Shown here piece by piece: positions 1 through 64,000 of a DNA stretch of 64,000 nt; positions within the stretch are counted from its first letter, which is position 1, and every line of letters begins with the position of its first letter. The stretch is taken from NCBI GenBank assembly GCA_934162685.1, contig CAKPJO010000001.1, positions 30,602-94,601 of the forward strand, given 5' to 3'. Under the pieces are notes generated by a model. That model saw only the letters and a program-made list of their open reading frames with translations, ran no database searches and had not been told where the DNA came from. Both the position numbers and the translations under genes were made by a program. This stretch comes from an uncultured Bacilli bacterium (GTDB lineage Bacteria > Bacillota_I > Bacilli_A > RFN20 > CAG-826).

Positions 1-225
1 AAAAAACTATTCCTCATATAATAGACGATCCATTACCAGATTTTGAAAATAGTAATAACAATCCAGTTATTCATAAAGATATAATAAAACAAGAAGAAGT
101 TGAAACACGAGATACTAATAATATTGAAGAAAAAGAAAATGAAGAAGAAAATTTTGAAGAAGAATTTCCGTCATTCAATGAACCTAACTCGGGTTTCGAT
201 TGGGACTTCTAGGGGGTTATAAAGT

Positions 226-1356
226 ATGTTAACAGCAGAACAAGTTAAAGAACAATTAACCACCGAAAATATTATTCAATTGTGTTGTGAACTTCAAGGA
301 GATGATGTGTATTACACAGATTCTCAAGGTAGGCCATTATTCTCCACATCTTTGGACCACGAAGGTGGAGACAGTTATAAATTATGTTACTTTCCAGACT
401 CTAAGCTATTTTATTGCTGGACTCGTGGAACAACGAAAGACATATTCGATATAGTTAAATTTATTAAAGGTTTTGAGTCATTTAATGAAGCTTTCTTCTT
501 TGTATGTAATTATTTCCACTTAAGTAGTAATAACTTTGAAGAAGCTAAGCCTGAATTAACCGATGATTGGGACATTTTCTATAAAATGGACAATTATAAA
601 AAACTCGAAATAAAAGAAGAAACTCATTTACCAAAATTACAAGAAAATTTATTATGTTATTTTGGTAACTTAGCCGCTCCTACTGAATGGTTAAAAAATG
701 GGATTAGCGCAGAGGTTATGAGATATTATGGCATTAGAGTAGACTCTGCATTAGATAAGATTATTATTCCTCATAGAGATATAGACGGGAATTTGATAGG
801 CATTAGAGGTAGAACTTACGATCCTATTGAATTAGCAAAAGGACAAAAATATATGCCTGTGTTCATTGAAAAGGACATATATAACCACCCTTTAGGTCAA
901 AATCTCTTTGGAATTTACGAAAATAAAGAAACAATCCAACGATTAAAAAAGGTATTGATTTGCGAAAGTGAAAAAGCTGTGTTACAAACAAGTACTTTTT
1001 ATGGAATAAGTAACTGCTTCTGTGTGGCAACATGCGGTTCTGCAGGATTAAGTCAAAAACAAATAGATTTATTATTAAGTCTAGGTGTTGAAGAAATTAT
1101 ATTAGGGTATGATAGAGAATATCAAGGTGGCAAAGATGCTCCTGATACCATAGAATATGAACAAAAATTATTAAAAATTGTTCAACCTTTAACTCCTTAT
1201 TTCGATGTATATGTTATTATGGATTATACAGGGAAATTAGGTTATAAAGATTCTCCTACAGACTCTACAAAAGAAGTGCTGGAGTATTTAATGAAACATA
1301 AGATTTATATTCCATCCATTTCAGCAAAAATCAAGAAGAAAAGAAGGGAGAGATAA
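226..1356 (+). CDS. DNA primase-like protein with a Toprim domain
   Basis: Toprim-like acidic core (LICESEKAV..., YDREYQGG) with an N-terminal Cys/His cluster (CYFPDSKLFYCW). RBS GGGGG...ATG. First gene of the replication module. Confidence 0.55.
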   Translation: MLTAEQVKEQLTTENIIQLCCELQGDDVYYTDSQGRPLFSTSLDHEGGDSYKLCYFPDSKLFYCWTRGTTKDIFDIVKFIKGFESFNEAFFFVCNYFHLSSNNFEEAKPELTDDWDIFYKMDNYKKLEIKEETHLPKLQENLLCYFGNLAAPTEWLKNGISAEVMRYYGIRVDSALDKIIIPHRDIDGNLIGIRGRTYDPIELAKGQKYMPVFIEKDIYNHPLGQNLFGIYENKETIQRLKKVLICESEKAVLQTSTFYGISNCFCVATCGSAGLSQKQIDLLLSLGVEEIILGYDREYQGGKDAPDTIEYEQKLLKIVQPLTPYFDVYVIMDYTGKLGYKDSPTDSTKEVLEYLMKHKIYIPSISAKIKKKRRER

Positions 1357-1361
1357 ATTAT

Positions 1362-2393
1362 ATGGGAAACATGATTAAGAAGCCAATTCTCTATTCGTAT
1401 TCAAGATTAAACACATACGATAGTTGTGGTTGGAAATATAAATTAAATTATGTTGATAAGAAGTATATTAGTATTAATAATATTGCTAATTTATTAGGAA
1501 CATTAATTCACTCCGTTGAAGAAAACATTGCAATATGTTTACAACGTGGTGAACCTATTAATTATGAATATTGGAAAGAATATTTTATGAATGTTAATAT
1601 TCCTAAAAAAAGTGTGTATGATACAGATGGTGATATCTATGGTATTAATATTTTAAAAGAAAAATATCACGATGATTTCTATGCAATTAATGAAAAGACA
1701 GGACAATCTTATTTCACTAAGTGTATGGATTATTTGAATACAGGAATGTATCGTTTAGAAAAATACATGCAAGCACATCCAGAATTAGAAATATATGACG
1801 TTGAACATTATTTCGAAATTAATTTTCACGGATTAATTATTAAAGGGTATATTGATAGAATTTTTAGAAACAAAGAAACGGGTGAATATATCATAGAAGA
1901 TATTAAAACAAAAGATCATCCGTTTGATCAAAAAGATTTAACTACACCATTACAATTTGTTATTTATTCTATTGCATTACAAAAGCAATTAACTTTAAAT
2001 GATTATCCTACACATTGTACTTACGATTTACCATTATGTGATATGAAACAAGAAGCTGGAACAAAAGGTTTTATCGCAAGAGGAATTAAAAAATTAGATA
2101 AAATTATTGCAGGCATTAACGCAAATGAATTTGTGCCAAAACCATCTGCACTATGTTATTGGTGTCCGTTCTCAAAAACAAATCCTAATCAACCTGAAGA
2201 AGGTAAAGGATATTGTCCATATTATTCCTTATGGACTCGTAACGGAACCGCTAAATCATGGGACGTAGCGTTTAAATGGGAAGGCATGGATAATCATTTA
2301 GAAATAATGAAAAAATTTGAAGAAGCTGAAGATACTTTAGGCGGCAATAATAGCGCTGGAGGATCTTCCGATCCCTTCGATTTTGATTTTTAG
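1362..2393 (+). CDS. PD-(D/E)XK nuclease, Cas4/RecB-like, with a C-terminal Fe-S type Cys cluster
   Basis: Motifs GYIDRI...IEDIKT (D, E-x-K) and QFVIYSIAL; C-terminal CYWCPF...CPYY four-Cys cluster typical of Cas4/AddB nuclease domains. Confidence 0.6.
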   Translation: MGNMIKKPILYSYSRLNTYDSCGWKYKLNYVDKKYISINNIANLLGTLIHSVEENIAICLQRGEPINYEYWKEYFMNVNIPKKSVYDTDGDIYGINILKEKYHDDFYAINEKTGQSYFTKCMDYLNTGMYRLEKYMQAHPELEIYDVEHYFEINFHGLIIKGYIDRIFRNKETGEYIIEDIKTKDHPFDQKDLTTPLQFVIYSIALQKQLTLNDYPTHCTYDLPLCDMKQEAGTKGFIARGIKKLDKIIAGINANEFVPKPSALCYWCPFSKTNPNQPEEGKGYCPYYSLWTRNGTAKSWDVAFKWEGMDNHLEIMKKFEEAEDTLGGNNSAGGSSDPFDFDF

Positions 2394-2405
2394 GGGGTTA
2401 AAAAA

Positions 2406-2897
2406 ATGAAAACAAATAGTATTGAACTTTGTAAACTAGGTCTTGATTTTGATGCTTTACAAAATTGGAGAGATGCAGAGCACGACAATATTCCTATTAG
2501 TGGCTATCTTGCTTTTTATAAAGCGTGCGGTCTTATGCCTTATATTAAAGAAAACTTTTCTGAAGATGAAGCAAATCAAGTATGTCCTGTAAATAACATT
2601 TTATGTAATTTTACAACAATTAAAAAAATTAAAAATTTTATTGTAAATAATTGGGAAACATTTAATATTGATTTATTAGGTGATGAACAAATTGTTTGGA
2701 TAAAAGGCGAACGCAAAGAGCAACGCAAACGTCCTAAAAAAAGAAAATCTGAAATTAGACATAGTATAGATTTAGACTTTGCTAATTATTGTCCTGGCCT
2801 TGATGATGAATTAGAAGATGATGTTATTACATTGGTTAAATATGAAAAATTTGATGAAGTTATTGAAGCTACATCATTAGAAAAAGAAGGCAAATAG
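2406..2897 (+). CDS. hypothetical protein with a basic KRPKKRK stretch
   Basis: ORF with RBS, tightly packed after the nuclease gene. Confidence 0.5.
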   Translation: MKTNSIELCKLGLDFDALQNWRDAEHDNIPISGYLAFYKACGLMPYIKENFSEDEANQVCPVNNILCNFTTIKKIKNFIVNNWETFNIDLLGDEQIVWIKGERKEQRKRPKKRKSEIRHSIDLDFANYCPGLDDELEDDVITLVKYEKFDEVIEATSLEKEGK

Positions 2898-2899
2898 TT

Positions 2900-3421
2900 A
2901 TGGTAGAAGTAAAACATTATAAACATAATAAAGTTGCTCAATTCTTATATAATTATTGTTTAAAAGGAAGTAAATTCTTATATAAATATCCTGTTATTTA
3001 TTGGATATTACAATTTACTTGGGGTATCATCTATACTATCATTGGTTCTATTATTGGTTTCTTTGCTTGGATGATAGGCGGCGAAGGATCTTCTTTCCAT
3101 CGTGGATATGTTATTATGATAGGTGATAACTGGGGAGGATTAGAATTAGGTCTGGGTTGTCTCGTTGCTTATAATATGGGCGACGAATGGACTGACCATT
3201 GTAAAAAACACGAAATGGGGCATTGTTATCAAAACGCTTTATTAGGACCATTTGCAATATTTCTTGTAACTATTCCTAGTGCTATCAGATATTGGTATCA
3301 AAGAATTAGAACTAAAAAAGGATTACCTAATAAAGATTATGAAAGTATTTGGTTTGAAGGATGTGCCACTGAAATTGGTGAAACCTTATATGGTTATTTA
3401 AAAGAAGAAAAAACAAAATAG
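2900..3421 (+). CDS. membrane protein with an HExxH (HEMGH) motif, putative metalloprotease-like
   Basis: Several hydrophobic helices and HEMGH at the end of a predicted helix. Start overlaps the previous stop. Confidence 0.45.
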   Translation: MVEVKHYKHNKVAQFLYNYCLKGSKFLYKYPVIYWILQFTWGIIYTIIGSIIGFFAWMIGGEGSSFHRGYVIMIGDNWGGLELGLGCLVAYNMGDEWTDHCKKHEMGHCYQNALLGPFAIFLVTIPSAIRYWYQRIRTKKGLPNKDYESIWFEGCATEIGETLYGYLKEEKTK

Positions 3422-3554
3422 GATAAATTCAAAGCTTCTGCTTTGTATTTATATATTAAGTTGATGCGCGATGTTATGAATGATAGCATTGACGACATCA
3501 GATTATCGAAAGATAAGCAAGGAGATTGGACTTAGTGTCCTATATCACACTTGG

Positions 3555-3590
3555 AAAATAGCAGCTCAGAAGGTTGCTATTTTTTATTTC
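3555..3590 (+). terminator. intrinsic terminator (AATAGCA...TGCTATT plus T5)
   Basis: 7-bp stem hairpin followed by TTTTTT, downstream of the 2900..3421 gene. Confidence 0.5.
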
Positions 3591-3633
3591 AGTTGTCTAC
3601 AAATTGAAGTCAACTGAAAATATGAAAAATTAC

Positions 3634-3680
3634 TTGACAATGGGGAATATTTCTATATAATAAATATGTAAAAAGTACCC
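3634..3680 (+). promoter_or_regulatory. sigma-A type promoter P1 (TTGACA-16-TATAAT followed by AAATATGTAA)
   Basis: Near-consensus -35/-10; member of the repeated promoter family. Confidence 0.55.
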
Positions 3681-3720
3681 CAAATTACTTTTTTTGGTAA
3701 AAACGTTTTAGAAAAATACT

Positions 3721-6700
3721 TTGACCCCTGTTGGGGTGTGTTATAGAAAGGTGGAGATTTTAATGTATTGTAGTTTACATAATCATACAATGTATTCAAA
3801 TTTAAAATTATTAGATAGTATCAATAGAATTCCAGATATGATAAATAAAGCTATAGAATACGGTTTTAACGGTTTAGCTATCACGGACCATGAAATATTA
3901 TCAGGCCATGTTGAAGCTTTAGAATATGCTGATAAGATTAAAAAAGATCATCCTGATTTTAAAGTAATACTAGGGAATGAAATTTATTTAATTAAAGAAA
4001 AAGAATATAAACAACCAGAAACAAAATTCTGGCATTTCTTATTAATTGCAAAAGATTTAACAGGATACATGCAAATTCGTAAATTAAGTTCTAAAGCCTG
4101 GGATCGTATGTATGTATCTAAAGGACAAAAAAGAACTCCCACTTTTTATGAAGACTTTGAAGCAATAATTGGTAATGATAAAGGTCATATTATAATGTCA
4201 ACAGCCTGTTTAGGTTCATATTTAAACGATTGTTTTATTAGACACGATTTAGAAGAAATTAAATTTTATATAAATTGGATGGTTAAAACTGTTGGAAAAG
4301 AAAATGCTTTTTTAGAAATACAAGATAGTGACTCTATTGAACAACAAAATTATAATAAATTTATTTTAAAATTAGGAAAACAATTAAACTTAAAAGTAAT
4401 TGTAACTCAAGATGCTCATTATCTGAATAAAGAAGATTTACAAATTGAAAAAACCTTTTTAAACAGTAAACAAGAAGGAGATCGAGAGGTTGACGCTTTC
4501 TATAAATATACTTATATGAAACCAGAAAGTGAAATCAAACAAATTCTTTCTTATCTTCCTGTAGAAGATGTTCAACAAGCTATTGATAATACTCAAATAA
4601 TTTATCGAATGATACAACCATATGATATAAGAAAAGATACAATTATTCCACAAAGAAAACTTCCTTCCTTTCAATTAAAACATTTATTAAAAGAATGGTA
4701 TGAACAAGAAGAAAACATAAAAGCATTTGCTGAAAGTTTGTGGGACCAAGATAGATTTTTATTGCATTTAATTGAGCAAGGAATAGAAGAAAAAAATTTT
4801 AAAGTAACTAAATTAGAAGCAGATAGAATTAATACTGAACTTGGTGTTTTAAAATATATTACTGAAAGAGTGCATCAACCTATGAGTGCGTACTTAAATT
4901 TGGTGCAAGAAATTATTAATTTAATGTGGGAAGTATCGTTTATCGGCGTCAGCAGAGGATGTTTTACAGAAGATGCCCAAATTTTAATGGGAGACGGAAG
5001 TTATAAATCAATTAAAGATGTACAAGAAGGAGACTTAGTTTATACTCATTTAGGAAGAATAAAGAAAGTTTTACAAACTCATCAATATAACGTAAATGAA
5101 CGATTATATACAATCAAAGTGCGCGGACGTCCTGCATTTACTTGTACTAATAATCATCAAATATTTGGTAGCCATCAAGGTTCTTGTAAAGCACCTGGTT
5201 CTAAAAATGTTTATTGTTCAGGAAAGTGTAAAAGGTTCAGTACTTGTCCTTATGCCACTGGAGAAGCAATTCAAGCTCATTGGATTGAGGCACAAAATTT
5301 AAAAAAGGGAGATTTTGTTACAACTCCAAAATTTAATTTTGCAAATCCTACAAGTAATTTAATAGATTTAATGAAATATATCCCTGAATCTAGTGCCGTA
5401 GGAGAAAACCAATTTTATTATAAGCGTAAAGATGATCGTTATTGTTCTGGAATAGTGAAAAAATTTATAGCCAATCGCTATTCACAATGGACACCTGGTC
5501 TTGCTCGTCTTGTTGGTTATTTTATTGGAAATGGATGGACAAGAAAAAAAGATGATAAGTCAAATTCAATAATTCAGTTTGGCCTTGCCTTTCATAGTGA
5601 GGCAACAGAAAAAATTAATGATTGTGTTAATTTAATTGAAAACGAATTACATTTATCTTATAAAATCAGACCTTCTTCTCGTCGAAAGGTAGTACAAATT
5701 ATAGTAGGAAACAAGCCTTGGGCTAACTTTTTTGCGGCAGAGTGCGGAATAGGAAGTCATAATAAAAAAATTCCTTATAAAATCTTCACAGATTTAACAT
5801 TAGCTAAAGAATGCATGAGAGGGTTAATTCTCACTGATGGTAGTACAGATTTAAAAAGACGTCGTTTTAAATATAGCACAATTTCTCCTATGCTTCAAAA
5901 ACAAGTTTTTTATTTGCTTAATTTATTAAAATATAATTCTTTTATGAATGAATTTGATAAGAGGCAAGAAAATTGGGAGCCAGAAAGAACAAATTGTTTA
6001 TCAGGAACTCAACTTTTGAAATTTTGCGAAGAATTTAATTTAGGAACACCTATGACTTCACAACTTGCATATACTCGTCAAGATTTTGAAGAAGATGAAC
6101 AATATTATTATAATAAAATTGAAAATATAGAGACAAAAAACTTTCAAGGAATAGTTTACGATTTAACAGTAGAAGATGACACTTCTTATATTGTGAATGG
6201 GTGTGCTGTACATAATAGCGCAATGTCATTCTTAATTAATTATTTAATTGGAATTGTGCAAGTTAATCCAATTCCTTACGATGTTCCTTATTGGAGATTT
6301 ATGAATACTGCAAGTATTCCAACGTTAACGCCAGAAGAAATTAAAGCAGGTAAAAAACTTTCAATAGCGGCAACGATGCCTGATGTTGATATAGATATTA
6401 GTCCTACAAAAGCAAATGAGGTTATGGATATTATGAGACAACATTATGGAGAAGATAATATTCTTAATACACTAACTTATAAAAAAGAATCTTTAAAAGC
6501 TGCTTTAAATAGTTGCGGTAGAGGATTAGGATTATTACCCGAAGAAACTCATTATTTATCAAGTTTGGTTCCTACTTCTAGAGGTCACGTTTATTCTTTA
6601 CAAGAATGTGAAGAAGGTGACGAAGAAAAGGGCTTTGAAGCTCATCCAGAGGTAATTCAAGCTATTCAAAAATATCCTGGTTTATATGAGGCCGTTAAAA

Positions 6701-7479
6701 AGATAGAAGGTTTAATTTCAGGTTCTGGAATTCACGCTTCTGCCGTTTACTTCTTTCCTGATGGTTATATTAATTGTTGTTCTATGATGCGAGCCCCAAA
6801 CGGTACCCGTATAACAGGATTTGATTATAGAGCGGTTGATGCTTGTTCGGGATTAAAAATGGACTTTTTATATACCGATTGTCAAACTAAATTAATGAAA
6901 ACAATGGACTTATTATTAAAATATAATCAAATTAAATGGCAAGGTTCTTTAAGGGCTACTTATAATAAATATTTACATCCAGATGTATTAGATTATAATA
7001 ATCCTGAAATGTGGAAAAGAATGCAAGAAGGACAAATATCTAATTTGTTCCAATTTGATAGTTTACAAGGGGCCATTTGTATTAAAAGAACTCGTCCTGA
7101 GAATGTAAAACAATTAGGAGCAGCAAATGCTGTTATGAGATTAATGAGTTCTGATGGTGGAGAAACTCCATTAGATAGATATGTACGTTTCAGAAATGAT
7201 ATAAGCGAATGGTATAAAGAAATGGATGAATATGGTTTAACAAAACACGAGCAGTCTCTTCTTGAAAGATATTTATTACCTAAGTTTGGCAATTCTGTAG
7301 AACAAGAAGATATGATGCAAATTGTTCAAGATCCTGAAATTTCTAACTTTACATTAGGAGAAAGCAACAAGTTTCGTAAGGTGGTGTCCAAAAAGAAACT
7401 TAAAGAAATTGAAAAATATAAGAAATTATTCTTTGAAAAAAATAAAGATCCAGAGGTTTCAGAAGAACTAGATTTTTAG
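3721..7479 (+). CDS. dnaE: DNA polymerase III alpha (DnaE-like) N-terminal cistron containing an intein; PHP domain plus palm/fingers
   Basis: PHP motifs (HNHTMYS, ITDHE). Catalytic MPDVDIDIS aligns with DnaE MPDFDVDF. LKMDFL, NLFQFDS and MMQIVQ blocks match DnaE. Ends at the position where DnaE continues with ...KFAGYGFNKSHS. Confidence 0.8.
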   Translation: MTPVGVCYRKVEILMYCSLHNHTMYSNLKLLDSINRIPDMINKAIEYGFNGLAITDHEILSGHVEALEYADKIKKDHPDFKVILGNEIYLIKEKEYKQPETKFWHFLLIAKDLTGYMQIRKLSSKAWDRMYVSKGQKRTPTFYEDFEAIIGNDKGHIIMSTACLGSYLNDCFIRHDLEEIKFYINWMVKTVGKENAFLEIQDSDSIEQQNYNKFILKLGKQLNLKVIVTQDAHYLNKEDLQIEKTFLNSKQEGDREVDAFYKYTYMKPESEIKQILSYLPVEDVQQAIDNTQIIYRMIQPYDIRKDTIIPQRKLPSFQLKHLLKEWYEQEENIKAFAESLWDQDRFLLHLIEQGIEEKNFKVTKLEADRINTELGVLKYITERVHQPMSAYLNLVQEIINLMWEVSFIGVSRGCFTEDAQILMGDGSYKSIKDVQEGDLVYTHLGRIKKVLQTHQYNVNERLYTIKVRGRPAFTCTNNHQIFGSHQGSCKAPGSKNVYCSGKCKRFSTCPYATGEAIQAHWIEAQNLKKGDFVTTPKFNFANPTSNLIDLMKYIPESSAVGENQFYYKRKDDRYCSGIVKKFIANRYSQWTPGLARLVGYFIGNGWTRKKDDKSNSIIQFGLAFHSEATEKINDCVNLIENELHLSYKIRPSSRRKVVQIIVGNKPWANFFAAECGIGSHNKKIPYKIFTDLTLAKECMRGLILTDGSTDLKRRRFKYSTISPMLQKQVFYLLNLLKYNSFMNEFDKRQENWEPERTNCLSGTQLLKFCEEFNLGTPMTSQLAYTRQDFEEDEQYYYNKIENIETKNFQGIVYDLTVEDDTSYIVNGCAVHNSAMSFLINYLIGIVQVNPIPYDVPYWRFMNTASIPTLTPEEIKAGKKLSIAATMPDVDIDISPTKANEVMDIMRQHYGEDNILNTLTYKKESLKAALNSCGRGLGLLPEETHYLSSLVPTSRGHVYSLQECEEGDEEKGFEAHPEVIQAIQKYPGLYEAVKKIEGLISGSGIHASAVYFFPDGYINCCSMMRAPNGTRITGFDYRAVDACSGLKMDFLYTDCQTKLMKTMDLLLKYNQIKWQGSLRATYNKYLHPDVLDYNNPEMWKRMQEGQISNLFQFDSLQGAICIKRTRPENVKQLGAANAVMRLMSSDGGETPLDRYVRFRNDISEWYKEMDEYGLTKHEQSLLERYLLPKFGNSVEQEDMMQIVQDPEISNFTLGESNKFRKVVSKKKLKEIEKYKKLFFEKNKDPEVSEELDF
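4960..6216 (+). mobile_element. intein (419 aa) with a LAGLIDADG homing endonuclease domain, inserted in the GRGS palm motif of DnaE
   Basis: Starts CFTEDAQILMGDGS (block A) and ends VHN followed by S (+1). LAGLIDADG blocks LVGYFIGNGW and GLILTDGS. Flanking VSRG|...|SAMSFLINYLIG matches DnaE GRGS-AAGSLVAY. Confidence 0.8.
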
Positions 7480-7508
7480 AAGGGAAAATATTTCCTTCTT
7501 TTTTTATT
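7477..7508 (+). terminator. intrinsic terminator after dnaE part 1
   Basis: AGAAGGGAAAatatTTTCCTTCT hairpin plus T8; the T-run runs into the -35 TTGACT. Confidence 0.6.
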
Positions 7509-7550
7509 GACTTTTAAAAACATTTGTGTATAATAAATAGTGTAAAAAGA
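7507..7550 (+). promoter_or_regulatory. sigma-A type promoter P2 (TTGACT-18-TATAAT-AAATAGTGTAA)
   Basis: Consensus hexamers plus the conserved downstream box AAATAGTGTAA. Confidence 0.6.
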
Positions 7551-7563
7551 AAGGAACCAAATT

Positions 7564-7731
7564 ATGAAAACTATTAGAATATTTGTTACACTTAAACAAA
7601 ATGATATAATTAATATTCCTGATGACGCATCAGATAGTGAAATTGATGCAATAGTTGATAATTATGCTAGTGAGTTAGCAGAAAACGCGGGAATTCAAAA
7701 GTATGAAGTTGAGTGGCAAGAAGATTATTAA
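7564..7731 (+). CDS. small acidic hypothetical protein (55 aa)
   Basis: ATG with AAAGGA RBS immediately after P2. Below the ORF-track cutoff. Confidence 0.4.
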   Translation: MKTIRIFVTLKQNDIINIPDDASDSEIDAIVDNYASELAENAGIQKYEVEWQEDY

Positions 7732-7744
7732 GGAGAGTTAAATT

Positions 7745-7927
7745 ATGAGTTCATCAAAAAAATATATTATAAAAATATATTCAGAACAACCTTTAAATGG
7801 AGTTTGGAAAGGTTATATTAAAGTTGATATTGATGTAAAATGTTCTGAAGGAATTGAAAGAAAAACAAGAATATTCTCAAAAAATGAATGGGAAGAAATT
7901 AAAAAATTTGGATATTATTTAGGATAA
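7745..7927 (+). CDS. hypothetical protein
   Basis: RBS GGAGAG, compact array of early ORFs. Confidence 0.5.
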   Translation: MSSSKKYIIKIYSEQPLNGVWKGYIKVDIDVKCSEGIERKTRIFSKNEWEEIKKFGYYLG

Positions 7928-7944
7928 AGAAAGGAAACAACATT

Positions 7945-8316
7945 ATGAAAAAAGAAGAATTATTTAAAGCGGAAACATTTGATTATATTTGTAAACTAAT
8001 TAAAGAAAAATTAACAAAATCTATGAAAGGTAATAAACAAGTAAGTATTTTAGAAATCAAAGCATATAATTTATCAACAAAATCCAATGATTTTGAAAAA
8101 GAATTACAAATTAAATTTTCTATAAATCTAAATCCAGAAATTTTTTGTTCAATGGTATATATTGATGCTGTTTGGTACTATGATTTATTTGATGCAAAAG
8201 AATTTGCTTCAATTGTTGCGAGCAATGTTTTAAAAAAATCAGTTAAAAATATAAGCATTGCTGAAAAAGACAACGATAGTAATATATTTAGTGTTTATAC
8301 ACGAAATGATAAATAA
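7945..8316 (+). CDS. hypothetical protein
   Basis: RBS AAGGAAAC 8 nt upstream. Confidence 0.5.
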   Translation: MKKEELFKAETFDYICKLIKEKLTKSMKGNKQVSILEIKAYNLSTKSNDFEKELQIKFSINLNPEIFCSMVYIDAVWYYDLFDAKEFASIVASNVLKKSVKNISIAEKDNDSNIFSVYTRNDK

Positions 8317-8339
8317 ATAGAAAAACGAGGTTACATATT

Positions 8340-8546
8340 ATGAATAGAAAAAGTATATTATTAATTAGCTTAACAATTATTGCTATGCTAGGTATAGTTG
8401 TAGGAATTGCATTTATTTGTAGTAAATTCATCATCCGTCCATACAATACCATTGTTACTATGATTTTAAGTTATTTAACAGGATCTTGCGGGAACGCGGT
8501 TATTAATTATATTCTTGAGAAAGAAGGTTGTCAAAATGAAGAATAA
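8340..8546 (+). CDS. small membrane protein (paralog A)
   Basis: Two TM helices. Paralogous to 8515..8736 (SILLIxLTI...GNxVxNxIxxKEG). Confidence 0.5.
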   Translation: MNRKSILLISLTIIAMLGIVVGIAFICSKFIIRPYNTIVTMILSYLTGSCGNAVINYILEKEGCQNEE

Positions 8547-8736
8547 AAGAAGTATTTTATTGATTATCTTAACAATTGTAGTTATGTTTCTATTAGGAGC
8601 ATTAATTGTATGGGGAAGTTGTTCTATTCTTCTTTACCCTTGGAATGTTATATCAACTATGTGTTTAAGTCTTGTTGTTGGTTTAGCAGGTAATAGAGTG
8701 CTAAATATTATTATTGATAAAGAAGGGAAAAACTAA
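8515..8736 (+). CDS. small membrane protein (paralog B, tandem duplicate)
   Basis: Same architecture as 8340..8546; start overlaps the previous gene. Confidence 0.5.
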   Translation: MRKKVVKMKNKRSILLIILTIVVMFLLGALIVWGSCSILLYPWNVISTMCLSLVVGLAGNRVLNIIIDKEGKN

Positions 8737-8737
8737 A

Positions 8738-9010
8738 ATGATACATAAAAAGGAAAAAGAAGAAATTGAAAATTTGTTAGAAGATACCTTTGTTGGCAGT
8801 TCTGACGCATTAGAATGGTTATCTGAAAAAGGATTTGTTGAAGCTGACAAATGTTATTATTATTGCTATTCTGATAAAAATGGTAATTACATTGGTAATG
8901 ATAGTGATGATGATCCTTATGACATATTAGAAATACTTTTAAAAGATATTGATTATGATGAATTTATGACAAAATTTAATGAAGAATTCGGAGATGAAGA
9001 TAATGGATAA
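8738..9010 (+). CDS. acidic hypothetical protein
   Basis: ATG at 8738 with AAGGGA RBS. The ORF-track start 8714 is less likely. Confidence 0.45.
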   Translation: MIHKKEKEEIENLLEDTFVGSSDALEWLSEKGFVEADKCYYYCYSDKNGNYIGNDSDDDPYDILEILLKDIDYDEFMTKFNEEFGDEDNG

Positions 9011-9245
9011 TATAAATTGGAAAGAAAAATATATGGATGAACATATTAAAGTTCAAGATTTAGAGTCTAAAGTTGATGTTTATGAAAATATTACAATTCC
9101 TAGATTGAAAAAAGAAAAAATAAAAGTATTAAAAAAAGTTGTAAAGCAATTAAAAGAATGTACATCATTCTTTATGACGGTTGATGAATCCGATGTAGAT
9201 GATGTGATTGAATATTGTGAGAGTATTATAGAAAAGGGAGAATAA
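8979..9245 (+). CDS. hypothetical protein
   Basis: Overlaps the previous stop; the start may be the internal ATG at 9003. Confidence 0.4.
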   Translation: MKNSEMKIMDNINWKEKYMDEHIKVQDLESKVDVYENITIPRLKKEKIKVLKKVVKQLKECTSFFMTVDESDVDDVIEYCESIIEKGE

Positions 9246-9248
9246 ATT

Positions 9249-9422
9249 ATGAAAAATATTATAGTATATACAACAGTATATCATAAAAACTTTATTAAAG
9301 TTGAAGATGATGTTTATGAAGACGAAGATAAACTTCAAGAAAAAGCTAGAGAAATTGCTAATAAAATTGCAGGCAATAATGATTATGATTATGAATATGA
9401 ATTAGATGAAGAAGAAGAATAA
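9249..9422 (+). CDS. small acidic hypothetical protein (57 aa)
   Basis: RBS GGGAGAATAAATT-ATG. Below the ORF-track cutoff. Confidence 0.4.
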   Translation: MKNIIVYTTVYHKNFIKVEDDVYEDEDKLQEKAREIANKIAGNNDYDYEYELDEEEE

Positions 9423-9425
9423 GAG

Positions 9426-9620
9426 GTGATAGAAATGAACAAATGTGATTTTTGTAATTACTATGACCCATTTCAAAATAAATGTGGCTGTGCTTATTCT
9501 CCTAAAAATTGTACAGAAGCTATTAAAGCTTACTCACAAGTATTAATGAGTCAAAACAAGAATACTAAAACTAAAAACGTTAATATTAATAAAAACAATA
9601 ATAAAACGAAAGGAAAATAG
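9426..9620 (+). CDS. small Cys-rich protein (CDFCNYY...CGC...C)
   Basis: RBS GAGGTG; Cys cluster suggests metal binding. Confidence 0.45.
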   Translation: MIEMNKCDFCNYYDPFQNKCGCAYSPKNCTEAIKAYSQVLMSQNKNTKTKNVNINKNNNKTKGK

Positions 9621-9622
9621 TC

Positions 9623-10183
9623 ATGAGTAAAATAAAAATTGATCAATATACAAAAATGTTATTAGATGACATCATTTTACAAAGTAAGAAAGATGACGAT
9701 CCTGTTAAAAGCTTTTGTTTAGAATTTGTGTTTTATAATCAAGAAGAATGCTGGATTACTACAACCTATCAAAGTGGAAAAATAGACGAGGAAAAATATT
9801 TGGACAAGACTATGAACCAATTGGCTCTAGATCAATGTCCACTCGAAGGAAATCATATTGTTCTTCCAGCTGATTATGAGAGTGTTATCGATCCAAACAT
9901 TGTTGAAAATTTTCCAGGCTGGTCGAAAACGTATACGTTAGATTTAAGTAATATAGGAATTTTAACTGATAAAGAAAAAGAATATTTAAAAGCTGTAATT
10001 GAACCATATAGATTACTGGTCTCAGATATAAGTAAAATAGTTGGTTGGAATCATGATCCAGAACAAATTTTTGTTTATTTAGATTGTGGAGATCCAATTA
10101 CCTTTCCAATCATTTTACCAGAATTAAAATTTTCAGGAATGGAATTAAATAAGAATTATACTTTAGAAGATTTAGGAATATAA
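9623..10183 (+). CDS. hypothetical protein
   Basis: Coupled start (ATAGTCATG). Confidence 0.5.
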   Translation: MSKIKIDQYTKMLLDDIILQSKKDDDPVKSFCLEFVFYNQEECWITTTYQSGKIDEEKYLDKTMNQLALDQCPLEGNHIVLPADYESVIDPNIVENFPGWSKTYTLDLSNIGILTDKEKEYLKAVIEPYRLLVSDISKIVGWNHDPEQIFVYLDCGDPITFPIILPELKFSGMELNKNYTLEDLGI

Positions 10184-10196
10184 AGGAGAAAAGAAA

Positions 10197-11081
10197 ATGA
10201 AAATTAGTAATAAAACTTATAATGTATGTAGTCACTTTATACATTTATTTGAATCATTTGATTATAAAATAGGAAGTATTATTCTACGTAGGAATGAAGA
10301 CAGAGAAACAAATTTTTATGAAATTAGTTTATCTTTTTCGGGCAAAGATAATTCTAATAAACAATTTCAAACATCTGTATCAATGATTGATGAGGAAATG
10401 CATACAATATTATGTAAAAGGAGCAGAGACTTTTTGATATGTGATGATGTAAAAAGTTTACGTTTTCATTTTAATAATGTCCCATCTTTGTCTGATATTG
10501 AGAAGTATCTTTTAACACAGCTCTTTAATTATTATCATATAACAGAGGGAACGATTATGAAAAAAAGTAATCATCTTATCATTAAAACTAAAAATCCTTT
10601 TGAAGGAATAGAAACTGACATTGAAATAAATTTGTCTTTAAAGCCATTAAAAGACAATAATTTTAAAGAGCTGGAAGAAGAATATGAATATTTTATTGAG
10701 GATTTAGATTTAGGAGAAGATACAAGAAAAGCAGCATTGTTAAATCAAACGTTGTCAGCGTGCGATTGTATTTATCAAAATGGAAGAGTTCTCTATAAAG
10801 GCAATTTTAAAATTTCATTTAGTGAATTTTTAGATAAAGATAATGTTTTTATTCATTGTAAAACAAGAGATGACTTTGATTTCCTTATGGATAAATTAAT
10901 GGAAGCAACTCCTGGTAATATATTCTATAATGTTAATAAAGGCATCGAGGGTGTTTGGTATGATTATGGTGAAGATAGCTGTGTTAAAAATGATGGAACA
11001 GGGATGAAATACGAATATTGCAAAGCTTCAAAAAACAATTATGCTATTTATGAATTTGACGAATTAGATTTTAGTAAATAA
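10197..11081 (+). CDS. hypothetical protein with a C-terminal (A)IHCxT...YEFDELDF domain (family member 1)
   Basis: RBS AAGGAG. C-terminal ~90 aa is similar to 11098, 11395 and the 25823 C-terminus. Confidence 0.55.
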   Translation: MKISNKTYNVCSHFIHLFESFDYKIGSIILRRNEDRETNFYEISLSFSGKDNSNKQFQTSVSMIDEEMHTILCKRSRDFLICDDVKSLRFHFNNVPSLSDIEKYLLTQLFNYYHITEGTIMKKSNHLIIKTKNPFEGIETDIEINLSLKPLKDNNFKELEEEYEYFIEDLDLGEDTRKAALLNQTLSACDCIYQNGRVLYKGNFKISFSEFLDKDNVFIHCKTRDDFDFLMDKLMEATPGNIFYNVNKGIEGVWYDYGEDSCVKNDGTGMKYEYCKASKNNYAIYEFDELDFSK

Positions 11082-11097
11082 TAAGGGCAATAAAAAT

Positions 11098-11379
11098 ATG
11101 AAAATTAAATTAACTGAATTTTGGAATAGTAAAGAAAATCTTGCTATTCATTGCAATACGAAAGAAAAAGCAAATGAATTATTAAAAGCTTTTGATAGGC
11201 TTGGTAAGAAATGGAGTAATGGTATGAGTTATTTGGATGTTGATTATTATACTCTTGATTATGGTCTTTACTATAGGAACACTTGTTATTCAAATCATAA
11301 TAAATTTCATGGATATTCAAATTATAAATCACATGACTATACAATTTATGAATTCGAAGATGTTGATTTAAAAAATTAA
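11098..11379 (+). CDS. small protein of the AIHC(D/N)T...YEF(D/E)DVDL family (member 2)
   Basis: LAIHCNTKEKANELL...LGKKWSNG...TCY...IYEFEDVDL. Confidence 0.55.
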   Translation: MKIKLTEFWNSKENLAIHCNTKEKANELLKAFDRLGKKWSNGMSYLDVDYYTLDYGLYYRNTCYSNHNKFHGYSNYKSHDYTIYEFEDVDLKN

Positions 11380-11394
11380 GAAGGAAAAATCAAA

Positions 11395-11691
11395 ATGGAA
11401 AAATTAAATTCTAAAAAGAAAATTACATTAACAAAATTTTTAGACGATTATGATAGAGATTTGGCTATTCACTGTGATACTGAAATACAGGCAAGAATAT
11501 TACAAAAAACAATTCGTAAATCGCTCAAAAAAAGATGGAATATTAAAATATCTGATCAAAAAGATACTTTTTGTAGATGTTATAAACGAGACACCTGCTA
11601 TGACAATGATAATTGCTGTGGATCTCGTGATTGGTACGAAACGATGGGTTATTTAATCTACGAATTTGATGAAGTTGATTTAGATAAATAA
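11395..11691 (+). CDS. small protein of the AIHCDT...YEFDEVDL family (member 3)
   Basis: LAIHCDTEIQARIL...KKRWN...TCY...IYEFDEVDL. Confidence 0.55.
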   Translation: MEKLNSKKKITLTKFLDDYDRDLAIHCDTEIQARILQKTIRKSLKKRWNIKISDQKDTFCRCYKRDTCYDNDNCCGSRDWYETMGYLIYEFDEVDLDK

Positions 11692-11747
11692 AAGACCTCT
11701 TTTATTTAGTGGAACTTGTGCGTAAAAAGCATAAGTTCTTTTTTTAC

Positions 11748-11790
11748 TTGACATTTACAAATATTTATATATAATTTAAGTAAGTAAGAA
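11748..11790 (+). promoter_or_regulatory. sigma-A type promoter P3 (TTGACA-16-TATAAT)
   Basis: Consensus hexamers upstream of the 11804 ORF, homing endonuclease and dnaE part 2 cassette. Confidence 0.55.
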
Positions 11791-11803
11791 AGGGTGATAT
11801 CAA

Positions 11804-12025
11804 ATGAAAAAGATTATTATTATTTGTAACGACAAAGTTATTTCAGAACACGAAACATCAGATGTATATTATGATGCAATGATGAAAGAATGTGAAAGAC
11901 AACTAAATGAAGGAACTCTAGATAGTAGAGTGTTTGAGTTCAATGAAAAAGAACAAGCTAAAATCACTAAATATATAGTGAACAATCTCATATATAAATT
12001 AATAGATAAGAAAGAAGTTGAATAG
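11804..12025 (+). CDS. hypothetical protein
   Basis: RBS AAAGGGTG. Confidence 0.45.
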   Translation: MKKIIIICNDKVISEHETSDVYYDAMMKECERQLNEGTLDSRVFEFNEKEQAKITKYIVNNLIYKLIDKKEVE

Positions 12026-13031
12026 AATGAATTTTGAAAATAGAGAATATAATAAACCTTCGCAAATTGAATATGAAGGTACTTTAACTAAAAATAGGAA
12101 TCAAAGGCCTACTTGTGACCAAAAGTTTTTAGACTGGTGTGTGGCTAATGCAGAACGTTTTAGCTCTTATTATACTATGGCTAAAGCATTAGGACTTGAT
12201 GGCAGGGCTTTTCAACGTTTAATAGAAGATTATAACATTACATTAACATTTGATAGTAAAGCTGCTCATACTCCTAAATTATATCAAGATTATGACTGGT
12301 TATATAATCAAATTGTTACTTTAAATAAGTCTCGTAAGCAAGTAGCTGAAGAAAATGGCTGGACAGTTAGAGTTTTAGAAAAATGGATGGGCATTTTAGG
12401 AATTAATAGAAGAACATACCAAGATTTAAAACAAATGTCTGATAAGCAAAGAGATTTAATTAAATTCTCATTATTAGGTGACGGATGTGTTTCTGATACA
12501 GGATTTTTTATTGTGTCTCATAGTGAAAAGCAAAAAGATTATTTATATTGGAAATATGAAATGTTGAAAGATCTTTGCTCGCATGAACCGACACGATATG
12601 ATGAGAGTGTTAAAATAATTAACGGAAAAGAAGTTAATTGCGAACCATATTATAGATTTAATACTAGAAAATTAAAGGAATTGTTTAATCTTAGAGAAAT
12701 GCCAATAGAACAAATTGTTAATGATTTAGATGAATTTGGTTTGTCAATTTGGATGTTGGACGATGCTAGCCGAGATGCTTCTTGGAAGTTATGTATAGCC
12801 GCTTATCCTGAAGAAACTAGAACATTTATTGTAAATTATTTTAAGGATAAAGGTTTTTTATCTGCTAAAGTAAGGCTATATGATACAAGATATGTGGAAT
12901 TTAATGCTGACGACAGTAGAAAAATAGATGCTATAATTTTGCGTAACATTCCTCACAATTTAGACATTATACAATATAAAATTATAAATAATAGTAGAAT
13001 TAAATCACCAAGGAGGGGAAATAATGGCTAG
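12018..13031 (+). CDS. free-standing LAGLIDADG homing endonuclease with an N-terminal DNA-binding region
   Basis: Two LAGLIDADG-type motifs (LLGDGCVSD, WMLDDASRD). Located exactly at the junction that splits dnaE; overlaps both neighbours. Confidence 0.7.
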   Translation: MNRMNFENREYNKPSQIEYEGTLTKNRNQRPTCDQKFLDWCVANAERFSSYYTMAKALGLDGRAFQRLIEDYNITLTFDSKAAHTPKLYQDYDWLYNQIVTLNKSRKQVAEENGWTVRVLEKWMGILGINRRTYQDLKQMSDKQRDLIKFSLLGDGCVSDTGFFIVSHSEKQKDYLYWKYEMLKDLCSHEPTRYDESVKIINGKEVNCEPYYRFNTRKLKELFNLREMPIEQIVNDLDEFGLSIWMLDDASRDASWKLCIAAYPEETRTFIVNYFKDKGFLSAKVRLYDTRYVEFNADDSRKIDAIILRNIPHNLDIIQYKIINNSRIKSPRRGNNG

Positions 13032-14583
13032 GCGTCTTTTCCTAGATTATGTCTGGGGAAAATGCATTCAACCACAAGTAGGATACGCCTTTTCTTTGCC
13101 GCACGATATTAGTTATTCTATAGAAGCCGTCCAAGAAGCTAATTTAGCAACAAGATATAACCCTCTTTTTTGGGAATGTGCTTGCCTTTGTATCAACGCA
13201 GGAAATACGGAAACAGGATTTGAAGAAGACGATGATGAAGAGCAAGACGAGGAAGAAAAGAAAACTAAATCAGGAGCACCATCATATGGTAAAATTTCAA
13301 AAGCTTTAACCGATTGTAGGCTTCACGGTGTAAATATTGAATTTCCAAACATTAATACATCTCAAGCAGATTTCGTTCCTGATATTGAAAATAATAGTAT
13401 TTTATATAGTTTAAAGACTGTTACAAATGTGAGCGATGATTTATATTCACAAATCATTCAGAATAGACCTTATTCATCAATAGAAGATTTCTGTTCTAAA
13501 GTATCTGTTACACCAGCACAAATGTCCAGTTTAATTAAAGCTGGTTGCTTCAATTCTTTATATAAGATGTCAAGACGAGCAATTCTCTATGCTTATTTCA
13601 ATTATTTAGCAAATCAAGAAATAATCCTTAAAAAAACATTGAACTTATCTCATTTAAAGAAAGCTTTGTCTCTTGGTGAGAAATTTCCAGGTTATGAAGA
13701 TAAAATTCAATTATTATATTTTAAAGTATACATTGATAAAAATCAAAAATTAGATCCTAGTAAAGAGGCATTCTCACTTAATGCTTTATTAAATAAGAAA
13801 TGTTATAAACTCACGGAAGAATCTTGCATCAGCTTTTTCAATATGAAAGTTGCGCCTTCATTAGATTTAAGAAAAGGTGATTATGATTATTTAGATGGAC
13901 ACACAATATTATTAAAAGCATCAAGCTTTACAAAATTCTATGATGCTCAAATGAAAGAATTAACTGATTATCTAAATTCTGAACAAGGTAAATTAGTATT
14001 TCAAAAAATGGAAAAAGATGCTTTTATAAAAGATCTTATTGAAAAATACGCAGAAGGAACCGAAGCTGACTGGGATATGCAAACAATGAATTTTTATCAA
14101 TCTGAACACGCACTTGCTAGAATGTCCGAAATAAAGTATAACATTAAGAATTTTAATAAATTACCAGAAACGCCTATAACACGTAAGTATATAGGTAAAG
14201 ACGGAGAAGAAAAAGAGACAGCTGAAACTTGTGCAATATGTGGTACAGTTGTAGATGCTAATAATGTTAAACACGTGGTAAGTTTATTAACTAAGTATGG
14301 AGTGGTTAATGTTAAATTATTCTCACAAGCATATTCTAATTTTAGTCAAAAGATAAGTATTGTTGAAGATGCCGCCAAAAAGAAGAAAACAGTTTTAGAC
14401 GACTCTTGGTTTAAAAGAGGAACGAAATTAATTATTCACGGGTTCAGAAGAGAAAATATGTTTGTTGCTAAAACTGAATATGTTAATAAAGTTCCTAAAA
14501 TGGTAGGATTAATAGAAAGTTTAGATACAAACGGAAATGCTTCTATTAGATACACAAGAAAGAAGAAAATTAGTCAAGAATAA
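13024..14583 (+). CDS. dnaE: DNA polymerase III alpha (DnaE-like) C-terminal cistron; fingers/HhH/beta-binding region
   Basis: [32 protein letters not shown] aligns with DnaE [46 protein letters not shown] aligns with GLKILPPDINSG. Continues the alignment where 3721..7479 stops. Confidence 0.75.
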   Translation: [519 protein letters not shown]

Positions 14584-14600
14584 CACTTGACTTTTTCTTT
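14572..14600 (+). terminator. intrinsic terminator whose 3' arm is the -35 of P4
   Basis: AGTCAAGaataacaCTTGACT plus T5. Confidence 0.6.
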
Positions 14601-14625
14601 TATTTATATATAATATGGAATGTAT
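14587..14625 (+). promoter_or_regulatory. sigma-A type promoter P4 (TTGACT-16-TATAAT)
   Basis: Consensus hexamers, followed by GAAAGAAGG RBS of the helicase gene. Confidence 0.6.
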
Positions 14626-14643
14626 AGAAAGAAGGTATTTTAA

Positions 14644-17064
14644 ATGGCAACAGAACCAAGTAAATTATTAGGTCAAGGAATTACAGCTAAAGTAACCCTT
14701 AACAACTATCGTTTTCCTCGTTATGGACACGAATCTGGCAAGTATGCTATTGTTTTATTAAGAGTTGAAAAATTATTGGAAGGAGAAATTCCTGATGATT
14801 TTAAAACCATTATGGGAGAATATGTTATTGTAGCAACAGGAAATATGCCTAAATTAAAAGAAGGCGTTGAGTACAATTTCATGGGAACTTTAACCAAGAA
14901 TAATAAATACGGGCTTCAATATGAAGTCGTCTCGATGCATTTAGATTATAATTTAGAAAATAAAGAAGATCAAAGAAAATTCTTCAGTTTCTTCATGACT
15001 GATAGACAAATAGATTTATTATTTGAACAAGTGGAAGATCCTATTGCTTGTTTAAGAAATAAAACAGTAGAAGAGCTTTTAAAAGTAAAAGGTATAGGAC
15101 CTGTAACAGCGCGCAGAATGTGTGAACGATATGAAGAATGTAAAGACAATAGTAGAGCATATGTTGAATTAAAACAATTTGATTTAACAAAACGTGCTAT
15201 TGATCGTTTAATTAGTCAATACGGTTCTGCTGATGTTGCGGTTGAAAAAGTAATCGGTAATCCTTACATTTTAATTAAAGAAGTTAGAGGTTATGGCTGG
15301 AAAAAAGCTGATGAAATCGCTAAAAGACAAGGATTTACAAATGATTGTAAAGAAAGAGTATTGGCATATGCACAATATTATTTAGAAACACAAGGAGATC
15401 AAAATGGTAATTCTTGGGTATCTATTAACGATTTATGTTCAAATGTGGCCGCTGAATGTGTACCTGTGTCAAATGAAAACTTAGTTAATTGGTTGAAAGA
15501 GGTTATGCTTCCAGATAGTTTATATACTGAATTTTATAATGAAAAATATTTTAATCATAATGATAAAGTAGAGGATCCAAAAGCTTGGTTATATTTTGAC
15601 CAAAAGACAAGAGAAGTTGGATTATTAAGCATTAAAATTCTAGAAGATGAAATTGCGCGTCATTTACAACGAATTAAAAACGCTGAACCTGTCTTTAAGT
15701 ATGATAAAGAAGAATGTCAAAAGATTATCGAAGAAGTTGAAGAAGAACAAGGTTTTAAATATACAAATGAACAAATTAAAGCCATTTGGATGATGCTAGA
15801 TAATAACATTGGTATCTTAACAGGTTCTGCTGGTACTGGTAAATCTAACACATTAACAGCTGTTGTGCGTATATTCGATCATTATGATATGAGTATTAAA
15901 CAATGTGCTTTATCTGGTCGTGCGTCAAGTAAATTAACTGAAATTACTGGTGTTGAAGGTAAAACTATCCATAGATTATTAGCTTATTCAACTGATGCAG
16001 ACCAATTCTCATTTAATGAAAGAAGACCTTTACACGACGATTGTATTATTCTTGATGAAGCTTCAATGGTTGGAGGGGAACTATTCTTATCATTAATTAG
16101 TGCGGTTAAAAACGGTGCTAAATTCATTATGGTAGGAGATATTCAACAATTAGAATGTATTGGATTATGTAATGTTTTAAAAGACTGTTTAACGTCAGGT
16201 TATATTCCTTCTGTGATGTTAAGTAAGATCCATCGTCAAGCGGCTAAATCTGGTATTATTTCTCAATCTTTAAGAGTATCCGCAGGAGAACCTTTAGTTC
16301 AAAATACATTTGAAGGAACCGAAACTCGTGGAGATTTGTTAGATTTTCATATCATTGCATCTAATGATAATAGAATGACACAAGAAAATATTATTAATAG
16401 ATTTAAAGAATTATATTTCAATCGTAGAATTTCAGCAGAAGATATTCAAGTATTAGTTCCTATGAGAGTTCGAGGAGATATTTCTTGTAGAGCTTTAAAT
16501 GAAGTTATTCAATCAATTGTAAATTCTACAATGACATTTAATGCTGTTACGGTTAAATATCTAGATAGTGGAACTAAATATGAGGTTACTTATAAACCAC
16601 GTGACCGTGTAATTGTAACACGTAATAACTATAAAGCATTGACACCTAATGGTAAAGAAGTTGCTATTTTTAATGGTAATGTTGGTTACATTAAAGATAT
16701 TGATATTAAAGAAAGATCTATGACTATTGTGCTTCCAGAACAAGGAGAAGTCATTCTTGGAGAAGAACAATGGGGTGATATTCAATTGGGATATGCTATT
16801 ACAATCCATAAAAAACAAGGTGACAGTATTCCTTATGCAATTATAGGTTTAGATACTAGTTGTTATGCTTTATATTCAAAAGAATTAGTATATACAGCAA
16901 TCACTCGTGCAAGGACAGATTGTACACTTGTAACACAAGCTAAAGCTATTAATCAAGCTGTTAAAATCAGTCGTATTAGAACAAAACAAACTTGGTTAAA
17001 AGAGTCTTTAAAGAAATTATATATGAATTCAATGGAAGCAATAACAGGTCACAATAATGATTAA
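14644..17064 (+). CDS. RecD-like SF1 DNA helicase with an N-terminal HhH region
   Basis: Walker A GSAGTGKS, Walker B ILDEASMV, VGDIQQL, TIHKKQGDS, YTAITRAR. HhH VKGIGPVTARRM. Confidence 0.8.
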   Translation: MATEPSKLLGQGITAKVTLNNYRFPRYGHESGKYAIVLLRVEKLLEGEIPDDFKTIMGEYVIVATGNMPKLKEGVEYNFMGTLTKNNKYGLQYEVVSMHLDYNLENKEDQRKFFSFFMTDRQIDLLFEQVEDPIACLRNKTVEELLKVKGIGPVTARRMCERYEECKDNSRAYVELKQFDLTKRAIDRLISQYGSADVAVEKVIGNPYILIKEVRGYGWKKADEIAKRQGFTNDCKERVLAYAQYYLETQGDQNGNSWVSINDLCSNVAAECVPVSNENLVNWLKEVMLPDSLYTEFYNEKYFNHNDKVEDPKAWLYFDQKTREVGLLSIKILEDEIARHLQRIKNAEPVFKYDKEECQKIIEEVEEEQGFKYTNEQIKAIWMMLDNNIGILTGSAGTGKSNTLTAVVRIFDHYDMSIKQCALSGRASSKLTEITGVEGKTIHRLLAYSTDADQFSFNERRPLHDDCIILDEASMVGGELFLSLISAVKNGAKFIMVGDIQQLECIGLCNVLKDCLTSGYIPSVMLSKIHRQAAKSGIISQSLRVSAGEPLVQNTFEGTETRGDLLDFHIIASNDNRMTQENIINRFKELYFNRRISAEDIQVLVPMRVRGDISCRALNEVIQSIVNSTMTFNAVTVKYLDSGTKYEVTYKPRDRVIVTRNNYKALTPNGKEVAIFNGNVGYIKDIDIKERSMTIVLPEQGEVILGEEQWGDIQLGYAITIHKKQGDSIPYAIIGLDTSCYALYSKELVYTAITRARTDCTLVTQAKAINQAVKISRIRTKQTWLKESLKKLYMNSMEAITGHNND

Positions 17065-17086
17065 GAAAGAGAGTTGTAGTTAAAAC

Positions 17087-17665
17087 ATGGATTATGTTAC
17101 ATCAGATTTACATTTTAGACACAATCGAATTATTATATTTGAAAGAACTCAATTTAAAACCGTTGAAGAACACGATCAATATATTATAGAACAATGGAAT
17201 TCAGTTATTCAAGATCACGATAGAGTATTTGTGTTAGGGGATCTTGGATTTAAGCCTTTTGCAGATTTAGGTAAACTTGTTAAGCAATTAAAAGGACATA
17301 AAATTTTAGTTAAAGGAAATCACGATCAAATGGTTGTGGGAGACGCAATTAATATGGGTTTTGAAATGATGTATGACCATCCTATTTATTATAATACACA
17401 CATAATATTATCTCACGAACCTGTAAAAGAAGCGTGGGATAATCCTTATGTTTATAATATTCACGGGCATTGTCATAACTTTCAAACTATTGACGCACCT
17501 AATTTTGTAAATGTTAATATTGCCACCACTGATTATAAGCCAATTCCTATGGCACAATTTGTATCTAAAGCTAATTTAAGATGTAAATCAAGAAAAGAAA
17601 AATGGGAAACCGAATGGTATTGTCCATATTTATTAAAAAAAGAGCAAGATAGTCGCAATAAGTGA
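17087..17665 (+). CDS. calcineurin-like metallophosphoesterase
   Basis: Motifs DLHF, VFVLGDLGF, VKGNHD, IHGHCH. Confidence 0.7.
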   Translation: MDYVTSDLHFRHNRIIIFERTQFKTVEEHDQYIIEQWNSVIQDHDRVFVLGDLGFKPFADLGKLVKQLKGHKILVKGNHDQMVVGDAINMGFEMMYDHPIYYNTHIILSHEPVKEAWDNPYVYNIHGHCHNFQTIDAPNFVNVNIATTDYKPIPMAQFVSKANLRCKSRKEKWETEWYCPYLLKKEQDSRNK

Positions 17666-17685
17666 AAAAATTGCGACTTTTTCTT
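17651..17685 (+). terminator. intrinsic terminator (AGTCGCAA...TTGCGACT plus T5)
   Basis: 8-bp stem hairpin then T-run, immediately followed by P5. Confidence 0.6.
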
Positions 17686-17693
17686 CTTTTTCT

Positions 17694-17740
17694 ATTGACT
17701 TTTAAATATATTCTAGTATTATTAATAATGTAAAAGGGAG
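17694..17740 (+). promoter_or_regulatory. sigma-A type promoter P5 (TTGACT; weaker -10; TAATAATGTAAAAGGGAGG)
   Basis: -35 consensus and downstream AATGTAA box. Confidence 0.45.
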
Positions 17741-17748
17741 GTATTATT

Positions 17749-18030
17749 ATGTTACCAATAACAGAAGTTAAACGCATTGTCAAAAAAGAAATTGAAAGGT
17801 TAGGTTACGGATGTAAAGAAATAGAATCTAAGTCAACAACATCAGTATATTATAAAATCTATTTTGGTGAAGCAAATATGATTTTTAGAATTGCTGACCA
17901 TAAAGGAAAACAAGATATTATTACTTTACGTATTGATAAAAAAACCACACCTGAAACGATTAAACAATTTGCTAAAAATCGTATTAAAGATTTAGCATGG
18001 CGTAAGACTAAAATGACACTTGGCTTGTAA
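17749..18030 (+). CDS. hypothetical basic protein
   Basis: RBS AAAGGGAGG. Confidence 0.5.
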   Translation: MLPITEVKRIVKKEIERLGYGCKEIESKSTTSVYYKIYFGEANMIFRIADHKGKQDIITLRIDKKTTPETIKQFAKNRIKDLAWRKTKMTLGL

Positions 18031-18045
18031 AGGAGGTATAGCAAA

Positions 18046-19296
18046 ATGGCAGAAGAAGAATACAAGCGTGCATTAGCACATGTCGAAAAAGTAGTAGATA
18101 TTCAACCTATTGAAGGAGCAGATCGAATTGTTCTTGCAACTATTTTAGGTTGGAAAGTAGTAGTTAAAAAAGATGAATTTAAGGTAGGAGATTTAGCAGT
18201 TTATGTGGAAATTGACTCTGTTTTACCTGCCGATGATGTGAGATTTGAGTTTTTAAAGAGCAAAGATTATCGCATCAAAACAATGAAACTAAACAAATTC
18301 AAAGTGTTTAGTCAAGGAATTGCGTTCCACGTTAACGAATTTCCAGAAATTAAAAATCCTGCTGAAGGAATGGATGTGACAGAGGTTCTAAAGATTACGA
18401 AATATGAACCATATGAACCACCAGTTAAATCTCTTTCTTACAAAGAAGCTAAAAATAAGAGAATGTTTGCTCGACATCCTAAATTTTTCCAAAGTAAATT
18501 TGGTAAATTTGTCAGAAAACATCCTACTTTATTAAAGATATTTGAACATTTCTGGGGCGGCAAAAATATTAAACCTAAGAAATTCCCTGATTGGATTAGA
18601 AGAACTGACGAAATCAGATGTGAAAATATTGCAAATATTTGTTCTTATAAAAAACCGCTTTTAGTAACGTGTAAAGTTGATGGTTCAAGTACAACTTTTG
18701 CATTAAGATTTAAGAATGAAAAACATAAGAAATATGAAATATTTGTATGTTCTCGTAATGTGCGTATGTTAACCGAAACACAATCTTGTTACTTTGAAAC
18801 AAACGTATATTATGAAATGTTTAAAAAATATGATGTTGAAGAATTCTTAAAGGCAACAGCAAATCTGTTACAAGCAGACTTTGTTATTTTACAAGGTGAA
18901 ACATATGGCGATAAATTACAAGGAAATCCTTATAAAATGGATTATGTTGATTTTAGAGGTTATAACTTAATTTATGGTTATATGGAAGGAACAAAGCAAT
19001 TTAAAGCAAATGTTAATAACCCACTATATCATAGAGTAGGAGACACTATTCAAACACGCATCAATAGTATTAAAGCTAAAGAAATGTGTGAAATTCATGA
19101 TATTAAATGGGTTCCAATTTTAGAAGAGAACTTCATTCTTCCTGATACAATGGAAGAATTAAAACAACAAGCTACTGGAGCATCAGTTATTAATCCTAAA
19201 GTATTAAGAGAAGGACTTGTTTATCGTTCAACGACTGATCCAGAGTTCTCATTTAAAAATGTTTCAAGAGAATATTTACTAAGCAAGGGGGAATAA
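18046..19296 (+). CDS. ATP-dependent RNA ligase-like protein (nucleotidyltransferase KxDG family)
   Basis: Motif I CKVDGSS, motif IV-like REGLVYR, C-terminal Lys motif; N-terminal nucleic-acid-binding-like domain. Confidence 0.55.
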   Translation: MAEEEYKRALAHVEKVVDIQPIEGADRIVLATILGWKVVVKKDEFKVGDLAVYVEIDSVLPADDVRFEFLKSKDYRIKTMKLNKFKVFSQGIAFHVNEFPEIKNPAEGMDVTEVLKITKYEPYEPPVKSLSYKEAKNKRMFARHPKFFQSKFGKFVRKHPTLLKIFEHFWGGKNIKPKKFPDWIRRTDEIRCENIANICSYKKPLLVTCKVDGSSTTFALRFKNEKHKKYEIFVCSRNVRMLTETQSCYFETNVYYEMFKKYDVEEFLKATANLLQADFVILQGETYGDKLQGNPYKMDYVDFRGYNLIYGYMEGTKQFKANVNNPLYHRVGDTIQTRINSIKAKEMCEIHDIKWVPILEENFILPDTMEELKQQATGASVINPKVLREGLVYRSTTDPEFSFKNVSREYLLSKGE

Positions 19297-19300
19297 AACT

Positions 19301-20485
19301 ATGTGGCATAGAAAGAATTCTGTCTATTTAGACGGAGCTTCTAATACCCCTGTTGATCCAAAAGTATTTAAAGCAATGCGTCCATATTTAACTGGGCGCT
19401 TTGTTGGTAATACCGCTTCAACACATGAATTTGGTGAAAAAGCATTTACAGTATTAGAGACTGGTAGAGATAAACTAAGTAAATTAATAGGATGCGAACC
19501 TGATGAAATTTATTTCACATCTGGAGCAACCGAAGGTAATAACTGGGTTATTCAAGGATTAGCGTTGCACGAAAAAATTTATAATAATATGAAAAAAAAC
19601 CATATCATTGTATCTTGTGTGGAACATTCTTCTATATTAAATACTTGCAAAGAACTTGAAAAATGGGGTTTTGAAGTTGATTATTTACCAATTAATAAAA
19701 AGCGTGGTGGAGTTGTCACCGCTGCAACTTTAAAACAACATTTGAGGCAAACAACTTTATTAGTATGTATTATGGCGGTCAATAACGAAATTGGTTCTAA
19801 TAATACCATTGCTGCTTTAGGAAGAGTGGTACAAAAGAGTAATGCTTTCTTCTTATGTGATTGTACTCAAGCATTGTCATATGGTGGCAAAGATATGAAA
19901 ATAGCAGAAAGATTTTATAACATTGATTATTTAACTTTCTCAGGACATAAGATATATGGTCCAACTGGGACAGGTTGTTTAATTGCTCGTAAAAGAGCTC
20001 CATTATATTGTATGATACACGGAGGATCTCAAGAAAGTGGTTTGCGGGGTGGAACAATTAACTTAGTAGGTGTTGTAGGTTTAATAGAAGCTTATTCGCA
20101 AATGTCTAAACATGATTATTTTGAACATTATGCGTCATTATATGAATATCTTTTAAAAAGAATTAAAGAAGAAAATTTGCCTATTGTTCTGAACGTGGAA
20201 CCAACAGTTTATTCAATTATTAGTATCAGATTAGAAACCGATAAAATAGCTTTTTCTGAAAATTACACATTTGCTGATGCGCTAGCGGTACAAGGAATTG
20301 CTTGTTCTTCCACCTCAGCTTGTGATGAAAAAGATCCTGATGAACATCATTTGTCTCATGTATTAAAAGCTTTAGGTTTGTCAAACTTGGATATTGCACG
20401 ATCTGCAAGATTATCTTTTACAAAATATAATACTACAAAAGACATAGATTTATTAATAAAAGCGGTCAAAAAAATCATTGCTTAA
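19301..20485 (+). CDS. cysteine desulfurase (class V aminotransferase, NifS/IscS/Csd-like)
   Basis: PLP-lysine motif SGHKIYGPTGTGCL, HSSILNTC, C-terminal active-site region SSTSACDE. Confidence 0.7.
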   Translation: MWHRKNSVYLDGASNTPVDPKVFKAMRPYLTGRFVGNTASTHEFGEKAFTVLETGRDKLSKLIGCEPDEIYFTSGATEGNNWVIQGLALHEKIYNNMKKNHIIVSCVEHSSILNTCKELEKWGFEVDYLPINKKRGGVVTAATLKQHLRQTTLLVCIMAVNNEIGSNNTIAALGRVVQKSNAFFLCDCTQALSYGGKDMKIAERFYNIDYLTFSGHKIYGPTGTGCLIARKRAPLYCMIHGGSQESGLRGGTINLVGVVGLIEAYSQMSKHDYFEHYASLYEYLLKRIKEENLPIVLNVEPTVYSIISIRLETDKIAFSENYTFADALAVQGIACSSTSACDEKDPDEHHLSHVLKALGLSNLDIARSARLSFTKYNTTKDIDLLIKAVKKIIA

Positions 20486-20497
20486 AAACAGTTAGAA

Positions 20498-20540
20498 AAT
20501 GCTAGAAAATTTTCAAAAATAAAAAAACTCTAGCATTTTC
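20498..20540 (+). terminator. hairpin terminator (AATGCTAGA...TCTAGCATT)
   Basis: 9-bp stem with a long loop and a short T-run. Confidence 0.4.
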
Positions 20541-20599
20541 ACATTATTTTAATAAAACTATGACAAAAATAATATATTTATTATTTTTATAAAAAACAC

Positions 20600-20645
20600 T
20601 TGATTTTAAAAATTATTTTGCTATAATAAATAGTGAAGAAAGGAG
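20600..20645 (+). promoter_or_regulatory. sigma-A type promoter P6 (TTGATT-17-TATAAT-AAATAGTGAAG)
   Basis: Family consensus. Confidence 0.55.
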
Positions 20646-20656
20646 ATTAAAATTTT

Positions 20657-21268
20657 ATGGGATTAGACATCGGTTTTAGAGTATGGGACAAAACTCCCGA
20701 AGGCAGATTAGTCGAGCATAAGTTATCGGAGGCTGACTACTGGAATTCTGGTTCTTGTGGTAGATGTGAAATGAACTATGCTTGGAATTATGGATGCAAG
20801 GATGATTATGAAAAAAAGATTTATTCTTCACCTGTGTTTTCTAAAGAGTTTGACGGATATTCACAAACAGAAGATGATTCTGTTGGAAACAGCTGGACCA
20901 ATAAATATGTATATGTTGACTTTGAAGATTTTAGAAAAGTTATTAATGCTAAAATTGAACAAGTTGAGAAAGAACATTCTGATTGGAGCCTTCGTTTATT
21001 AAGAGAGCAAGCTAATATGAAACACGAAATCAAAGAGTATCGTGACCTTCAATTAAAATGCACTGAAGCAAATGCTTATGCCTTCGATCGTTTCCAAGAA
21101 GAGATTAATAAACTTAAAGAAGCAATTGCATATAGTGAAGAAACATATCGTAATCTTGATGAAGAAGATTATGATTATTCAAAAGCTATGGCTTGCAAGC
21201 GTATGCTTGAATTAATGGACAAGTTTATTAAAGAAGGATATGTCGTTACAACATATTATTCTGATTAA
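20657..21268 (+). CDS. hypothetical protein with a coiled-coil C-terminal half
   Basis: RBS AAGGAG. Confidence 0.5.
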   Translation: MGLDIGFRVWDKTPEGRLVEHKLSEADYWNSGSCGRCEMNYAWNYGCKDDYEKKIYSSPVFSKEFDGYSQTEDDSVGNSWTNKYVYVDFEDFRKVINAKIEQVEKEHSDWSLRLLREQANMKHEIKEYRDLQLKCTEANAYAFDRFQEEINKLKEAIAYSEETYRNLDEEDYDYSKAMACKRMLELMDKFIKEGYVVTTYYSD

Positions 21269-21305
21269 TAAATAGTAAAAAACAAAAAAGGAGAATTGTA
21301 ATTTA

Positions 21306-21788
21306 ATGAGTCGTAAACGTTTTGATGATGATGAAGATTTCTATGAACCTCGTAACAAGAAAAAAACTAAAAAAGGTCGCACAGGACTAGGAGAGCAATT
21401 TGCTAGCATCAATGAGAATACCGAAGATGTATTTGAAAATACTAACACTGTAACATTTGGAAGATTTTGTTCTAACGATCAAAGAAAGAATAAAACTTTC
21501 GTACAACCTGCTCCTGCTCCTAAAAAGGTTGAAACTCCAAGATACTCCCCTCAACCTAATAAGACACCTATTCCTACTAACATCTTAAGAGTTAACAACA
21601 GAGACATAGATCTTACAACTGCTAAAGGCATCTTTAAACAACCTGACGAGTTATCATTATTAATTAAATATAATGATGGTTCAGAAGAAGTTATATCTTT
21701 CAAAGATAAGAACTTCACAACAAAGATGTTCTATAGAGCATTAGGTTTCATTAAAAATCAAAAAAGAATTAATAAAGAGAGAAAGTAA
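21306..21788 (+). CDS. basic hypothetical protein
   Basis: RBS AAGGAG; lysine-rich N-terminus. Confidence 0.5.
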   Translation: MSRKRFDDDEDFYEPRNKKKTKKGRTGLGEQFASINENTEDVFENTNTVTFGRFCSNDQRKNKTFVQPAPAPKKVETPRYSPQPNKTPIPTNILRVNNRDIDLTTAKGIFKQPDELSLLIKYNDGSEEVISFKDKNFTTKMFYRALGFIKNQKRINKERK

Positions 21789-21807
21789 AAATTCTCTCTT
21801 TTTTTTC
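21776..21807 (+). terminator. intrinsic terminator (AGAGAGAA...TTCTCTCT plus T8)
   Basis: Stem plus long T-run; runs into the P7 -35. Confidence 0.65.
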
Positions 21808-21850
21808 TTGACTTTTATAAATAATCCGCTATACTAGTATTGTAAATCAA
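21808..21850 (+). promoter_or_regulatory. sigma-A type promoter P7 (TTGACT-16-TATACT)
   Basis: Family consensus. Confidence 0.55.
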
Positions 21851-21904
21851 AAAAAGTGCTAAATAAAATTACCATTTTATTTTAGCGGAAAGGAAGGAAA
21901 ATTT

Positions 21905-22093
21905 ATGTTATTTATACTTTTATTAGATCTGTTAGTGGGACTTGCAATTATTTTATTGTTACCTGCTGTAGCAATCTTATGGATAGGAGCGTTCACAGCT
22001 ATACCTGCATGGCTTAATATTACTTGCTTGTCTGTTATCACTTTTATTTCATTAATAATTTTAATTGGCTTATTGGTGTCTGATCGCAACTAA
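21905..22093 (+). CDS. small hydrophobic membrane protein
   Basis: RBS GGAAAGGAAGG; two TM segments. Confidence 0.5.
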   Translation: MLFILLLDLLVGLAIILLLPAVAILWIGAFTAIPAWLNITCLSVITFISLIILIGLLVSDRN

Positions 22094-22112
22094 AGAAAAG
22101 AGGAAAACAAAA

Positions 22113-22430
22113 ATGAATGACAATATTATGAAAATTGATGATTTAACAAATACACTTGTGCTTGTGGCTTTTAAAGACAAGACAACAGCAAATGGCTGGT
22201 TAGTACGTGATGATAAGAAAAAAGGAAAATATCTTATTTTATCATGTTTTGATAATAAGATCACCTCTTTCTCTTTATCACACATCAAATATCTTGCTTA
22301 TATAAATGGAGCTTGCTTTTTTAAATACCAAGGGAAAAATATTTTTAAAGTGGTATATATGCCAAATGAATTATCTTACGAGTCATACGGAAAACTTCAA
22401 AGACTTGCAGAAACAGGAGAGTTAGATTAA
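22113..22430 (+). CDS. hypothetical protein
   Basis: ATG at 22113 with AAAGAGGAAA RBS. The ORF-track start 22065 overlaps the membrane ORF. Confidence 0.45.
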   Translation: MNDNIMKIDDLTNTLVLVAFKDKTTANGWLVRDDKKKGKYLILSCFDNKITSFSLSHIKYLAYINGACFFKYQGKNIFKVVYMPNELSYESYGKLQRLAETGELD

Positions 22431-22431
22431 T

Positions 22432-22758
22432 ATGTGGAAATATAATAATGAACGTTTTATAGTGTTAGACACAGGAGATATCATTGATACTTGTTCTTGG
22501 GGTTGCCAAGGCTGGGGAATGAATTATCAAACTAACATAGAAATTAAAGGTAACAAAGTATATGTCACTTACTGGACCGCAGGCGATTATGATTATAATG
22601 ACGAGTTTGATAAACTATTTCTTGGTAACATTGTTTATAGTTCTAATAAACCTTTCTTAGTCAAAGAGTCTGTTCTGTCAAGAACTCCGACAATTACCTA
22701 TGATGAATATAATTTAGACCTATCAGACTTCATAGGAGAGATACGAGGCAATGAGTAA
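22432..22758 (+). CDS. hypothetical protein
   Basis: Coupled (TAATATG). Confidence 0.5.
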   Translation: MWKYNNERFIVLDTGDIIDTCSWGCQGWGMNYQTNIEIKGNKVYVTYWTAGDYDYNDEFDKLFLGNIVYSSNKPFLVKESVLSRTPTITYDEYNLDLSDFIGEIRGNE

Positions 22759-22987
22759 CAAAAGTGTTATTAGCATTCAACCTTCTGAAAAAGAACTCTG
22801 GGATAAAGCTAACGCACAAGGTTATGTGTGGATTAAATCTGATACTGGGTTTATTACAAAAGATGAATTGGATACTTATAGTAGATTAGAAACCGTATGG
22901 TATAAAGTATGGCTACATCAAGAAGACTATGGCTCTAAATGGGCTCTAACAAGGGAGGAGTTAGAAAATGGATACAAACTTAATTAA
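22751..22987 (+). CDS. hypothetical protein with C-terminal W-ALTREELE motif
   Basis: Paralogous C-terminus to 23614..23985. Confidence 0.5.
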   Translation: MSNKSVISIQPSEKELWDKANAQGYVWIKSDTGFITKDELDTYSRLETVWYKVWLHQEDYGSKWALTREELENGYKLN

Positions 22988-23234
22988 AATTGAATTCACC
23001 TACAGGCAATGGGAAACAATATTAGACACTATACAACATGAATATTGGGAAAATAGGGAATTTTATGATGAATTAAAAGCTATTAGTTCCGAATTTTTAT
23101 CAAAGTTAGATGATCGAGGATTAGAAGCATATAAAAATCAATTAAATTATGTGAAAAACATTGTAGAGCAAAAGCAAGAAATCATATCTGTGATTAAAAA
23201 AGAATTAAAGAAAGAGGTATTAAAAAATGGTTGA
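22968..23234 (+). CDS. hypothetical protein
   Basis: Overlapping start. Confidence 0.45.
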   Translation: MDTNLIKIEFTYRQWETILDTIQHEYWENREFYDELKAISSEFLSKLDDRGLEAYKNQLNYVKNIVEQKQEIISVIKKELKKEVLKNG

Positions 23235-23595
23235 AATAATTACTAAAAATAATGAAGTTTTAGGATTTAATTATATAATTTATCCACTGGCATCTGATAA
23301 TTATAAATATGGAATTGCTTGTTTTGATTATGTTAATAGATATAACACATATTTTCTTTTAGAAGATGTTAAATCAGTAAAAAAAACAGTAAAAGATTTA
23401 ACTATTTATGAAATGCAAAAGCTTAACATTTACATGAACACTAATAATGAAATATTTCAATTTGATAAAGCTAAAAATATCTCCACTAAATTAAAAATGA
23501 CTGATTTTATAGATATTAAGCAATGTATTAAAGATTGCTTTAAAAGATTTGAAATGATTTTGACACAAACACAAGATGATTATTATATTGATTAA
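23227..23595 (+). CDS. hypothetical protein
   Basis: Overlapping start. Confidence 0.45.
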   Translation: MVEIITKNNEVLGFNYIIYPLASDNYKYGIACFDYVNRYNTYFLLEDVKSVKKTVKDLTIYEMQKLNIYMNTNNEIFQFDKAKNISTKLKMTDFIDIKQCIKDCFKRFEMILTQTQDDYYID

Positions 23596-23613
23596 TAAAG
23601 AAAGGTAAAAATT

Positions 23614-23985
23614 ATGAAAAGATTAATAAAAAGAACTTTATATGATAGAGAAAAGCATTATGGTTCAATAGAGATTCCTTATGATGATTTAAATTATTTG
23701 AAATTAGTATATGATAAATTAGGTAAAGTAGAAGATATAGAAGAAGAGATTGGTATTGATTTAGTTACTTTGTTCAAAGCACAAATGCAAGACAAAATTT
23801 ATTATAAGGATGTTTTATCAAATTGTAAAATTAAAGGATGTTATGTCGCTTATGGCACAAAAGGTCATATATTAGGAAAGCCTGTATATGCCCTTGTATT
23901 ACATAACAACAATGGCTTCAGTGCTATTGTATATGCAAGTGATTATGGTACAACTTGGGCGTTAACTAAGGAGGAATTAGAATAA
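23614..23985 (+). CDS. hypothetical protein with C-terminal WALTKEELE motif
   Basis: RBS AAAGGTAAAAATT; paralog of 22751. Confidence 0.5.
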   Translation: MKRLIKRTLYDREKHYGSIEIPYDDLNYLKLVYDKLGKVEDIEEEIGIDLVTLFKAQMQDKIYYKDVLSNCKIKGCYVAYGTKGHILGKPVYALVLHNNNGFSAIVYASDYGTTWALTKEELE

Positions 23986-24119
23986 TGTATTTAATAGATT
24001 GGGTTCAAAAATGGGCTGAGATAGAAACAATTGGCGCATATATTAGTTATGGAATATTAGGATTAGCATTAATATTATGTATAATATACATTATTATATG
24101 TTCAATTAATAAATATTAA
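23985..24119 (+). CDS. tiny membrane peptide (44 aa)
   Basis: TAATG overlap with the previous gene, GGAGG RBS, single TM helix. Confidence 0.35.
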   Translation: MYLIDWVQKWAEIETIGAYISYGILGLALILCIIYIIICSINKY

Positions 24120-24135
24120 AAGAGGAGTTAAAATA

Positions 24136-24351
24136 ATGGCTTATTTAAAAGTTTGGATGTTAGATAAAATAATAGTACAATCTGAAATCAGCGATGATTA
24201 CGCAGATCAAATGATAGCTAACTATAAAAAATGTTATGAAAATTATGAAATACATAAAGATAATACTGATGCTGGCGCTTTAATTGAAGACACAGTGTTC
24301 AGATTTAATAATATGCGTGTCATTATAACAAAGGAGGGACCAGAGCGATGA
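24136..24351 (+). CDS. hypothetical protein
   Basis: RBS AGAGGAG. Confidence 0.45.
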   Translation: MAYLKVWMLDKIIVQSEISDDYADQMIANYKKCYENYEIHKDNTDAGALIEDTVFRFNNMRVIITKEGPER

Positions 24352-24542
24352 ATATTCAATGGCAGAATTTATACAATACAATATACAATACGTTAAATAA
24401 GAGACAAGTGAAAGAATTAGCTCTAGCATTAGTAGTTTTACAAGACGGAATTGATAAACTTTCAGAATTAGATAAATTATCTGATATATATAATTTCAAA
24501 GATATGAAAGAATTAGAAAAATTATTGAAAGGAAGCAAATGA
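24348..24542 (+). CDS. hypothetical protein
   Basis: ATGA overlap. Confidence 0.45.
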   Translation: MNIQWQNLYNTIYNTLNKRQVKELALALVVLQDGIDKLSELDKLSDIYNFKDMKELEKLLKGSK

Positions 24543-24967
24543 AAATGAAAAATAAAAAAGAATTATTAAATGATATGCTGTTCTCTTTCAAATATGTGTT
24601 TGTCTATGAAGGATTATTACAGTTAGATGGAAACAGCGATCAACCTTTGCAAAATTGTTGGTTAGTGCTTTTCATCAACAGTCTAAGAGAAGCAAAAACA
24701 GAATATACGGATTATTATACTCTTACTGATTTAAAAAATTTTAATAAACAATTTGAGCAAATAAATGCAATGACAGATATATATGATACTTTCAAAGTGT
24801 TTGATAGACATACTATTATTTGGCAGATGCTAGTACAAATGTTTGGTAACTATGGCGAAAGTCCTAGAACAGGATGGATCGACCAAAAAACCGAATGTGC
24901 TGACTTTTTACAATCGTTGATAACTGAGGATGGAGACGCAAAATGGATAACAAAGAATTTGTTTTAG
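24539..24967 (+). CDS. hypothetical protein
   Basis: ATGA overlap. Confidence 0.5.
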   Translation: MKMKNKKELLNDMLFSFKYVFVYEGLLQLDGNSDQPLQNCWLVLFINSLREAKTEYTDYYTLTDLKNFNKQFEQINAMTDIYDTFKVFDRHTIIWQMLVQMFGNYGESPRTGWIDQKTECADFLQSLITEDGDAKWITKNLF

Positions 24968-25215
24968 AAGTATTAAAAAGAATTCTTCCTGATACCAGTT
25001 GGTGGGGAGAATCTAATCACGATGCAAAATCAATGGAGAATATAGAACTATTAGAGGATATGTTTGATATTATGTTAAACGAACTTTTACAAGATGCCTA
25101 TGTTCCAGAAGGAAATAAAGGAATGAGTAGTTTTGAGTCTATTGCAAAAGCAAAACAAGAAGTTATAGCTAATATCAGATATTGGTTACCAAGCAAAGAA
25201 GAGGATGAAGGCTAG
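24943..25215 (+). CDS. hypothetical protein
   Basis: Overlapping start. Confidence 0.45.
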   Translation: MDNKEFVLEVLKRILPDTSWWGESNHDAKSMENIELLEDMFDIMLNELLQDAYVPEGNKGMSSFESIAKAKQEVIANIRYWLPSKEEDEG

Positions 25216-25756
25216 TATGGAATTTAAAGTAGAAATATTAAAATACCCAAAAGAAGAAGATTTACTTTGGTGTAAACAATGTTGTTTAAATACAATAGGA
25301 AAATCAACAACAAAACAACCTACTGAAGAATGGTTGGTTAAACTTGTAGAGGCTGAGCATAGTCCAATGAGAGAACTTTGGTTTGGCATCAAAATGACTA
25401 TTCCTTACTATATTTCAAATCATTTCATACGCCATCATATAGGGGTTAATCATTATGTTCAATCTCAAAGAAATGATAGACAAACTAATTATGATCGAAC
25501 TAAGGCCCCTCAAGATGCAATGGTAAGTCATATTATGTCTATTAATGCTCAAGAATTGGTATTCATGGCACATAAGAGATTATGCAATCAAGCAAGTCCT
25601 GAAACGCATTTAATAATGCAAACAATCTGTGATGAGGTTATTAAAGTTGCACCTTATATGAAATCGGTTCTTGTACCATTATGTGTATATAGAAACAACA
25701 AATGTACTGAATTCTTCCCTTGTGCAAGAGCAAAAACTTTTAAAAATAATAACTAA
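25205..25756 (+). CDS. thyX: ThyX-like flavin-dependent thymidylate synthase (short form)
   Basis: RHHIGVNHYVQSQR aligns with the ThyX signature RHRxxxxxxQSQR. 183 aa, shorter than typical ThyX; the start may be ATG 25217. Confidence 0.45.
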   Translation: MKASMEFKVEILKYPKEEDLLWCKQCCLNTIGKSTTKQPTEEWLVKLVEAEHSPMRELWFGIKMTIPYYISNHFIRHHIGVNHYVQSQRNDRQTNYDRTKAPQDAMVSHIMSINAQELVFMAHKRLCNQASPETHLIMQTICDEVIKVAPYMKSVLVPLCVYRNNKCTEFFPCARAKTFKNNN

Positions 25757-25786
25757 AGTCAATCAAAACGGTTGACTTTTTTTTAT
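25757..25786 (+). terminator. intrinsic terminator sharing its 3' arm with the P8 -35
   Basis: AGTCAAtcaaaacggTTGACT plus T8. Confidence 0.6.
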
Positions 25787-25815
25787 AATCTTATATAATA
25801 GATATAGAAATGAGG
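25772..25815 (+). promoter_or_regulatory. sigma-A type promoter P8 (TTGACT-16-TATAAT)
   Basis: Family consensus. Confidence 0.55.
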
Positions 25816-25822
25816 TGGCAAA

Positions 25823-27187
25823 ATGCTAACAAAAGAAAAATTAGAAGAAATCGTAAGTAGACCTGAATATGATTTTCTAAGAACTAATCCTCGATTAAAG
25901 GATAAAATCTTATTCTTGACTGTCGGAGGCAGCTATGCTTACGGAACCAATGTTGAAGGTTCAGATATCGACATTAGAGGAGTTGCGATGAATAGCATCG
26001 AAGATATTTTAGGTGGTACAACATTTGAACAATTTCAAAATGATGAAACCGATACAGTTATTTATTCAGTCAATAAGTTTATTAAATTGGTAACTGATTG
26101 TAATCCTAATGTTATTGAAATGTTATTTTGTGAACCTGCTCAATACATTTGGGTATCTCCATTAGGACAATTATTATTAGATAACAAACATCTATTTTTA
26201 TCTCAAAAAGCTTATTATACCTTTGGTGGATATGCTAGAGCTCAATTAAATAGATTAGAAAATGCTTTATGTAGAGGCAATTACTTCACACAGGCACAAA
26301 AAGAAGAGCACATTGCAAGAAGTGTAGAAAATTCTATTGATAGCTTTAGTGAAAAATATTCAGCAATGATACAAGGCAAAGGAAGCATCAAACTTCATAC
26401 TGATAAAGTAGATGAAAATGGCGATAGGATCATCACAACTGATATGACAATGAAAGATGTTCCTTTAAGAGAAGTTCGTTCTATGTTAGAAGAAATGACT
26501 AATATTGTAAGAGATTATGACAAGTCTGGTGGCTGGAGAAATACTAAGAAAGATATTCCGCACTTAAACAAGCATATTATGCATCTAGTAAGACTATATT
26601 ACATGGGTATTGAAATTCTAGAAACTGGTGCTTTACATACTTATAGAAGTAAAGAACATCAATTATTAATGAGCATCAGAAGTGGATTATTCTTAGACGA
26701 AAAGAATAATTTAAAACCTGAATTTTACACCGTATTAAATGATTTAGAAAATAAGTTAAAAACAGCTTTAGATAATAGTAAATTACCTAAAAAAGCTAGA
26801 CGAGATGAAATCAAACAATTACAAATTAAAATTAATTTATTAATGATTAAAATGGGTGCCTATAAAGAATATATCTTGACTGAGTTTGATTTAGATGAAA
26901 AAGAAAAAGTTGTTAATAATAAAAACTATAAAATTACCTTATCTGAAATTTTAAGTATGAACCCAAGCTATACTGCAATTCATTGTGATACCGAAGAAAA
27001 AGCCAATAAATTATTAACAATTTTAAATAAATTAGGACAAAAATGGATTAGTGGAGAATCATATTTAATAAATAACAACTGGAGGTCATACAAAACCCAA
27101 ACTTGTTATGGCTTAGATGGATCATATGGAATTTCTAAATGGTACGATGATGTTTACGAATTCGATGATATTGATTTAAATAATTAA
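25823..27187 (+). CDS. Pol-beta-superfamily nucleotidyltransferase fused to a C-terminal AIHCDT...YEFDDIDL domain (family member 4)
   Basis: NTase signature GGSYAYGTNVEGSDIDI (GS...DxD). C-terminal 90 aa AIHCDTEEKANKLL...LGQKW...TCY...VYEFDDIDL. Confidence 0.6.
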   Translation: MLTKEKLEEIVSRPEYDFLRTNPRLKDKILFLTVGGSYAYGTNVEGSDIDIRGVAMNSIEDILGGTTFEQFQNDETDTVIYSVNKFIKLVTDCNPNVIEMLFCEPAQYIWVSPLGQLLLDNKHLFLSQKAYYTFGGYARAQLNRLENALCRGNYFTQAQKEEHIARSVENSIDSFSEKYSAMIQGKGSIKLHTDKVDENGDRIITTDMTMKDVPLREVRSMLEEMTNIVRDYDKSGGWRNTKKDIPHLNKHIMHLVRLYYMGIEILETGALHTYRSKEHQLLMSIRSGLFLDEKNNLKPEFYTVLNDLENKLKTALDNSKLPKKARRDEIKQLQIKINLLMIKMGAYKEYILTEFDLDEKEKVVNNKNYKITLSEILSMNPSYTAIHCDTEEKANKLLTILNKLGQKWISGESYLINNNWRSYKTQTCYGLDGSYGISKWYDDVYEFDDIDLNN

Positions 27188-27207
27188 TTAATAAAAGGAG
27201 AATAAAA

Positions 27208-27600
27208 ATGAGAAAAAAATTAGTAAAAATACTTACACCAAATACAAAAAGAGGAATTGACAATTTAATAGAATTAGCAAAAAAAGAAGGTCACGATAAA
27301 ATTAGTGATATAAGAATTTCTTTTAACGGGAATAGAGACATACTACATTGGAACGATGAAGATGTGACAGTTACTATCACATTAATAGGTAAATATAGAT
27401 TGAAAAGTCGTGGGACAGGATATCGTTTTGCAGCCACACTTACTGTTTTTAGTGATATAGAAGCTTATTATCTAGACTGTCTTAAATATGATTTTAATCA
27501 AGAAGAACGCGAAGTTGAATTAAGCATCAAAGAATATAATGATGAAAAATATGTTATTTGTGAAAATTATCGTGAAATAGATTTAGCGTTAGGAAAATAA
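27208..27600 (+). CDS. hypothetical protein
   Basis: RBS AAGGAG. Confidence 0.5.
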   Translation: MRKKLVKILTPNTKRGIDNLIELAKKEGHDKISDIRISFNGNRDILHWNDEDVTVTITLIGKYRLKSRGTGYRFAATLTVFSDIEAYYLDCLKYDFNQEEREVELSIKEYNDEKYVICENYREIDLALGK

Positions 27601-27606
27601 AATTTT

Positions 27607-29073
27607 ATGGAAAGAAAAGATATTGAACAACTTATAAAATACACTTTACCAACTGAGGTATTCACAATCTTTAACACTTTAGAAAATAAAGGTTTTGAAA
27701 CTTATTTAGTGGGCGGAAGTGTGAGAGACATGTGCTTCAATGCTATTTTTCACGACAATAAAGACGCTCGTTATCGTAACGTTCACGATTTTGATTTTGC
27801 AACCGCTGCTCTTCCTGAAGAAATTATAGAAGTTTTTAAAGATTATGAAGTAATTCCAACTGGGTTAAAACACGGCACTGTTACAGTCAGGATCAACCAT
27901 CAAAATTTTGAAATAACAACATTCAGAATAGATGGTAAATATGACGATTTTCGTCATCCTAACTCTGTATCATTCACCAGATCTATAGAAGAAGATTTGA
28001 GCCGTCGCGACTTCACAATGAACGCTATTGCTTATAGTCCAACAAGAGGTTTAGTCGATCCTTTTAATGGTATTGGAGATCTTGATAATATAAGATGTGT
28101 TGGAGACCCAACCCAAAGATTTCGAGAAGATCCTTTAAGAATTCTTAGAGCATCACGCTTTGCTCTTCAATTTATGATACCTATTGAAATCAATACATAT
28201 GAAGCTGCTCAACAAAACGTGAATTTAATTCATCATTTATCAAAAGAAAGAGTAACTGATGAATTCAAAAAAATGTTAAATATCGATCCTTTAAACATTA
28301 CTTATTCTATATTTAGAACTTATTATGGCTTTATTTTAGAAGAATACTTTCCAACATTAAAAGAATACGCAAATTTTCGTCCTACTTTGAATAAAGAACC
28401 TCAAATTTGGAATAAATATCTTCGTATACAAGACCATCAAGTTAATGTGTTTTTAAGAGTGAGATATTTATATCCAATGTTTGATTTTGCTCTTTATTTG
28501 GCTGCTTTATGTCACGACTTAGGAAAACAAAATGCAGAAACAGTAACTCTAACAGACGACAAAATTAAAATATATCATTATTATAGACATCCAGAAGAAA
28601 GTCTTAAAATTTTTGAACAAGAAGTATTGCCTCGTTTATCATTATCAAAAAGAGAAATTGACGAAGCCAGAACATTAATTTTATATCATGATATGCGTAT
28701 TGCCCCTACTAAAAAATCAGTAAAAAAAGCTTTACAAAAAATGTCCCCATTAATGTTATCTTTATTATTTAAATTGCAAGAAGCTGACCTTGATGACCAT
28801 GAATTTGCTAATTTATTAAGAAAGAAAAATACATATCGTGATTTATATGTGACACAATACATCGCCTCAGAAATTCATAAAGATATTCAAGAATGCTTCA
28901 CCATAAAACAACTTAAAATCAATGGTAGAGACCTTCTAAATTTAGGAATAGAACCAGGCCCCAAAATTGGTAAAATTCTTAAAGAATTATTAAAGAAAGT
29001 TATTGATGAAGAGATTCAAAATGATCCTAGGTCTCTCTTACAATATGCACAACATTTAGCCACAAAAGAATGA
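27607..29073 (+). CDS. cca: CCA-adding enzyme / tRNA nucleotidyltransferase (class II, with HD domain)
   Basis: Head motifs LVGGSVRDMCF and RRDFTMNAIAY. HD-like LCHDLGK in the C-terminal half. Confidence 0.7.
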   Translation: MERKDIEQLIKYTLPTEVFTIFNTLENKGFETYLVGGSVRDMCFNAIFHDNKDARYRNVHDFDFATAALPEEIIEVFKDYEVIPTGLKHGTVTVRINHQNFEITTFRIDGKYDDFRHPNSVSFTRSIEEDLSRRDFTMNAIAYSPTRGLVDPFNGIGDLDNIRCVGDPTQRFREDPLRILRASRFALQFMIPIEINTYEAAQQNVNLIHHLSKERVTDEFKKMLNIDPLNITYSIFRTYYGFILEEYFPTLKEYANFRPTLNKEPQIWNKYLRIQDHQVNVFLRVRYLYPMFDFALYLAALCHDLGKQNAETVTLTDDKIKIYHYYRHPEESLKIFEQEVLPRLSLSKREIDEARTLILYHDMRIAPTKKSVKKALQKMSPLMLSLLFKLQEADLDDHEFANLLRKKNTYRDLYVTQYIASEIHKDIQECFTIKQLKINGRDLLNLGIEPGPKIGKILKELLKKVIDEEIQNDPRSLLQYAQHLATKE

Positions 29074-29076
29074 AAA

Positions 29077-29107
29077 AGTTAAGATTAATATCTTGACTTT
29101 TTTTTAT
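29077..29107 (+). terminator. intrinsic terminator sharing its 3' arm with the P9 -35
   Basis: AAGTTAAGATtaatATCTTGACTT plus T8. Confidence 0.6.
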
Positions 29108-29135
29108 ATTTCTCTATAATAAATAGTGTAAGAAA
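29094..29135 (+). promoter_or_regulatory. sigma-A type promoter P9 (TTGACT-15-TATAAT-AAATAGTGTAAG)
   Basis: Family consensus. Confidence 0.6.
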
Positions 29136-29149
29136 AGGAGAATAAAAAA

Positions 29150-29686
29150 ATGGAAAAATTAGAACTTACAAACATTGATGAAAAGGTCGCCTCCTTGTTT
29201 ATCAAAGACGAAAACGGGGTCATCGTTCCTGATAAAACATTAGATTTTATTGTCGATGCTCTAAATACAAACATTGAAAAGGCACAAGAAGATGATAAAA
29301 AATTCAGAGAAGCTTTAAAGAAATTTATGGTAGACAACGGATTAATCAGTGCAACCACAGACAAATATAATGTTTCTCTTGTCGTTCCAAAAGACAAAGA
29401 GTCATTTAATGCAGAAGAATTTGTTAAAAATGAATCTCATGAAATTGTTGATGGTTTCGCTAAAATTTCAAAAACAAAAGAATTTAATGAAGAAATTTTA
29501 AAAGAAAAATATCCTGAAATTTATGATGCTTGTTGTGAAGAATTTCTTAACATTGAAGTTGATACAAAAGCTTTAAAGAAATACTATGAAAATATTTTTA
29601 ATAAGTATAACATCATCACACCAGCAACTGGTAAAACAACTTTGCGTATTGCAGAAAAGAATACAGGTAAAAAAAATAAAAAATAG
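29150..29686 (+). CDS. hypothetical protein
   Basis: RBS AAGGAG. Confidence 0.5.
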   Translation: MEKLELTNIDEKVASLFIKDENGVIVPDKTLDFIVDALNTNIEKAQEDDKKFREALKKFMVDNGLISATTDKYNVSLVVPKDKESFNAEEFVKNESHEIVDGFAKISKTKEFNEEILKEKYPEIYDACCEEFLNIEVDTKALKKYYENIFNKYNIITPATGKTTLRIAEKNTGKKNKK

Positions 29687-29703
29687 AAAGGAATATAGAC
29701 ATT

Positions 29704-30063
29704 ATGGAATTTAAAACTTGTGAAGAATACGTACTTGCTATGTTACATACTGCAGAAAAAAACAATGATTTCTTACGAGAAGAGTTAAATAAGACTGTTG
29801 AGATGTATAATAATTCTCAAAAAGAAAAAACTGAATTAGAAGCGGCAATGCAAATGAAGATCAATCAACTTGATAGAACACTTAAAGCTTTCCTTAAGAA
29901 AGCAAAATCAGGAAAAGAAGGATACATCGCTATAGAAACTACATATTCGTTCGAACACGATTTTGATGATGAATTAATTCGAGAAGCATTTAATAACTAT
30001 AGAGCAGAAATTAAAGAAAACGAAGATACTGAAGATGACGAAAATAACGAAGAAGCAGAGTAA
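29704..30063 (+). CDS. coiled-coil acidic protein
   Basis: RBS AAGGAA. Confidence 0.5.
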   Translation: MEFKTCEEYVLAMLHTAEKNNDFLREELNKTVEMYNNSQKEKTELEAAMQMKINQLDRTLKAFLKKAKSGKEGYIAIETTYSFEHDFDDELIREAFNNYRAEIKENEDTEDDENNEEAE

Positions 30064-30069
30064 AAGACT

Positions 30070-30336
30070 ATGACAGAACTTATTATTGCATTATTATTAG
30101 AGAGTCGTAAAACTGTTCGTACAGTATTTATTATCTGTACCATACTTCTCATTGCTTTATTAGGCGTTGTTTGTTCCAGTTGGTTTAATACAACAATGTC
30201 TTTAGAAGGAAGAATTACTATTATCATTCTACTAATTATTGATTTTTTGTTAGAATGTTTCTCTATTCTAGTACACACATTCTTAAACAAATGCATCAGA
30301 TTAGAATTAAAACAAGAACCACAAAAGGAAGAATAA
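30070..30336 (+). CDS. small membrane protein (2 TM)
   Basis: Hydrophobic segments. Confidence 0.45.
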   Translation: MTELIIALLLESRKTVRTVFIICTILLIALLGVVCSSWFNTTMSLEGRITIIILLIIDFLLECFSILVHTFLNKCIRLELKQEPQKEE

Positions 30337-30339
30337 ATT

Positions 30340-30705
30340 ATGGAAGATAAAGAAAAAATCAACAATGTTGATATTATACCAACATTTGAAGAACTACAAG
30401 CTTACTATGAAAAGCACGATATTCAACCCGATGAATTTTTTACAATAAAAATCAAAGAAGATGCTACCTATGATGAAGTGTTTGAGTTATATTTCGACAC
30501 AACTCTTTCAGATAGAAAGCCGCGTCTTACATATGGAATAATTTACGGAAACATAGATGAAGCAGAGAATTGGCAACCTCGTGACCGTGTCTACGACTTT
30601 ACTCCAGAAGGATATAAAGAATTAAAGAATGATTTATATGGCGAACTCTTAGATCGTTCAATCCAATTAGCATCTGCTATTCTTAGTATTAAAAGGTCAA
30701 TGTAA
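30340..30705 (+). CDS. hypothetical protein
   Basis: RBS AAGGAAGAA. Confidence 0.5.
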   Translation: MEDKEKINNVDIIPTFEELQAYYEKHDIQPDEFFTIKIKEDATYDEVFELYFDTTLSDRKPRLTYGIIYGNIDEAENWQPRDRVYDFTPEGYKELKNDLYGELLDRSIQLASAILSIKRSM

Positions 30706-30727
30706 AAAAACATTGACTTTTTTTTAT
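30696..30727 (+). terminator. intrinsic terminator sharing its 3' arm with the P10 -35
   Basis: GTCAATGtaaaaaaaCATTGAC plus T9. Confidence 0.6.
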
Positions 30728-30755
30728 ATTTAATTATAATAAATAATGTAAGGAG
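30714..30755 (+). promoter_or_regulatory. sigma-A type promoter P10 (TTGACT-15-TATAAT-AAATAATGTAAGGAGG)
   Basis: Family consensus. Confidence 0.6.
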
Positions 30756-30765
30756 GACACACCCT

Positions 30766-31188
30766 ATGATAAAAGAATTTTTCGAAAAGCGTAAAGCCAA
30801 ACGCTCAGCAAAAGATATTGCTAAAATCTGTGATAAGTTAGCATCTGAAATAACAAAACTTGCTCTTACTGTTTATACAGGCGATGTCTATTGTAGAATT
30901 GAGAAAGTAGAATTAGATCTAGACCCTGAAGAAGATCGTGCTACACCAATGTCTTATTCATTTGATGTACATCTTGAAATTCCATCTATCAGACCTACTA
31001 TTAAATGTGCTGATGTGTCTGTTTATTGGGACCACGCAACATCTATTTCTATTAAACAATTAGCAGCAATGGTATTTGAAGCAGCTGACTCGGAGTCGGA
31101 AGCAGGTAGCAACTACACACATAGCATTAAAATTAGTAGTTATACACCAGTTTCAGAAGACGAAATCGAAGAAGAGGATGACAAATAA
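30766..31188 (+). CDS. hypothetical acidic protein
   Basis: RBS AAGGAGG. Confidence 0.5.
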   Translation: MIKEFFEKRKAKRSAKDIAKICDKLASEITKLALTVYTGDVYCRIEKVELDLDPEEDRATPMSYSFDVHLEIPSIRPTIKCADVSVYWDHATSISIKQLAAMVFEAADSESEAGSNYTHSIKISSYTPVSEDEIEEEDDK

Positions 31189-31487
31189 TGAGTGACGAAC
31201 CTATATCAAAAAAGACAAAAGAACTAGAATTCTATTGTCCACATTGCATGAAAAAAGTTGATGTCACACACATCATTAAGCCAACCGAAATCTGGCCCTA
31301 CCACAATCACGAATTTACTTTAGAAAATGTTCCTGTTGTAATCTGTAAAGAATGTGGTGGAGAGATATGGTATGATGACTTTGACTTCGTCACGCTTCAA
31401 CGTGTTCAAACAATGTGTAAACAGCAATATCCTGAAGAATTCGAGGACGATCCAGAAGAAGAAAAGAACACTAAAGAAGAGGGCTAA
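31188..31487 (+). CDS. zinc-ribbon protein (CPHC...CKECG)
   Basis: ATGA overlap; two CxxC pairs. Confidence 0.5.
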   Translation: MSDEPISKKTKELEFYCPHCMKKVDVTHIIKPTEIWPYHNHEFTLENVPVVICKECGGEIWYDDFDFVTLQRVQTMCKQQYPEEFEDDPEEEKNTKEEG

Positions 31488-31553
31488 AAACTCTCTTTTT
31501 TAATGCTCTTCAAACGGTGACAAAATGTCACCCTTTCATAAAGGCATTTTCTT

Positions 31554-31595
31554 ATTGACAAATATTTATATTTATATATAATAAAATTGTGAAAA
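31554..31595 (+). promoter_or_regulatory. sigma-A type promoter P11 (TTGACA-17-TATAAT)
   Basis: Consensus hexamers preceding the GC-richer gene trio that ends with the sigma factor. Confidence 0.55.
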
Positions 31596-31626
31596 AACAT
31601 CAGTCACAAAAAAGGAGGGTCCAACC

Positions 31627-32062
31627 TATGTTAGAACCAATTAATAAAAAAAGTAAAGAATGGTTTTTCCTAGAAGTTCAAAGAGAAAGTAAACCAAATA
31701 CAATGTATCAACAAATTCCGTATCACGAAGTTTCTTTTGAAGAATATGTAAATAAATATCAAGCAGTCACGCAAGCACGCTCCAAAGCTCTTGCCTATTG
31801 TGCTGCTCATAACATTCCAGAGTCAGAATGTCCAATCAAATTAACCTATGAGATAGAAACATTTGATGGCTACGTTATATCTACCTGGCGCTATCACGAT
31901 GCCTACACAGATGTGCTCTTAGAACATCGTTACTTATCTAAAGAAACTCGCAGTATTCTTAAAGCACATCGCTCCAAAAAAGAGAAGCGTCAAACAGATA
32001 GTGACACTAACCAACTCGCCGCCGATCCAACAGCCATAGAAGCACAAGGAGGTCTATTCTAA
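31627..32062 (+). CDS. hypothetical protein
   Basis: ATG 31627 with AAAGGAGGG RBS. The ORF-track ATG 31589 lies at or upstream of the predicted transcription start of P11. Confidence 0.45.
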
Positions 32063-32063
32063 A

Positions 32064-32453
32064 ATGTTAATACCGAAAACCTCCCAATCCCTCAAAAACC
32101 CCGATGTCATCGGCATAAAATCGAATAAAAGTAATATTTTATTTAATCTCTGTGTTTCTGATGAGCTTTCAAGCTATATAATTTTAAAACCAGCTCCCCT
32201 AGGAACCATCGGATTATATGAATTTATGCCCATATCTACATTCCTCGTAGTTACGGATAATTCAAATATAACTCAAGTATCAATAGATATGGAGCACGTT
32301 CCTGACATACATACACAGTTATACGTATACCTATATACGTGTATAACATGCAACCCCGCATATGAAGAATTGCTCCCTCTAACGTTACAAGACAAAATTA
32401 TCTTATCTTGTATCAAAGCTATTGCTAGCACAAAAAGAAAGGAAATAAAATAA
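32064..32453 (+). CDS. hypothetical protein (C-rich codon usage)
   Basis: Shares atypical composition with the following sigma gene. Confidence 0.45.
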   Translation: MLIPKTSQSLKNPDVIGIKSNKSNILFNLCVSDELSSYIILKPAPLGTIGLYEFMPISTFLVVTDNSNITQVSIDMEHVPDIHTQLYVYLYTCITCNPAYEELLPLTLQDKIILSCIKAIASTKRKEIK

Positions 32454-32457
32454 GCTT

Positions 32458-33135
32458 ATGTCTAACTCAGCAATACATCAATCAAATAATAAACAACAAA
32501 CCAAACAAACCGCACGTCACCCAAAGCGCGGTCAATATAAAGACTACTCTCAACCGCTCAACGGTATGACCCTCGAACAGTCCAACAAACTTGTCACAGA
32601 TAATATGGCACTCGTCTTCTGGGTCTTAAAAGAGAAATTTCACTTTGATCCTTCCACGATGCAAGATTATGAAGATGTTGTATCTCTCGGAATGCAAGGG
32701 TTAGTCATCGCAGCACGCTGTTATGACTCTTCCACAGGTTATAGTTTTTCAACCTATGCAACACATTGCATCTCCTCTCAAATTCACTCAGAGTATTTCC
32801 GACGTAATCAAACACTCAAAGCAACACCCGAGATAGCCCCCGCTTACCTCGATGCTCCCCTCCCTCTTGAGACAGATCACGGAGCTAAGAAAACACTTCT
32901 TGATCTTCTCCCAGCATCACCTTCTTCAGATCCTTCCTTCACCCAGGACGCCCACACCATAATGGACTTCATAATTAATAATCCCGTCCCCAACAAATCC
33001 ACCCTCCTCTCCTATCTCCAAGGAACCCGCATCATAGACATTGCCAAACAAGAGTCCGTCTCCACCACCTCCATCCAGAACCGCCTTAAAGTTTCTATAT
33101 CTTATCTTCGTTCCATCTTCAACCCTTCTCACTAG
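32458..33135 (+). CDS. sigma-70 family sigma factor (regions 2 and 4)
   Basis: Region 2 LGMQGLVIAARCYD...YSFSTYATHCISSQI resembles sigma-70 region 2.1-2.3 (FSTYA). C-terminal HTH IIDIAKQESVSTTSIQNRLKVSISYLR resembles region 4.2. C-rich codon usage distinct from the surrounding genes. Confidence 0.6.
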   Translation: MSNSAIHQSNNKQQTKQTARHPKRGQYKDYSQPLNGMTLEQSNKLVTDNMALVFWVLKEKFHFDPSTMQDYEDVVSLGMQGLVIAARCYDSSTGYSFSTYATHCISSQIHSEYFRRNQTLKATPEIAPAYLDAPLPLETDHGAKKTLLDLLPASPSSDPSFTQDAHTIMDFIINNPVPNKSTLLSYLQGTRIIDIAKQESVSTTSIQNRLKVSISYLRSIFNPSH

Positions 33136-33165
33136 CCCCCTCCCCAGGGGTTTTTCTTTTTTTAT
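33136..33165 (+). terminator. intrinsic terminator (CCCCTccccAGGGG plus T-run)
   Basis: GC stem followed by TTTTTCTTTTTTT directly after the sigma gene stop. Confidence 0.6.
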
Positions 33166-33550
33166 CCTTCTTTTTACCTCTTTTTACCTTCTGGGGGAAA
33201 CGCGCAGTGAGCCATTGGGTATTGAACTTGTGCAATAGCCATTGGCGAACGATGAGCGCGTGGGGGCAAACGCGTGCCACTCCGAGATGACACACTCTGC
33301 AAGTCTTGAGAGAAAAAATGAAAATTTTTATACTCACACACTTGCGAGAGCTTTTCAACGAAAAGTCGAGGCAAAATTGCTTTACTTTCTTTAAGGGGGA
33401 ATATAAACCGAAGGTTTATATGAAATTCTTTTTACTCTTTTTAATCTTTTCTTTATTTATTTCTTTTCTTTTTAATCAACTTTTTTCTTTTCGTTTTTCT
33501 TTCTTTTCGGTTTTTTCTCATTTTTCTTGGGGGACGGTTCTTTAAAAGCA

Positions 33551-33625
33551 TGCGTGCGTGACGCACGTGTACGTGTATGCACGTATGTGTACATGTACAT
33601 ACATACACACATCACATACACAAAA
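33551..33625. repeat. 75-bp alternating purine-pyrimidine tract ((CA/TG)n and CACGTG-rich, Z-DNA-prone)
   Basis: gtgcgtgacgcacgtgtacgtgtatgcacgtatgtgtacatgtacatacatacacacatcacatacaca. Confidence 0.7.
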
Positions 33626-33642
33626 ACTAATGTGCCATTGTC

Positions 33643-33790
33643 CGCCAGCTTCAAAGCTAACTTCAAAGCTAACTTCAAAGCTTGTTTCAGAACTCTTTAT
33701 AACTCTTTAATGACCACTTACTCAAATTTTTTGATACACTTACTTCAATGTAACTTCAATGAAGCTTTGAACTAACTTCAATGTAACTTA
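33643..33790. repeat. tandem and dispersed short repeats (CTTCAAAGCTAA x3; ACTTCAATG(T/A)A x3)
   Basis: Direct reading of the sequence. Confidence 0.65.
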
Positions 33791-34027
33791 GTAATTTATA
33801 ATTTAACTTAAGTCAGGTTAAAAGTAAAAATATTAAGTTATAATCTTCCTTGAGTTCGCTTCGCTTATTTAATGGCGTAAGTGCTTATGCCCTTCCGCCA
33901 ATCTTCCATTTAAAAGTCTTGCTTCCGCAATCCTTTCAAATCCGCAAAGTGTATTTATTCTTTTTTTGTTTTCTTTTCTGTACTTTGAGTTTATGTAATA
34001 CCCAAAACTACTTAAAATGAAATATTC

Positions 34028-34332
34028 ACTATTTTTTCTCCATTTAATTCAAAGAATCTCAAGTAAAACAAGTTATAACAAGTATTTATTCGTTTTTATT
34101 GAGTTTGTTTTTTTATTCTTGATTTAATTCAAGAAAAAAATAGAAGGTTCTCGTGTACGCGTGTATACATGTATGCGTAACGTGTAAAACTCTTATTTTT
34201 TAGATTTATTAAATACTCTTTAATTTATTTTCCATTTAATTCAAGAAATTAGGTCTAAAGTGGTTTAAAACTAGTATTTATTAGTCTGGAGTGTGTTTGG
34301 TTAGTTTTTATCCATTCAATTCAAGAAAAAAA
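34028..34332. repeat. iteron-like TTCCATTTAATTCAAGAA boxes (4 copies here, a fifth at 36548)
   Basis: Copies at ~34028, 34115 (palindromic TTCTTGAtttaatTCAAGAA), 34229 and 34300. Confidence 0.55.
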
Positions 34333-34803
34333 TTAGTTAAAATTGATTCTGGAGTGTTTTGAGAGTTATACAGGGGCTTTGATTTATATGATTTAAGCGT
34401 TACACTTTGTAACGGTTTGGGTGTAACAGTTTGGTATGTTTTGTTTCACACTTTCGAGGATTACTCGTTTGTTCATTTGGGTATTTAGAGAAAATTTTTA
34501 AGTAGGATTTAAGCAAGATATTAAGTAGGATTTAAGTAGGATGATTGGTATGGTAAAATAAAGGATAAGTGGGAGAGAGGTGGGTCAAAGTGGGATAAAA
34601 TTAGGTGAAAGTGGGAGGTCACGTGTGCGGGCGCGTGCGCGATTTTCTAGGTGTGATATTTGTCACACTTTTGGCTGGGTCAAAGAAGAGAGAAGTCTTC
34701 TTTTTCTCCGATTCTAAGCCACTATTCTACAATTTTTTAGAATGATTCTAAAAATCAACAACTGTTAAAATATCAACAAAATAATTAAAAATGTTGAAAA
34801 AAG

Positions 34804-34854
34804 ATATCGAACACTTTGTTCGGAAACTCAGAAATATCGAACACTTTGTTCGAT
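34804..34854. promoter_or_regulatory. pair of palindromic operator-like sites ATCGAACACTTTGTTCGAT, 31 bp apart, upstream of P12
   Basis: Perfect 8-3-8 palindrome (second copy) and a near-perfect first copy. They lie 45-95 bp upstream of the -35. Confidence 0.55.
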
Positions 34855-34898
34855 TACTCAAAAGACGGTTGCACCAACTTAAAAAAACTCCAAAAAAA

Positions 34899-34940
34899 CT
34901 TGACATTTGATAAAAATCAATTATACTAAATAATGTAAAG
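34899..34940 (+). promoter_or_regulatory. sigma-A type promoter P12 (TTGACA-17-TATACT-AAATAATGTAAAGGAG)
   Basis: Family consensus. Confidence 0.55.
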
Positions 34941-34952
34941 GAGTGTGATAAT

Positions 34953-35273
34953 ATGAAACTACCAGAGACACTAACAGTACCAATGGAAGAGCAAGAGACT
35001 CTGATCAGTTGGAGTAGAAATGATGAAAAGGTAAAGATCTATACATCAGATAATACAGTACTAACAAAACTCAAGAAACTATCAGAAACAGCACCTGATA
35101 AATATAAACTAGTAAGTGTTGTTAATAATCAAGATGGCAGTGCATATTCTGTAACATTTGAAGTGAATAAAAAATGTGTAAGCTTAAGACAAGGAAAAGA
35201 AAGAGAATACACAGAAGAGCAAAAACAAGAAATGTTAGAGAGAATGTCAGCATTAAGAAATAGGAAAGGATAA
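34953..35273 (+). CDS. hypothetical protein
   Basis: RBS AAGGAG. Confidence 0.5.
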   Translation: MKLPETLTVPMEEQETLISWSRNDEKVKIYTSDNTVLTKLKKLSETAPDKYKLVSVVNNQDGSAYSVTFEVNKKCVSLRQGKEREYTEEQKQEMLERMSALRNRKG

Positions 35274-35279
35274 AGACAT

Positions 35280-36125
35280 ATGGGATACGATAAACTATTT
35301 GATGACTGGGATAAAATTAAACATCGAACAGATCATTTTCTAACGTATAATAAAGTAGAGAAAAAATATATAGAAGCATATAAAAAGGAAACGCAGGCAT
35401 GTGACGCACATGTGCCTACACATACACACGTAAATATAAATAAGGATAATATATCCGATATCCAAGAAAATCAGAAGTTCTTAAGTGAGCCATTTGTAAG
35501 ATTCAGAGGCATCGCGAAGAATGACGATGATAAGGGCTGGGTATATGGATATTACTATAAGCAATTATATAGTATAGATGAGAACGGCGCACCTATATAT
35601 AGACATTACATTGTGATGGACTGTGAGAATAAGATGACAGCGTGGATGAAAGGACTGGTAAAAGAACCGTTAAGAAGTCCAGTCTTTGTTGAAGTCATCG
35701 GAGAGACAGTCACGCAATGGACGAAGTGTACAGACATTGAAGGTAATGATATATACGAAGGTGATATCGTCGAGGTGTATGAGTTTGTTAATAATGGCGA
35801 AGGAGAGAATCATAGGCCTGTAAAAAAGAAAGTGTTTGATGGAGTAGCTGCTGTGGGTGAGATAGGTAGAGGCGAAAAGAACGGAGGACCTTGCTTGTTT
35901 GTTGGATGCATTAACGATGCAGCTAGACTGGTCGCTAAGAACTTTAGAGAAGCTGTATATGGATATAAGATCGTGGGTAACTTCTATGAGAATCCAGAGT
36001 GGTATAAAGAAAGAAAAACAGTCATAGATATAGCTGATGAAACGGACGATCGTGACGATGATGATGGCTTTGATGACATCTGGGATAGGGTTGATCCTGA
36101 AGACTGTGGAGATGATGAAGCATAA
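35280..36125 (+). CDS. hypothetical protein with a poly-Asp C-terminal tail
   Basis: GC-richer ORF. Contains a Pu-Py alternating tract in codons ~35393-35425. C-terminus DDRDDDDGFDD. Confidence 0.45.
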   Translation: MGYDKLFDDWDKIKHRTDHFLTYNKVEKKYIEAYKKETQACDAHVPTHTHVNINKDNISDIQENQKFLSEPFVRFRGIAKNDDDKGWVYGYYYKQLYSIDENGAPIYRHYIVMDCENKMTAWMKGLVKEPLRSPVFVEVIGETVTQWTKCTDIEGNDIYEGDIVEVYEFVNNGEGENHRPVKKKVFDGVAAVGEIGRGEKNGGPCLFVGCINDAARLVAKNFREAVYGYKIVGNFYENPEWYKERKTVIDIADETDDRDDDDGFDDIWDRVDPEDCGDDEA

Positions 36126-36343
36126 TGTATTGGTATGATGATGATAACTTCTGGGAGGACAAGAAACCTCCTAAGACATATGATTACCTGCATGATGATA
36201 TAGAGGATCCTGCGGAATATGATGATTGGCTAAGATATATGGCAAGAGGAATCGGATTAAGGTATCCAGATGATGATGATGCGTATAAAGATCATGATGA
36301 ATACGGTGATATAATAATGCCATGGAATGATGATGACGATTAG
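36125..36343 (+). CDS. small highly acidic D/E/Y/W-rich protein (72 aa), DNA-mimic candidate
   Basis: ATGA overlap. About 40% Asp/Glu with interspersed aromatic residues. Confidence 0.45.
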   Translation: MYWYDDDNFWEDKKPPKTYDYLHDDIEDPAEYDDWLRYMARGIGLRYPDDDDAYKDHDEYGDIIMPWNDDDD

Positions 36344-36766
36344 AGAGCGTAAGCCCTCTTTTTGTTTTGTTCTGTGGAATGTTGCAATAGAGTATGATGA
36401 TTCATTTTGCAATTAGATAAATTAAGAATCCAGATGAACTAAATGATCTAGATGCATCTGATGAAGCATCAAGAAAAAGATCTGGCCCTCTGGTAAAAAA
36501 GATCCCCGCCACGCTATAAAAACGTCGCCCCATCAAACATTCAATTTATTTTCCATTTATTTCAAAGAATCTCAAACAGAATCCTTCTCAGGTATAATTT
36601 AAAGGAGCTCACCGTTCTTGTCTGCTATTTAAAGAACTACCTTTAAATAAATCACGTAAAATTAAAAATAACTATATATAAACTCTTAGAAATTCTCAGA
36701 ATCGTTAATTTAATTACTTAATAATTCAAAACAATTAAAAAAAATAAAAAAAGTTTTTAAAACCTA

Positions 36767-36810
36767 TTGACTTATTTTTATATTCCTGTATACTTATTAG
36801 TGTAAAGGGG
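36767..36810 (+). promoter_or_regulatory. sigma-A type promoter P13 (TTGACT-16-TATACT-TATTAGTGTAAAGGGGG) inside the ORF-free island
   Basis: Family consensus; followed by an RBS and a 30-codon ORF. Confidence 0.5.
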
Positions 36811-36828
36811 GAAAGGAAATGAACCTCC

Positions 36829-36924
36829 AAAGTACCCCTTGCAGTTCTTTGAAAAATCAATATCGGTCCATTATCATTTTGGATAAAAAAGAATTCATCA
36901 CAGTGACGACGTCATAAAAAGAAC
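36829..36924 (+). CDS. 30-aa ORF (MNLQSTPCSSLKNQYRSIIILDKKEFITVTTS) with a strong RBS
   Basis: GGGGGAAAGGAAATG. The only credible ORF in 36.35-38.66 kb; may be a leader peptide. Confidence 0.3.
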
Positions 36925-38664
36925 TTAACCCGTCCACTCGTGAAAGATAGTCTGACGATATAAAGTGGGAAAATTGTGGTGGGGATAAAGTAGCGCTCTT
37001 GTCTGGAAATGACATACCTCCATAATTATGCAGTTCGGTATACTCTGGAGCTCTGTGCGAAGCGAGGCGTCGGTACCGTGATGAACTCTTTTAAAAGCTA
37101 GTACGGAACTTAGCCAAATCTCGCTGATACTATTAAAATAACATTTATCATGTTTTCTCCAACCTATATTTAAATGTATCTTATCGGTTAATTTATCATC
37201 ACAGGGAAATTGATGATGCAATGCAATACGCTATTAATTTTAACCAACATAGCACAACTTAGTGAATCCCCAATTCACTTCCCGCACTACTTTCCAAAAG
37301 ATTCATTCAAACCATCCCCTTAACAGGGATGCTACGAGGGCTCTGTTTAGAAGATCCTATAGGAACAGTTATTTATATTAATTTATAAACACCTGAACTT
37401 ATTATGGTCCCTATTTAAATGTGCAAATTTATTAACCCCTTCTTCAGAGCTTTCATAGGATCTTTGTTAGATCCAATTTTAGTTTTCATAAATAGATAAA
37501 GAGGACGCCTGCCTTGAACACACAGGTTTCCTTGAAGAGCAGAGATGGAATCAATCACCACCTTCCTATCGTGTTATAGTTACAGTTATAGTTGTTATGA
37601 TTTCATATTGATCAGTACCCTTTCTATCTCTGCTCCTTAAGGCAACTTGTTTACCTTAGCTCACACCGTATTCACCACTTTTCCTCCTGGTAGTACGGTG
37701 TTTTCGTCGTTATGCTTTTATCTTCGTTTAATAGATTCTTTTTTTATTGACACTGTGTCAGTAATATTCTGTGTCCTTATGTATCCAGATGATTACAAAA
37801 TGCAAGCACCTGATATTCTCTTATTTCTTACTTCTATCTATTTGCTCCAGTAAGTACAATTTTTTAATACTTTGCGGAGCAAAAATTGCACTTCAAATTC
37901 TTTTTTCCTCTGTTCAAGTGCAAAAAAATATCCGCCTCTCGTTGAAAAAAGGTCTGGCCTTATAGCTAATATATGAGCGATTAAGGTTAAAAAAGAGGTT
38001 TATCGCTAATATTTGAGCAGTTTCTCGTCATCGCATAGTATCCCCTGCGGGAGCGCCCTTTAGATCATTTTAATATTACTTTCTGGATCGTTTCTGGTTG
38101 TTATCTACCTCTTTTCTGGATGATGCATCAATGACATAATTCTGGTATAATTATGTAATAATTATATGCTCCGTAACTATATCATTGTAATGATACACTT
38201 TACACTATTCTACTCCATATGCTACACTACCTCCTCTCGTCCATTTCTTTTTTCGCTTATAGACATACACCAGATTTTTCGTGCCTATAAGGCCGAAAAA
38301 AATAGCGGCGCCGCAAAAAAAGTGGCCCTCCAGTAAAAAAAGTGGGGCGCCCGTGTAAAAAGTGCCCGCTCGCATAGTTTCCCCTGGCTGCGTAGTTTTA
38401 CGTCGGTTCATTTCCCTTCGACGGTTATTGCTTGCTTGGGGCTAGTTATAGGATCGCTTGGATTACGGATTTACTTTGCTTGAATAAAAATCAACTACTT
38501 AGACGGCGAGGAATAAAGGAGTGAACCTTTACTTTCGGCCCACTCCAGTCATGCAGCAAAATAAATATACTGCACAGACAATGAAACTTAACATAAGTCC
38601 ATTCATTGTTCACTCACCTCCTTTCCAATATATATTGTAACACATAAACTGTGTAATACAATCA

Positions 38665-39390
38665 TTAGTTTTTACCCACAACTGATAATCTTACCGTTGG
38701 AAAGATAGGACACATCATATCAAAATAATTTGCTGTGTATTCAGAAGATTCTTTTTCTTCATCAGTTAGTCCTATAGCAACTCTTTTTAACATAGAATCT
38801 GGTTTAAAGTCATCTGTGAGAACATCTATATCCACAGGAGTGCCATAGATTTTATTAATTGCATCATAGATTTTATCTTCTCCAAATCGTTCTAAATGTT
38901 CGTAATTAATAGCTAAGTTGCCAAATACTTGTAGCTGAGACACCCAGTTTTCTCTTGCTATAATTTCTTCTAATGGAAGTAAGACGTTGCTAATTGGAAA
39001 TATAGGAAACACTTTCTTACGCTTATCAATACGAGTTAAATCAATTAATAATTGTTGTGCTTCTAAAAGAGCTGATATAATAGATGAATCTTTTAACAAA
39101 GAATTATGACATCCTTCTAATCGATGACTATCTTTTCTTTTTAATGCTCTTATATAAGATCTGGTAATTTGATTTAAATCTCCTTGAATACCTAAAGAAT
39201 GTACACGTTCTAATAAAGCTCCGACGTGAAGGTCTCCATGACCTTGTAAAAAATCATATTCAACTGCAACAAGTTGTTGATCCCAAGTCATGGTATTAAC
39301 ATAATCTTCTGTGATTTCATCATTTAATTTAATGGAGTTATAGACTCTGACAATGTGTGTAATAATTTTGTATCTTAATTCGTTTTTCAT
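38665..39390 (-). CDS. hypothetical protein
   Basis: RBS GGAGGAA. Last gene of the minus block. Confidence 0.55.
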   Translation of the reverse strand: MKNELRYKIITHIVRVYNSIKLNDEITEDYVNTMTWDQQLVAVEYDFLQGHGDLHVGALLERVHSLGIQGDLNQITRSYIRALKRKDSHRLEGCHNSLLKDSSIISALLEAQQLLIDLTRIDKRKKVFPIFPISNVLLPLEEIIARENWVSQLQVFGNLAINYEHLERFGEDKIYDAINKIYGTPVDIDVLTDDFKPDSMLKRVAIGLTDEEKESSEYTANYFDMMCPIFPTVRLSVVGKN

Positions 39391-39410
39391 AATTTTTCCT
39401 CCTAATACTT

Positions 39411-39428
39411 GTTCCTATTTAATTAATA
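39411..39428 (-). promoter_or_regulatory. conserved AAAATTAAATAGGAAC box (minus sense) upstream of 38665..39390
   Basis: Minus-sense reading TGGTATAATgttattaattAAATAGGAACAAG, then RBS. Member of a 9-copy motif family. Confidence 0.5.
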
Positions 39429-39491
39429 ACATTATACCACAAGCGTTATTGAAACACAAGTGGTATAATAATTTTGGTTAATTAATATGAA

Positions 39492-39764
39492 CTACCATTC
39501 ACGATAATATTTTGTGTATGAAGTATTAGGATAAAGCTTAGAATCTTCTGCTTCTTCACATTCGGTAACAGTAATTTCAACGTGATGAGTATGACATCTT
39601 GTTTCATCAGCCATTACTTCATCTACTTTCTGTTTAAGAGCGTTGGATACTTTTGAGAAGTTATCCATAGGTTCTGTTACTCTGAACTCAAGAGTGGGTT
39701 CATTCATTTCATCACAACTAACAATTTTACAACTTCCAATATAAACAATTTTTCTCATTTTCAT
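39492..39764 (-). CDS. hypothetical protein
   Basis: RBS AGGAGGAAA. Confidence 0.5.
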   Translation of the reverse strand: MKMRKIVYIGSCKIVSCDEMNEPTLEFRVTEPMDNFSKVSNALKQKVDEVMADETRCHTHHVEITVTECEEAEDSKLYPNTSYTKYYREW

Positions 39765-39779
39765 TTTCCTCCTTATTGT

Positions 39780-40058
39780 TTATTTATTAAGATATACTTT
39801 TTTGTCATTATAGCCTAGATCTTTAATAATCTCTGGTAAATGTTCTGTTCCGAATCCTAATGATTCATAATTATTGAATCCAAAAACTTCGTCCATTTGT
39901 ATTTGTTCGTGCCATACATTAAATATGTGAGCGTGATTACCTTTCTCGCAAACACAACAACACCAACCTTCTTCTCTTCCTATATATTGTCCTGTCCAAA
40001 CATCTCCAAATGCGTCTTTTACTTTGTACCAATGACCTTTAATGAATTTACTTTTCAT
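39780..40058 (-). CDS. hypothetical protein
   Basis: RBS AAGGAGGAAC. Confidence 0.5.
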   Translation of the reverse strand: MKSKFIKGHWYKVKDAFGDVWTGQYIGREEGWCCCVCEKGNHAHIFNVWHEQIQMDEVFGFNNYESLGFGTEHLPEIIKDLGYNDKKVYLNK

Positions 40059-40094
40059 AACGTAGTTCCTCCTTTATTTTAGTTATGATAGAAT

Positions 40095-40112
40095 GTTCCT
40101 ATTGAATTTTAA
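40095..40112 (-). promoter_or_regulatory. conserved box (AAAATTCAATAGGAAC, minus sense)
   Basis: 37 nt upstream of the ATG of 39780..40058. Confidence 0.5.
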
Positions 40113-40119
40113 TTTTTAA

Positions 40120-40893
40120 TTATTTAATAATACGAATCTTAAGTTGTTCTGGATATGATATACCTGCTACACTTAATACATCATAACAAATTTCTATGAA
40201 TGATAAATCTTTATATTCTTCATCAAACATACAAGCCCCACCATCATCTTCTTTCAATTTGTTTTTCCATATTTCTATGTTCTCTTCTGTTATTTTATCT
40301 TGTATTTCGGGATTATTTTCATACACCTCATAATAAGCGTATGATTCATATCCTTCTTCATCATCTTCTTCACTTAAATCTGAAGTTCCTTCGCAAATAT
40401 GAAAAATCCAATGTTCATGTTCATAATCATTAGAATCTCCTACGGCTACCCAGAAATCTGTTTTAGTATCTGGACGTCCTTCAATTTTCATCTGAGATAA
40501 TTTTCTCATATTTTCTTGCCCTTTATAGACATCATTTATATCTACATTAAATGCTTGATGAGCAATTAATTCAAGCCAATCAATATAATATGGTTGAATA
40601 TTTTGATTGTTTTTACATTCTTCTAAAAGTTCTGCGAATGATTTACTATAAACATCTTGTAAACCATAAATTTCATTTAAGTCATCAAGAATATAATTAT
40701 CATAATATATGTCTAATCTATCTAATACAGCTGCTGTATTATCAAAACGATCCTTTTCGATTTTACCAAGATTAGCACCTTGTAAATCTTCTAAGCTATA
40801 ATATTGTATTCCTTCTACTTCTTCCTGTTTGATTAATTTGAAGTCCAAGTCCGATAACAACATAGCACAAATTTTTGCATAATTCTTTTTCAT
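40120..40893 (-). CDS. acidic hypothetical protein
   Basis: RBS AAAGGAGGAAAT. Confidence 0.55.
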   Translation of the reverse strand: MKKNYAKICAMLLSDLDFKLIKQEEVEGIQYYSLEDLQGANLGKIEKDRFDNTAAVLDRLDIYYDNYILDDLNEIYGLQDVYSKSFAELLEECKNNQNIQPYYIDWLELIAHQAFNVDINDVYKGQENMRKLSQMKIEGRPDTKTDFWVAVGDSNDYEHEHWIFHICEGTSDLSEEDDEEGYESYAYYEVYENNPEIQDKITEENIEIWKNKLKEDDGGACMFDEEYKDLSFIEICYDVLSVAGISYPEQLKIRIIK

Positions 40894-40930
40894 ACATTAT
40901 TTCCTCCTTTGTATGATTTAATAAACAACT

Positions 40931-40950
40931 GTTCCTATTTAATTTTTAAA
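40931..40950 (-). promoter_or_regulatory. conserved box (AAAAATTAAATAGGAAC, minus sense)
   Basis: 38 nt upstream of the ATG at 40893. Confidence 0.5.
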
Positions 40951-40963
40951 CTCTTGTTTAGCT

Positions 40964-41146
40964 TTAGTCTAATAATAAACAAAGCAATAATAATAAAATA
41001 AAAGGCCAAATTGGATAACCTTCTCTTTTAACTTGTTTGAACAAGAAATATAAAACCGCTCCTACAAACACCAATAAGAAAATTGCAACTTCCATATTGC
41101 ACATTCCTCCTTTCTTTTTAATTATTGAGGTGATAATCCACACCAA
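40964..41146 (-). CDS. small membrane protein
   Basis: Hydrophobic; RBS AAGGAGGAATG. Confidence 0.45.
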   Translation of the reverse strand: MVWIITSIIKKKGGMCNMEVAIFLLVFVGAVLYFLFKQVKREGYPIWPFILLLLLCLLLD

Positions 41147-41229
41147 AGTACGAAAAACAAAAGTAATAATAAAGCTAAAACTAAATAAGTATAATCTTCA
41201 TTACTCATAATATTTTCTCCTTTCTTTTA

Positions 41230-41859
41230 TTAGTGTTGATGGAAGAAAGTCATTTGACCTAACATCATCTTCCAACAATTTTTACAAGTTTTACAACTTC
41301 CTGGACATTGATATCCGCCAGCTGGTACACTTGCTTTGAATTCGGATGATTCCTTGAATTCCACATATGTAACAGGAAGCAGATATTTATTCTTAACTGT
41401 TTTATTGTATTCTTCGTCCCACATACTTAAAACAATTTTAAGATTTATAGGAAGTTTTTCAATACCGTGTTTGTCAATCCATTCATTGATTAACTCCCAT
41501 TTCTTAGTAAATGCTAAGAACATTGTTTGAGGACAAGCTAACGCAACTCTAACCATACCATCTAAATATTGTTCATCAACGATATCTCCTGATGAATGCC
41601 ATCTAAAATATTTATATGTGACATCGTCATTGTTTAAATATTTAATGACTTCATCAAAGAACGCTACGCTATCTTCATTATATGAATTATAATTATCCAT
41701 ATGAGACTTTTTAACGTTTGGATATAAATGAGTTCCTCTACGAGCGTAGCAAAGTTTTGCACAAGGTGCATTTCTTCTACAAGTGATGATTGGTGGGAGA
41801 TTTAAAGTTGGAATCTTATCTCCTAATTTACTATTTTGCAAACTGATGTGTACTAACAT
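41230..41859 (-). CDS. Cys-rich hypothetical protein (CRRNAPCAKLCY...CPGSCKTCKNC)
   Basis: RBS AGGAGGAAAAATG; probable metal-binding clusters. Confidence 0.55.
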   Translation of the reverse strand: MLVHISLQNSKLGDKIPTLNLPPIITCRRNAPCAKLCYARRGTHLYPNVKKSHMDNYNSYNEDSVAFFDEVIKYLNNDDVTYKYFRWHSSGDIVDEQYLDGMVRVALACPQTMFLAFTKKWELINEWIDKHGIEKLPINLKIVLSMWDEEYNKTVKNKYLLPVTYVEFKESSEFKASVPAGGYQCPGSCKTCKNCWKMMLGQMTFFHQH

Positions 41860-41905
41860 AACATTTTTCCTCCTTATATATAATTTGTTATGAATCGACT
41901 CGACT

Positions 41906-41925
41906 GTTCCTATTTAATTTTTAAT
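41906..41925 (-). promoter_or_regulatory. conserved box (AAAAATTAAATAGGAAC, minus sense)
   Basis: 47 nt upstream of the ATG at 41859. Confidence 0.5.
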
Positions 41926-41933
41926 TTATATGT

Positions 41934-42740
41934 TTATTCTATTAAAGAATAACACTCTATATGACCTTCTTTGTCAATAAACTTAATATTATATTTCCTA
42001 ATATTATTTAATTTGTCAACTTCTTCTGTAAATGTTCTAAATTCATCTTCTGAATAAGCATAATTTTCAGGCATAAAGACATCTCGATAATATTGATATG
42101 ATTTTTGATCTTTAGATTCATCAGCTTCTATTTCTTGTTTATCCTCATCATCAAGGTCACCAAAATTTTCTTCATATTCAAATTGATCATAAACTGCATT
42201 GACTCCAAAATAAGAAACATAAGCTTCGTGATGTTCTGTGTCAATAGTAATTTCAACATCACCTTCTGACCATGCTTGGGTGTCATCCATATCTTTGTCA
42301 AAGATACCAATTAAACCATAGTTTCTATTATAAGTAAATGCTCCATCTTCAGCCATTCTATCTTCAATAAGCTTTAATGCTTCGTCAGATAAACCAATAT
42401 CATGTTTAAGATAGTAATAGAAATTTTTACAAATAGGTCCTCGTAAATTTTCTGGAATATTGTTTCCATTATGTAAATTATTGTCTTCACAGAATTTTTG
42501 CCAATATCCTTCGTAAGTGATATTAATTCTCTTATTAGATCTCAACATAGCTTCTAAAGCGATTTGTTTAGCATTTGCTTCTGGAAATTGTTTCATCATC
42601 TCATTCATTAATTCTAACATAACAAGAGTATTAGCTGCTGCGCTATCTGTATAAGCTGACCAGTGTTGATAAACATTTGCAACTCTTTCTTCTGTTTTTC
42701 CATCATAAACTGTAATAACTAATCTTTGTCCCATAATCAT
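41934..42740 (-). CDS. acidic hypothetical protein
   Basis: RBS AAGAGGAAAATG. Confidence 0.55.
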   Translation of the reverse strand: MIMGQRLVITVYDGKTEERVANVYQHWSAYTDSAAANTLVMLELMNEMMKQFPEANAKQIALEAMLRSNKRINITYEGYWQKFCEDNNLHNGNNIPENLRGPICKNFYYYLKHDIGLSDEALKLIEDRMAEDGAFTYNRNYGLIGIFDKDMDDTQAWSEGDVEITIDTEHHEAYVSYFGVNAVYDQFEYEENFGDLDDEDKQEIEADESKDQKSYQYYRDVFMPENYAYSEDEFRTFTEEVDKLNNIRKYNIKFIDKEGHIECYSLIE

Positions 42741-42783
42741 TTTCCTCTTTTCTTTTAAATTTTTGGGAAGCCTATATGGCTTT

Positions 42784-42801
42784 GTTCCTATTTAATTTTA
42801 A
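42784..42801 (-). promoter_or_regulatory. conserved box (AAAATTAAATAGGAAC, minus sense)
   Basis: 44 nt upstream of the ATG at 42740. Confidence 0.5.
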
Positions 42802-42806
42802 CATCT

Positions 42807-43106
42807 TTACTTCAATAGTTCAAGAATTTTTTGTTTGTATTCAGATTCTTTGCACCATTGATTTGGTCCACCACGAAAATCTGTTAATGATTCTGCTGTT
42901 CTATACATTGCTAAACCATTTACTAGTTCTGTTGTGATGTAAACAATCTTTTCATTGTCTGTGTTTTGAATAAAACCAATACATCCAACTTTGTGGTAGC
43001 AAGTAACATCATCTCGTAAATAAAACTTTAGATTTTTACAATCTCTAAACATATATTTAATAGCGCGTACAGATTTTCCTTTGCTTGGTAATAAATAATT
43101 TCTCAT
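42807..43106 (-). CDS. hypothetical protein
   Basis: Coupled to 43109..43387. Confidence 0.5.
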   Translation of the reverse strand: MRNYLLPSKGKSVRAIKYMFRDCKNLKFYLRDDVTCYHKVGCIGFIQNTDNEKIVYITTELVNGLAMYRTAESLTDFRGGPNQWCKESEYKQKILELLK

Positions 43107-43108
43107 TT

Positions 43109-43387
43109 TTATTTTCCTCCTATTGGTTTAATAAGAATAACTTCAACATCATTATCAGGGTCATCTGTTCCTGATTCAATATAAATGGTAATGCGAACAT
43201 CTTCATCTTCTTGTGGAGTAACATCAGCTTCTTCGTTACGAATGATTTGTACATTAGGAATTGTTTGAATAGCCGATATATATTCTTTTACCATATTTTT
43301 TGCTTCTTTTAAAGAATTAAAATAATGAATAGAAGAAGAATGATGGTCACAAATTTCTGCATATACTCTTCTTTTTTGTTTTTTCAT
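43109..43387 (-). CDS. hypothetical protein
   Basis: RBS AGGAGGAATC. Confidence 0.5.
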   Translation of the reverse strand: MKKQKRRVYAEICDHHSSSIHYFNSLKEAKNMVKEYISAIQTIPNVQIIRNEEADVTPQEDEDVRITIYIESGTDDPDNDVEVILIKPIGGK

Positions 43388-43410
43388 CTTGATTCCTCCT
43401 TTCTTTAGAA

Positions 43411-43698
43411 CTAGTCAGCATAACCTGCCGCTAGTTCTAATAAATCCCATTTATCCATTTGATCAATTTCTGCCCAAGATTTTTCTCTTCTTAAAGCATG
43501 TAACATTTCAACATAGCAATCAGGATTAAGATTATTAGGATCTTTTAATCCTAAATAACTTGCGTGACCGCATAATTGTTCAAATTCTTCATCATCAATG
43601 TTTACATCATATAAACATTGTACCGCATTCGCAATATTTACATCCCATACACTAATATTCTTTTCATTTAAGACTTCTAATTTTTGTTTGTAATTCAT
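43411..43698 (-). CDS. hypothetical protein
   Basis: RBS AGGAGGAAAATAATTATG. Confidence 0.5.
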   Translation of the reverse strand: MNYKQKLEVLNEKNISVWDVNIANAVQCLYDVNIDDEEFEQLCGHASYLGLKDPNNLNPDCYVEMLHALRREKSWAEIDQMDKWDLLELAAGYAD

Positions 43699-43732
43699 AA
43701 TTATTTTCCTCCTATATATGAATTTAACGACT

Positions 43733-43750
43733 GTTCCTATTGATTTATGT
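43733..43750 (-). promoter_or_regulatory. conserved box (variant ATAAATCAATAGGAAC, minus sense)
   Basis: 35 nt upstream of the ATG at 43698. Confidence 0.45.
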
Positions 43751-43769
43751 ATTAAAATGAATAATAAAA

Positions 43770-44231
43770 TTATTTACTTAATAAGCGACGTATTCTTTCT
43801 ATTACTTGCGGTATCAATCTATCATTGATATATGCAGCAGAATATTTATTTTGAACATCATCTATTTTTGCTTTTTCTGTAATGTCAGAATATCCTTGTT
43901 CAAAAAGAAGCGAAACTTGTCTTAATTTATTGTACGTTGATATGTAGTCATATAATTCATCAAGTTCTTCTTCTGTTAAAGGTGTTGCTTCCATTGTTTT
44001 TCTAAATTCTGTTTGTGTCAATAATCCTTGAGAATAATAATCAGGATATCCTTCAGGACGACCTAATATGACCATATTGAGATAGTCCCAATGTGGAGAT
44101 TTTTCATCTCGTTCTTTAACAAATTGAGGTTCTCTTAACCAATATCTGCGTCCAATTTTATTACGACCTAATAAATAATGATTGACTCCTAAATAAACTT
44201 TTGTTTGTTTTAACATTTTTCTTTTACGCAT
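43770..44231 (-). CDS. hypothetical protein (paralog of 45851..46339)
   Basis: Shared YWL(Q/R)xP(E/Q)(W/F) N-terminal and GYSxxT(D/E)xAKID...ERI(D/R)xLL C-terminal blocks. Confidence 0.55.
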   Translation of the reverse strand: MRKRKMLKQTKVYLGVNHYLLGRNKIGRRYWLREPQFVKERDEKSPHWDYLNMVILGRPEGYPDYYSQGLLTQTEFRKTMEATPLTEEELDELYDYISTYNKLRQVSLLFEQGYSDITEKAKIDDVQNKYSAAYINDRLIPQVIERIRRLLSK

Positions 44232-44271
44232 ATTTTTCTTCCTCCTATTTAACTAATAAGTAAAAGAGAGA

Positions 44272-44745
44272 TTATCCGAAGACAATCTCTCCAAATAAAG
44301 CCCATTGGATAATTAAATCTCCACTTACAGCATCAGCATAATCACCAAGATAATCTTCAACATCATCATATCCTGCGTGAGCCATTTCTTTTCCAAGACC
44401 TTCTAATACTCGATCAAGTGTTAACTTCCAAGGGTCACCTTCTACTCCTTTTTCGTGATTTAAATCATCTTCGCCTTCTCCCTCAGCATCTTCAAATCCA
44501 ACATAGCCTCCATTCCATAAGATATAAGCTGCTACATCTGAACAGAAAACATCTTCATCTTCAGGATGTTCCTTTTTATATTTTTCTTCCCAGTTTTTCC
44601 AATTTTTTGAAGCGTTATCAAGCATTGCCCAATAACCAATTCCACCTTCAAGTGCAATAGCCATAACATCACATAAATTATCTTGTATAATTTCAACTGT
44701 CTTTGTAATAGTGATTTTTTTAGTTTCTACGTTTTTCATAATCAT
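44272..44745 (-). CDS. acidic hypothetical protein
   Basis: RBS GAGGAAAAATG. Confidence 0.5.
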   Translation of the reverse strand: MIMKNVETKKITITKTVEIIQDNLCDVMAIALEGGIGYWAMLDNASKNWKNWEEKYKKEHPEDEDVFCSDVAAYILWNGGYVGFEDAEGEGEDDLNHEKGVEGDPWKLTLDRVLEGLGKEMAHAGYDDVEDYLGDYADAVSGDLIIQWALFGEIVFG

Positions 44746-44768
44746 TTTTCCTCGATTCTTTGAATTTT

Positions 44769-44803
44769 GTTCCTATTTAGTTTTAATGTTCCTATTTGAT
44801 TTG
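44769..44803 (-). promoter_or_regulatory. two tandem conserved boxes (AAACTAAATAGGAAC; AAATCAAATAGGAAC, minus sense)
   Basis: 24 and 43 nt upstream of the ATG at 44745. Confidence 0.5.
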
Positions 44804-45067
44804 TTCTTTTAGTTTTTTGATTTCTCTTTGCATACGATCCATATTGTCAACTACATCGTTTGTGTATTCAACAATTTTTCTTTCATTATATTCTTCTAAA
44901 TTTTCATTACGACAATAAGGACAAACTCCTCTTGTACCATAATGATAAGCGTGATATGGATCATAAAGACCATATTCATCTTCATAACAGAATCGTTCTT
45001 CTTCAAGATCATCTTCTGTCATAAAATGTTCACAATTTGGACAAAAATATATCATTTTGTTCACCAC
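44792..45067 (-). CDS. zinc-ribbon protein (CPNC...CPYC)
   Basis: RBS AAAGGTGGTG. Confidence 0.5.
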   Translation of the reverse strand: MVNKMIYFCPNCEHFMTEDDLEEERFCYEDEYGLYDPYHAYHYGTRGVCPYCRNENLEEYNERKIVEYTNDVVDNMDRMQREIKKLKEQIK

Positions 45068-45073
45068 CTTTCT

Positions 45074-45532
45074 TTATTTAACAGCAAGAATATCTTTAAT
45101 ATTTTTATTAAAGACTTCTGGAGTTTCTTTCTTAACCCATTGAGAAGGTTGAGTAACTCCCATAGCTTCTTCTTTTGTTATTGAATTACCATCAAAATAA
45201 TAACCAATAACTTTTGGACGATGAAGGAATATTTTAGATGTTGTCATTCGGATGTATGTTTCACCTTTATTTTCAATCATCCATCTATTTTTCCATTCTC
45301 CCCAAGGCAAGACTTCTTTAATTTCACCTACCATTCCAATAGCTTGTCTTTTTTCAATAACAGATTTAATATTAGAATATCTAACACCAAATCTTACTAC
45401 AGATTGTACTACTTTTGTAATAATGTGTCCTTTAAAATTTTTGTTTGGAGTAATGTTTGTTTGATATGTTACTTGAACATAAGCTCCTTGATGTTTATTT
45501 GAAATAATATTTAATAATTCTTGTTTTTCCAT
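45074..45532 (-). CDS. hypothetical protein
   Basis: RBS AGAGAGGAAAAATTATCATG. Confidence 0.5.
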   Translation of the reverse strand: MEKQELLNIISNKHQGAYVQVTYQTNITPNKNFKGHIITKVVQSVVRFGVRYSNIKSVIEKRQAIGMVGEIKEVLPWGEWKNRWMIENKGETYIRMTTSKIFLHRPKVIGYYFDGNSITKEEAMGVTQPSQWVKKETPEVFNKNIKDILAVK

Positions 45533-45596
45533 GATAATTTTTCCTCTCTTTCTATATATATTATATCATGTTTAATAATGTTTGTAAAGACAAAGA

Positions 45597-45854
45597 CTAT
45601 CCTAAATAGATAGCTTTGTCTTTGTCGTCTAAAATCATTAAGTCGTGGTTTATAGATTCATAATATTCTCTAGTAGATGAACCTTCTGCTTTTTCAATAC
45701 TTTTAATTGTTTCTCCTGAATAATATAAAGCATGATATCCGTTAGCCTCTTCATCATCTGTGACAAATATCACATAATCGCCGTGACCTTTTCGAATTTC
45801 TTCTCTAAGATATTTATATAAATCTTCGACTGTTAACGCTCCACATTTTGTCAT
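45597..45854 (-). CDS. hypothetical protein
   Basis: RBS AGGAGGTGAAAG; overlaps the upstream stop. Confidence 0.5.
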   Translation of the reverse strand: MTKCGALTVEDLYKYLREEIRKGHGDYVIFVTDDEEANGYHALYYSGETIKSIEKAEGSSTREYYESINHDLMILDDKDKAIYLG

Positions 45855-46339
45855 TTTCTTTCACCTCCTAACAAATTGTCAATACGTTCGAATATTGCTG
45901 GTAACAAAGTTTTATTAATGCAATTCTCAAAATCTTCGTTTTTTAATACATCAATTTTTGCTTCATCTGTTTGATAACTATAACCTCGATGTAATATTTC
46001 TGCTGTTGTTATTAAATTATAACACGACATCATATAATCAATTAATTGATATTTTTCATTTTCATTTAAAGTAGTTTCTACAAAAAACTTATCAAATGCG
46101 TATATGGCGAAGCCTGTCGTATTATTTAAAAATAAATAATTAAAATGAGTATCAAAATCAATATTTCTGCTTAATTCAGAATTACGATTGTTAGATAAAA
46201 TATCTACACAGCCAAAATTCCAATACTCATGCCAACCGCACGCCCATTCGGGTGCTTGTAGCCAATATTTTTTGCCTTCTTTATCCTTTCCTAATAAATA
46301 AAACTTTTTTCCATGCCAATAAATTACTTTCTTTTTCAT
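45851..46339 (-). CDS. hypothetical protein (paralog of 43770..44231)
   Basis: Start reset to ATG 46339 (GGAGGTGAAAATTATG). The ORF-track start at 46462 would overlap the upstream gene. Confidence 0.5.
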   Translation of the reverse strand: MKKKVIYWHGKKFYLLGKDKEGKKYWLQAPEWACGWHEYWNFGCVDILSNNRNSELSRNIDFDTHFNYLFLNNTTGFAIYAFDKFFVETTLNENEKYQLIDYMMSCYNLITTAEILHRGYSYQTDEAKIDVLKNEDFENCINKTLLPAIFERIDNLLGGERK

Positions 46340-46358
46340 AATTTTCACCTCCTTCTTT

Positions 46359-48833
46359 TTATCCTCTACAACAAAGAGCCCCATATTGAGAATGAATTGA
46401 TGTTTCATCAACATTCCCTGTTTCTTGTGCCCATTGTAATAAAGCTTGCACAATTTCAGCACTAGGGTTACTATTGCATGATCCGTGGACTTGTCTTATA
46501 GAAAACTTATTATTGATAGAACCATTTTGAGCAAGTTCTATTGTAAAATACGGTTCTGATAGATTATTATTTCTTCTGAAAAATAATATTGTAGTATGTT
46601 TGCTTGCAAACGCTTCTTGATAAGAACTTACGCAATGATGTAAAACTTTTCCTTCTGTGGATAAATCTTCTACTTTTTCAGGAACTAAAATAGTAAACTT
46701 ATCATTACTCCAAGCAAATTTCTTTTGTAATGTTTTTTTCCAAGACTTATATGATTCATTTAATAGTTTGGATTTTTCAACACTGATCATTTGTTTAAAA
46801 GTATCATAATTTTCTGACATAAAATCATGAAGACAATGAATTTTCATTTTAATATCTGTTGTTAATATGGCTGCTTTTAACCAACGAACAGAAAGTTGTG
46901 GCAAATGTTTTGTAACACATTCACAAACATATGACAAATTATTATTTTTAAAATCTTCTTTGGCTGTTGGAAAATCAATCGGAATTAATTTGATTTTTTC
47001 CTTCATTTGATAATAATCATATAATTCATAAGATTTAATTATATCTGTTGTACTAATTTTGTTTAATATACGAATAATTTCAGAATCTGAAAGTCCTTGT
47101 TCTGGAATTGTAAAGTTATAAAATCTCATAATATTAACAATTAATTGTTGTGTACTTAAACGACCATTATTGTTTTGATAAAAAATAAATGCTTTAAACA
47201 TTTCTAAAGTTATATATTTGCCATATTTTTTAGCAACTTGTTTTTTAGATAATGTTTTTACATTTGAATCAAACCTATAATATCCATAATTACACCAAGA
47301 AGAATAATATGTCATGGTCATTTTTCCTTTTAAAATATTAATTAAATAATATAATATATCATTATAAAAATCAATACCAACATAAGATTTATCAAAAATT
47401 GTTGCATCTTTTATAAAATCTTCGTAATTTTTCTTGCTTAAATAACATTGTTCATACATTTTAGTTTTTTGTATATCACAATCTGTGTCAAATAATAATT
47501 GTGTCACTCGTGACGCTGTACGAGCGTTAGTAATATTTGTTGAACAAAACAATTTTCTTGTCTCTATAAATTCATTAACATATGTAGAACCATAATGCTT
47601 AATAAAACTTTCATATGTCATATCTTTATAGTATAAAGGATTAAACAAGGGCTCTAATATTTCTTGATATATTAAGCCTCCAATAGTTATATTTCTATCA
47701 TAATAAGCATAAGAATAATTACTATTTTTACTATATTTATCATTAATGTTGTACGAAGATAAAATTTCTGCAAAACTATTATTTGGAAACATTGAATTAA
47801 AAATGTAATTTAAACCATGAATCTCTTGAATCTCAGAAATATGTTCTTGAATACAATTTATAATTTGTTGAAAACTCTGTACATCTGAATAATTAACACT
47901 ATTGAAAGTTTGATATTTATTAGTTGTTTTATCAGTTGTTAATTCTCCTTGTGATGAAGATAGAAAACATTCACAGTTTCCTGTCTTTTTGTCATATACG
48001 TGTAATATTATATTTCTCCAATAGTTTTTATTATACATTAAAAGATACACATTATCTTGATCAGATTCAATATGCAATATATTGTTTGATTTAATCAATT
48101 CTTTTATTTTGTTTTGAAACATGTCTTGGTATGTTAACAATTTTGATTTTTGAATTGTTTTATGTGCAAATTTTGTTTTGTTTGGATGTTTAATACATTC
48201 AATAAATGTTGCAATAGGAAACATCTCGTTATAATCTATAGAGTGTGTTATTTGCCACCAATTTTTTAACACAGTTAAATCAAAACCTTGTTCCTTCAAT
48301 ATTTTTGTTGAAAAAGGTGATAAACGTCCAAATGGATACCCATTATCTGGATAAGTCTCTATTGTGTTTATATTTACAAATCTAATATCTTGGAGATTGG
48401 ATACATTACTAATTTTCCAAGATCTTTCTTTTGGTTCAATAAATTTCTTATCTTGGTCGTACACTTCCCAATCATTTGTAATGTAATACATAGGTTCATT
48501 ACGATATAAATAAGGAAATGCCTTTCTATTTGCAACATAGGAATTAAACAAATATATGCCAACACCCTTTTTATTATTAATAGTACATTTTTCAATGAAA
48601 ATATAGTTTTTAGAAGCATTTTTAATAGGAAATAATAAAGCATAATCTTTAACATCTTCTAATACTAGTTGTCCTTGTTTATCATAAATTTTTCCTGCTG
48701 GTGTTACTATATACATTGGTAATTGGCATAATTGTTTGTGTGTCTCTACCTCAACTTCTCTTAAAGGTGATTTTAATGTGTTTACTTTAATTTTGTTATT
48801 CATAATTTTTTCCTCCAATTTTTCCTTTTTCAA
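46359..48833 (-). CDS. large hypothetical protein (824 aa) with a C-terminal His/Cys-rich conserved module
   Basis: RBS GGAGGAAAAAATTATG. C-terminus LHHCVSSYQEA...YFTIEL...IRQVHGSCNSNP. Confidence 0.6.
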   Translation of the reverse strand: MKKEKLEEKIMNNKIKVNTLKSPLREVEVETHKQLCQLPMYIVTPAGKIYDKQGQLVLEDVKDYALLFPIKNASKNYIFIEKCTINNKKGVGIYLFNSYVANRKAFPYLYRNEPMYYITNDWEVYDQDKKFIEPKERSWKISNVSNLQDIRFVNINTIETYPDNGYPFGRLSPFSTKILKEQGFDLTVLKNWWQITHSIDYNEMFPIATFIECIKHPNKTKFAHKTIQKSKLLTYQDMFQNKIKELIKSNNILHIESDQDNVYLLMYNKNYWRNIILHVYDKKTGNCECFLSSSQGELTTDKTTNKYQTFNSVNYSDVQSFQQIINCIQEHISEIQEIHGLNYIFNSMFPNNSFAEILSSYNINDKYSKNSNYSYAYYDRNITIGGLIYQEILEPLFNPLYYKDMTYESFIKHYGSTYVNEFIETRKLFCSTNITNARTASRVTQLLFDTDCDIQKTKMYEQCYLSKKNYEDFIKDATIFDKSYVGIDFYNDILYYLINILKGKMTMTYYSSWCNYGYYRFDSNVKTLSKKQVAKKYGKYITLEMFKAFIFYQNNNGRLSTQQLIVNIMRFYNFTIPEQGLSDSEIIRILNKISTTDIIKSYELYDYYQMKEKIKLIPIDFPTAKEDFKNNNLSYVCECVTKHLPQLSVRWLKAAILTTDIKMKIHCLHDFMSENYDTFKQMISVEKSKLLNESYKSWKKTLQKKFAWSNDKFTILVPEKVEDLSTEGKVLHHCVSSYQEAFASKHTTILFFRRNNNLSEPYFTIELAQNGSINNKFSIRQVHGSCNSNPSAEIVQALLQWAQETGNVDETSIHSQYGALCCRG

Positions 48834-48873
48834 GGGATAAGAATATTTTTAAGGAGAAAATATTCAAAACCTT

Positions 48874-48892
48874 GTTCCTATTTTATTTTAAA
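48874..48892 (-). promoter_or_regulatory. conserved box (AAAATAAAATAGGAAC, minus sense)
   Basis: 41 nt upstream of the ATG at 48833. Confidence 0.5.
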
Positions 48893-48900
48893 CTTAAAGA

Positions 48901-49461
48901 TTAATAATCACAATCTTCGTCTTCGCCGTCATAATTATCTTCATCATAATCTTCACAACATTCCATTCTTTCCTCCTGAAGAGCTTTTTCAACTCTTTCT
49001 TTTAATATGACGTCTAAATCTTCTTGAGATAATTTAGATTTCAAATCATTGCAATTTGCAATTTCTTTACCTTCGTGGTCATAAGCAATTTTGCCTTTGA
49101 CTAGAATTTCAATTCCATTATCTAATTTAAAGCTATGATCTGGAATCATTTCTGCTTCCACAAATTGTTGTGCAATATTACATTGTGTATAGACTTGAGA
49201 AATATTCATTCCCATTGAAGCATAAAGATTTAACATCTTTTCTTTATCTTCTGCAGAGCTTGCAAATCCAATTAACATTTCTGTTCTAGGATCATAAACT
49301 GGAATTAATTTACCTGCATCAATCATTTTGATAGTATCTAAAATACCTTTTTGAGGCATTTCTTGATATTTTTTTATTAATGCTTCTTTAGCTGCTTTCT
49401 TTTTTGCTTCTTTTCTTTCTTCTGCTGCTCTTTTTAAATTTTCTAATACTGTGTTTTTCAT
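48901..49461 (-). CDS. hypothetical protein with an acidic Cys-containing tail
   Basis: RBS AGGAGGAAAACAG. Confidence 0.5.
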   Translation of the reverse strand: MKNTVLENLKRAAEERKEAKKKAAKEALIKKYQEMPQKGILDTIKMIDAGKLIPVYDPRTEMLIGFASSAEDKEKMLNLYASMGMNISQVYTQCNIAQQFVEAEMIPDHSFKLDNGIEILVKGKIAYDHEGKEIANCNDLKSKLSQEDLDVILKERVEKALQEERMECCEDYDEDNYDGEDEDCDY

Positions 49462-49494
49462 AACTGTTTTCCTCCTATAATATAAATGTTATGA

Positions 49495-49532
49495 TGTTCC
49501 TATTGAGTTATTGTTCCTATTTAATTTTTATA
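49495..49532 (-). promoter_or_regulatory. two tandem conserved boxes (AAAAATTAAATAGGAAC; ACTCAATAGGAAC, minus sense)
   Basis: 34 and 52 nt upstream of the ATG at 49461. Confidence 0.5.
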
Positions 49533-49544
49533 TAATAAAATGTA

Positions 49545-49988
49545 TTAAAAATCAATTTTAATTGCTATTAATACATCATTATTATTAAAATAACCAGATA
49601 CTGAATACATACCGTCACCAAATCCAGTATGAGCCAAGAAAATGTTTTCTTTTTGCCATAACATAGCAGATGAATTTATTTCATCCATGAATTTGAGATT
49701 ATCATTTATAGAAGAATTATCCCATTTGTCTCTGATACTCATCATTCCAGAATCTACTGTTACAATGTTTAATGGGGCATTAATGCTCATTTCACTGATT
49801 TCAGTATCTTTTGGCATAATCATCATTCTAATAACACGATTAGTTGATTCATTAACTTTAACGTAACAATCGTAATTGCCTTTTTTAATTTCTAATTTTA
49901 ATGATTCATAATTATAACAAGGATCGCCTATATAGACGATTCCTTTTGTTAAATCTAATGTGTTGTGCAATTTAATAAGTTTATTCAT
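49545..49988 (-). CDS. hypothetical protein
   Basis: RBS AGGAGGAAAAC. Confidence 0.5.
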   Translation of the reverse strand: MNKLIKLHNTLDLTKGIVYIGDPCYNYESLKLEIKKGNYDCYVKVNESTNRVIRMMIMPKDTEISEMSINAPLNIVTVDSGMMSIRDKWDNSSINDNLKFMDEINSSAMLWQKENIFLAHTGFGDGMYSVSGYFNNNDVLIAIKIDF

Positions 49989-50002
49989 TTTTGTTTTCCT
50001 CC

Positions 50003-50209
50003 TTAAGCTACTGTTTCATATAACTTAATATCAAAATTCTCTTCATCTTTTCCTTCTGCTACCATTATAGCCATATGATAACATTCGAGCATAAAATATG
50101 AAATTTGTCTAATAAATTCACGACATTCTTCAACAGAGTTATAATATTTAGTTTGTAATAAATACGCATCTGTTTTTTCTTCATAAATTTCTACAAAATA
50201 TCTTTTCAT
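50003..50209 (-). CDS. hypothetical protein
   Basis: RBS AAGGAGGTG. Confidence 0.5.
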   Translation of the reverse strand: MKRYFVEIYEEKTDAYLLQTKYYNSVEECREFIRQISYFMLECYHMAIMVAEGKDEENFDIKLYETVA

Positions 50210-50210
50210 C

Positions 50211-50654
50211 TTATTTCACCTCCTTTATTTTTGATTTAGTAACAACTGATTTTAAACATCCAGATGTGTTTAATAATAATTGATGTAATTCTCTTTTACT
50301 GAGCTCATCTTCCATTTCATTAATAAGTTGTTTACCTTTATTAGTTATTACTCTAATTTCATAATGACTTGGTACAACAGGAGAATCGTGATGTGTTTCT
50401 TCTATAATGATAATTCCATCATCTCTAATGAATACTCTTGGACCATCTTCTGTTTCGAATAGACACATACGATTTATCATTCCCCATAATGATGTGTTAT
50501 AAACAATTATACCTCCTTCTTGTTTTCCGCTCCAAGCCATAAAATATCCTGTGCCTAAGAAGGACATTTCACCTTTTGTTTCTTCTAATTCATCTGATAA
50601 ATCTTTAGCCTCTTCTAATGTAATTTCTGTTAAGTTTAATTCTTTGTTATCCAT
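50211..50654 (-). CDS. hypothetical protein
   Basis: RBS AGAGGAAAATTAATTATG. Confidence 0.5.
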   Translation of the reverse strand: MDNKELNLTEITLEEAKDLSDELEETKGEMSFLGTGYFMAWSGKQEGGIIVYNTSLWGMINRMCLFETEDGPRVFIRDDGIIIIEETHHDSPVVPSHYEIRVITNKGKQLINEMEDELSKRELHQLLLNTSGCLKSVVTKSKIKEVK

Positions 50655-50656
50655 AA

Positions 50657-50932
50657 TTAATTTTCCTCTTTCTTTAGATAAATAATGTTTGTCACTTGTC
50701 TATCAGGTAAGCTGTTCCTATATTGTCCGTATATATAATATTTTTTCATTTTTTCAGCAAGTTGAATTTGATTCATATTTCTATCGAAGAAATAATAATC
50801 ATCTTTTGGTTTATTATATTTATCCTTTTTTGTATGTATTCGGACCACATACTGGACATTCATATAATTAAGATATTGCTGAAAGGATCTGATTACAACA
50901 GATCCTCTTTTCATCTCCATTCCATTAATCAC
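50657..50932 (-). CDS. hypothetical protein
   Basis: Coupled to neighbours; contains an internal copy of the GTTCCTAT box near its 3' end. Confidence 0.4.
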   Translation of the reverse strand: MINGMEMKRGSVVIRSFQQYLNYMNVQYVVRIHTKKDKYNKPKDDYYFFDRNMNQIQLAEKMKKYYIYGQYRNSLPDRQVTNIIYLKKEEN

Positions 50933-50935
50933 CTC

Positions 50936-51448
50936 CTATCTTAATTTTGTAAAGACAAGTTTACCTTTTTCAGAGCCACATTCTGAACAGTAATAACCTT
51001 TTCCTTCTGTTTTATAGATTTTACCTTTTCTATAATAAATCCATTTTTTGTGACAGCAAGGACATTCTAGCGTTGCGACTGCTTTAGGACTTAATGCTTC
51101 ATCATATGTATAAAAATTACATCTTGAAATATCTACACCGAAATGATTTCCTACAGCTGCTGCAAGAGTCTTCCATACAGGACCATGATGAGTACCAGGT
51201 CCTGCATAAGCGTGGCATAATTCGTGAAGAATAACTGTTTTGATATCTTCTTCTTTTATTATAGCCTGATTTATACATATCGTTTTTGTATTATATATAT
51301 ATCTGCCATTAGCCCTCGCGGATTTAAAATATGGATCTACTTTTATATCAATTTTTGTGTTGTCAGCATAAGGGTTTCTTTCATTCAAATATTCAACCAC
51401 TTCATCATTTAATTGATTTGCTAATTTAATAACTGCTTCTGGTGTCAT
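50936..51448 (-). CDS. SprT-like zinc metalloprotease with a C-terminal zinc ribbon
   Basis: HExxH in ILHELCHAY. C-terminal CPCC...CSECG. Confidence 0.6.
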   Translation of the reverse strand: MTPEAVIKLANQLNDEVVEYLNERNPYADNTKIDIKVDPYFKSARANGRYIYNTKTICINQAIIKEEDIKTVILHELCHAYAGPGTHHGPVWKTLAAAVGNHFGVDISRCNFYTYDEALSPKAVATLECPCCHKKWIYYRKGKIYKTEGKGYYCSECGSEKGKLVFTKLR

Positions 51449-51449
51449 T

Positions 51450-51926
51450 TTACATCACCTCCTTTCCAAATACGCCACTAAGCATTATGTCAACTTTTTG
51501 ACCAATTTGTTTTTCACAAGTTGGAGAAAGTTGAATATTTAAATCATCTTTTTCTTTTTGAAGATTTTCAATAATCTTAGTAGTTTCTATTCTTTTTATT
51601 TTAAGTCTAGACTCTCTAAGTTCATTGGCTGACGGCAAAAAGTCAGGTCTACTATTATTTTTAAACTCCTCTAAATAAGCTGGAGCTAAATAAGTGGTAT
51701 CAACAAGATTTGCTGCCATCCATCTGCCTTCTCGATCTTTCTTCAAATTAAAAGCAACTTGGACTCCCACCTTTGCATAGCAACGATGAGACATTAATTG
51801 TTTAAAATGAAAGAAAAGATTTTCGTCAAATTTGCCATTACCCCATTGTGGAGTAATATAGCCATAACCTCCTTTCGTATTAACTGAAATAATTGTTCCG
51901 ATAAACATTTGATTTTGATGTAACAT
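51450..51926 (-). CDS. cold-shock-domain (OB-fold) protein
   Basis: N-terminal GTIISVNTKGGYGYI resembles the CspA motif GxVKWFNxxKGFGFI. Confidence 0.5.
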   Translation of the reverse strand: MLHQNQMFIGTIISVNTKGGYGYITPQWGNGKFDENLFFHFKQLMSHRCYAKVGVQVAFNLKKDREGRWMAANLVDTTYLAPAYLEEFKNNSRPDFLPSANELRESRLKIKRIETTKIIENLQKEKDDLNIQLSPTCEKQIGQKVDIMLSGVFGKEVM

Positions 51927-51927
51927 A

Positions 51928-52482
51928 TTATTTACCTCCTTTATCTGTTTTTAATATAACATCAATAATTCCATATTTCAAAGCTTGTTCAGCTGTAAAA
52001 TATTTATCTCTTTGTAAATCTGTTTTAATTTGTTTAACAGATTTTCCTGTTCTTTCAGAGCAGAATTCAAACATCTTTTCTCTGATAAACTTCAATTGTT
52101 CAACAGCAATTTCAACATCCATTGAGGAGCCTTCAGCTCCACCAATTGGTTGGTGTAACATTGTTGTTGCATTTGGAGTTGCATATCTATGCCCTTTTTC
52201 TCCATTTAATAGGATAATACCAGCTGCGCTTGCTGCTAAGCCAATATTATATGTATGCACTGGAGATTTGATTAAATTCATTGTATCTACAATAGAATTC
52301 ATTGCATAAACGCTTCCTCCACAAGAATTAATATATAAGTGAATAGGCGCAACGGCTTGTGCATCTAAATAGAGCAAAGCCATTGTTACCACTTCTGCGC
52401 TAACATCATTAATTTCTCCTGTTAGCATGATTGTTCTGTTGTCTAATAAAGCATTAAACATTTGTTCATTTACGTGATTCAT
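51928..52482 (-). CDS. clpP: ClpP-like serine protease
   Basis: INSCGGSV, GLAASAAG (catalytic Ser context), TMLHQPIGG (His) motifs typical of ClpP. Confidence 0.7.
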   Translation of the reverse strand: MNHVNEQMFNALLDNRTIMLTGEINDVSAEVVTMALLYLDAQAVAPIHLYINSCGGSVYAMNSIVDTMNLIKSPVHTYNIGLAASAAGIILLNGEKGHRYATPNATTMLHQPIGGAEGSSMDVEIAVEQLKFIREKMFEFCSERTGKSVKQIKTDLQRDKYFTAEQALKYGIIDVILKTDKGGK

Positions 52483-52499
52483 TTTTCTTTTTCCTCCTA

Positions 52500-52820
52500 T
52501 TAATCAGTAACTTTAATGAAATAATGTAATTCTTCACCTTTAAGGTGATTATAAGCATAATCATCTGCTTTTTGCCATAGCTCATTATAAACTTTTGCAA
52601 AATCTGAATGACCTGCATTGTAATGTTGCCATAATTTCCAATTTAGTACCATTACGAATTCTGTTAAATACTTATAATTACTTTTAATATTTTTAAAAGA
52701 TTCTTTATAAGTATCTTTAACTGCTTTTATTCCGAATGCATCAGCAATGCTGAAATCATCCCAGAAGGTTGTCATTGGCTTATAGCCTGTTTCTTCTTCG
52801 ATTGTCCAATGTGTTCTCAT
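52500..52820 (-). CDS. hypothetical protein
   Basis: RBS AGGAGGAATAAAAAATG. Confidence 0.5.
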   Translation of the reverse strand: MRTHWTIEEETGYKPMTTFWDDFSIADAFGIKAVKDTYKESFKNIKSNYKYLTEFVMVLNWKLWQHYNAGHSDFAKVYNELWQKADDYAYNHLKGEELHYFIKVTD

Positions 52821-52823
52821 TTT

Positions 52824-53534
52824 TTATTCCTCCTTATTTTTTACTTGTACTAATCTTTTGTTTTTTAATTTGTAAAAAGTGTTTTCTTTAATTTTTTCAC
52901 CATCAACTTTAAACGACCTTATGCATATTGGAAGATATTCTCTTGTTTCTCGATCATATCCGTATTCAGCTAAAGTAATCCAAGTTCCTTTAATTCCTTT
53001 TGCTATTCCATCCATACCAATATTAACAATAATAGAATGTTTGTTATTTGCTGCAACTTGACTATCGCTACCAATCATTGCTATTTTACAAAATTCTCCA
53101 TTAATTGTAACTTTACTAAAAGAACCGCTAGTGACTATGTCATTTTTATTTCCTATAGTTGCTATATGATTTCCTGAACCATTAGTTGCTATTCTATGAC
53201 AATGTCCTCGTGCTATAATTTCGTTGAAATCTCCATTGGTTGTCAGGCGATTTGAAGAATTACTAATTATTATTCTATTATTTTTTCCATTAGTTCCTAG
53301 TTTTTCTTCACCTCTATCACATAATAATTTACTTGAATCTCTGTCAATTAATATTTGATTGCAGTTCATTTCAATATATAATTTATTCATTGGTTTTATA
53401 TTATCTAAATTATCTTTAATAAATGAATCAATGTTACAATTGTCATCTAATAATGAACACTCATTTAACCGATTAAATAAATCTTCATAATTGCCGTATA
53501 TCATTTTAAAAACCTCCTTCCTATAGCATTTCAT
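52824..53534 (-). CDS. beta-helix repeat protein ((T/I)xGxxNxI repeats)
   Basis: About 9 tandem approximate repeats (LTTNGDFNEII, IATNGSGNHIA, TIGNKNDIV, ...). Confidence 0.5.
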   Translation of the reverse strand: MKCYRKEVFKMIYGNYEDLFNRLNECSLLDDNCNIDSFIKDNLDNIKPMNKLYIEMNCNQILIDRDSSKLLCDRGEEKLGTNGKNNRIIISNSSNRLTTNGDFNEIIARGHCHRIATNGSGNHIATIGNKNDIVTSGSFSKVTINGEFCKIAMIGSDSQVAANNKHSIIVNIGMDGIAKGIKGTWITLAEYGYDRETREYLPICIRSFKVDGEKIKENTFYKLKNKRLVQVKNKEE

Positions 53535-53808
53535 TATCTAGTAATACTGAACCATTTTCAAGTTCAAATATTGCTTTGTTACTTTTAGCAGCTACATATT
53601 CATATTCTGTAAGACCTGCTATATATTTACATTCGTCTTTTGAATCATATTCTTCAAAACGATCTCTAAAATATTGTAAATCAAAATCTACTTCATCATC
53701 TTCTAAAATATCATAGATTTTATCTACTACCTCTCTTGAGAACCCACTTTCGTTCATATGGTCCTCAAATTCACATTTACATAATTCATATTTTATCATA
53801 ACACTCAT
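53521..53808 (-). CDS. hypothetical protein
   Basis: RBS AAGGGAGGAATG. Confidence 0.5.
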   Translation of the reverse strand: MSVMIKYELCKCEFEDHMNESGFSREVVDKIYDILEDDEVDFDLQYFRDRFEEYDSKDECKYIAGLTEYEYVAAKSNKAIFELENGSVLLDNEML

Positions 53809-53819
53809 TCCTCCCTTTG

Positions 53820-55136
53820 TTATTTTGATAAAACGAAGCCAAAACCTTTTTTGATTTCGTAAATACGCATAATATTATCAACGACTTCTTTTGTAACTGG
53901 AACATTTGTTCTTTTGCTACGTGCCATACATCTATCTAATAATTCAATAGATGCATCTGGTTGACCAGCATTATCAATTGTGTTTGATTTATCATAAATA
54001 TATTCAATTACATCTGATTCTACTGTATTTTCAGCAAAATCATTTAATATATCTAATACTATCTTTTTATCTAAAGGTTTTATATTAATTGGACACAAAC
54101 GACGTGACATCGCTTGATCTTTCTTAATAGTTTCTTCATATTCATTATTAGTTGTTGCACCAATAATGGTAACTTCACCTCTTGATAAATAAGGCTTTAA
54201 GATATTGCTTGCGTCAACTGCTCCTTCTGCTCCACCAGCACCCATTAATGTATGAATTTCATCAATAAATAATATAATAGGATATTGTGGAAATTCTTTA
54301 TTATATTTAATTATTGCATTTAATACAGTAGTAAGTTTTTCTTCAAACATACCTCTATATTTTGTTCCTGCAACAGTGTTTGCTATAACTAATTCAAGAA
54401 TACAATATTTATCTTTGATTCTTTGATTTAGTTCTTCAATAATTACTGTCTTTCCTGAACCAGCTGGAGCAATAAGAATAGAATTTCTCATTCTTTTCTT
54501 TAACAAGCTTTCTTCAAGAAGATTTAATTCATCTTCTCTACCTTTCACTTGTGTGGCTGGTTTATTCATAGGAAACAATATATTTTGAGATTTTTTAATT
54601 ATTTCATTAATAACTTGTCTTTCCTTGAAATTGTGTTCTATTGCGTTAGCCCAGTGATTTGGATCTGCATACACTGGGGTTGTATAGAAATAATCAAGAA
54701 CTTCTTGAAGAACTTCATGATCTTCTATTGTTAAAAACAAATCTTTAAAGATTTCATCAAGAGTAATTAATGTATTTTCTTTATGATTCATATCAACTCT
54801 TAATAAAAAATTTTCATCATTATACCATTTAAGTTTTCTTTTATTGCTAATTTGTTCTTCTGGATGATTATTTCTATCCTTTAGTTTTAATGCATTAATT
54901 AGATTTAATCTAAAACTACCGACGTAGCTTTCACCTCCTATCTCAGGAATCAAAACTTCTTCAATTAAGCCACATCTATATTGTGGTTCGTTGTTTCTAA
55001 CCAATAAATAGTTAATTAACAACATTTCTGGATATACTTCAAAGAAATATTTTTCTTTTGCATATCTTTCTGTTGCATTAATAAAATTTAATGCATTATA
55101 ATCAAAATTGTGTACGTTGTAGTCCATATTTAACAC
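53820..55136 (-). CDS. Clp/Hsp100-family AAA+ ATPase (single ClpA/B/C D1-type module)
   Basis: Walker A IAPAGSGKT. Walker B plus sensor ILFIDEIHTLMGAGGAEGAVDASNILKP, the D1 signature of ClpA/B/C. Confidence 0.65.
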   Translation of the reverse strand: MLNMDYNVHNFDYNALNFINATERYAKEKYFFEVYPEMLLINYLLVRNNEPQYRCGLIEEVLIPEIGGESYVGSFRLNLINALKLKDRNNHPEEQISNKRKLKWYNDENFLLRVDMNHKENTLITLDEIFKDLFLTIEDHEVLQEVLDYFYTTPVYADPNHWANAIEHNFKERQVINEIIKKSQNILFPMNKPATQVKGREDELNLLEESLLKKRMRNSILIAPAGSGKTVIIEELNQRIKDKYCILELVIANTVAGTKYRGMFEEKLTTVLNAIIKYNKEFPQYPIILFIDEIHTLMGAGGAEGAVDASNILKPYLSRGEVTIIGATTNNEYEETIKKDQAMSRRLCPINIKPLDKKIVLDILNDFAENTVESDVIEYIYDKSNTIDNAGQPDASIELLDRCMARSKRTNVPVTKEVVDNIMRIYEIKKGFGFVLSK

Positions 55137-55402
55137 TCTCCTTTTATGTCATCAACATCTTCTGAATCTTTGTTAATCCAAATTGCAATAGGTGGATTTA
55201 ACATCGTTTTGCATTTGTTTGGATAATCATCATCGATTATCGTAACTAATTTTTGGAAATCTGTTTCAAGAATTTCTTGATCAATTCTATCATAGTCTTC
55301 TGGATTTAATCTTTCTTTGTTTTTTAACGCTTGAAAGATTTTAACGTTGTCTCCCTTAAACTTAAAGTACATAGCTAATAATACGTTTCTTGGATTAAGC
55401 AT
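55130..55402 (-). CDS. hypothetical protein
   Basis: RBS AGGAGGAAACAAAAATG. Confidence 0.5.
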   Translation of the reverse strand: MLNPRNVLLAMYFKFKGDNVKIFQALKNKERLNPEDYDRIDQEILETDFQKLVTIIDDDYPNKCKTMLNPPIAIWINKDSEDVDDIKGEC

Positions 55403-55415
55403 TTTTGTTTCCTCC

Positions 55416-55679
55416 TTATAAAATATCTATTAAATCTTGTGTTGTTGATAAAGCACGAGGTGTATCTAATGTACCTGCACTATAATTATAACAATAATAA
55501 TCTGCTTGCTCTTCATTGATAGCTTTTAAAATGTGAATTGCAACAAATAAATTATCATCATTAATTTTACTTATTGCAAAATCTTTAAGGATATCATATG
55601 ATGTTATATAATATCCTTCTTCTTCCATTTCTCTGACAGCATCGTCAAATCCTAATTTGTTGATTTTATTTTTAGTCAT
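55416..55679 (-). CDS. hypothetical protein
   Basis: RBS GGGAGGAAACAAATATG; preceded by repeated palindromic element A. Confidence 0.5.
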   Translation of the reverse strand: MTKNKINKLGFDDAVREMEEEGYYITSYDILKDFAISKINDDNLFVAIHILKAINEEQADYYCYNYSAGTLDTPRALSTTQDLIDIL

Positions 55680-55696
55680 ATTTGTTTCCTCCCGTG

Positions 55697-55775
55697 TTTT
55701 ACCGACTTTTCTGTCCAGCTATATCTTTTTATACTAATTAAATGTTTGCCAAACATTTAATGTTAGTAAGCCTTT
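55697..55775 (-). promoter_or_regulatory. repeated regulatory element copy A (TAGTATAAAAAGATATAGCTGGACAG plus palindrome AAATGTTTGgCAAACATTT)
   Basis: Conserved with 57785..57870; the perfect 9-bp inverted repeat suggests a dimeric DNA-binding protein site next to a promoter-like box. Confidence 0.45.
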
Positions 55776-55800
55776 TAATGTCTTGCTTAGGACCAATAAT

Positions 55801-56148
55801 TTACCTAATATAGCCTTTTGAACAAATATTAAGATTATTATCATCTTTGAGTTGTACTAATGTACCTCCGTAAATACCTGTAACATATCTAAAGATACAG
55901 ATATTTTTTTGAAAGAAAAATCCTTCTTTGTCTTTTTCAATTACAGAAATATAATATCTTCCGCCATTAAGACTGTCAGCTGGTATTTCTATCAATTTTA
56001 ATCCTTGAGCAGTTATATCAGCCTTAAATTGTGAAATTTGTTTTAAATAGTCGTTATTATTATAACAAGCTCTATTTAAAACTTGCTCAGTAAAATCTTT
56101 CATAAAAATTGGATAGACTACACTATATAACCATTGATTTTGATTCAT
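55801..56148 (-). CDS. hypothetical protein
   Basis: RBS AGGAGGAAGAAAACATG. Confidence 0.5.
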   Translation of the reverse strand: MNQNQWLYSVVYPIFMKDFTEQVLNRACYNNNDYLKQISQFKADITAQGLKLIEIPADSLNGGRYYISVIEKDKEGFFFQKNICIFRYVTGIYGGTLVQLKDDNNLNICSKGYIR

Positions 56149-56162
56149 GTTTTCTTCCTCCT

Positions 56163-56393
56163 TTAAATCTTAGCAGAAACGATTTCTGGATTTTTATAAC
56201 TTCTCCAGAAATCAACTGCTTCATCATTATGATACATTACGATGACAACTTTGTCAACGCTTTTGTATCTTTTTTTATTGGTGTTAAAGTTCCACCATTT
56301 TTGAGCATCTTGCTCGTTTTTAAAACAAACTTCACAACTCCATCTGTTCATAGAGTGTGCATCGTATGTTACGACAGCGTGAAATTCTGTCAT
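56163..56393 (-). CDS. hypothetical protein
   Basis: Coupled. Confidence 0.5.
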   Translation of the reverse strand: MTEFHAVVTYDAHSMNRWSCEVCFKNEQDAQKWWNFNTNKKRYKSVDKVVIVMYHNDEAVDFWRSYKNPEIVSAKI

Positions 56394-56395
56394 AA

Positions 56396-56758
56396 TTAAG
56401 CACCTACCTTTCTAGCAGCTGCTTTGTTGCTTTTGTTTTTGAGAGCAATTTGTTTTCTTACTCTCATAATGCATTGACGTGTGATACGTTCAATGTCGAT
56501 CGTTCCAAGACGATGCATCTTGGAGTGAAGTTTGATAAAACCAGCATCATGTCTTAATGCTTCAACTTCCTCTTCTGTTAATTTAAAGAGGTTATAAACC
56601 TTTTTAGGTTCTGGGACTCTTAATCCCTTTGTTTCTGCTTTAGCAGTATTTGTTCTTGAGTTATTCATATGTAACTCCTTTCTGTCCTTTATTGTATAAT
56701 ATCTTATATACCGACTTATTGTGCCACAGTGGCAAGTGATATATCCCTTCTTATACAA
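56396..56758 (-). CDS. basic hypothetical protein
   Basis: C-terminus KNKSNKAAARKVGA. Confidence 0.5.
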   Translation of the reverse strand: MYKKGYITCHCGTISRYIRYYTIKDRKELHMNNSRTNTAKAETKGLRVPEPKKVYNLFKLTEEEVEALRHDAGFIKLHSKMHRLGTIDIERITRQCIMRVRKQIALKNKSNKAAARKVGA

Positions 56759-56818
56759 GGAACTTGAAGCTTAATTAGCTTCCAAATGACTTCTATTTTT
56801 ATAGAAGCCATCAAGAAA

Positions 56819-57121
56819 TTAATTAATCTCTTGATATTTAATCAATAAATTAATTTTTTTCAAAGAATCATTTATAAATGAAGCGTAATCTTCATATAAA
56901 GACTCATCTTCATATTCTTGCACATTTTTAAAGTATGTACTAAGAAGTTTATGATTTTTATATTCAGATGAAACTTGAATAAAGTTTCTATCTTCTTTGA
57001 TAAAAATTCTTAGTCCTGAAAGTTTTTCACTTTCAAAGACTGTTGTATATTCATCATTAAAACAAAAAGTTTTAACGTGAATAAATTTGATTTTATCTAA
57101 GAATAATATGAAATTCATCAT
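56819..57121 (-). CDS. hypothetical protein
   Basis: RBS AAGGAGGTGAATAATAATG. Confidence 0.5.
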   Translation of the reverse strand: MMNFILFLDKIKFIHVKTFCFNDEYTTVFESEKLSGLRIFIKEDRNFIQVSSEYKNHKLLSTYFKNVQEYEDESLYEDYASFINDSLKKINLLIKYQEIN

Positions 57122-57135
57122 TATTATTCACCTCC

Positions 57136-57747
57136 TTATTCTTCATCAAAGATATCATCCATCGAATGGAAGCATTCATCATCAATACCTGTGATGAATA
57201 TCTCCCTTTCCTTTGCTGATAATTCTGGAAGAACATCTTGAATATGCTCGTAACCAGGTTCTGCAAAATACCAACGAAGCCAATTTTCAAATTGGTCTTT
57301 GTTAATATTAACCGTGTGATATTCTTCACACATAGGACACATTCTCCCTATTGTGAGAATACCTTTTTTGTAATTTTGGAGATGAATTTGGAAATCTCCA
57401 ATAACTAATGGATCGAATCTATAATAAAAGACTCGCCCAATGTATTCAATTACATTGATATTGTTTTCAAATCTTTGAATATCATCAATGCAAATCATTG
57501 GAGTAAACTTATAATTAACTCCAACAAACATTTTGAATGAAGTTGCCTTTCCTTCTTCGTCATAGCCAAGTTCAATTTCAACAGGATATAAATCTGTTGT
57601 TAGAACATAAGCATTTTTCTTTTGTGATTTAATACTCATATTGCCAAATTTAACAATATCAGTATCATCGTCTACATCTTCAACTGTAAATTCTTTGGTT
57701 GCTAATAAAGCTTTAACCAAACTTTCAATCATAATAATGTTTTTCAT
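57136..57747 (-). CDS. hypothetical protein with a CxxC...CxxC zinc-binding segment
   Basis: RBS CGGAGGAACAAAATATG; CPMCEEYH. Confidence 0.5.
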   Translation of the reverse strand: MKNIIMIESLVKALLATKEFTVEDVDDDTDIVKFGNMSIKSQKKNAYVLTTDLYPVEIELGYDEEGKATSFKMFVGVNYKFTPMICIDDIQRFENNINVIEYIGRVFYYRFDPLVIGDFQIHLQNYKKGILTIGRMCPMCEEYHTVNINKDQFENWLRWYFAEPGYEHIQDVLPELSAKEREIFITGIDDECFHSMDDIFDEE

Positions 57748-57784
57748 ATTTTGTTCCTCCGAGTTTTATAGACTTCACTGTCTA

Positions 57785-57870
57785 GTTATATCTTTTTATA
57801 CTAGTCAAATGTTTACCAGACATTTAATTCTAGTTCTCTGTTTCGCTCGAAAGCTCATCAGCGTTGGACT
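57785..57870 (-). promoter_or_regulatory. repeated regulatory element copy B (TTGACTAGTATAAAAAGATATAACTAGACAG plus AAATGT...ACATTT)
   Basis: About 45-nt block conserved with copy A; also shares TTTTACCGAC. Confidence 0.45.
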
Positions 57871-57919
57871 TTTACCGACGGACAGAGAGCAAGTTTATAG
57901 TCTTGCTCTGTATATGAAA

Positions 57920-58774
57920 TTATTCCTCAAGAATTTTTTGTAGTTGAGAAATAATTTCTTTTATATTTTCTGGAACTTTTGCTTCAGGCTTGTGGTAAAC
58001 ATCCCAACATTTTTCATTCCTTAAACGAGGAGCTTTTTCTTTTAACTCTTTAATAAATGCCAAGACAGCTGGCATTTGAGATATTTCGATTTCTACTTCT
58101 GAAAAATAGAAAGTTTTGTCCTCTTCGACAGAAGAATCTATTTCAAATGAATATCTATTTCCTCCATAACTACGTTGGCTGTATTCGTTAGTCAATGTAA
58201 TTTCTAAAAGTTCGTCATAGTGGAGTTCATCTTTATAGATTGTGGCGGTTAATGATAATTCACCATCACGATCGTGCACTCCAAGTTCACAATATTTTAA
58301 TAAATTGAGTTTCGTGAATGTTTTACAAAATTTATTTAATTTTTTTGTTTTTTCAATACTTTCTTCATATCTTTTTTTGATTATAGAATTAAAGAAATTT
58401 AATATCTCTTTAATTGGAAGGAATTCTGTTTCCCATTCTTTTTGAGAAACTTTCCAGCTTGGTGCTGGGTGTTCTTCTGATCTTTCGTCGAAAATAGTGA
58501 CAGAGTCACTATCAACTTCTTCGAAGTCACATTCCTTTCCGTCTGGATATTTTGTTTCAATGGAAGGACCAATTAATAGACCGTTCATTGAGAATAAGTC
58601 TACTTGTCGTTTCCACATATGCATTGTTGTTAGGACATAATTACCATGCGATAAAAAGATAAAGAAGACTTCTCCGTTATCTTCTTTAATATTTGCGTAC
58701 CCATCTATTTCAACTAATTGCCATTTTTTCAAATGTTTTAATTGAAATAATTGTGTTAATAATGTTTTGTCCAT
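57920..58774 (-). CDS. hypothetical protein
   Basis: RBS TGGAGGTAACATTATG. Confidence 0.55.
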   Translation of the reverse strand: MDKTLLTQLFQLKHLKKWQLVEIDGYANIKEDNGEVFFIFLSHGNYVLTTMHMWKRQVDLFSMNGLLIGPSIETKYPDGKECDFEEVDSDSVTIFDERSEEHPAPSWKVSQKEWETEFLPIKEILNFFNSIIKKRYEESIEKTKKLNKFCKTFTKLNLLKYCELGVHDRDGELSLTATIYKDELHYDELLEITLTNEYSQRSYGGNRYSFEIDSSVEEDKTFYFSEVEIEISQMPAVLAFIKELKEKAPRLRNEKCWDVYHKPEAKVPENIKEIISQLQKILEE

Positions 58775-59904
58775 AATGTTACCTCCAGTAACCGATTCTT
58801 GATATTATCTCCATCGCTTGTGTGGCTTTTTATATTTCACAAGATTTTACGTTTTGAGTTTCAAGGATTACGTTAAACCTAAAGCGCTCATCAGCACGGA
58901 GTCTCGCTCACCTCCGTGGACACAGAGAATTAACTCTGTGTTTCGAAAATAAATAAAAGCTCTTTCTGCGTCGAAGGTACGTAATCCCCTTTCCCGCTCT
59001 CCTGAAAGAAATCTTTATAGTTTATTATAAAACTAATTAGTGTATTAATTGTTTCCGATTAATTGTTTACAACATAACGGCGTCTGAAGTACGCGCTTCT
59101 GCCTGTTCCTATGCTGTTCACTGCGTCCAACTCTGCGTCAACGTCACATTGTTGCCTAGCACTGTCACGTTATATTCTACTAGGACTTTAGGTTTTTTCT
59201 TGAAATGGGTGACCTTAAACCAATACCATAACTAATGTGACTCCGCTCTCCTGAGTTTTCCGCTCTCCTGCTACTATAGCGAGGTAGTTGTAAACTAAGT
59301 GACTATTGAATCCTTCAACAATCACCGTTGTTAATCGGATAATTAACAACTAATAGTTTATACTAGAGCTTAACAAGCTTCCTTGATTGAAGCTTGTTCT
59401 AAGCTCTTAGGAAGATAAAAATCTTCCATACCCTAGAAAACTAATTTAAACTAGAGTTCTCTTAGCCGAGCAAGTGCCTTACTATGTCTTGAATATCTCC
59501 TAATGGAGCCCTAGTCCTTTCATCTAGGGGTTTACTACCGAATTCAGCTATATCTCCATTCCTCAGCCGTTGTGACATGACTTTGTTGTGCCCTCTTACA
59601 ACAAAGCAAGAATCTTGTGATTCTCAACGCTGGTGGGAATGTACCAGTTGCTGTTGATTCACGGTTTAAGTAGGCTCAAACCGTACCTATCCTGCCGCCA
59701 TGCTTCCAAGGTGGGAAGTTTGCATTCTGGCCAGTCGGGAATTGCACCCTAACGCAGGTTTTATATTGAGAGTATTGGAATCATTACTGATTCATGCTCC
59801 GCGAAGGCTCTAGTGCCTTTCGCTAAGGAATATTTGCATCACTGCAAATCCACCTTTTATAAAACACCCTATTGAATAAGGTGTTTTACAAAAAGAGGAT
59901 AGCG

Positions 59905-60144
59905 TTAAGCTATCACCTTTTTTGATATTTTGTGAATTTTCACATTTGTGTGACCACAAGATTCCAATTCACGTTTAACTTTCTCAGCTTGAGCTTTGGA
60001 AGTCAAAACTTCATAAGAAGTTTGTTCAACTCCAGTGCCAAAGGTGTTGAAAGTTATGAAATATAAATATTTCATGAACGAATCCTCCTTTCTATATATT
60101 TCACTTACACACATATTATTATATGTATAAGTCGTAATATACAT
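59905..60144 (-). CDS. hypothetical small protein
   Basis: RBS AAGGAGGATTCGTTCATG. Confidence 0.5.
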   Translation of the reverse strand: MYITTYTYNNMCVSEIYRKEDSFMKYLYFITFNTFGTGVEQTSYEVLTSKAQAEKVKRELESCGHTNVKIHKISKKVIA

Positions 60145-60249
60145 TTTTTAATATATATTACACTTACCATATCTTTATATCCGATCAGTGAGCCAACACG
60201 ACATAAAAACCCAATATAAAGCGTACTTCTGCTTTTTTCATAAAACACC

Positions 60250-60286
60250 CCCCAACAAAAAAAAAGAGCCCTACCAGGCTCTCTCC
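60250..60286 (-). terminator. strong intrinsic terminator on the minus strand (GAGAGCCtggtagGGCTCT plus T9)
   Basis: Directly downstream of the stop of 60300..60815. Confidence 0.65.
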
Positions 60287-60299
60287 TTTTCTCTTTTCC

Positions 60300-60815
60300 C
60301 TACTCTTCTTCTTCCAAATCAAACGGTTCTTCACTAACCGCATCTTTAAAAGTATGAAGACGAGGTAACGTCAAATAATTTTTCAAGATATACGCCACAT
60401 CCTCAGGCTTATACGAAATTGCGATAATAACGAAATTGTTAAACGATGGATCATCCTCAATAACGGTATTAAAATAAGTCATCCAAGCTTTAGAATAAGA
60501 TAAAGGGATATAACCTTTAATATCAGAAATTGGAATATCAGGTTGAATGCCCCTAAAAGAACACCAGGCCTCAAAATGGTCCTTACGAATTTCGTAAAGG
60601 TAGTGAGAAAGGGTGTCAACGATATCTTCTACAGAAGAGCAGATACCGATTACTTGTTCGCTGCTAGCATCTGTAATCCAATATAACTCAATGCGAACAT
60701 TACGTTTGTTTTTAGGAAGTGAATGAAGACGACGTTTAGAAACTTGATATGGAGCATAGACAATATTATCCTCATCTGGAATAAGAGAACTTTCGATTTT
60801 TTTCAATTTTTTCAT
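60300..60815 (-). CDS. hypothetical protein (GC-richer codon usage)
   Basis: RBS AAAGGAGATTTTAAAAATG. Confidence 0.55.
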   Translation of the reverse strand: MKKLKKIESSLIPDEDNIVYAPYQVSKRRLHSLPKNKRNVRIELYWITDASSEQVIGICSSVEDIVDTLSHYLYEIRKDHFEAWCSFRGIQPDIPISDIKGYIPLSYSKAWMTYFNTVIEDDPSFNNFVIIAISYKPEDVAYILKNYLTLPRLHTFKDAVSEEPFDLEEEE

Positions 60816-60961
60816 TTTTAAAATCTCCTTTTTTTATTATATAAATAATAATACATATATATAATCACTCTAGAATCAATTTTAGCCGATTTTTTTGAAG
60901 TTAAATCTAATAAATTAGGAAGTGAACTTAAAACTTTAATAAAATATACCTTAGCCGACGA

Positions 60962-61654
60962 TTAAAGTGTAATTTCTGTTTGAACGAATGAAGAAAGGAC
61001 GGCGGGGTTACAATCACCGATAATAATATTTTCGGAAGGGACGATAAGATGTCCTTCGTGCCAAGGAAGGCGGAAACAAGCGATGGGGTTATTTGAACCA
61101 ACGACTTGGAAATCTAAGTGATAGGTATCGTGAAGTGTTTTAACTAAGCTTTCTTGAACGGAAGGTTTTTTTGTATCAAGCCCTGCTATGTAAAAGATGA
61201 ACTTGCGGTCATACTTAATCCAATGTGAATGATGTGGATTCATCGCGGCATAGACGGCGAAAGCGGTAAGAAGACGTCGAATGTCTGGAGAGGTTTCGTG
61301 GTGCTCATAAAATGTGTTGTTTAGGTTTTTAATGTCGATAGGATTAATAAGAAGAACGCGTGAACGCGACTCTGCTACTTCGGCGCGTTGAAAGGCGGGG
61401 AAATAGAGAGTGGCGATACGTGAAGCCGCTTGACGTGAAAAACCCAACGAGGAGGATAGGGCATCTTGAATTGCAAAGAGCGACTCTGAGGGAGATACGG
61501 AACCTCCTTTGCTTTTATAAATGTCATAGAGGAAGCGCCAGGTGTAGGGCTCAAGAGGTCCTACGAAAGTGACGCTTTCTTGTTTTTGGGATGGTGTGTT
61601 GTTTATATTTGTGCTGTTATTATTATTGTTAGTACTATTATTATCTGTTGTCAT
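60962..61654 (-). CDS. hypothetical protein (Asn-rich N-terminus)
   Basis: Start reset to ATG 61654 (AAGGAGG plus 9 nt). The ORF-track start 61708 lies inside the upstream gene. Confidence 0.5.
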   Translation of the reverse strand: MTTDNNSTNNNNNSTNINNTPSQKQESVTFVGPLEPYTWRFLYDIYKSKGGSVSPSESLFAIQDALSSSLGFSRQAASRIATLYFPAFQRAEVAESRSRVLLINPIDIKNLNNTFYEHHETSPDIRRLLTAFAVYAAMNPHHSHWIKYDRKFIFYIAGLDTKKPSVQESLVKTLHDTYHLDFQVVGSNNPIACFRLPWHEGHLIVPSENIIIGDCNPAVLSSFVQTEITL

Positions 61655-62936
61655 TTTGAAAAGAACCTCCTTGTTTAAATTCATTATTAATAACATTATT
61701 AATAACATTATTAATATCTTGTTCTATGGCATCGTGAGGGGCAAGATAGTCATCATCATAACCGAAGAGGCCATTAAGCATACGTTGAATGGAAATCTCA
61801 AGTTGAGGAGTGACTTTTTTAAGGGAATATTTGACACCAAGATATTCGGTGCCGTTTGGATCTCTTATCGGGCAATAGGAATCGCCGTATGGAATAAGAG
61901 AAACAATTTGGTCTTCTAAGACGTCCCAAGCGAATGCCCAATTAAATGTTGAATAAAGAGGTGCTAAACGAGAGCAATAGAAGAGGAATTCATCACCAGA
62001 CATGTTATGATCAACGAGTTGATTTTGAAGGTCGCCGATAAGTGATTCTATGAGAGAAGAGCGAAGCTCGGAATAGGTGTCTGGGGAGAGGTCGGAGAAT
62101 TGAGAAGAAGAGAGGGACTCAAGATGTTTGATTTGTTTACGGGCAATATAAATTTTATAAAGCGAACGTACGAAGTCTAATTTTTCTTGGGAGAAGAGGG
62201 GGGCGTAATGCGCTTCGAAAGTTGGAAGCATTGATACGTTTTTCTTCTTAGCGTCGCCATTTTTGGCAAACTTGATGTCGAAATCAACATTCTCGAATTC
62301 GCGACATAATTTATTCATTGTACAATTTGAGGTGATAAGGGGCGAATACTTTTGATATTTACGCACAAGATTTGTTTCTTCTGGAGTTTTGTTTTCTTTA
62401 CGAAGCAGTTTCTTAAACTTAATGCCGAACATATCGCGACTTACCTCGTTATAGGCGGACTCAAACTGTTTAAAGCGTTGATTAAGCTCTGGATAGAGAT
62501 AGCGGAAGAAGTAAGGTTTTTTAGAAATAACCATGGCATTATGTTTAAACTTTGCGAGGCGTTCTTCTGGAGTATCATCTTCTGTTATTTGTTCAAAATG
62601 TTTCCAAGAATGAGGGAGAGACGGTTTGTCGGCTCCTTTAATACGGTCAATTTCTTGACCAACGATTTCACGTAAGAGCTTAATACGTGTCATAATTTCG
62701 TTATATTGATCTTGTTGTGCTGGATTATCGAAGATTGCTGCCATTGCATAGAAAATAGTGGCGCAATTCGAGAAGCCTCCAACGCCTGTTCCGAAACCTT
62801 TGGAAACGGTTTTAGTTATGTTTGCGACCGTCATTTTTTGGACGGGGGCAATGCCTTTTTCGTATGTTATAATATTTTGTTCTTTATGAGATCCTTTTAA
62901 GAAGTAAGGGTTGTCTGTGGATAGGACTATATCTCC
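61641..62936 (-). CDS. 3' exon of an intron-split gene; candidate large-subunit (beta-prime-like) fragment of a phage multisubunit RNA polymerase (speculative)
   Basis: The reading frame stays open upstream of the first ATG (62834) to ~62936. If spliced to exon 1, the junction reads ...RLSDADYD|GDIVLSTDNPY..., resembling the beta-prime catalytic NADFDGDQMAV motif. The exon boundary is approximate. Confidence 0.4.
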   Translation of the reverse strand, partial: GDIVLSTDNPYFLKGSHKEQNIITYEKGIAPVQKMTVANITKTVSKGFGTGVGGFSNCATIFYAMAAIFDNPAQQDQYNEIMTRIKLLREIVGQEIDRIKGADKPSLPHSWKHFEQITEDDTPEERLAKFKHNAMVISKKPYFFRYLYPELNQRFKQFESAYNEVSRDMFGIKFKKLLRKENKTPEETNLVRKYQKYSPLITSNCTMNKLCREFENVDFDIKFAKNGDAKKKNVSMLPTFEAHYAPLFSQEKLDFVRSLYKIYIARKQIKHLESLSSSQFSDLSPDTYSELRSSLIESLIGDLQNQLVDHNMSGDEFLFYCSRLAPLYSTFNWAFAWDVLEDQIVSLIPYGDSYCPIRDPNGTEYLGVKYSLKKVTPQLEISIQRMLNGLFGYDDDYLAPHDAIEQDINNVINNVINNEFKQGGSFQNDNR

Positions 62937-63346
62937 CGATGATACCCTCGGTTTCCCGATATTTATAGGAGAAGGGGACTAGACTATATCTTAGCTAATT
63001 AATAACTGTTTGGGGGTCATTAATCAGATGTTGGCACTTCGATTTAATGGATTTTATAATCAAGCTAATATCACCTGATAGCCAACCTTGTTTAAGGGCT
63101 CTACTCTACTCATTTATTTTTAACAGATTTTCTCTATTAATATACTTTCGATAGTCGTTTGAGTTTTTAAACCTTTTATGTAATTTGATTTAACTTACCA
63201 CAGGATTGTCGTCTCCTTTACGAGTTACGAGTTCCCTGTTAGCAATGCTATTATTCGCCATTATCCTGCGAAACACTTCACGTTAGCATTACACCCAGAT
63301 TTACTAATCTGGTTCACCAACTTTTACTATGACTAGTAATATGTCA
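62937..63346 (-). mobile_element. group I intron (ORF-less, ~410 nt; boundaries approximate)
   Basis: In gene sense: the 5' exon ends with U (gaT|TGAcat, in-frame stop at the intron start). R-like element CAAACGACTATCG (plus 63149-63161). S element AAGATATAGTCT (plus 62981-62992) about 45 nt before the proposed terminal G. GACUA/UAGUC can form P7. Confidence 0.6.
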
Positions 63347-64000
63347 ATCATAGTCAGCATCGCTTAAGCGAGCTGTAGCAGCATCATATGTGCTGAATAC
63401 TATTCCAGAATATAGGTGGCTTAACCACCGCTTCGCCTCGTCAGAGTTTAATACGTCTGATGGGTCATGTTCGTGCATATCAATTTGAGGACTTCGACAG
63501 AGATCAACTCTCGGTACATTCCTATCGCTCCAGAATTTAGAATATATTTGATCTCTTCCAACTACCCCTATTGGCTCTAAACCTAGTGCAGATTGACATT
63601 GGGCAACAGGATCTGACAACATAAACTGATAATTTCCATGAACCCAGATTTTGCCTATTTTGGCGCGATTAATGGTTTCAGTGATATTTTTATAAATCTT
63701 ATGTTGAATATAACTATCTTTAAGGAAGTTGTTGTTTTTAACCAATGCTTTCATATAATTTGTTTGAGCAGTTCCATAAAGAGTATTAAACATAGAGTCT
63801 TCGTTTTTGGGCCCAAATGTAAATAGAAGTGTTGAAAGAGTCTCACCTGTACAAATTTGTTGTATCCAATCTACAGTCGGTTTAATAAGACTCTTAATGT
63901 CATCATTCGATAAAGTTAATGATTGAATGTATTGATAGTTTGCAAGAATATATTCTTCATCTTGTTTCTTTGGATAACGGGCAACTCCCCAAGGAATATC
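63347..64000 (-). CDS. 5' exon (partial, continues beyond the window) of the intron-split gene
   Basis: Open frame on the minus strand through the window end. C-terminal ...RSPQIDMHEHDPSD...RLSDADYD precedes the intron. Confidence 0.5.

Follow-up and report, generated by a model that had tools for sequence, protein, structure and literature searches.

A chain of compact terminator-promoter cassettes with a conserved post -10 box in an uncultured SPbeta-like gut phage

Results

Phage and window

Judged from its sequence, the window (the whole 64,000-nt stretch of DNA analyzed here) belongs to an uncultured phage of ~140 kb from a low-GC gut Bacillota, with replication genes distantly related to those of SPbeta. 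A megablast search with 8 kb against 50,697 phage records returned no match, and the best protein matches were ~33% identical. No close prophage relatives were found in isolate genomes; the best match (54% identical) came from a contig of phage size that had been binned as Clostridium sp. CAG:343. The phage sigma factor encoded in the window had only two homologues among 5.8 billion proteins.

Promoter set

Scanning the window for TTGACW-N15-18-TATAMT gave 12 matches against 0.63 expected, a number that none of 100 shuffles reached. Eleven of these lay on the + strand inside 3634-36794, and the spacer was 16 nt in every one. With two further members beyond the strict pattern, at 17695 (-10, TATTAT) and 20600 (-35, TTGATT), the full set comprised 13 sites on the + strand (3634-36794) with a 16-nt spacer throughout, and none on the - strand. 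The 13 promoters of the original prediction (TTGAC(T/A)-N15-18-TATA(A/C)T) were thus recovered, these two deviating in one hexamer each. A position weight matrix (PWM) built from the set and run over the window singled out the same sites, 12 of them above 23 bits and 20600 at 14.6 bits, with the remainder at or below 12 bits and no site above 12 bits on the - strand.

The hexamers agreed with the sigma-70/sigmaA consensus at 11-12 of 12 positions in 12 sites and at 10 of 12 in 20600; an extended -10 TG was seen only at 7507. The promoters had been described as near-identical, which is true of the hexamers but not of the spacers, whose pairwise identity was ~0.6 in the 5' part and ~0.5 in the 3' part. 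These elements are predicted to be active, near-perfect host-type promoters that serve the replication-side genes of the phage, and their promoter type and gene content suggest early timing.

Terminator hairpins, leaders and cassette layout

A hairpin lay upstream of 10 of the 13 promoters (dG -12 to -19 kcal/mol in a 76-nt context). In seven hairpins a T-run directly followed the stem, as in intrinsic terminators, and termination is predicted for these from the sequence. At four sites the -35 was located inside the 3' arm and the U-tract was the promoter spacer (14572-14592, 25755-25779, 29073-29102 and 30691-30722), and at three the T-tract adjoined the -35 (7478-7499, 11711-11739 and 21774-21801). 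Both the proposed sharing of the hairpin 3' arm or T-tract with the -35 and the description of the early region as repeated terminator-promoter(-RBS) units were therefore borne out. Because the -35 and the spacer double as terminator arm and U-tract, terminator, promoter, leader and RBS fit within 60-76 nt in the four fused cassettes. The stems containing the -35 have three G-C pairs among 7-13 bp, and with so few G-C pairs these hairpins may attenuate transcription instead of terminating it.

The four fused units are P4, P8, P9 and P10. P4 (14572-14625) begins with the hairpin 14572-14592 (AGTCAAG-N7-CTTGACT), in which the upstream gene's stop codon lies in the loop and the 3' arm is the -35 of the promoter 14587-14614; a weak box, ATGGAATGTAT, follows, the stop-to-ATG distance is 60 nt, and the target is a RecD2-like helicase gene. 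In P8 (25755-25810), the 3' arm of the hairpin 25755-25779 (AAAGTCAA..TTGACTTT) forms the -35 of 25772-25799; the post -10 region, AGATATAGAAA, has no box, the stop-to-ATG distance is 66 nt, and RlaP-like and CCA-adding enzyme genes lie downstream. The A/U- and G-U-rich hairpin of P9 (unit 29073-29131, hairpin 29073-29102) supplies the -35 of 29093-29120, with an exact box at 29121-29131 and 76 nt from stop to ATG. P10 (30691-30751) has a 13-bp hairpin (30691-30722) with a stop codon in its loop, its 3' arm being the -35 of 30713-30740, and an exact box, AAATAATGTAA, continuous with GGAGG (stop-to-ATG, 60 nt).

Among the units with an adjoining T-tract, P2 (7478-7545) combines the hairpin 7478-7499 with the promoter 7507-7534 (TTGACT-16-TATAAT) and an exact AAATAGTGTAA box at 7535-7545 (predicted +1, G 7542; ATG 7564). 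The terminator of P3 (11711-11788), at 11711-11739, adjoins the promoter 11748-11775; the post -10 region, TTAAGTAAGTAAG, has no box but contains GTAAG, and the ATG is at 11804. P7 (21774-21845) consists of the terminator 21774-21801, the promoter 21808-21835 (-10, TATACT) and a box one base short, AGTATTGTAA, with a 63-nt leader.

P1 (3634-3671; TTGACA-16-TATAAT, then AAATATGTAA, a box one base short) follows two hairpins (3552-3586 and 3587-3619), and its target is the N-part of PolIII-alpha (3721-7479). P5 (17651-17733) contains a terminator (17651-17678), the promoter 17695-17722 (TTGACT-16-TATTAT) and the box TAATAATGTAA, upstream of a 93-aa ORF, an RNA ligase gene and an aminotransferase gene. 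P11 (31516-31592) has a hairpin (31516-31532), the promoter 31555-31582 and a variant box, AAAATTGTGA; its operon ends in the gene at 32458-33135, which encodes the phage sigma factor. P6 (20600-20638) is the weakest member (TTGATT-16-TATAAT, then AAATAGTGAAG; ATG 20657). P12 (34900-34938; TTGACA-16-TATACT) has no hairpin upstream, carries the exact box AAATAATGTAA followed by AGGAG, and lies at a mosaic boundary relative to the relative L132. P13 (36767-36805; TTGACT-16-TATACT, then TATTAGTGTAA) is followed by a short ORF and then ~1.8 kb without ORFs; an Rfam search of the ORF-free stretches gave no match.

The box after the -10 and the predicted start site

AATARTGTAA occurred 7 times in the window against 1.26 expected. 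An exact AATA[GA]TGTAA followed the -10 in five promoters (7507, 17695, 29093, 30713 and 34900), a near-match with a single mismatch or 1-nt indel in six (3634, 20600, 21808, 31555, 36767 and 14587), and the box was missing in two (11748 and 25772). Thus, the enrichment of the box was confirmed, but not its presence at all 13 promoters. Where present, it always stood 0-1 nt past the -10, and it was almost never found in the window away from promoters. For the best shared 5-mer a shuffle test gave only modest significance (64 of 5000), since shuffling A/T-rich sequence produces 5-mers of its own. A better control is provided by the remaining TATAAT sites of the window: TGTAA lay at most 16 nt from the -10 in 8 of the 13 promoters versus 2 of these 82 sites (Fisher p = 4e-7).

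The promoters were aligned on a G found 7-9 nt past the -10, so that G(+1), present in 13 of 13, is the anchor of the alignment. The common core was T(-1) G(+1) T A A, with T(-1) in 11 of 13, T(+2) in 11, A(+3) in 12 and A(+4) in 11. The distance of the G from the -10 was 8 nt in nine promoters and 7 nt in three or four. Primary-sigma transcripts are expected to start 6-9 nt past the -10, with 7-8 nt as the modal window and a pyrimidine at -1 and a purine at +1 preferred (PMC5730371), and a T-G step with its G at 7-8 nt is present in 11 of 13 promoters, where the start is predicted. The suggestion that the box is a transcription start-site element is supported, since its position tracks the expected start. 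The companion argument, that the box is too long and too conserved for a discriminator alone, is answered by the composite nature of the box set out below and by its information content (~12 bits), which does not stand out against that of the spacer (~10 bits). The RBS, placed about 10-20 nt after the box in the original prediction, followed after a gap of 0-8 nt, and the leader was 17-22 nt in 10 of the 13 cassettes. The box is most likely a composite of discriminator, start site, first four transcribed bases and A-rich lead-in to the Shine-Dalgarno, the exact start nucleotide being a prediction. A second -10-like hexamer (AATAAT, GATAAT or TARTGT) acting in sigma pausing or as a tandem promoter was also considered and rejected: it overlaps the start and has no suitably spaced -35.

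The same box in other phages

TTGACW-N16-TATAMT-NNN-TARTGTAA was found at at least 120 loci in IMG/VR, versus one locus for a composition-matched scrambled box and seven for a box shifted by 3 nt. Of the 151 promoter-plus-box loci listed, only 10 had any protein in common with the window, and their GC was 0.25-0.62. Among 109 bare TATAATAAATARTGTAA sites, about half had a -35-like hexamer 16-17 nt upstream, exact TTGAC in 37.

As a general sample we used 242 phage promoters for which TG at positions 7-8 was the sole selection criterion. Their post -10 consensus was AAAwttTGTAr and the commonest triplet after the TG was TAA. Scored with this model, the window boxes fell between the 57th and 100th percentile, and seven of the nine reached the 80th or higher. 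The positional preferences of the sample were weak, averaging 1 bit across 12 positions, and the full box occurred in 3 of 242 promoters, compared with 11 of 13, exact or near, in the window. The window lineage is therefore far more uniform in the box than RNA polymerase contacts alone predict, and part of this uniformity must stem from spread of the cassettes through duplication or recombination, or from an additional constraint specific to the lineage. The box is probably not a lineage-specific operator, because the identical box stands at the identical offset in unrelated phages and matches the general consensus.

SPbeta-like relatives yielded 109 unique consensus promoters from 140 loci, with Y at position 6 in 78% (p = 4e-9), R at position 7 in 88% (p = 8e-17) and A at position 9 in 61%. 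The nearest clades with 16-nt spacers had ATAAGTGAA, AGTAGTGAATAAGGAG and AATTAGTGAAAA. AAAwttTGTAr, from the IMG/VR comparison, would be usable as a start-region consensus for strong phage promoters and may aid promoter annotation in metagenomic phages.

Cassettes at recombination joints

The relative L004 carries a 2.9-kb insertion with a cassette at its left end and a box remnant at its right end; the right junction falls inside the box and leaves ATAAATAGTGTGTAAAAAGAAAGG without a -35 or -10. Further homology breaks between relatives occur at P11, P12 and P13. Cassettes thus bound both the insertion and the homology breaks, as in PeSL-type recombination, the events being few. These arrangements are best explained if the cassette sequences also act as crossover points for module exchange among related phages. 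Note that the relatives, at ~90% identity, are too close for per-position conservation rates.

Discussion

Proposed organization and alternative explanations

We propose, with a probability of roughly 0.7, that the + strand from ~3.6 to 37 kb is a chain of 13 compact cassettes transcribed by RNA polymerase with the host primary sigma factor, the box representing discriminator, start site and initial transcribed bases. Each cassette would open with the intrinsic terminator of the upstream unit, followed by consensus -35 and -10 elements with a T-rich 16-nt spacer between them, and then a 6-7-nt A/T-rich discriminator. Transcription would start at the G of the T-G step, 7-8 nt past the -10, giving GUAAR as the first transcribed sequence, with the Shine-Dalgarno almost directly after it and then the start codon. 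The AAATAGTGTAA box would be kept because the promoters are held at consensus wherever RNA polymerase and the short leader are sensitive, and not through binding of a phage protein. In four cassettes space would be saved by using the terminator 3' arm as the -35 and its U-tract as the spacer, and the terminators would shield each unit from read-through.

The original prediction had also raised a binding site for a phage regulator of all early cassettes, and an operator covering the start site for a phage-encoded global regulator (an MrpR-like master repressor or an early-shutoff factor) has a known parallel: the replication module is SPbeta-like, and in SPbeta, of the same broad phage lineage, a repeated element (SPBRE) at ~10 early-operon promoters is bound by MrpR (PMC10516654). 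As recovered from SPbeta, SPBRE (..ACAAAtAcAAAwAATATGTATA..) has AATA-TGTA in common with the box (partial match, AATATGTATA versus AATAGTGTAA); box-bearing promoters stand at syntenic places, one upstream of a YorF homologue (at L125:5452) and another downstream of PolIII (at 7507); and the box is more uniform in the window than the general promoter preference would predict. However, SPBRE is 15-20 bp long, almost invariant and variably placed in the spacer, upstream or downstream of promoters, whereas the box is short, degenerate and locked to the -10, with no orphan copy apart from promoters, and, unlike SPBRE, is common to unrelated phages. No repeated motif like AAAtAcAAAwAATATGTATA was found in the window, where the likeness is limited to AATA.TGTA. 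Moreover, 5-8 of the 13 promoters have a degenerate box or none at all, among them the ones that drive the polymerase, helicase and RlaP operons, and in close relatives AAATA changes to AAGTG or AGATA and the TGTAA of P1 to TAGGA. BLASTP and phmmer (E <= 10) found no homologue of SPbeta YopR (MrpR), YopP, YopQ, AimR, YonR or SprA among the window ORFs (64 of ~140 kb), and phmmer (E <= 10) none of YonO in the 64-kb window; the window phage encodes a sigma factor in place of YonO. Together with the start-tracking position, the unrelated viral contigs and the match to the general phage-promoter consensus, these observations make a regulator site improbable. Also unlikely is an extra layer over RNA polymerase preference, whether a phage factor recognizing TATAAT-AAATARTGTAA or a 5'-terminal RTG-TAA start-stop loading ribosomes on the 17-22-nt leaders. 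A middle-class motif on the - strand, TTAAATAGGAACA, has TAAATAG in common with the box, so the phage sigma factor or a partner might touch both promoter classes during the early-to-middle switch.

The box could instead be functionless, riding with the selected -35 and -10 in paralogous mobile cassettes homogenized by duplication or recombination. The mosaic-exchange junctions inside or beside cassettes, the sequence TTGACTTTTTTTTATA common to P8, P9 and P10, and the similar spread of PeSL cassettes in T4-type phages (PMC2839356) fit such a history. Yet exact-box promoters have unrelated spacers (tttaaaaacatttgtg, tttgataaaaatcaat and tttttttatatttctc), and the 5 nt directly upstream of the -10 vary freely, even among 90%-identical relatives, with the box constant. 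Contiguous conversion tracts would not give a variable spacer and a fixed box, and the box recurs in unrelated phages; we doubt that it is merely carried along. Far less probable is a start-stop mini-ORF (ATG/GTG/TTG + TAA/TGA) at the 5' end of a leaderless transcript, loading ribosomes there and so protecting the mRNA or feeding re-initiation ~18 nt downstream. NTG-TAA or NTG-TGA does occur in 9 of 13 boxes, the variant TTG TGA (31555) retains a stop codon, 14587 and 20600 have 5-7-codon mini-ORFs ending beside the real start, and in the 242 general promoters the TG is most often followed by TAA or TAG. Nevertheless, transcription would have to start 5-6 nt past the -10, outside the favored 7-8 window; the general sample shows no depletion of CTG (p = 0.2) and no excess of TGA (5) over TGG (10); the purine at position 11 is a general leader property; and relatives have AGTG followed by sense codons. 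Position and the general 242-promoter sample thus led us to reject this reading. The composite of discriminator, start site and first transcribed bases accounts best for the box.

Comparison with known systems

The cassettes are ordinary biology, compacted, and reveal no new regulatory principle. Virulent phages likewise have early promoters, those of T4 and T5 and of the SPO1 host-takeover module, that form very strong host-sigma sets with likeness reaching into the spacer and start region, and those early regions consist of many short operons, though hosts and sequences differ from those of the window phage. [quoted passage not shown] 2011, PMC3113569). Their GTP sensitivity needs -5T, the third base past the -10. 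The window promoters have A at this position in 10 of 13, T in two (21808 and 36767) and G in one. GTP sensing of the [iNTP] rrn P1 type was therefore rejected: although the geometry agrees, the -5T determinant is lacking. The spacers are 16 nt in the window versus 17 nt in rrn P1 and Pveg-type sigmaA promoters, a further difference being that the window promoters, 7507 excepted, have no extended -10 TG. Pveg (TACAAT AAATGTA GTGAGG) also begins with AAAT after the -10.

The closest counterpart is the PeSL (promoter-early stem-loop) cassette of the T4-type phages phi1/RB49 (Arbiol et al. 2010, PMC2839356). Both are repeated small intergenic cassettes that combine a strong sigma-70-consensus promoter with a terminator stem-loop and finish with a Shine-Dalgarno and start codon, often stand before small uncharacterized genes and on either side of the DNA polymerase locus, and serve (in the window phage, putatively) as crossover points for modular shuffling among close relatives. 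Some PeSL subclasses have a stem-loop that overlaps the -35 or -10, and in the window the -35 lies in the stem in four cassettes and the stem abuts it in three. The PeSL phages are T4-like, with ~50 cassettes and polyG/polyC stems, whereas the window phage is SPbeta-like, with a low-GC Gram-positive host, 13 cassettes and A/U-rich hairpins that use TTGACT and the T-rich spacer as arm and U-tract; its start-site region is unusually uniform, unlike that of PeSL. Encapsidated mini-circles are a further feature of PeSL cassettes (PMC2839356). The cassettes described here would provide a transcription-unit map of an uncultured 140-kb gut phage, with 13 insulated host-polymerase units including the phage sigma gene, and the cassettes that pack terminator, promoter, leader and RBS into 60 nt could serve as compact insulated expression parts for low-GC Bacillota. 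PeSL-like cassettes, known from T4-type coliphages, thus appear to organize an SPbeta-like Gram-positive phage as well and to mark its recombination joints.

Phage and gene content

In the window (G+C, ~30%), the + strand carries the genes to ~37 kb and the - strand carries them from 38.6 kb onward. Products of the + strand block are a primase akin to YorJ of SPbeta, a PD-(D/E)XK nuclease, an intein-bearing PolIII-alpha whose gene is interrupted by a free-standing LAGLIDADG gene, a RecD2-type helicase, an RNA ligase, an RlaP-like nucleotidyltransferase, a CCA-adding enzyme, and a sigma factor (32458-33135, + strand; Pfam Sigma70_r2 only; PHROG 351), whose gene is the last in the operon that starts at promoter P11 (31555). 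No near match to the window was found among 50,697 deposited phages; a 95.6-kb IMG/VR contig was ~90% identical in DNA, proteins that were the same or 86-100% identical were found on contigs of 139-143 kb, and the nearest relative in genome collections (primase, 54% identical) belonged to a contig of phage size, binned as Clostridium sp. CAG:343. From its gene content and relatives, the window is therefore part of a large SPbeta-like phage, as yet uncultured, of low-GC Bacillota from the gut.

The two PolIII-alpha ORFs (3721-7479 and 13024-14583; the intein bears a LAGLIDADG domain) are separated by a LAGLIDADG_2 homing-endonuclease gene (12018-13031) and cassette P3 (11748). In the relative L004 nothing matched 12017-13124 at the DNA level, and the gene is unsplit in more distant relatives. 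The sigma factor had just two homologues (97% and 86%) among 5.8 billion proteins, and YonO, the RNA polymerase used by SPbeta for late genes, was not detectable in the window.

Promoters and the downstream box

The pattern TTGACW-N15-18-TATAMT matched 12 times (0.63 expected), 11 of these on the + strand between 3634 and 36794, each of the 11 with a spacer of 16 nt; with two off-pattern members at 17695 (TATTAT) and 20600 (TTGATT), the 13 promoters (P1-P13) of the original prediction were recovered. With a position weight matrix (PWM) made from the set, 12 sites in the window exceeded 23 bits, 20600 reached 14.6 bits and no other site passed 12 bits; the matrix found none on the - strand. How active the promoters are, at which nucleotide and when transcription starts, and how efficient the terminators are, is inferred throughout.

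A perfect consensus promoter (TTGACA-17-TATAAT) without the box is located at 8534-8506 (- strand), antisense into a small-ORF cluster, and is kept in the relative L125 (18317, - strand); it is possibly an antisense RNA promoter, or a chance match retained by coding sequence. The leaders of P1 and P13 have AAAGTACCCC in common (3672-3681 and 36829-36838), and those of P1 and P7 are unusually long (~53 and 63 nt).

The box (AATA(G/A)TGTAA type, just after the -10) had been described as common to all 13 promoters. Its association with them stands, and its uniformity was overstated: it is exact in five, near (one mismatch or one-base deletion) in six, and absent in two. TGTAA follows 8/13 promoters vs 2/82 other TATAAT sites (p = 4e-7), GTAAR follows 9/13 vs 0/82, and the box almost never occurs elsewhere in the window. 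The 13 sites were aligned on the G located 7-9 nt after the -10 (the anchor G), giving a-A-A-t-A-r-T before the anchor and G-T-A-A-a from it, with T(-1) in 11/13, T(+2) in 11/13, A(+3) in 12/13 and A(+4) in 11/13; the information in the box (~12 bits in total) is comparable to that in the spacer (~10 bits) and the -35 (~10 bits). The anchor G is 8 nt after the -10, or 7 nt in the one-base-shorter boxes; RNA polymerase chooses its start in the same window, with a purine preceded by a pyrimidine preferred (PMC5730371), and B. subtilis rrn P1 shares this geometry (A/T-rich discriminator, +1 G 8 bp from the -10; PMC3113569). The Shine-Dalgarno sequence (SD) starts 3-11 nt after the anchor G in ten cassettes (predicted leaders, 17-22 nt), and where the leader is shortest, the box's AA(A/G) doubles as an A-rich 5' extension of the SD (TGTAAGGAGG, TGTAAAGGAG). 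In close relatives, the box of P2 (7507) reads AAGTGGTGTAA or AAGTAGTGTAA, that of P12 (34900) reads AGATAATGTAA, and TGTAA of P1 is replaced by TAGGA; judged from these sequences, the box can change and is not inviolable.

Comparison with other phage promoters

Three comparisons were performed. Consensus promoters with 17-nt spacers (109 unique, from 140 SPbeta-like phage loci gathered via the primase at 35-61% identity) showed, counted from the end of the -10, A at position 1 (70%), a pyrimidine at 6 (78%), a purine at 7 (88%) and A at 9 (61%), all four preferences being highly significant; the window pattern matches, shifted one base downstream, and the closest clades with 16-nt spacers have ATAAGTGAA, AGAAGTGTGG, AGTAGTGAATAAGGAG and AATTAGTGAAAA. 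A scan of 2.9 million IMG/VR contigs detected a consensus promoter plus TARTGTAA at the native offset in at least 120 loci, compared with one locus for a composition-matched scramble at the same offset and seven for the true box placed 3 nt downstream. Any protein was shared with the window by just 10/151 promoter-plus-box loci (G+C range, 0.25-0.62), and a -35-like hexamer was located 16-17 nt upstream of about half of the bare TATAATAAATARTGTAA sites (exact TTGAC in 37). The third sample, 242 promoters chosen solely by TTGACA, TATAAT and TG at positions 7-8, had the free-position consensus AAA(A/T)TT-TG-TA(A/G), with TAA as the most frequent following triplet. On this general model the window boxes scored at the 57th-100th percentile (7/9 at or above the 80th); thus, the box has every weakly preferred position also at consensus.

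Together, these comparisons argue that the box is a polymerase-level feature, not a private operator. Of the two functions originally proposed, the start-site element is favoured by the position of the anchor G and the fit to the general model, and the phage-regulator site is not supported, since the same box recurs at its native offset in many phages sharing no protein with the window. Most likely, the box would be a consensus discriminator, start site and initial transcribed sequence. Because the full box is rare among general promoters (3/242), its near-uniformity here needs either cassette spread in the lineage or an extra constraint.

Alternative explanations

The SPbeta SPBRE/MrpR system (PMC10516654) was the obvious lead for a repeated promoter element. 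The SPBRE recovered from the SPbeta sequence at the published target promoters, ..ACAAAtAcAAAwAATATGTATA.., has AATA-TGTA in common with the box and nothing more; it is far longer and more invariant, and lies in the spacer, upstream or downstream of its promoters, whereas the box is locked to the -10. The window gave no hit, even at E <= 10, to MrpR/YopR, YopP, YopQ, AimR, YonR, SprA or YonO, and an operator of this kind is quite improbable. Hitch-hiking of the box with spreading cassettes is unlikely as the sole explanation, because the spacers of exact-box promoters are unrelated to each other and the 5 nt directly upstream of the -10 vary freely even among 90%-identical relatives while the box is constant. 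A start-stop mini-ORF (NTG-TAA) can be read in 9/13 boxes, but would demand transcription starts 5-6 nt after the -10, and in the general sample CTG was not depleted and TGA not enriched; we consider it very improbable.

A GTP-sensing promoter was also considered and rejected: the geometry fits, yet the -5T required by B. subtilis rrn P1 for GTP sensing is lacking, the base being A in 10/13.

Other non-coding elements

The repeat wTTAAAAATTAAATAGGAACA occurs on the - strand at 39410-50721 and 59112 and on the + strand at 37359, and is absent from the + strand block. ATAGGAACA is identical in all 12 intergenic copies, which precede the SD of successive - strand genes by 6-45 nt and include two tandem pairs (44776/44795 and 49503/49520); the motif is kept in the relative L132 while its flanks vary, and has TAAATAG in common with the early box. 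It may be a promoter class recognised by the phage's own sigma factor. A ~70-nt - strand repeat (~55700-55790 and ~57770-57860; palindrome TTAAATGTTTGGCAAACATTTAA, then TAGTATAAAAAGATATA) precedes genes 55416-55679 and 57136-57747 and resembles an operator combined with a promoter of a third kind.

The 1.75-kb ORF-free region after the sigma gene (33135-34900) is rich in repeats (AACTTCAAAGCT and CCATTTAATTCAAGAA, three times each; TAAGTAGGATTTAAG and ATATCGAACACTTTGTTCG, twice each), and a 142-kb relative contig terminates within its counterpart, 334 nt past the sigma gene; the region may be a genome end, a pac site or an origin. Long ORF-free stretches at 36340-38660 (with predicted transcription from P13), 58775-60299 and 62835-63343 have a G+C of 0.35-0.39 vs 0.29 and gave no Rfam matches; they are possibly large non-coding RNAs or decayed genes. 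Two intergenic hammerhead-ribozyme candidates (- strand; 57835-57884 and 58879-58948) were both below the gathering score: a type III candidate, UCUCUGUC|CGUCGG..CCAACG CUGAUGA GCU-UUCG-AGC GAAAC AGAGA (Rfam RF00008, 18 bits), and a type II candidate (RF02276, 25.7 bits; E = 0.002 on 221 nt).

Terminator-promoter cassettes and PeSL elements

The predicted fusion of terminators to promoters was borne out: in four cassettes the -35 serves as the hairpin's 3' arm and the T-rich spacer as its U-tract, the upstream gene's stop codon falls within or next to the hairpin, and the distance from that stop to the next ATG is only 60-76 nt. In three further cassettes the T-tract abuts the -35, and in three the hairpin is 15-25 nt upstream of the promoter. 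The 90%-identical relative L004 has 2.9 kb of inserted DNA, comprising a 791-aa gene, two promoters and three small genes, after the PolIII terminator and before the homologue of gene 7564-7731. A cassette forms the left end of the insertion, and the junction on the right falls inside the box, leaving gaagATAAATAGTGTGTAAAAAGAAAGG without a -35 or -10. Breaks in homology to L132 fall immediately upstream of P12 and P13 (36767) and immediately downstream of P11.

PeSL elements of T4-type phages combine strong sigma-70 early promoters with terminator stem-loops that can overlap the -35 or -10, terminate in an SD and start codon, precede small genes of unknown function, surround the polymerase locus, and mediate modular shuffling (PMC2839356). 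The cassettes of the window have the PeSL design, and the shuffling behaviour is seen here too. As far as can be read from sequence, the set consists of consensus host-sigma promoter, terminator and RBS cassettes, an already-known type of phage regulatory module, met here in a new lineage and host group.

What the first reader, a model, noticed from the sequence alone, without database searches (positions are those of the whole stretch)
3721..14583. DnaE-type DNA polymerase gene split into two cistrons by a 5.5 kb insertion of small ORFs and a homing endonuclease gene
ORF 3721..7479 aligns with DnaE from the PHP domain through the ...YQEQVMQIAQ... block and stops (KKLFFEKNKDPEVSEELDF*). ORF 13024..14583 restarts at the next DnaE residues (...[32 protein letters not shown] = [23 protein letters not shown], then [12 protein letters not shown] = GLKILPPDINSG). 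The catalytic subunit of the replicase is therefore encoded as two polypeptides. Between them are a terminator, promoter P2, about 15 tiny ORFs (including a 3-member AIHCDT...YEFDDVDL family), promoter P3 and a free-standing LAGLIDADG endonuclease gene that overlaps the start of part 2. This looks like a homing-endonuclease-mediated gene split that then accumulated an accessory gene cassette inside an essential gene.
Basis: partly seen in the sequence, partly recalled or inferred. Interest (0 to 1): 0.8.

Follow-up and report, generated by a model that had tools for sequence, protein, structure and literature searches.

The report
Phage replicative polymerase gene in pieces
An uncultured gut phage encodes its DnaE-type replicative DNA polymerase as two separate genes 5.5 kb apart, with a mobile endonuclease gene and a cassette of small genes in between; many related phages share the same break point, so this is a new example of a known way that selfish endonucleases fracture essential phage genes.

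Summary
Part 1 (true start ATG 3763, ends 7479) and part 2 (13024..14583) align end to end, with no overlap or gap, to the unsplit YorL polymerase of Bacillus phage SPbeta and to Taq and E. coli Pol III alpha.

No intron and no split-intein halves exist at the break, so two polypeptides must assemble non-covalently. Both halves are under strong purifying selection.

The split is not private to this phage. 26 further loci break at the same residue (part 2 always starts MAR...). The gap between the halves ranges from -8 nt to 6.8 kb. It holds nothing, the LAGLIDADG homing endonuclease gene (HEG) alone, giant leucine-rich-repeat genes, a helicase, or the small-ORF cassette. Equally close relatives, and all cultured relatives checked, are unsplit.

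The endonuclease gene is mobile. A 94%-identical genome lacks exactly this gene, and a gene-conversion patch spans it and the first ~65 codons of part 2. Part 1 itself has been swapped for a 48%-identical allele relative to an otherwise 96-100% identical phage.

This is a "genes-in-pieces" case, like nrdA/mobE of phage Aeh1, in a new host gene and with an added cargo slot. Whether the endonuclease caused the split or invaded an existing one is unresolved.

The parts
3552..3661 (+). Terminator-like hairpin (3552-3586) followed by a consensus sigma-70-type promoter (TTGACA-16-TATAAT, 3634-3661) upstream of part 1
   Evidence: sequence
3763..7479 (+). dnaE/yorL-type polymerase part 1: PHP, palm (catalytic PDVDID), thumb and most of the fingers. 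Interrupted in frame by an intein. Probable start is ATG 3763 (RBS GGTGGAG); the mechanical ORF starts at TTG 3721.
   Evidence: Pfam; BLASTP to YorL; start codon; pN 0.15 against saturated pS versus L003
4960..6216 (+). Intein, 419 aa: Cys1 (C414), TNNH block B, LAGLIDADG_3 endonuclease domain, terminal HN, +1 Ser. Inserted in the GVSRG|S motif.
   Evidence: Pfam Intein_splicing, Hom_end_hint and LAGLIDADG_3; boundaries; YorL alignment skips exactly this segment; same site occupied in L002, L005, L007 and empty in L003, L009, L012
7478..7534 (+).
7564..11691 (+). Cassette of 13 small same-strand ORFs (55-294 aa) with no recognised domains. Includes two transmembrane paralogs (8340-8546, 8515-8736) and three copies of an '...IYEFDxVDL' domain (C-terminus of 10197-11081, 11098-11379, 11395-11691). 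Found only in the closest relatives L005 and L002.
11711..11775 (+). It heads the unit ORF73, HEG, part 2.
11804..12025 (+). 73-aa ORF whose stop lies 1 nt before the HEG ATG. Conserved (92-93% aa) in L005, L006 and L002.
12027..13031 (+). Free-standing LAGLIDADG_2 homing endonuclease gene, 334 aa. Both motifs are intact (FSLLGDGC, SIWMLDDA). Its 3' end carries the RBS AAGGAGG of part 2 and overlaps the part 2 ATG by 8 nt.
   Evidence: Pfam; PHROG; alignment with the L005 and L003 HEGs; omega 0.13-0.24; precisely absent from L002
12118..13218 (+). Divergent (58-82% nt) patch relative to L005, inside an otherwise 93-100% identical region. It spans most of the HEG and the first ~65 codons of part 2. 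Interpreted as a gene-conversion tract.
   Evidence: alignment; pS 0.54 for part 2 codons 1-69 against 0.16 for codons 70-519
13024..14583 (+). Polymerase part 2, 519 aa: last fingers helices with the GY(A/S)FS..H motif, HhH (HHH_6) domain, OB-like beta domain and C-terminus
   Evidence: Pfam; YorL 829-1302; AF2 and Foldseek; omega 0.02-0.04
14572..14614 (+). Terminator-like hairpin and promoter TTGACT-16-TATAAT between part 2 and the RecD2/YrrC-like helicase gene (14644-17064)

Best explanation
The window is the replication module of an uncultured phage from gut metagenomes, distantly related to SPbeta. Related contigs are about 130-145 kb. Its C-family (DnaE/YorL-type) replicative polymerase is a genuine 'gene in pieces'.

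Part 1 (PHP, palm, thumb, most of the fingers) is made as a precursor that must first splice out a 419-aa intein. Part 2 holds the remaining fingers helices with the GYxFS..H motif, the HhH domain and the OB-like domain. It is translated from its own RBS and ATG, in a separate transcription unit 5.5 kb downstream.

The break lies in a loop between two fingers helices. This corresponds to E. coli alpha L740|A741, 21 residues upstream of the cyanobacterial DnaE split-intein site in this protein's numbering and 14 in E. coli numbering. The two chains are therefore expected to reconstitute the domain non-covalently (inferred, not shown).

The break point is inherited and shared by a clade of gut phages. 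The most likely origin is insertion of a free-standing LAGLIDADG homing endonuclease gene into the coding sequence. The insert would supply the upstream stop and the downstream RBS and ATG.

Later history differs by lineage. In some, the endonuclease gene was lost, leaving two tightly coupled cistrons. In others, the space between the halves became an ordinary intergenic slot that took up cargo, namely the small-ORF cassette here, a helicase, or giant BspA-type leucine-rich-repeat (LRR) genes. The endonuclease is still mobile and drives gene conversion around the junction.
For: Shown:
- Coverage of YorL, Taq and E. coli alpha is seamless and non-overlapping.
- 94 of the best 120 homologues of part 2 are stand-alone proteins of about 325-535 aa carrying HHH_6 only.
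- 26 further loci have the same break, with part 2 starting MAR[KRQL] in one register.
- The gaps form a series: -8 to +4 nt with an RBS inside the end of part 1 (L014-L035, L091); 62 nt with a promoter and RBS (L007); the HEG alone, 1014 nt (L003/L004); 4.4-6.8 kb of cargo (L009, L012, L002, L005, window).
- SPbeta, PMBT24, VRE9_3 and many IMG/VR loci are unsplit.
- Rfam finds no intron at E <= 1 in 3000-15000, yet the same tool finds group I introns elsewhere in dnaE of L055 and L077.
- Only 2 and 5 unaligned residues lie at the seam, which leaves no room for split-intein halves.
- omega is 0.02-0.04 for part 2 and 0.009 for part 1.
- The HEG is polymorphic between genomes that are 92-96% identical in the flanking DNA, with exact edges. 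The HEG is intact, with omega 0.13-0.24.
- A conversion patch spans 12118-13218.
- In an AlphaFold2 model, the seam falls in a low-confidence loop (408-423) between helices 395-407 and 424-438.
- Each unit is bracketed by a terminator-plus-promoter module.

Precedent: HEG-fractured nrdA (Aeh1/mobE), gp43 (phage 25) and T4 topoisomerase reconstitute active enzymes (PMC2988022). The Dassa model has the invading HEG supply the stop codon and the initiator Met (PMC2677866).
Against: - Only three of about ten split lineages carry the HEG, so it may be a later invader of a pre-existing split.
- In neighbour-joining (NJ) trees, split and fused forms are interleaved. For example, split L007 is sister to fused L011/L022 in both half-trees. 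This needs either several independent splits at one residue or re-fusions. The trees are crude (NJ, long branches, no support values).
- Physical association and activity of the two chains, intein splicing, promoter use and HEG cleavage are all untested.
- All split loci come from metagenomes or MAGs. No cultured phage with this break was found.
- The rest of the ~138 kb genome was not searched for a second polymerase.
Confidence: 0.65

Rival explanations
1. The gene was already split by small mutations that created a stop, an RBS and an ATG in a tolerant loop. The LAGLIDADG HEG later invaded the new intergenic site, as free-standing HEGs do between genes. The cargo genes arrived the same way.
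For: - Most split loci lack the HEG and have only -8 to +62 nt between the halves.
- The fused form L010 reads ...NAG-VARKEF..., one codon away from the split forms' MARKEF.
- The same ambiguity is discussed for gene 43 of Aeromonas phages 25 and 44RR (PMC2988022).
- The HEG is demonstrably mobile and so could be recent.
Against: - HEG-only loci (L003/L004) sit in a different sub-clade from window/L005, yet hold a 55-56%-identical HEG at the identical position. This suggests long residence.
- Other lineages carry independent HEG-containing interruptions within ~25 residues of the same site (L104, L110, L117, L119, L123, L126). HEG invasion of this coding stretch is therefore recurrent.
Confidence: 0.27
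2. The two ORFs are rejoined covalently. Possible routes are a group I or II intron that contains the 5.5 kb, protein trans-splicing by split-intein halves (as in cyanobacterial DnaE or the 'fractured genes' of Dassa et al.), or translational bypass.
For: - LAGLIDADG_2 genes are often intron-encoded.
- Relatives do carry group I introns in dnaE.
- Part 1 carries a real intein.
- DnaE loci with a split intein plus a HEG are known (PMC2677866).
Against: - No Rfam intron at E <= 1 in 3000-15000, nor in L003 at gathering threshold.
- Relatives have gaps of -8 to +62 nt, too short for an intron.
- Part 2 has a conserved RBS and ATG in every split locus.
- Internal terminators and promoters are present.
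- Only 2 and 5 unaligned residues at the seam, against at least ~35-100 needed for intein halves.
Confidence: 0.03
3. Assembly or sequencing artefact, or a decaying pseudogene.
For: The window has no provenance, and all related split loci are metagenomic.
Against: - The same architecture was assembled independently in several samples (L005 Hadza gut, L006, L002 IMG/VR), with 92-96% identity in the flanking DNA.
- Dozens of other split loci have different junction sequences.
- omega is 0.009-0.04 on both halves.
- Catalytic and PHP motifs are intact.
Confidence: 0.01

Closest known systems
HEG-fractured 'genes in pieces' of T4-like phages: nrdA split by mobE in Aeromonas phage Aeh1, gene 43 (PolB) split in phages 25 and 44RR, T4 topoisomerase genes 39/60 with mobA (PMC2988022; Friedrich et al. 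2007 as cited there)
   Same: - An essential phage enzyme that is contiguous in relatives is encoded as two colinear cistrons.
- A free-standing HEG sits between them.
- No intron or intein heals the break.
- The halves are expected to reassemble.
- As with phage 44RR, some relatives keep the split without the HEG.
   Different: - The host gene is a C-family (DnaE/YorL) polymerase.
- The HEG is of the LAGLIDADG_2 type rather than HNH or GIY-YIG.
- The inter-cistron gap has grown to 4.4-6.8 kb, with its own terminators, promoters and unrelated cargo.
- The same polymerase also carries an intein.
- Activity of the reconstituted enzyme is untested here.
'Fractured genes' of Dassa et al. 2009 (PMC2677866), including three metagenomic DnaE loci
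   Same: - Gene halves stay in the original order and locus.
- A free-standing HEG lies between them.
- The HEG 3' end overlaps the start of the downstream half.
- Found mainly in phage.
   Different: Those loci carry split-intein halves on both sides of the HEG and rejoin by trans-splicing. Here the seam has no intein halves (tested, not met).
Cyanobacterial split dnaE (Ssp/Npu DnaE split intein; junction AEY|CFN)
   Same: Natural split of the Pol III alpha catalytic subunit in the same short stretch of the fingers domain. The cyanobacterial junction corresponds to Y21|A22 of part 2.
   Different: - The break here is 21 residues upstream (14 in E. coli numbering).
- No intein halves.
- The halves are in one locus rather than far apart.
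- The product stays as two chains.
Split 'minimal' Pol III alpha of group 2.2 jumbo phages (Iyer et al. 2021, PMC7824862)
   Same: A phage C-family polymerase catalytic module encoded as two stand-alone proteins without inteins.
   Different: - That version is a minimal core without PHP, HhH or OB domains.
- It is split between the NTP-binding and Mg/template-binding subdomains.
- Its genes are distant from each other.
- It accompanies a family B replicase.
- No HEG is implicated.
SPbeta YorL and other phage DnaE-like polymerases (PMBT24, Enterococcus VRE9_3, Ldl1)
   Same: Homologous full-length polymerase (33-42% identity) in a similar gene neighbourhood. The window itself shows a PD-(D/E)XK nuclease upstream and a RecD2-like helicase downstream; relatives L003, L007 and L009 also show a DnaB-like helicase upstream.
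   Different: These cultured relatives are single ORFs of ~1280-1345 aa.

Membership tests
C-family DNA polymerase alpha subunit (DnaE/YorL type) | N-terminal PHP domain with the HxH metal motif | tested here: met
   PF02811 8e-25, aa 19-203; 'HNHT' at the start
C-family DNA polymerase alpha subunit (DnaE/YorL type) | Pol-beta-like palm with catalytic aspartates (E. coli D401/D403/D555) | tested here: met
   PF07733 2.5e-30. 'PDVDIDI' is aligned to YorL 'PDIDIDT'. 'GLKMDFL' is matched to E. coli 'PDFDVDF' / 'KFDFLG' from memory only.
C-family DNA polymerase alpha subunit (DnaE/YorL type) | Fingers, HhH and OB domains in the canonical order | tested here: met
   PF17657 in part 1 and PF14579 in part 2. 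The AF2 model of the concatenated halves matches Taq, Mtb and E. coli alpha over ~880-910 alignment columns (Foldseek E 1e-21 to 1e-18), and its C-terminal beta domain matches OB folds.
HEG-fractured gene without intein (nrdA/mobE type) | The gene is contiguous in relatives, and the two ORFs cover it colinearly with no overlap or loss | tested here: met
HEG-fractured gene without intein (nrdA/mobE type) | A free-standing homing endonuclease ORF lies between the halves | tested here: met
   LAGLIDADG_2 54 bits (cut-off 25), both motifs intact, abuts part 2. It is the only insert in L003/L004.
HEG-fractured gene without intein (nrdA/mobE type) | No intron and no intein halves at the break | tested here: met
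HEG-fractured gene without intein (nrdA/mobE type) | The halves reassemble into an active enzyme | not testable with these tools
   Only indirect support: omega 0.009-0.04 on both halves, and the seam lies in a loop between helices.
HEG-fractured gene without intein (nrdA/mobE type) | The HEG is an active nuclease that cuts HEG-less alleles near its insertion site | not testable with these tools
   Indirect: presence/absence polymorphism with exact edges, and a flanking conversion patch.
Fractured gene sensu Dassa 2009 / cyanobacterial split DnaE (trans-splicing) | Split-intein N and C fragments fused to the two gene halves | tested here: not met
   Only 2 residues after the last aligned residue of part 1 and 5 before the first aligned residue of part 2. 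No Hint or Intein Pfam hit in part 2 or at the part 1 C-terminus.
Group I intron with internal HEG | Catalytic intron RNA core flanking or overlapping the HEG, with an exon 2 that has no start signals of its own | tested here: not met
   No RF00028 hit at E <= 1. Positive controls in L055 and L077. Part 2 has a conserved RBS and ATG.
Class 1 intein with LAGLIDADG endonuclease (element inside part 1) | Cys/Ser1, block B TxxH, C-terminal HN, +1 Ser/Cys/Thr, Hint fold, in-frame insertion at a conserved site | tested here: met
   C414, TNNH, HN831-832, S833. Pfam Intein_splicing 7.4e-11, Hom_end_hint 2e-06 and Hint 0.00097 (both below Pfam's curated cut-offs), LAGLIDADG_3 8.9e-07. The YorL alignment resumes exactly after it. 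Splicing itself was not tested.
LAGLIDADG_2 homing endonucleases | Two LAGLIDADG motifs, each with a conserved acidic residue, in one chain | tested here: met
   FSLLGDGC and SIWMLDDA are invariant in the three HEG alleles. PF03161 2.5e-14. No solved structure was found by sequence.

The most novel reading that the evidence does not exclude
Splitting has turned the replicase into two exchangeable modules. Between the window and a Hadza-gut contig (L005) the flanks are 96-100% identical. Yet almost the whole of part 1, from codon ~10 to 6 codons before the stop and including a different intein, is replaced by an allele only ~48% identical in protein. Part 2 stays 96% identical except for its first ~55 residues. 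Those residues have been converted to the sequence type that goes with the new part 1.

If both phages are viable, halves from lineages about 50% diverged can form a working polymerase, and the N-terminal helices of part 2 co-vary with part 1. The inter-cistron gap would also be a recurrent landing pad for cargo (small-ORF cassettes, a helicase, 1400-2000-aa BspA-type LRR proteins) placed inside an essential gene, where it is hard to lose by simple deletion.
Probability: 0.3. Interest if true: 0.7.

Novelty: new variant of a known kind. Interest (0 to 1): 0.55.

Why it matters
- It adds the bacterial-type (C-family) replicative polymerase to the short list of essential phage enzymes that work as HEG-fractured, non-spliced pieces.
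- It supplies a natural series of states in one clade: fused; split plus HEG; split with coupled cistrons; split with multi-kb cargo. With this series, the order of events in gene fracture, and its reversibility, can be tested by phylogeny.
- The break lies a few residues from the site used by the cyanobacterial DnaE split intein. Other phage lineages carry independent HEG interruptions in the same ~25-residue stretch. This marks a hot spot for mobile-element invasion and a tolerated break point that could guide engineered split Pol III enzymes.
- The allelic swap of the catalytic half between near-identical phages would be a clear case of module shuffling inside one enzyme.

Tried and rejected
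- Megablast of the 10.9 kb region against 50,697 phage records: no match, so no cultured close relative.
- Rfam at E <= 1 over 3000-15000: only a spurious snoRNA hit. The intron explanation is rejected.
- Pfam and PHROGs on the cassette ORFs: nothing except phrog_3458 (unknown function) for 7745-7927. The function of the cassette stays unknown.
- PDB sequence search with the HEG: no hit.
- tRNA scan of the window: none.
- Host: the genome-contig scan gives only bins labelled Clostridium sp. CAG:343, uncultured Clostridia and the like, for contigs that are probably the phages themselves. The host is not established.
- I considered whether the AATGGCTAG stop/start overlap in HEG-less L018 is a footprint of HEG excision. 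It follows automatically from part 2 codons ATG-GCT-AGA, so it is not evidence.
- I considered the 650-870-aa homologues as a second split class. They start at the catalytic PD(I/V)D motif, and relatives have a group I intron there (L055). They are probably exon 2 products and not true splits.
- Literature searches for a non-intein split dnaE in SPbeta-like or gut phages found none. The library covers only open-access papers.

Full report

Yes. The ORF list shows 3721..7479 (1252 aa) and 13024..14583 (519 aa) on the + strand. Between them lie 14 smaller same-strand ORFs and a 337-aa ORF at 12018..13031.

Pfam places PHP, DNA_pol3_alpha and DNA_pol3_finger (to profile position 163 of 166) in the first ORF. 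It places HHH_6 in the second and LAGLIDADG_2 in 12018..13031.

BLASTP against the unsplit YorL polymerase of Bacillus phage SPbeta (fetched) gives:
- ORF1 20-414 = YorL 5-431
- ORF1 829-1250 = YorL 427-829
- ORF2 6-512 = YorL 829-1302

So the two ORFs tile the polymerase with no overlap and no loss. A phmmer alignment of the concatenated junction to Taq (2HPI) and E. coli (2HNH) Pol III alpha also runs straight through the seam. '...FFEKNKDPEVSEELDF' | '[27 protein letters not shown]' lies over E. coli '...VFAEGAEKNGINAEL | [20 protein letters not shown]'. By my count from that alignment, the break falls between E. coli L740 and A741.

- Part 1 most likely starts at ATG 3763, behind GGTGGAG.
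- The endonuclease gene most likely starts at ATG 12027, which is the start called in the relative L005.

**2.

ORF1 residues 414-832 (nt 4960-6216) are an intein. The evidence is Cys1, a TNNH block, a LAGLIDADG_3 endonuclease domain, terminal His-Asn and a +1 Ser. This is exactly the segment the YorL alignment skips. It sits in the conserved GVSRG|S motif.

The polymerase therefore needs one protein-splicing step in addition to the assembly of two chains.

**3. Is the break healed?**

No evidence for it, and good evidence against.
- Rfam at E <= 1 over 3000-15000 finds no intron. The same library does find group I introns at other positions of dnaE in relatives L055 and L077, so the method works in this phage group.
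- Only 2 residues follow the last aligned residue of part 1, and only 5 precede the first aligned residue of part 2. That leaves no room for split-intein halves.
- Part 2 has its own RBS (AAGGAGG) and ATG.
- The locus is cut into transcription units by four hairpin-plus-T-run / consensus-promoter modules: 3552-3586/3634-3661, 7478-7499/7507-7534, 11711-11739/11748-11775 and 14572-14592/14587-14614. These are pattern matches, not shown function.

**4. The split is shared, not private**

A search of 5.8 billion proteins with part 2 returned 183 relatives. Of the best 120, 94 are stand-alone proteins of roughly 325-535 aa that carry only HHH_6.

I fetched genomic context for 130 loci and classified the junction by script. 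Twenty-six loci besides the window are split at the same residue. Several are near-duplicates, and they represent about ten lineages. Part 2 always begins MAR[KRQL]xFLxY in one register.

The gap between the halves varies:

| Gap | Content | Loci |
|---|---|---|
| -8 to +4 nt | nothing; GGAGG-type RBS inside the end of part 1 (translational coupling) | L014-L020, L023-L030, L033, L035, L091 |
| 62 nt | TTGACT-17-CATAAT promoter plus RBS | L007/L008 |
| 1014 nt | the LAGLIDADG gene only | L003/L004 |
| 4.4 and 6.3 kb | one BspA-type LRR gene, 1435 and 2060 aa | L009, L012 |
| 6.8 kb | a ResIII/Helicase_C/Myb helicase plus small ORFs, no HEG | L002 |
| 5.3-5.5 kb | small-ORF cassette plus HEG | L005, window |

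Equally related IMG/VR loci are fused (L010, L011, L013, L021, L022, L031, L032, L034). So are all more distant ones, including SPbeta, Enterocloster phage PMBT24 and Enterococcus phage VRE9_3.

In neighbour-joining trees of either half, split and fused forms are interleaved. For example, split L007 is sister to fused L011/L022. These trees are crude, so I do not decide between repeated splitting and re-fusion.

**5. Both halves are functional genes**

- dN/dS is 0.023-0.039 for part 2 codons 70-519 (window against L005 and L002).
- dN/dS is 0.009 for the C-terminal segment of part 1 (the stretch after the intein), L005 against L002.
- The HEG has omega 0.13-0.24. Both of its LAGLIDADG motifs are invariant across three alleles that are 55-71% identical.

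**6. The endonuclease is mobile, and the locus is a mosaic**

L002 is 92-96% identical to the window on both sides but lacks exactly 12017-13113. It has 112 nt there instead.

Against L005, a 100-nt identity profile shows two features.

(a) Part 1 swap. Identity is 96-100% up to 3770, falls to 50-65% across the whole of part 1 (3771-7470), and returns to 96% from 7471.
- The breakpoints lie about 28 nt into the ORF and 6 codons before its stop.
- The catalytic half, with a different intein (37% identical), has therefore been replaced by an allele about 48% identical in protein. Part 2 remains 96% identical.
- The window's part 1 is closest to L003/L004 (77-82% aa).

(b) Conversion patch. A second divergent patch at 12118-13218 covers most of the HEG and the first ~65 codons of part 2.
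- In this patch the window's part 2 reads [27 protein letters not shown], the type seen in L003 and L014.
- L005 and L002 read NHTIPYSVIAVQEMNLATRWNPLYWSC.
- That matches the clade of the window's part 1.
- This is what co-conversion around a homing-endonuclease cut would leave, but the cut site itself is not known.

**7. How it most likely works**

Shown: two cistrons, an intein, no healing element, strong constraint on both halves, and a seam that lies in a predicted loop. In an AlphaFold2 model of the concatenated C-terminal part of part 1 plus part 2 (mean pLDDT 77), the seam at 420|421 lies in a low-confidence loop (408-423) between helices 395-407 and 424-438. The model's best structural matches are Taq, M. 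tuberculosis and E. coli Pol III alpha.

Inferred:
- After intein splicing, part 1 (PHP, palm, thumb, most of the fingers) and part 2 (last fingers helices with GYxFS..H, HhH, OB-like domain) associate by fragment complementation of the fingers domain. This was shown experimentally for split NrdA of Aeh1 and split gp43 of phage 25 (PMC2988022).
- Part 2 is expressed from the promoter at 11748, in one unit with ORF73 and the HEG.
- The cassette is expressed from the promoter at 7507.

**8. Origin**

The HEG-only loci, the 8-nt stop/start overlap between the HEG and part 2, and the RBS of part 2 lying inside the HEG 3' end all fit the model in which the invading HEG brings the upstream stop and the downstream Met (PMC2677866).

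Further support comes from other lineages. L104, L110, L119, L123, L126 and L117 (the isolate genome of Paenibacillus oleatilyticus SM69) carry 1.1-1.35 kb interruptions within about 25 residues of the same site, at or next to the GYxF|N motif. Most contain an endonuclease-like ORF: LAGLIDADG-like in L119, apparently HNH-like in L117, and unclassified ORFs of 288-317 aa in L104 and L123. L110 showed no HEG-like ORF, and the L126 gap was not examined. I did not establish whether these are introns or true splits.

That motif is also where the cyanobacterial DnaE split intein sits. Its native junction is AEY|CFN (PMC8484483). Mapping this onto GY|AF of part 2 is my inference. This stretch of conserved coding DNA is therefore a hot spot for mobile elements.

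Against a HEG origin: most split lineages have no HEG, so invasion of a pre-existing split (rival 1) stays a serious alternative.

**9. Comparison with what is known**

- The mechanism class, 'genes in pieces' made by a free-standing HEG without an intron or intein, is established for nrdA, gp43 and topoisomerase of T4-like phages.
- DnaE split with inteins is known in cyanobacteria and in three metagenomic 'fractured' loci.
- A different, minimal split Pol III alpha is described in jumbo phages (PMC7824862).
- I found no report of this break in YorL-type polymerases, but only open-access text was searched.

What is new here:
- the host gene;
- the graded series of states within one clade;
- growth of the inter-cistron gap into a 4-7 kb cargo slot with its own promoters;
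- replacement of one half of the enzyme between near-identical genomes.

**10. Verdict**

This is a real and moderately interesting feature. It is a new variant of a known kind, not a new principle.
- Confidence that the polymerase is truly made as two chains plus an intein: about 0.9.
- Confidence that the HEG created the split: about 0.6.

Noticed in passing
window 4960-6216: A 419-aa intein with a LAGLIDADG_3 endonuclease domain sits inside polymerase part 1, at the GVSRG|S motif. Inteins only 34-38% identical occupy the same site in L002, L005 and L007. The site is empty in L003, L009 and L012.
   Followed up: partly
window 3771-7470 versus L005 1001-4646: Nearly the whole part 1 ORF is only 50-65% nt identical to L005, while both flanks are 96-100% identical. 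The breakpoints lie about 28 nt inside the start and 6 codons before the stop. This is an allelic replacement of the catalytic half of the polymerase.
   Followed up: partly
window 26918-27184 (C-terminus of ORF 25823-27187): A fourth copy of the '...IYEFDxVDL' domain from the cassette is fused to the C-terminus of an RlaP-like (RNA-repair-pathway nucleotidyltransferase) protein. The function of the domain is unknown.
   Followed up: no
window 17087-29073: A run of RNA-repair-type genes lies downstream of the replication genes: phosphoesterase (17087-17665), RNA ligase with PHA02142 OB domain (18046-19296), class-V aminotransferase / cysteine-desulfurase-like (19301-20485), RlaP (25823-27187), and CCA-adding/PolyA_pol enzyme (27607-29073). 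No tRNA genes are present in the window.
   Followed up: no
L009 5616-9923; L012 3738-9920: In two related phages the only gene between the polymerase halves is a giant BspA-type leucine-rich-repeat protein (1435 and 2060 aa; 14 LRR_5 stretches in L012).
   Followed up: partly
L002 3295-5670: A 94%-identical relative carries a 791-aa ResIII/Helicase_C helicase with a Myb-like domain between the halves, in addition to part of the small-ORF cassette. It lacks the HEG.
   Followed up: partly
L055 8540-8868; L077 9087-9376: Group I introns (Rfam RF00028, 61-64 bits) interrupt dnaE of other relatives at different positions: near the catalytic PD(I/V)D motif, and about 216 residues after the intein site. 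This probably explains the 650-870-aa 'C-terminal' homologues in the protein search.
   Followed up: partly
L104, L110, L117, L119, L123, L126 (about 1.1-1.35 kb before position 10001; L110 2937-4216): Other lineages, including the isolate genome of Paenibacillus oleatilyticus SM69 (L117), have 1.1-1.35 kb interruptions of dnaE within about 25 residues of the window's break, at or next to the GYxF|N motif. L104, L117, L119 and L123 carry an endonuclease-like or unclassified ORF in the gap; L110 showed none and L126 was not examined. Whether these are introns or true splits was not resolved.
   Followed up: partly
window 8340-8546 and 8515-8736: Two overlapping small ORFs encode 41-44%-identical predicted membrane peptides (tandem paralogs) inside the cassette.
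   Followed up: no
window 3552-3661, 7478-7534, 11711-11775, 14572-14614: Four near-identical 'hairpin terminator followed at once by a consensus TTGAC(A/T)-16-TATAAT promoter' modules bracket each unit of the locus. Terminator-like sites number 13, against 2.7 expected from shuffles.
   Followed up: partly
window 46359-48833 (- strand): An 824-aa ORF with a PcfJ-like domain lies in the oppositely oriented half of the window.
   Followed up: no

What the first reader, a model, noticed from the sequence alone, without database searches (positions are those of the whole stretch)
4960..6216. Intein with LAGLIDADG endonuclease and a Cys-rich insertion, inserted in the GRGS palm motif of DnaE
The intein starts with Cys after VSRG and ends HN before Ser; the flanks reconstitute the DnaE motif GRGS-AAGSLVAY just upstream of the catalytic DxD. 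It carries both LAGLIDADG blocks. It also has an unusual Cys-rich segment (CTNNHQIFGSHQGSCKAPGSKNVYCSGKCKRFSTCPY) inside the N-terminal splicing domain, suggesting a zinc-binding insertion. The same gene is hit by a second, independent selfish element (the free-standing endonuclease at 12018).
Basis: partly seen in the sequence, partly recalled or inferred. Interest (0 to 1): 0.55.

Follow-up and report, generated by a model that had tools for sequence, protein, structure and literature searches.

The report
Mobile intein with a four-cysteine loop
A self-splicing, self-copying protein insert (an intein with a homing endonuclease) sits in a gut Clostridia phage's DNA polymerase. It carries a small four-cysteine loop, probably zinc-binding, that many related inteins share but that I found in no solved intein structure matched here and in no paper searched.

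Summary
Window 4960-6216 (+) encodes a 419-aa class-1 intein: Cys1, TNNH block B, VYDL block F, His-Asn end, Ser+1. It holds a nested two-motif LAGLIDADG endonuclease.

The host is a phage YorL-type DnaE, interrupted at VSRG|SAMSFLINYL. This is a diverged GPGRG|SAAGSLVAY motif, 55 residues before the catalytic DVDID. Pfam, an AlphaFold model (pLDDT 90.9) and Foldseek hits to TliVMA, PI-PkoII and PI-SceI all agree.

The intein appears mobile. Twelve relatives have an empty site with the same protein sequence. A phage whose N-extein is 97% identical carries a 63%-identical intein, with synonymous divergence 1.17 against 0.31 in the flank.

The Cys-rich segment is real but not peculiar to this intein. 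C76-x9-C86-x3-C90-x5-C96 lies between block B and the next Hint strand, where PI-SceI has its DNA-recognition region. Among 59 related inteins, 41 have 4-5 Cys there, 13 have none and only 5 have 1-3. The four Cys are the only invariant loop positions, and the core is basic.

A same-lineage mini-intein has lost the endonuclease and this loop together. I read the loop as a Zn(Cys)4 knuckle that probably assists DNA targeting; this is inferred, not shown. LAGLIDADG motif 1 has Asn where an acid is expected.

The parts
3763..4959 (+). N-extein: PHP domain and start of the palm of the phage YorL-type DnaE, ending ...EVSFIGVSRG
   Evidence: Pfam PHP 88.5 bits. It is 42% identical to SPbeta YorL residues 5-431. 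It is 97% identical to P0001.
4960..6216 (+). Intein, 419 aa, class 1 (Cys1 ... His-Asn | Ser+1) with a nested LAGLIDADG homing endonuclease
   Evidence: Pfam Intein_splicing and LAGLIDADG_3 above cut-off. AF2 pLDDT 90.9, pTM 0.90. Foldseek: TliVMA intein 6e-21, PI-PkoII, PI-SceI, PI-PfuI. It is absent from YorL and from 12 relatives.
5146..5157 (+). Block B (N3) T63-N-N-H66 of the splicing domain
   Evidence: Read directly from the sequence. T and H are at least 90% conserved in the alignments. It aligns to PI-SceI NATH (His79).
5158..5280 (+). 41-residue loop between block B His66 and N4 Trp108. It holds the Cys4 core C76-x9-C86-x3-C90-x5-C96 (5185-5247) and is a probable Zn(Cys)4 knuckle
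   Evidence: The four Cys are the only invariant loop columns in 35 sequences. The Cys count is all-or-none: 41 of 59 have 4-5, 13 have 0 and 5 have 1-3. Mean net charge of the core is +3.5. pLDDT is 78-86 and the loop is mostly coil. It occupies the same topological site as the 77-residue PI-SceI DRR.
5485..6039 (+). LAGLIDADG endonuclease domain (about residues 176-360). Motif 1 LARLVGYFIGNGW is at 5500-5538 (Asn191 at 5530-5532). Motif 2 CMRGLILTDGS is at 5812-5844 (Asp293 at 5836-5838)
   Evidence: PI-PkoII phmmer 7e-12 over residues 165-324. Foldseek to I-DmoI about 1e-8. Motif-1 position across relatives: E 29, N 17, D 11, Q 2. Motif-2 Asp is present in 59 of 59.
6145..6216 (+). C-terminal splicing blocks F and G: GIVYDLTVEDDTSYIVNGCAVHN
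   Evidence: NCBIfam intein_Cterm 25.8 bits (cut-off 15.6). Read directly from the sequence.
6217..7479 (+). C-extein of the first DnaE cistron: SAMSFLINYL..., catalytic PDVDID at 6382-6396, rest of the palm, and the fingers
   Evidence: Pfam DNA_pol3_alpha 106.5 bits and DNA_pol3_finger 68.5 bits. 37% identical to YorL residues 427-829.
7480..12017 (+). Inserted cassette of small ORFs with no family match, lying between the two DnaE cistrons. It has its own terminator/promoter pairs (7478-7499 with 7507-7534, and 11711-11739 with 11748-11775)
   Evidence: It is absent from L005-L015, where the cistrons are 4 nt apart.
12018..13031 (+). Free-standing LAGLIDADG_2 homing endonuclease gene; its end overlaps the start of the second DnaE cistron
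   Evidence: Pfam LAGLIDADG_2 54 bits. A different LAGLIDADG_3 endonuclease ORF occupies the same junction in L016/L017.
13024..14583 (+). Second DnaE cistron (HhH and C-terminal region), starting MARRLFLDYVWG
   Evidence: Pfam HHH_6 62 bits. 33% identical to YorL residues 829-1302, directly continuing the first cistron.

Best explanation
Window 4960-6216 is a class-1 intein with a nested LAGLIDADG homing endonuclease. It sits in the conserved GxGRG|S palm motif of the first cistron of a YorL-type DnaE replicative polymerase, in a roughly 140-kb phage of gut Clostridia.

Inferred from intact motifs: after translation, Cys1, T63/H66, D401, H418/N419 and Ser+1 carry out the standard four-step splicing. 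This joins ...VSRG to SAMSFLINYL... and yields an active polymerase.

Inferred from population patterns: at the DNA level, the endonuclease cuts or nicks intein-less alleles of co-infecting relatives at the same, protein-conserved site. Repair then copies the intein in.

Inferred: the 41-residue loop after block B carries four invariant cysteines and most likely folds around one zinc ion into a small basic knuckle. It projects from the Hint domain at the point where PI-SceI carries its DNA-recognition region. Its most likely role is an accessory DNA-contact module for the endonuclease, not a part of the splicing chemistry.
For: Intein identity.
- Boundaries and motifs are exact.
- Pfam and NCBIfam models match.
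- The AF2 model has pLDDT 90.9, with Foldseek E 6e-21 to 1e-16 against four solved endonuclease-bearing inteins.
- The exhaustive HMMER search found 4617 hits. About 25 of the top hits are full-length inteins at the same GPGRG|S(A/G)AGS site.
- The spliced extein aligns as one piece to YorL.

Mobility.
- The site is empty, with identical VGVSRG|SAMSFLINYL, in most of the 12 closest intein-less loci, L005-L015 and L021.
- Intein and extein histories disagree. Against P0001, the N-extein is 97% identical and the intein 63%. Against P0004, the extein is 79-83% and the intein 62%. Yet the P0001 and P0004 inteins are 91% alike.
- Nucleotide identity drops from about 95% to 55-70% soon after the intein start at 4960.
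- dS is 1.17 in the intein against 0.31 in the flank, and intein dN/dS is 0.27.

Cys loop.
- The four Cys are the only invariant positions in 35 sequences.
- Cys occurrence is all-or-none.
- The core is basic, mean +3.5.
- Inteins carrying it occur in DnaE, ClpB-like AAA+, glycosyltransferase and IMPDH hosts.
- Other inteins carry different Cys/His motifs at the same loop, such as CACGCG...GH and CxxC...YCSKxC.
- The loop is anchored by the same H...W landmarks as the PI-SceI DRR. [quoted passage not shown]
- The 164-aa mini-intein P0046 belongs to the same lineage and site and keeps all splicing motifs. It has lost the endonuclease and the Cys4 loop together.
Against: - No metal, splicing or cleavage assay exists.
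- No model coordinates were available, so neither Cys-Cys geometry nor the loop's position relative to the DNA-binding saddle could be checked.
- The spacing C-x9-C-x3-C-x5-C matches no Pfam zinc-finger family.
- The isolated loop model found no structural analogue.
- Coupling of the loop to the endonuclease rests on one close mini-intein (P0046) and one distant one (P0002).
- Asn191 replaces the motif-1 catalytic acid. The enzyme may therefore be a nickase or inactive, although Asn recurs in 17 of 59 relatives.
Confidence: 0.55

Rival explanations
1. The Cys4 loop is a structural brace needed for folding of the Hint domain and hence for splicing. It may bind zinc or form two disulfides, and it has no role in DNA recognition.
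For: The loop begins 10 residues after the catalytic block B His and returns into the N4 strand. A metal site there could rigidify the active-site strands. Invariant, all-or-none cysteines fit any structural metal site.
Against: 13 of 59 close relatives have no Cys in the loop. The same-lineage mini-intein P0046 keeps every splicing motif in an essential polymerase gene without the Cys cluster. The Hint fold therefore does not need it. Stable disulfides are unlikely in a cytoplasmic phage protein of an anaerobe (general knowledge).
Confidence: 0.2
2. The Cys4 loop is a redox or metal sensor that makes splicing conditional. Maturation of the phage polymerase would then depend on the state of the host cell.
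For: Redox- and zinc-responsive splicing is documented for other inteins, for example the mycobacterial DnaB intein as an oxidative stress sensor (PMC6195587, abstract listed). The loop is next to block B in sequence, and the host gene is the replicative polymerase.
Against: The same loop occurs in inteins of unrelated hosts, including ClpB-like, glycosyltransferase and IMPDH proteins. This argues against a host-gene-specific regulatory role. The loop is lost together with the endonuclease in P0046. No Cys of the loop is positioned, by sequence, to pair with Cys1 or Ser+1.
Confidence: 0.1
3. The endonuclease is dead because Asn191 replaces a catalytic acid. The intein would be a vertically inherited remnant, and the Cys loop a leftover.
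For: Motif 1 reads GNG instead of GDG/GEG. From memory, not checked here, acid-to-amide changes at this position abolish double-strand cleavage in I-CreI and PI-SceI.
Against: Asn is shared by 17 of 59 relatives that are only about 30% identical, and the motif-2 Asp is invariant in 59 of 59. Intein dN/dS is 0.27. A different intein allele sits in a 97%-identical extein, with four-fold higher dS. That requires recent horizontal replacement.
Confidence: 0.12
4. The four cysteines bind an iron-sulfur cluster rather than zinc.
For: Four invariant Cys within about 21 residues, in a protein made in anaerobic Clostridia.
Against: The spacing is variable (x6-12, x3, x3-9) and resembles no standard Fe-S motif. 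The loop is short, mostly coil and solvent-exposed in the model.
Confidence: 0.05

Closest known systems
PI-SceI (yeast VMA1 intein; PDB 1VDE, 1LWS)
   Same: It is a Hint domain with a nested two-motif LAGLIDADG endonuclease (Foldseek E about 1e-18). It shares the block B and N4 landmarks: FTCNATH...EWTIEARDL against FTCTNNH...HWIEAQNL. It also has an extra module inserted between them. In PI-SceI this module is the DNA-recognition region, with a demonstrated DNA-binding role (PMC8966425).
   Different: The PI-SceI insert is 77 residues with no cysteine cluster. Here it is 41 residues built around four invariant Cys. The host protein, insertion site and kingdom all differ. PI-SceI has Asp in both LAGLIDADG motifs (its motif 1, LLGLWIGDGL, is seen); here motif 1 has Asn.
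PI-PkoII / PI-TkoII and the TliVMA intein (PDB 2CW7, 7QSU/7QSS)
   Same: These are the closest solved relatives by sequence (PI-PkoII 7e-12, or 2.6e-36 with the profile) and by fold (TliVMA 6e-21, TMt 0.76).
   Different: Their accessory domains lie between the endonuclease and the C-terminal Hint part (PMC8966425), not after block B. No reported best match of a solved chain runs through the Cys loop; best N-terminal matches stop at profile positions 57-70.
Known DnaE inteins (cyanobacterial split Ssp/Npu DnaE; Thermus and Trichodesmium DnaE inteins)
   Same: They are inteins in the catalytic subunit of a C-family replicative polymerase.
   Different: From memory, the split cyanobacterial intein sits at a different site (…AEY|CFN…) and has no endonuclease. 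I could not check which catalogued DnaE site, if any, equals GPGRG|S. In the metagenomic collection this site is commonly occupied (about 25 of the top 59 full-length hits). None of the 29 tblastn matches among 50,697 GenBank phage records lay in a DnaE-type polymerase, and none exceeded 24% identity over most of the intein.
Yeast HO endonuclease
   Same: It is an intein-derived LAGLIDADG endonuclease that uses a zinc-finger module. [quoted passage not shown]
   Different: In HO the zinc finger is a C-terminal fusion and the protein no longer splices. Here the Cys cluster is inside the Hint domain of an apparently functional intein.
Homing-endonuclease-split phage genes (T4-type split nrdA or gene 43, from memory)
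   Same: A free-standing homing endonuclease gene lies between two cistrons of one enzyme (12018-13031, between the DnaE halves).
   Different: Here the two-cistron state also exists without any endonuclease in relatives. The junction also holds a 4.5-kb cassette of unrelated small ORFs.

Membership tests
Intein (class 1) | N-terminal Cys/Ser nucleophile, and a C-terminal His-Asn followed by a Cys/Ser/Thr +1 residue | tested here: met
   Cys1 at 4960-4962, His418-Asn419 ending at 6216, Ser+1 at 6217-6219.
Intein (class 1) | Block B TxxH and block F/G motifs of the Hint fold | tested here: met
   T63-N-N-H66 and VYDLTVEDDTSYIVNGCAVHN are present. Pfam Intein_splicing 49.1 bits against 35.8, and NCBIfam intein_Cterm 25.8 against 15.6, both pass. 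intein_Nterm (20.3 vs 24.5) and Hom_end_hint (31.1 vs 32.1) fall just below.
Intein (class 1) | Hint fold | tested here: met
   AF2 pLDDT 90.9. Foldseek to TliVMA, PI-PkoII, PI-SceI and PI-PfuI inteins at E 6e-21 to 4e-16.
Intein (class 1) | The insert interrupts a conserved host motif, and removing it restores a colinear host protein | tested here: met
   The spliced sequence aligns in one piece to YorL. The junction VSRG|SAMSFLINYL matches AARG|SAAGYLVNYL. Relatives with an empty site show the same junction.
Intein (class 1) | Protein splicing actually occurs | not testable with these tools
   This needs expression of a precursor and detection of the ligated exteins.
LAGLIDADG homing endonuclease (monomeric, two-motif) | Two LAGLIDADG helices within an alpha-beta-beta-alpha-beta-beta-alpha pair | tested here: met
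   The motifs are at residues 181-193 and 285-295. Pfam LAGLIDADG_3 33.1 bits against 22.5. Foldseek to I-DmoI about 1e-8, TMt 0.74. The secondary-structure pattern agrees.
LAGLIDADG homing endonuclease (monomeric, two-motif) | An acidic metal-binding residue at the end of each motif | tested here: not met
   Motif 2 has Asp293, invariant in 59 of 59. Motif 1 has Asn191. Relatives there show E 29, N 17, D 11, Q 2. The protein has the fold and one canonical site; double-strand cleavage is therefore not assured.
LAGLIDADG homing endonuclease (monomeric, two-motif) | Site-specific cleavage of the intein-less allele (homing) | tested here: inconclusive
   Only indirect evidence exists: empty and occupied sites among relatives, intein/extein incongruence and the dS contrast. 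No enzymology was possible.
Zinc finger / zinc knuckle | Four conserved metal ligands (Cys/His) within a short segment | tested here: met
   C76, C86, C90 and C96 are invariant in 35 sequences. Occurrence is all-or-none.
Zinc finger / zinc knuckle | Match to a described zinc-finger family or fold | tested here: not met
   The Pfam scan of the loop gave only zf-CCCH_RBM22 at E 0.063 and 13.8 bits against a cut-off of 53. Foldseek with the isolated loop model found nothing below E 5.
Zinc finger / zinc knuckle | Bound zinc with tetrahedral geometry | not testable with these tools
   Model coordinates are not exposed, and no metal analysis is possible.
C-family DNA polymerase (DnaE / YorL type), host gene | PHP, palm (pol3_alpha), fingers and HhH domains in order, with the catalytic DxD | tested here: met
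   Pfam PHP, DNA_pol3_alpha and DNA_pol3_finger match in cistron 1, and HHH_6 in cistron 2. The protein is 33-42% identical to YorL over its whole length. NCBIfam TIGR00594 gives 285 bits, below its 434 cut-off, as expected for a split, intein-bearing, divergent phage enzyme.

The most novel reading that the evidence does not exclude
The loop between block B and N4 of the Hint domain may be a general docking point where endonuclease-bearing inteins carry interchangeable small zinc modules. At least three architectures are seen here: C-x9-C-x3-C-x5-C, CACGCG...GH, and CxxC...YCSKxC. These modules would extend or retarget DNA recognition by the nested LAGLIDADG enzyme. That would make them a previously unrecognised, widespread class of intein accessory domain, and swapping them would help inteins colonise new host genes.
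Probability: 0.3. Interest if true: 0.6.

Novelty: new variant of a known kind. Interest (0 to 1): 0.45.

Why it matters
The intein itself is an ordinary kind of selfish element. It is still a clean natural example of intein turnover in a phage population, with empty sites, two divergent alleles in near-identical exteins, and a mini-intein derivative.

The four-cysteine loop is the part worth following. It is conserved in about two thirds of the nearest 106 endonuclease-bearing inteins, across several host proteins. It occupies the position of the PI-SceI DNA-recognition region. I found it in no solved intein structure matched here and in no paper I could search.

If it is a zinc-dependent DNA-contact module, it adds a compact element to the known set of intein accessory domains. 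That bears on how inteins choose and change target sites, and on engineering intein-based meganucleases. If it controls splicing instead, it would link zinc or redox state to maturation of a phage replicative polymerase.

Tried and rejected
- **Intron between the DnaE halves.** I asked whether the 5.5-kb gap between the DnaE halves is a group I or II intron. Rfam at gathering thresholds found nothing in the whole window, and ARAGORN found no tRNA. Relatives have two adjacent cistrons with their own stop and start codons. The intron reading is rejected.
- **Close DNA relatives.** Megablast of the gene against GenBank phages found no match.
- **Word-indexed protein search.** With the intein it gave only 3 hits. 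With the loop alignment A3 it gave none, so that search was wasted.
- **Genome scans.** The intein alone found nothing in genome contigs and one near-identical fragment in metagenome contigs.
- **Isolated loop.** Its AF2 model (pLDDT 81.5) had no meaningful Foldseek match in PDB. The Pfam scan of the loop was negative.
- **GenBank phage inteins.** The two checked, Staphylococcus phage 6ec DNA polymerase and Enterococcus phage vB_Efa29212_3e, have no Cys cluster in this loop. 6ec has a long Lys-rich insert there instead.
- **Literature.** Six searches on inteins with zinc, cysteine-rich, zinc-ribbon and DnaE-site terms found no description of the loop and no naming of this DnaE site. The library lacks most subscription journals, so prior description cannot be excluded.
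- **Endonuclease-loop association.** A statistical test was not possible, because only one mini-intein was in the retrievable top-150 hits.
Full report
**Observation.** ORF 3721/3763-7479 (+) contains, in frame, a 1257-nt segment at 4960-6216. It begins with TGT (Cys) directly after ...VSRG. It ends CAT AAT (His-Asn) directly before AGC (Ser).

The 419-aa product passes Pfam Intein_splicing (49.1 bits, cut-off 35.8) and LAGLIDADG_3 (33.1 bits, cut-off 22.5). It also passes NCBIfam intein_Cterm. The N-terminal Hint models fall just below their cut-offs. All class-1 landmarks are present:
- Cys1.
- Block B T63-N-N-H66.
- Block F VYDL.
- Block G VHN, followed by Ser+1.

**Structure.** I built a 31-sequence alignment of relatives taken from the exhaustive HMMER search. 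The AlphaFold model from it is confident (pLDDT 90.9, pTM 0.90). Its best PDB matches are the four solved families of endonuclease-bearing inteins:
- TliVMA, E 6e-21.
- PI-PkoII.
- PI-SceI.
- PI-PfuI.

The endonuclease part alone also matches I-DmoI. Predicted viral structures give the same picture.

**Host gene and site.** Neighbouring genes are a phage replication module of primase, exonuclease, RecD-like helicase and RNA ligase. The host protein has PHP, pol3_alpha and finger domains.

After removal of the insert it aligns as one piece, at 40% identity, to Bacillus phage SPbeta YorL and to Geobacillus phage GR1 polymerase. The junction VSRG|SAMSFLINYL corresponds to YorL AARG|SAAGYLVNYL. 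This is the GPGRG|SAAGSLVAY motif of DnaE in diverged form. The catalytic PDVDID follows 55 residues later, at 6382-6396. No polymerase residues truly map inside the insert. The few YorL letters that MAFFT scattered in the gap belong to the segment just before the junction.

**How common is this site?** The exhaustive profile search of 1.84 billion representatives gave 4617 hits. Among the 59 full-length intein matches in the top 150, about 25 are in DnaE homologues at this same site. Some have the canonical flanks, for example GPGRG|SAAGSLVAY in P0009. The site is therefore a frequently used intein site in metagenomic, mostly phage-like, polymerases.

By contrast, a tblastn search of 50,697 GenBank phage records returned only 29 matching records. 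None of the matches lay in a DnaE-type polymerase, and none exceeded 24% identity over most of the intein.

**Evidence that the intein moves.** Twelve relatives with 62-65% identical exteins have an uninterrupted site. These are 11 IMG/VR loci (L005-L015) and L021, a contig from a Clostridia MAG. In most of them the protein sequence across the site is identical to the window. L022, a contig binned as Clostridium sp. CAG:343, has a 34%-identical intein at the site.

The most telling comparison is within the window's own lineage:
- P0001 has an N-extein 97.2% identical to the window, but an intein only 63% identical.
- P0004 has exteins 79-83% identical and an intein 62% identical.
- The P0001 and P0004 inteins are 91% identical to each other.

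Nucleotide identity between the window and the P0001 contig is about 95% up to 4976 and then falls to 55-70%. Synonymous divergence is 0.31 in the extein and 1.17 in the intein. Intein dN/dS is 0.27. The intein therefore has a different history from its flanks, and it is under purifying selection. This is what homing and allele replacement predict, and it argues against a decaying remnant.

One small detail: both occupied alleles that I could read use AGC for Ser+1, while all empty alleles use TCN. That is consistent with co-conversion of the flank.

**The endonuclease.** Both motifs are present, but they are not equivalent. Motif 2 (LILTDGS) keeps Asp293, which is invariant in 59 of 59 relatives. 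Motif 1 (YFIGNGW) has Asn191 where the metal-binding acid is expected.

Across relatives that position is E in 29, N in 17, D in 11 and Q in 2. Among the same-site DnaE inteins, 14 of 27 have Asn. Conservation of Asn across sequences only about 30% identical argues that it is a tolerated functional state. It may give an asymmetric, possibly nicking, enzyme, but this is inference.

**The cysteine-rich segment.** The quoted stretch starts inside block B. The relevant feature is the 41-residue loop between His66 (block B) and Trp108 (motif N4: HWIEAQNLKKGD). Its core is C76-x9-C86-x3-C90-x5-C96. The evidence on this loop is as follows.
- In 35 relatives that are 18-73% identical over this region, the four Cys are the only invariant loop columns.
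- Among the 59 full-length relatives, the number of Cys in this loop is 4-5 in 41, zero in 13 and 1-3 in only 5. The core has a mean net charge of +3.5.
- Among 106 endonuclease-bearing intein copies in the top 150 hits, 72 have at least four Cys here.
- These inteins sit in DnaE, ClpB-like AAA+ proteins, glycosyltransferases and IMPDH/GMP reductase.
- Other inteins carry different Cys/His motifs at the same point, such as CACGCG...GH and CxxC...YCSKxC.
- The model shows the loop as mostly coil with pLDDT 78-86.
- No reported best match of a solved intein runs through the loop. Best N-terminal matches to the family profile stop at positions 57-70, that is at block B.
- No Pfam family and no PDB fold matched the isolated loop.
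- Six literature searches found no description of it.

**What the loop most likely does.** All-or-none, invariant cysteines in a short coil of a cytoplasmic protein are the signature of a structural metal site. Zinc is the most likely metal.

The location is informative. I confirmed the PI-SceI sequence against PDB and aligned it with the window intein. The same landmarks appear in both: FTCNATH79 ... FEW157TIEARDL against FTCTNNH66 ... AHW108IEAQNL. In PI-SceI they bracket a 77-residue segment. That segment is the DNA-recognition region. [quoted passage not shown]

A natural deletion points the same way. P0046 is a 164-aa mini-intein of the same lineage at the same site, with flanks EVSFVGVSRG|SAGSFYINYL. 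It keeps all the splicing motifs. It has lost the endonuclease, and its loop has shrunk to 26 residues with a single Cys. The more distant mini-intein P0002 also lacks the cluster.

So the cluster is not required by the Hint fold, and it tracks the endonuclease. My preferred reading is a basic Zn(Cys)4 knuckle that adds DNA contacts for the endonuclease. I put zinc binding at about 0.6 and the DNA role at about 0.35-0.4. The rivals are a pure folding brace, a redox or metal switch on splicing, and an Fe-S site. They are less well supported, for the reasons given under each.

**The second selfish element and the split polymerase.** The polymerase is encoded in two cistrons, 3763-7479 and 13024-14583, which abut precisely on YorL. 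Intein-less relatives already have two cistrons only 4 nt apart, so the split predates the insertion seen here.

In the window the junction holds a 5.5-kb block, made up of:
- a terminator/promoter pair at 7478-7534;
- about a dozen small ORFs with no family match;
- a second terminator and a perfect promoter at 11711-11775;
- a LAGLIDADG_2 endonuclease gene at 12018-13031, which overlaps the start of cistron 2.

A different LAGLIDADG_3 endonuclease occupies the same junction in L016/L017.

The commonest variant of this roughly 142-kb phage (L023-L026) has cistron 2 at 94% identity to the window and the helicase at 98%. Its cistron 1, however, is only 42-50% identical. It carries yet another same-site intein, 38% identical, again with C-x9-C-x3-C-x5-C and GNG. 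Its junction cassette is different and includes a ResIII helicase. The junction is therefore a mosaic boundary.

**Verdict.** The intein is real, exactly placed, and a new member of a well-known kind. The Cys4 loop is real, conserved and widespread. I found it in no solved intein structure matched here and in no paper I could search. It is a modest but genuine new variant of intein architecture whose function remains to be tested.

Noticed in passing
window 3763-7479 and 13024-14583; L005 11100-11280: The DnaE polymerase is encoded as two cistrons that abut exactly on single-gene YorL. In intein-less relatives the two cistrons are only 4 nt apart (stop at 11192-11194, ATG at 11199). The split is therefore ancestral in this phage clade and was not caused by the endonuclease now present.
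   Followed up: partly
window 7480-13031: A 5.5-kb cassette lies between the DnaE cistrons. It has a terminator at 7478-7499 and a promoter at 7507-7534, then about 12 small ORFs with no Pfam match. A second terminator at 11711-11739 and a perfect TTGACA-16-TATAAT promoter at 11748-11775 follow. Last come a 73-aa ORF and a LAGLIDADG_2 endonuclease gene that overlaps the start of cistron 2.
   Followed up: partly
L023-L026 (ENA/Logan contigs of about 142 kb), locus coordinates 1-11557: The commonest variant of this phage shows a mosaic boundary at the start of cistron 2. Its DnaE cistron 2 is 94% identical to the window and its helicase 98%, but cistron 1 is only 42-50% identical. It carries a different same-site intein (38% identical, same Cys spacing, GNG motif 1). 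Its 6.8-kb junction cassette differs from the window's, has a 791-aa ResIII/Helicase_C gene and has no endonuclease.
   Followed up: partly
L016 11465-12463 (and L017): A different free-standing endonuclease (LAGLIDADG_3 plus HTH_38, 332 aa) sits in the same junction between the DnaE cistrons of a distant relative. The junction is therefore a recurrent endonuclease landing site.
   Followed up: partly
window 5530-5532 (Asn191 of the intein): LAGLIDADG motif 1 has Asn instead of the catalytic Asp/Glu, while the motif-2 Asp is invariant. The same Asn occurs in 17 of 59 related inteins, and in 14 of 27 at this DnaE site. This suggests a conserved asymmetric, possibly nicking, active site.
   Followed up: partly
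window 6217-6219; L022; L005-L016, L021 at the insertion site: The Ser+1 codon is AGC in both occupied alleles that could be read (window and L022), but TCN in all 13 empty alleles. This is consistent with co-conversion of flanking extein sequence during homing.
   Followed up: no
proteins P0016, P0029, P0034, P0037, P0043, P0059, P0062, P0065, P0081, P0096, P0153: Other endonuclease-bearing inteins carry different Cys/His-rich motifs in the same loop after block B. Examples are CACGCG...(K/T)GH and CxxCG...(H/F)YC(S/T)K(E/A)C, the second resembling FCS/YacG-type fingers (from memory). Several metal-binding architectures appear to have been inserted independently at one point of the Hint fold.
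   Followed up: no
P0002 (724 aa, residues about 520-545 of the protein): A 246-aa intein without a LAGLIDADG domain, at the canonical GPGRG|SAAGSLVSY site, has a Cys/His-rich stretch (DACTHSHKGHEDCLNCFGKK). The stretch sits where the endonuclease is normally nested, not in the block B loop.
   Followed up: no
window 10197-11081 (C-terminal part), 11098-11379, 11395-11691: Three consecutive cassette ORFs share a domain: ...(A/F)IHC(N/D/K)T... near the start, and a (A/T/L)IYEF(D/E)(E/D)(L/V)D(F/L) ending. They are tandem paralogues of unknown function.
   Followed up: no
L011 12846-16100; L012 12710-14510: In L011 the RecD-like helicase homologue matches in two pieces separated by about 870 nt, so it may hold another intervening element. 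In L012 about 1.6 kb of extra DNA lies between DnaE cistron 2 and the helicase.
   Followed up: no
L001 2154-2940: The ENA contig that encodes P0001 stops matching the window at 2153 and continues with unrelated, GC-richer sequence carrying an HTH_5 gene. It is probably a chimeric assembly, which is why the P0001 intein is truncated.
   Followed up: partly
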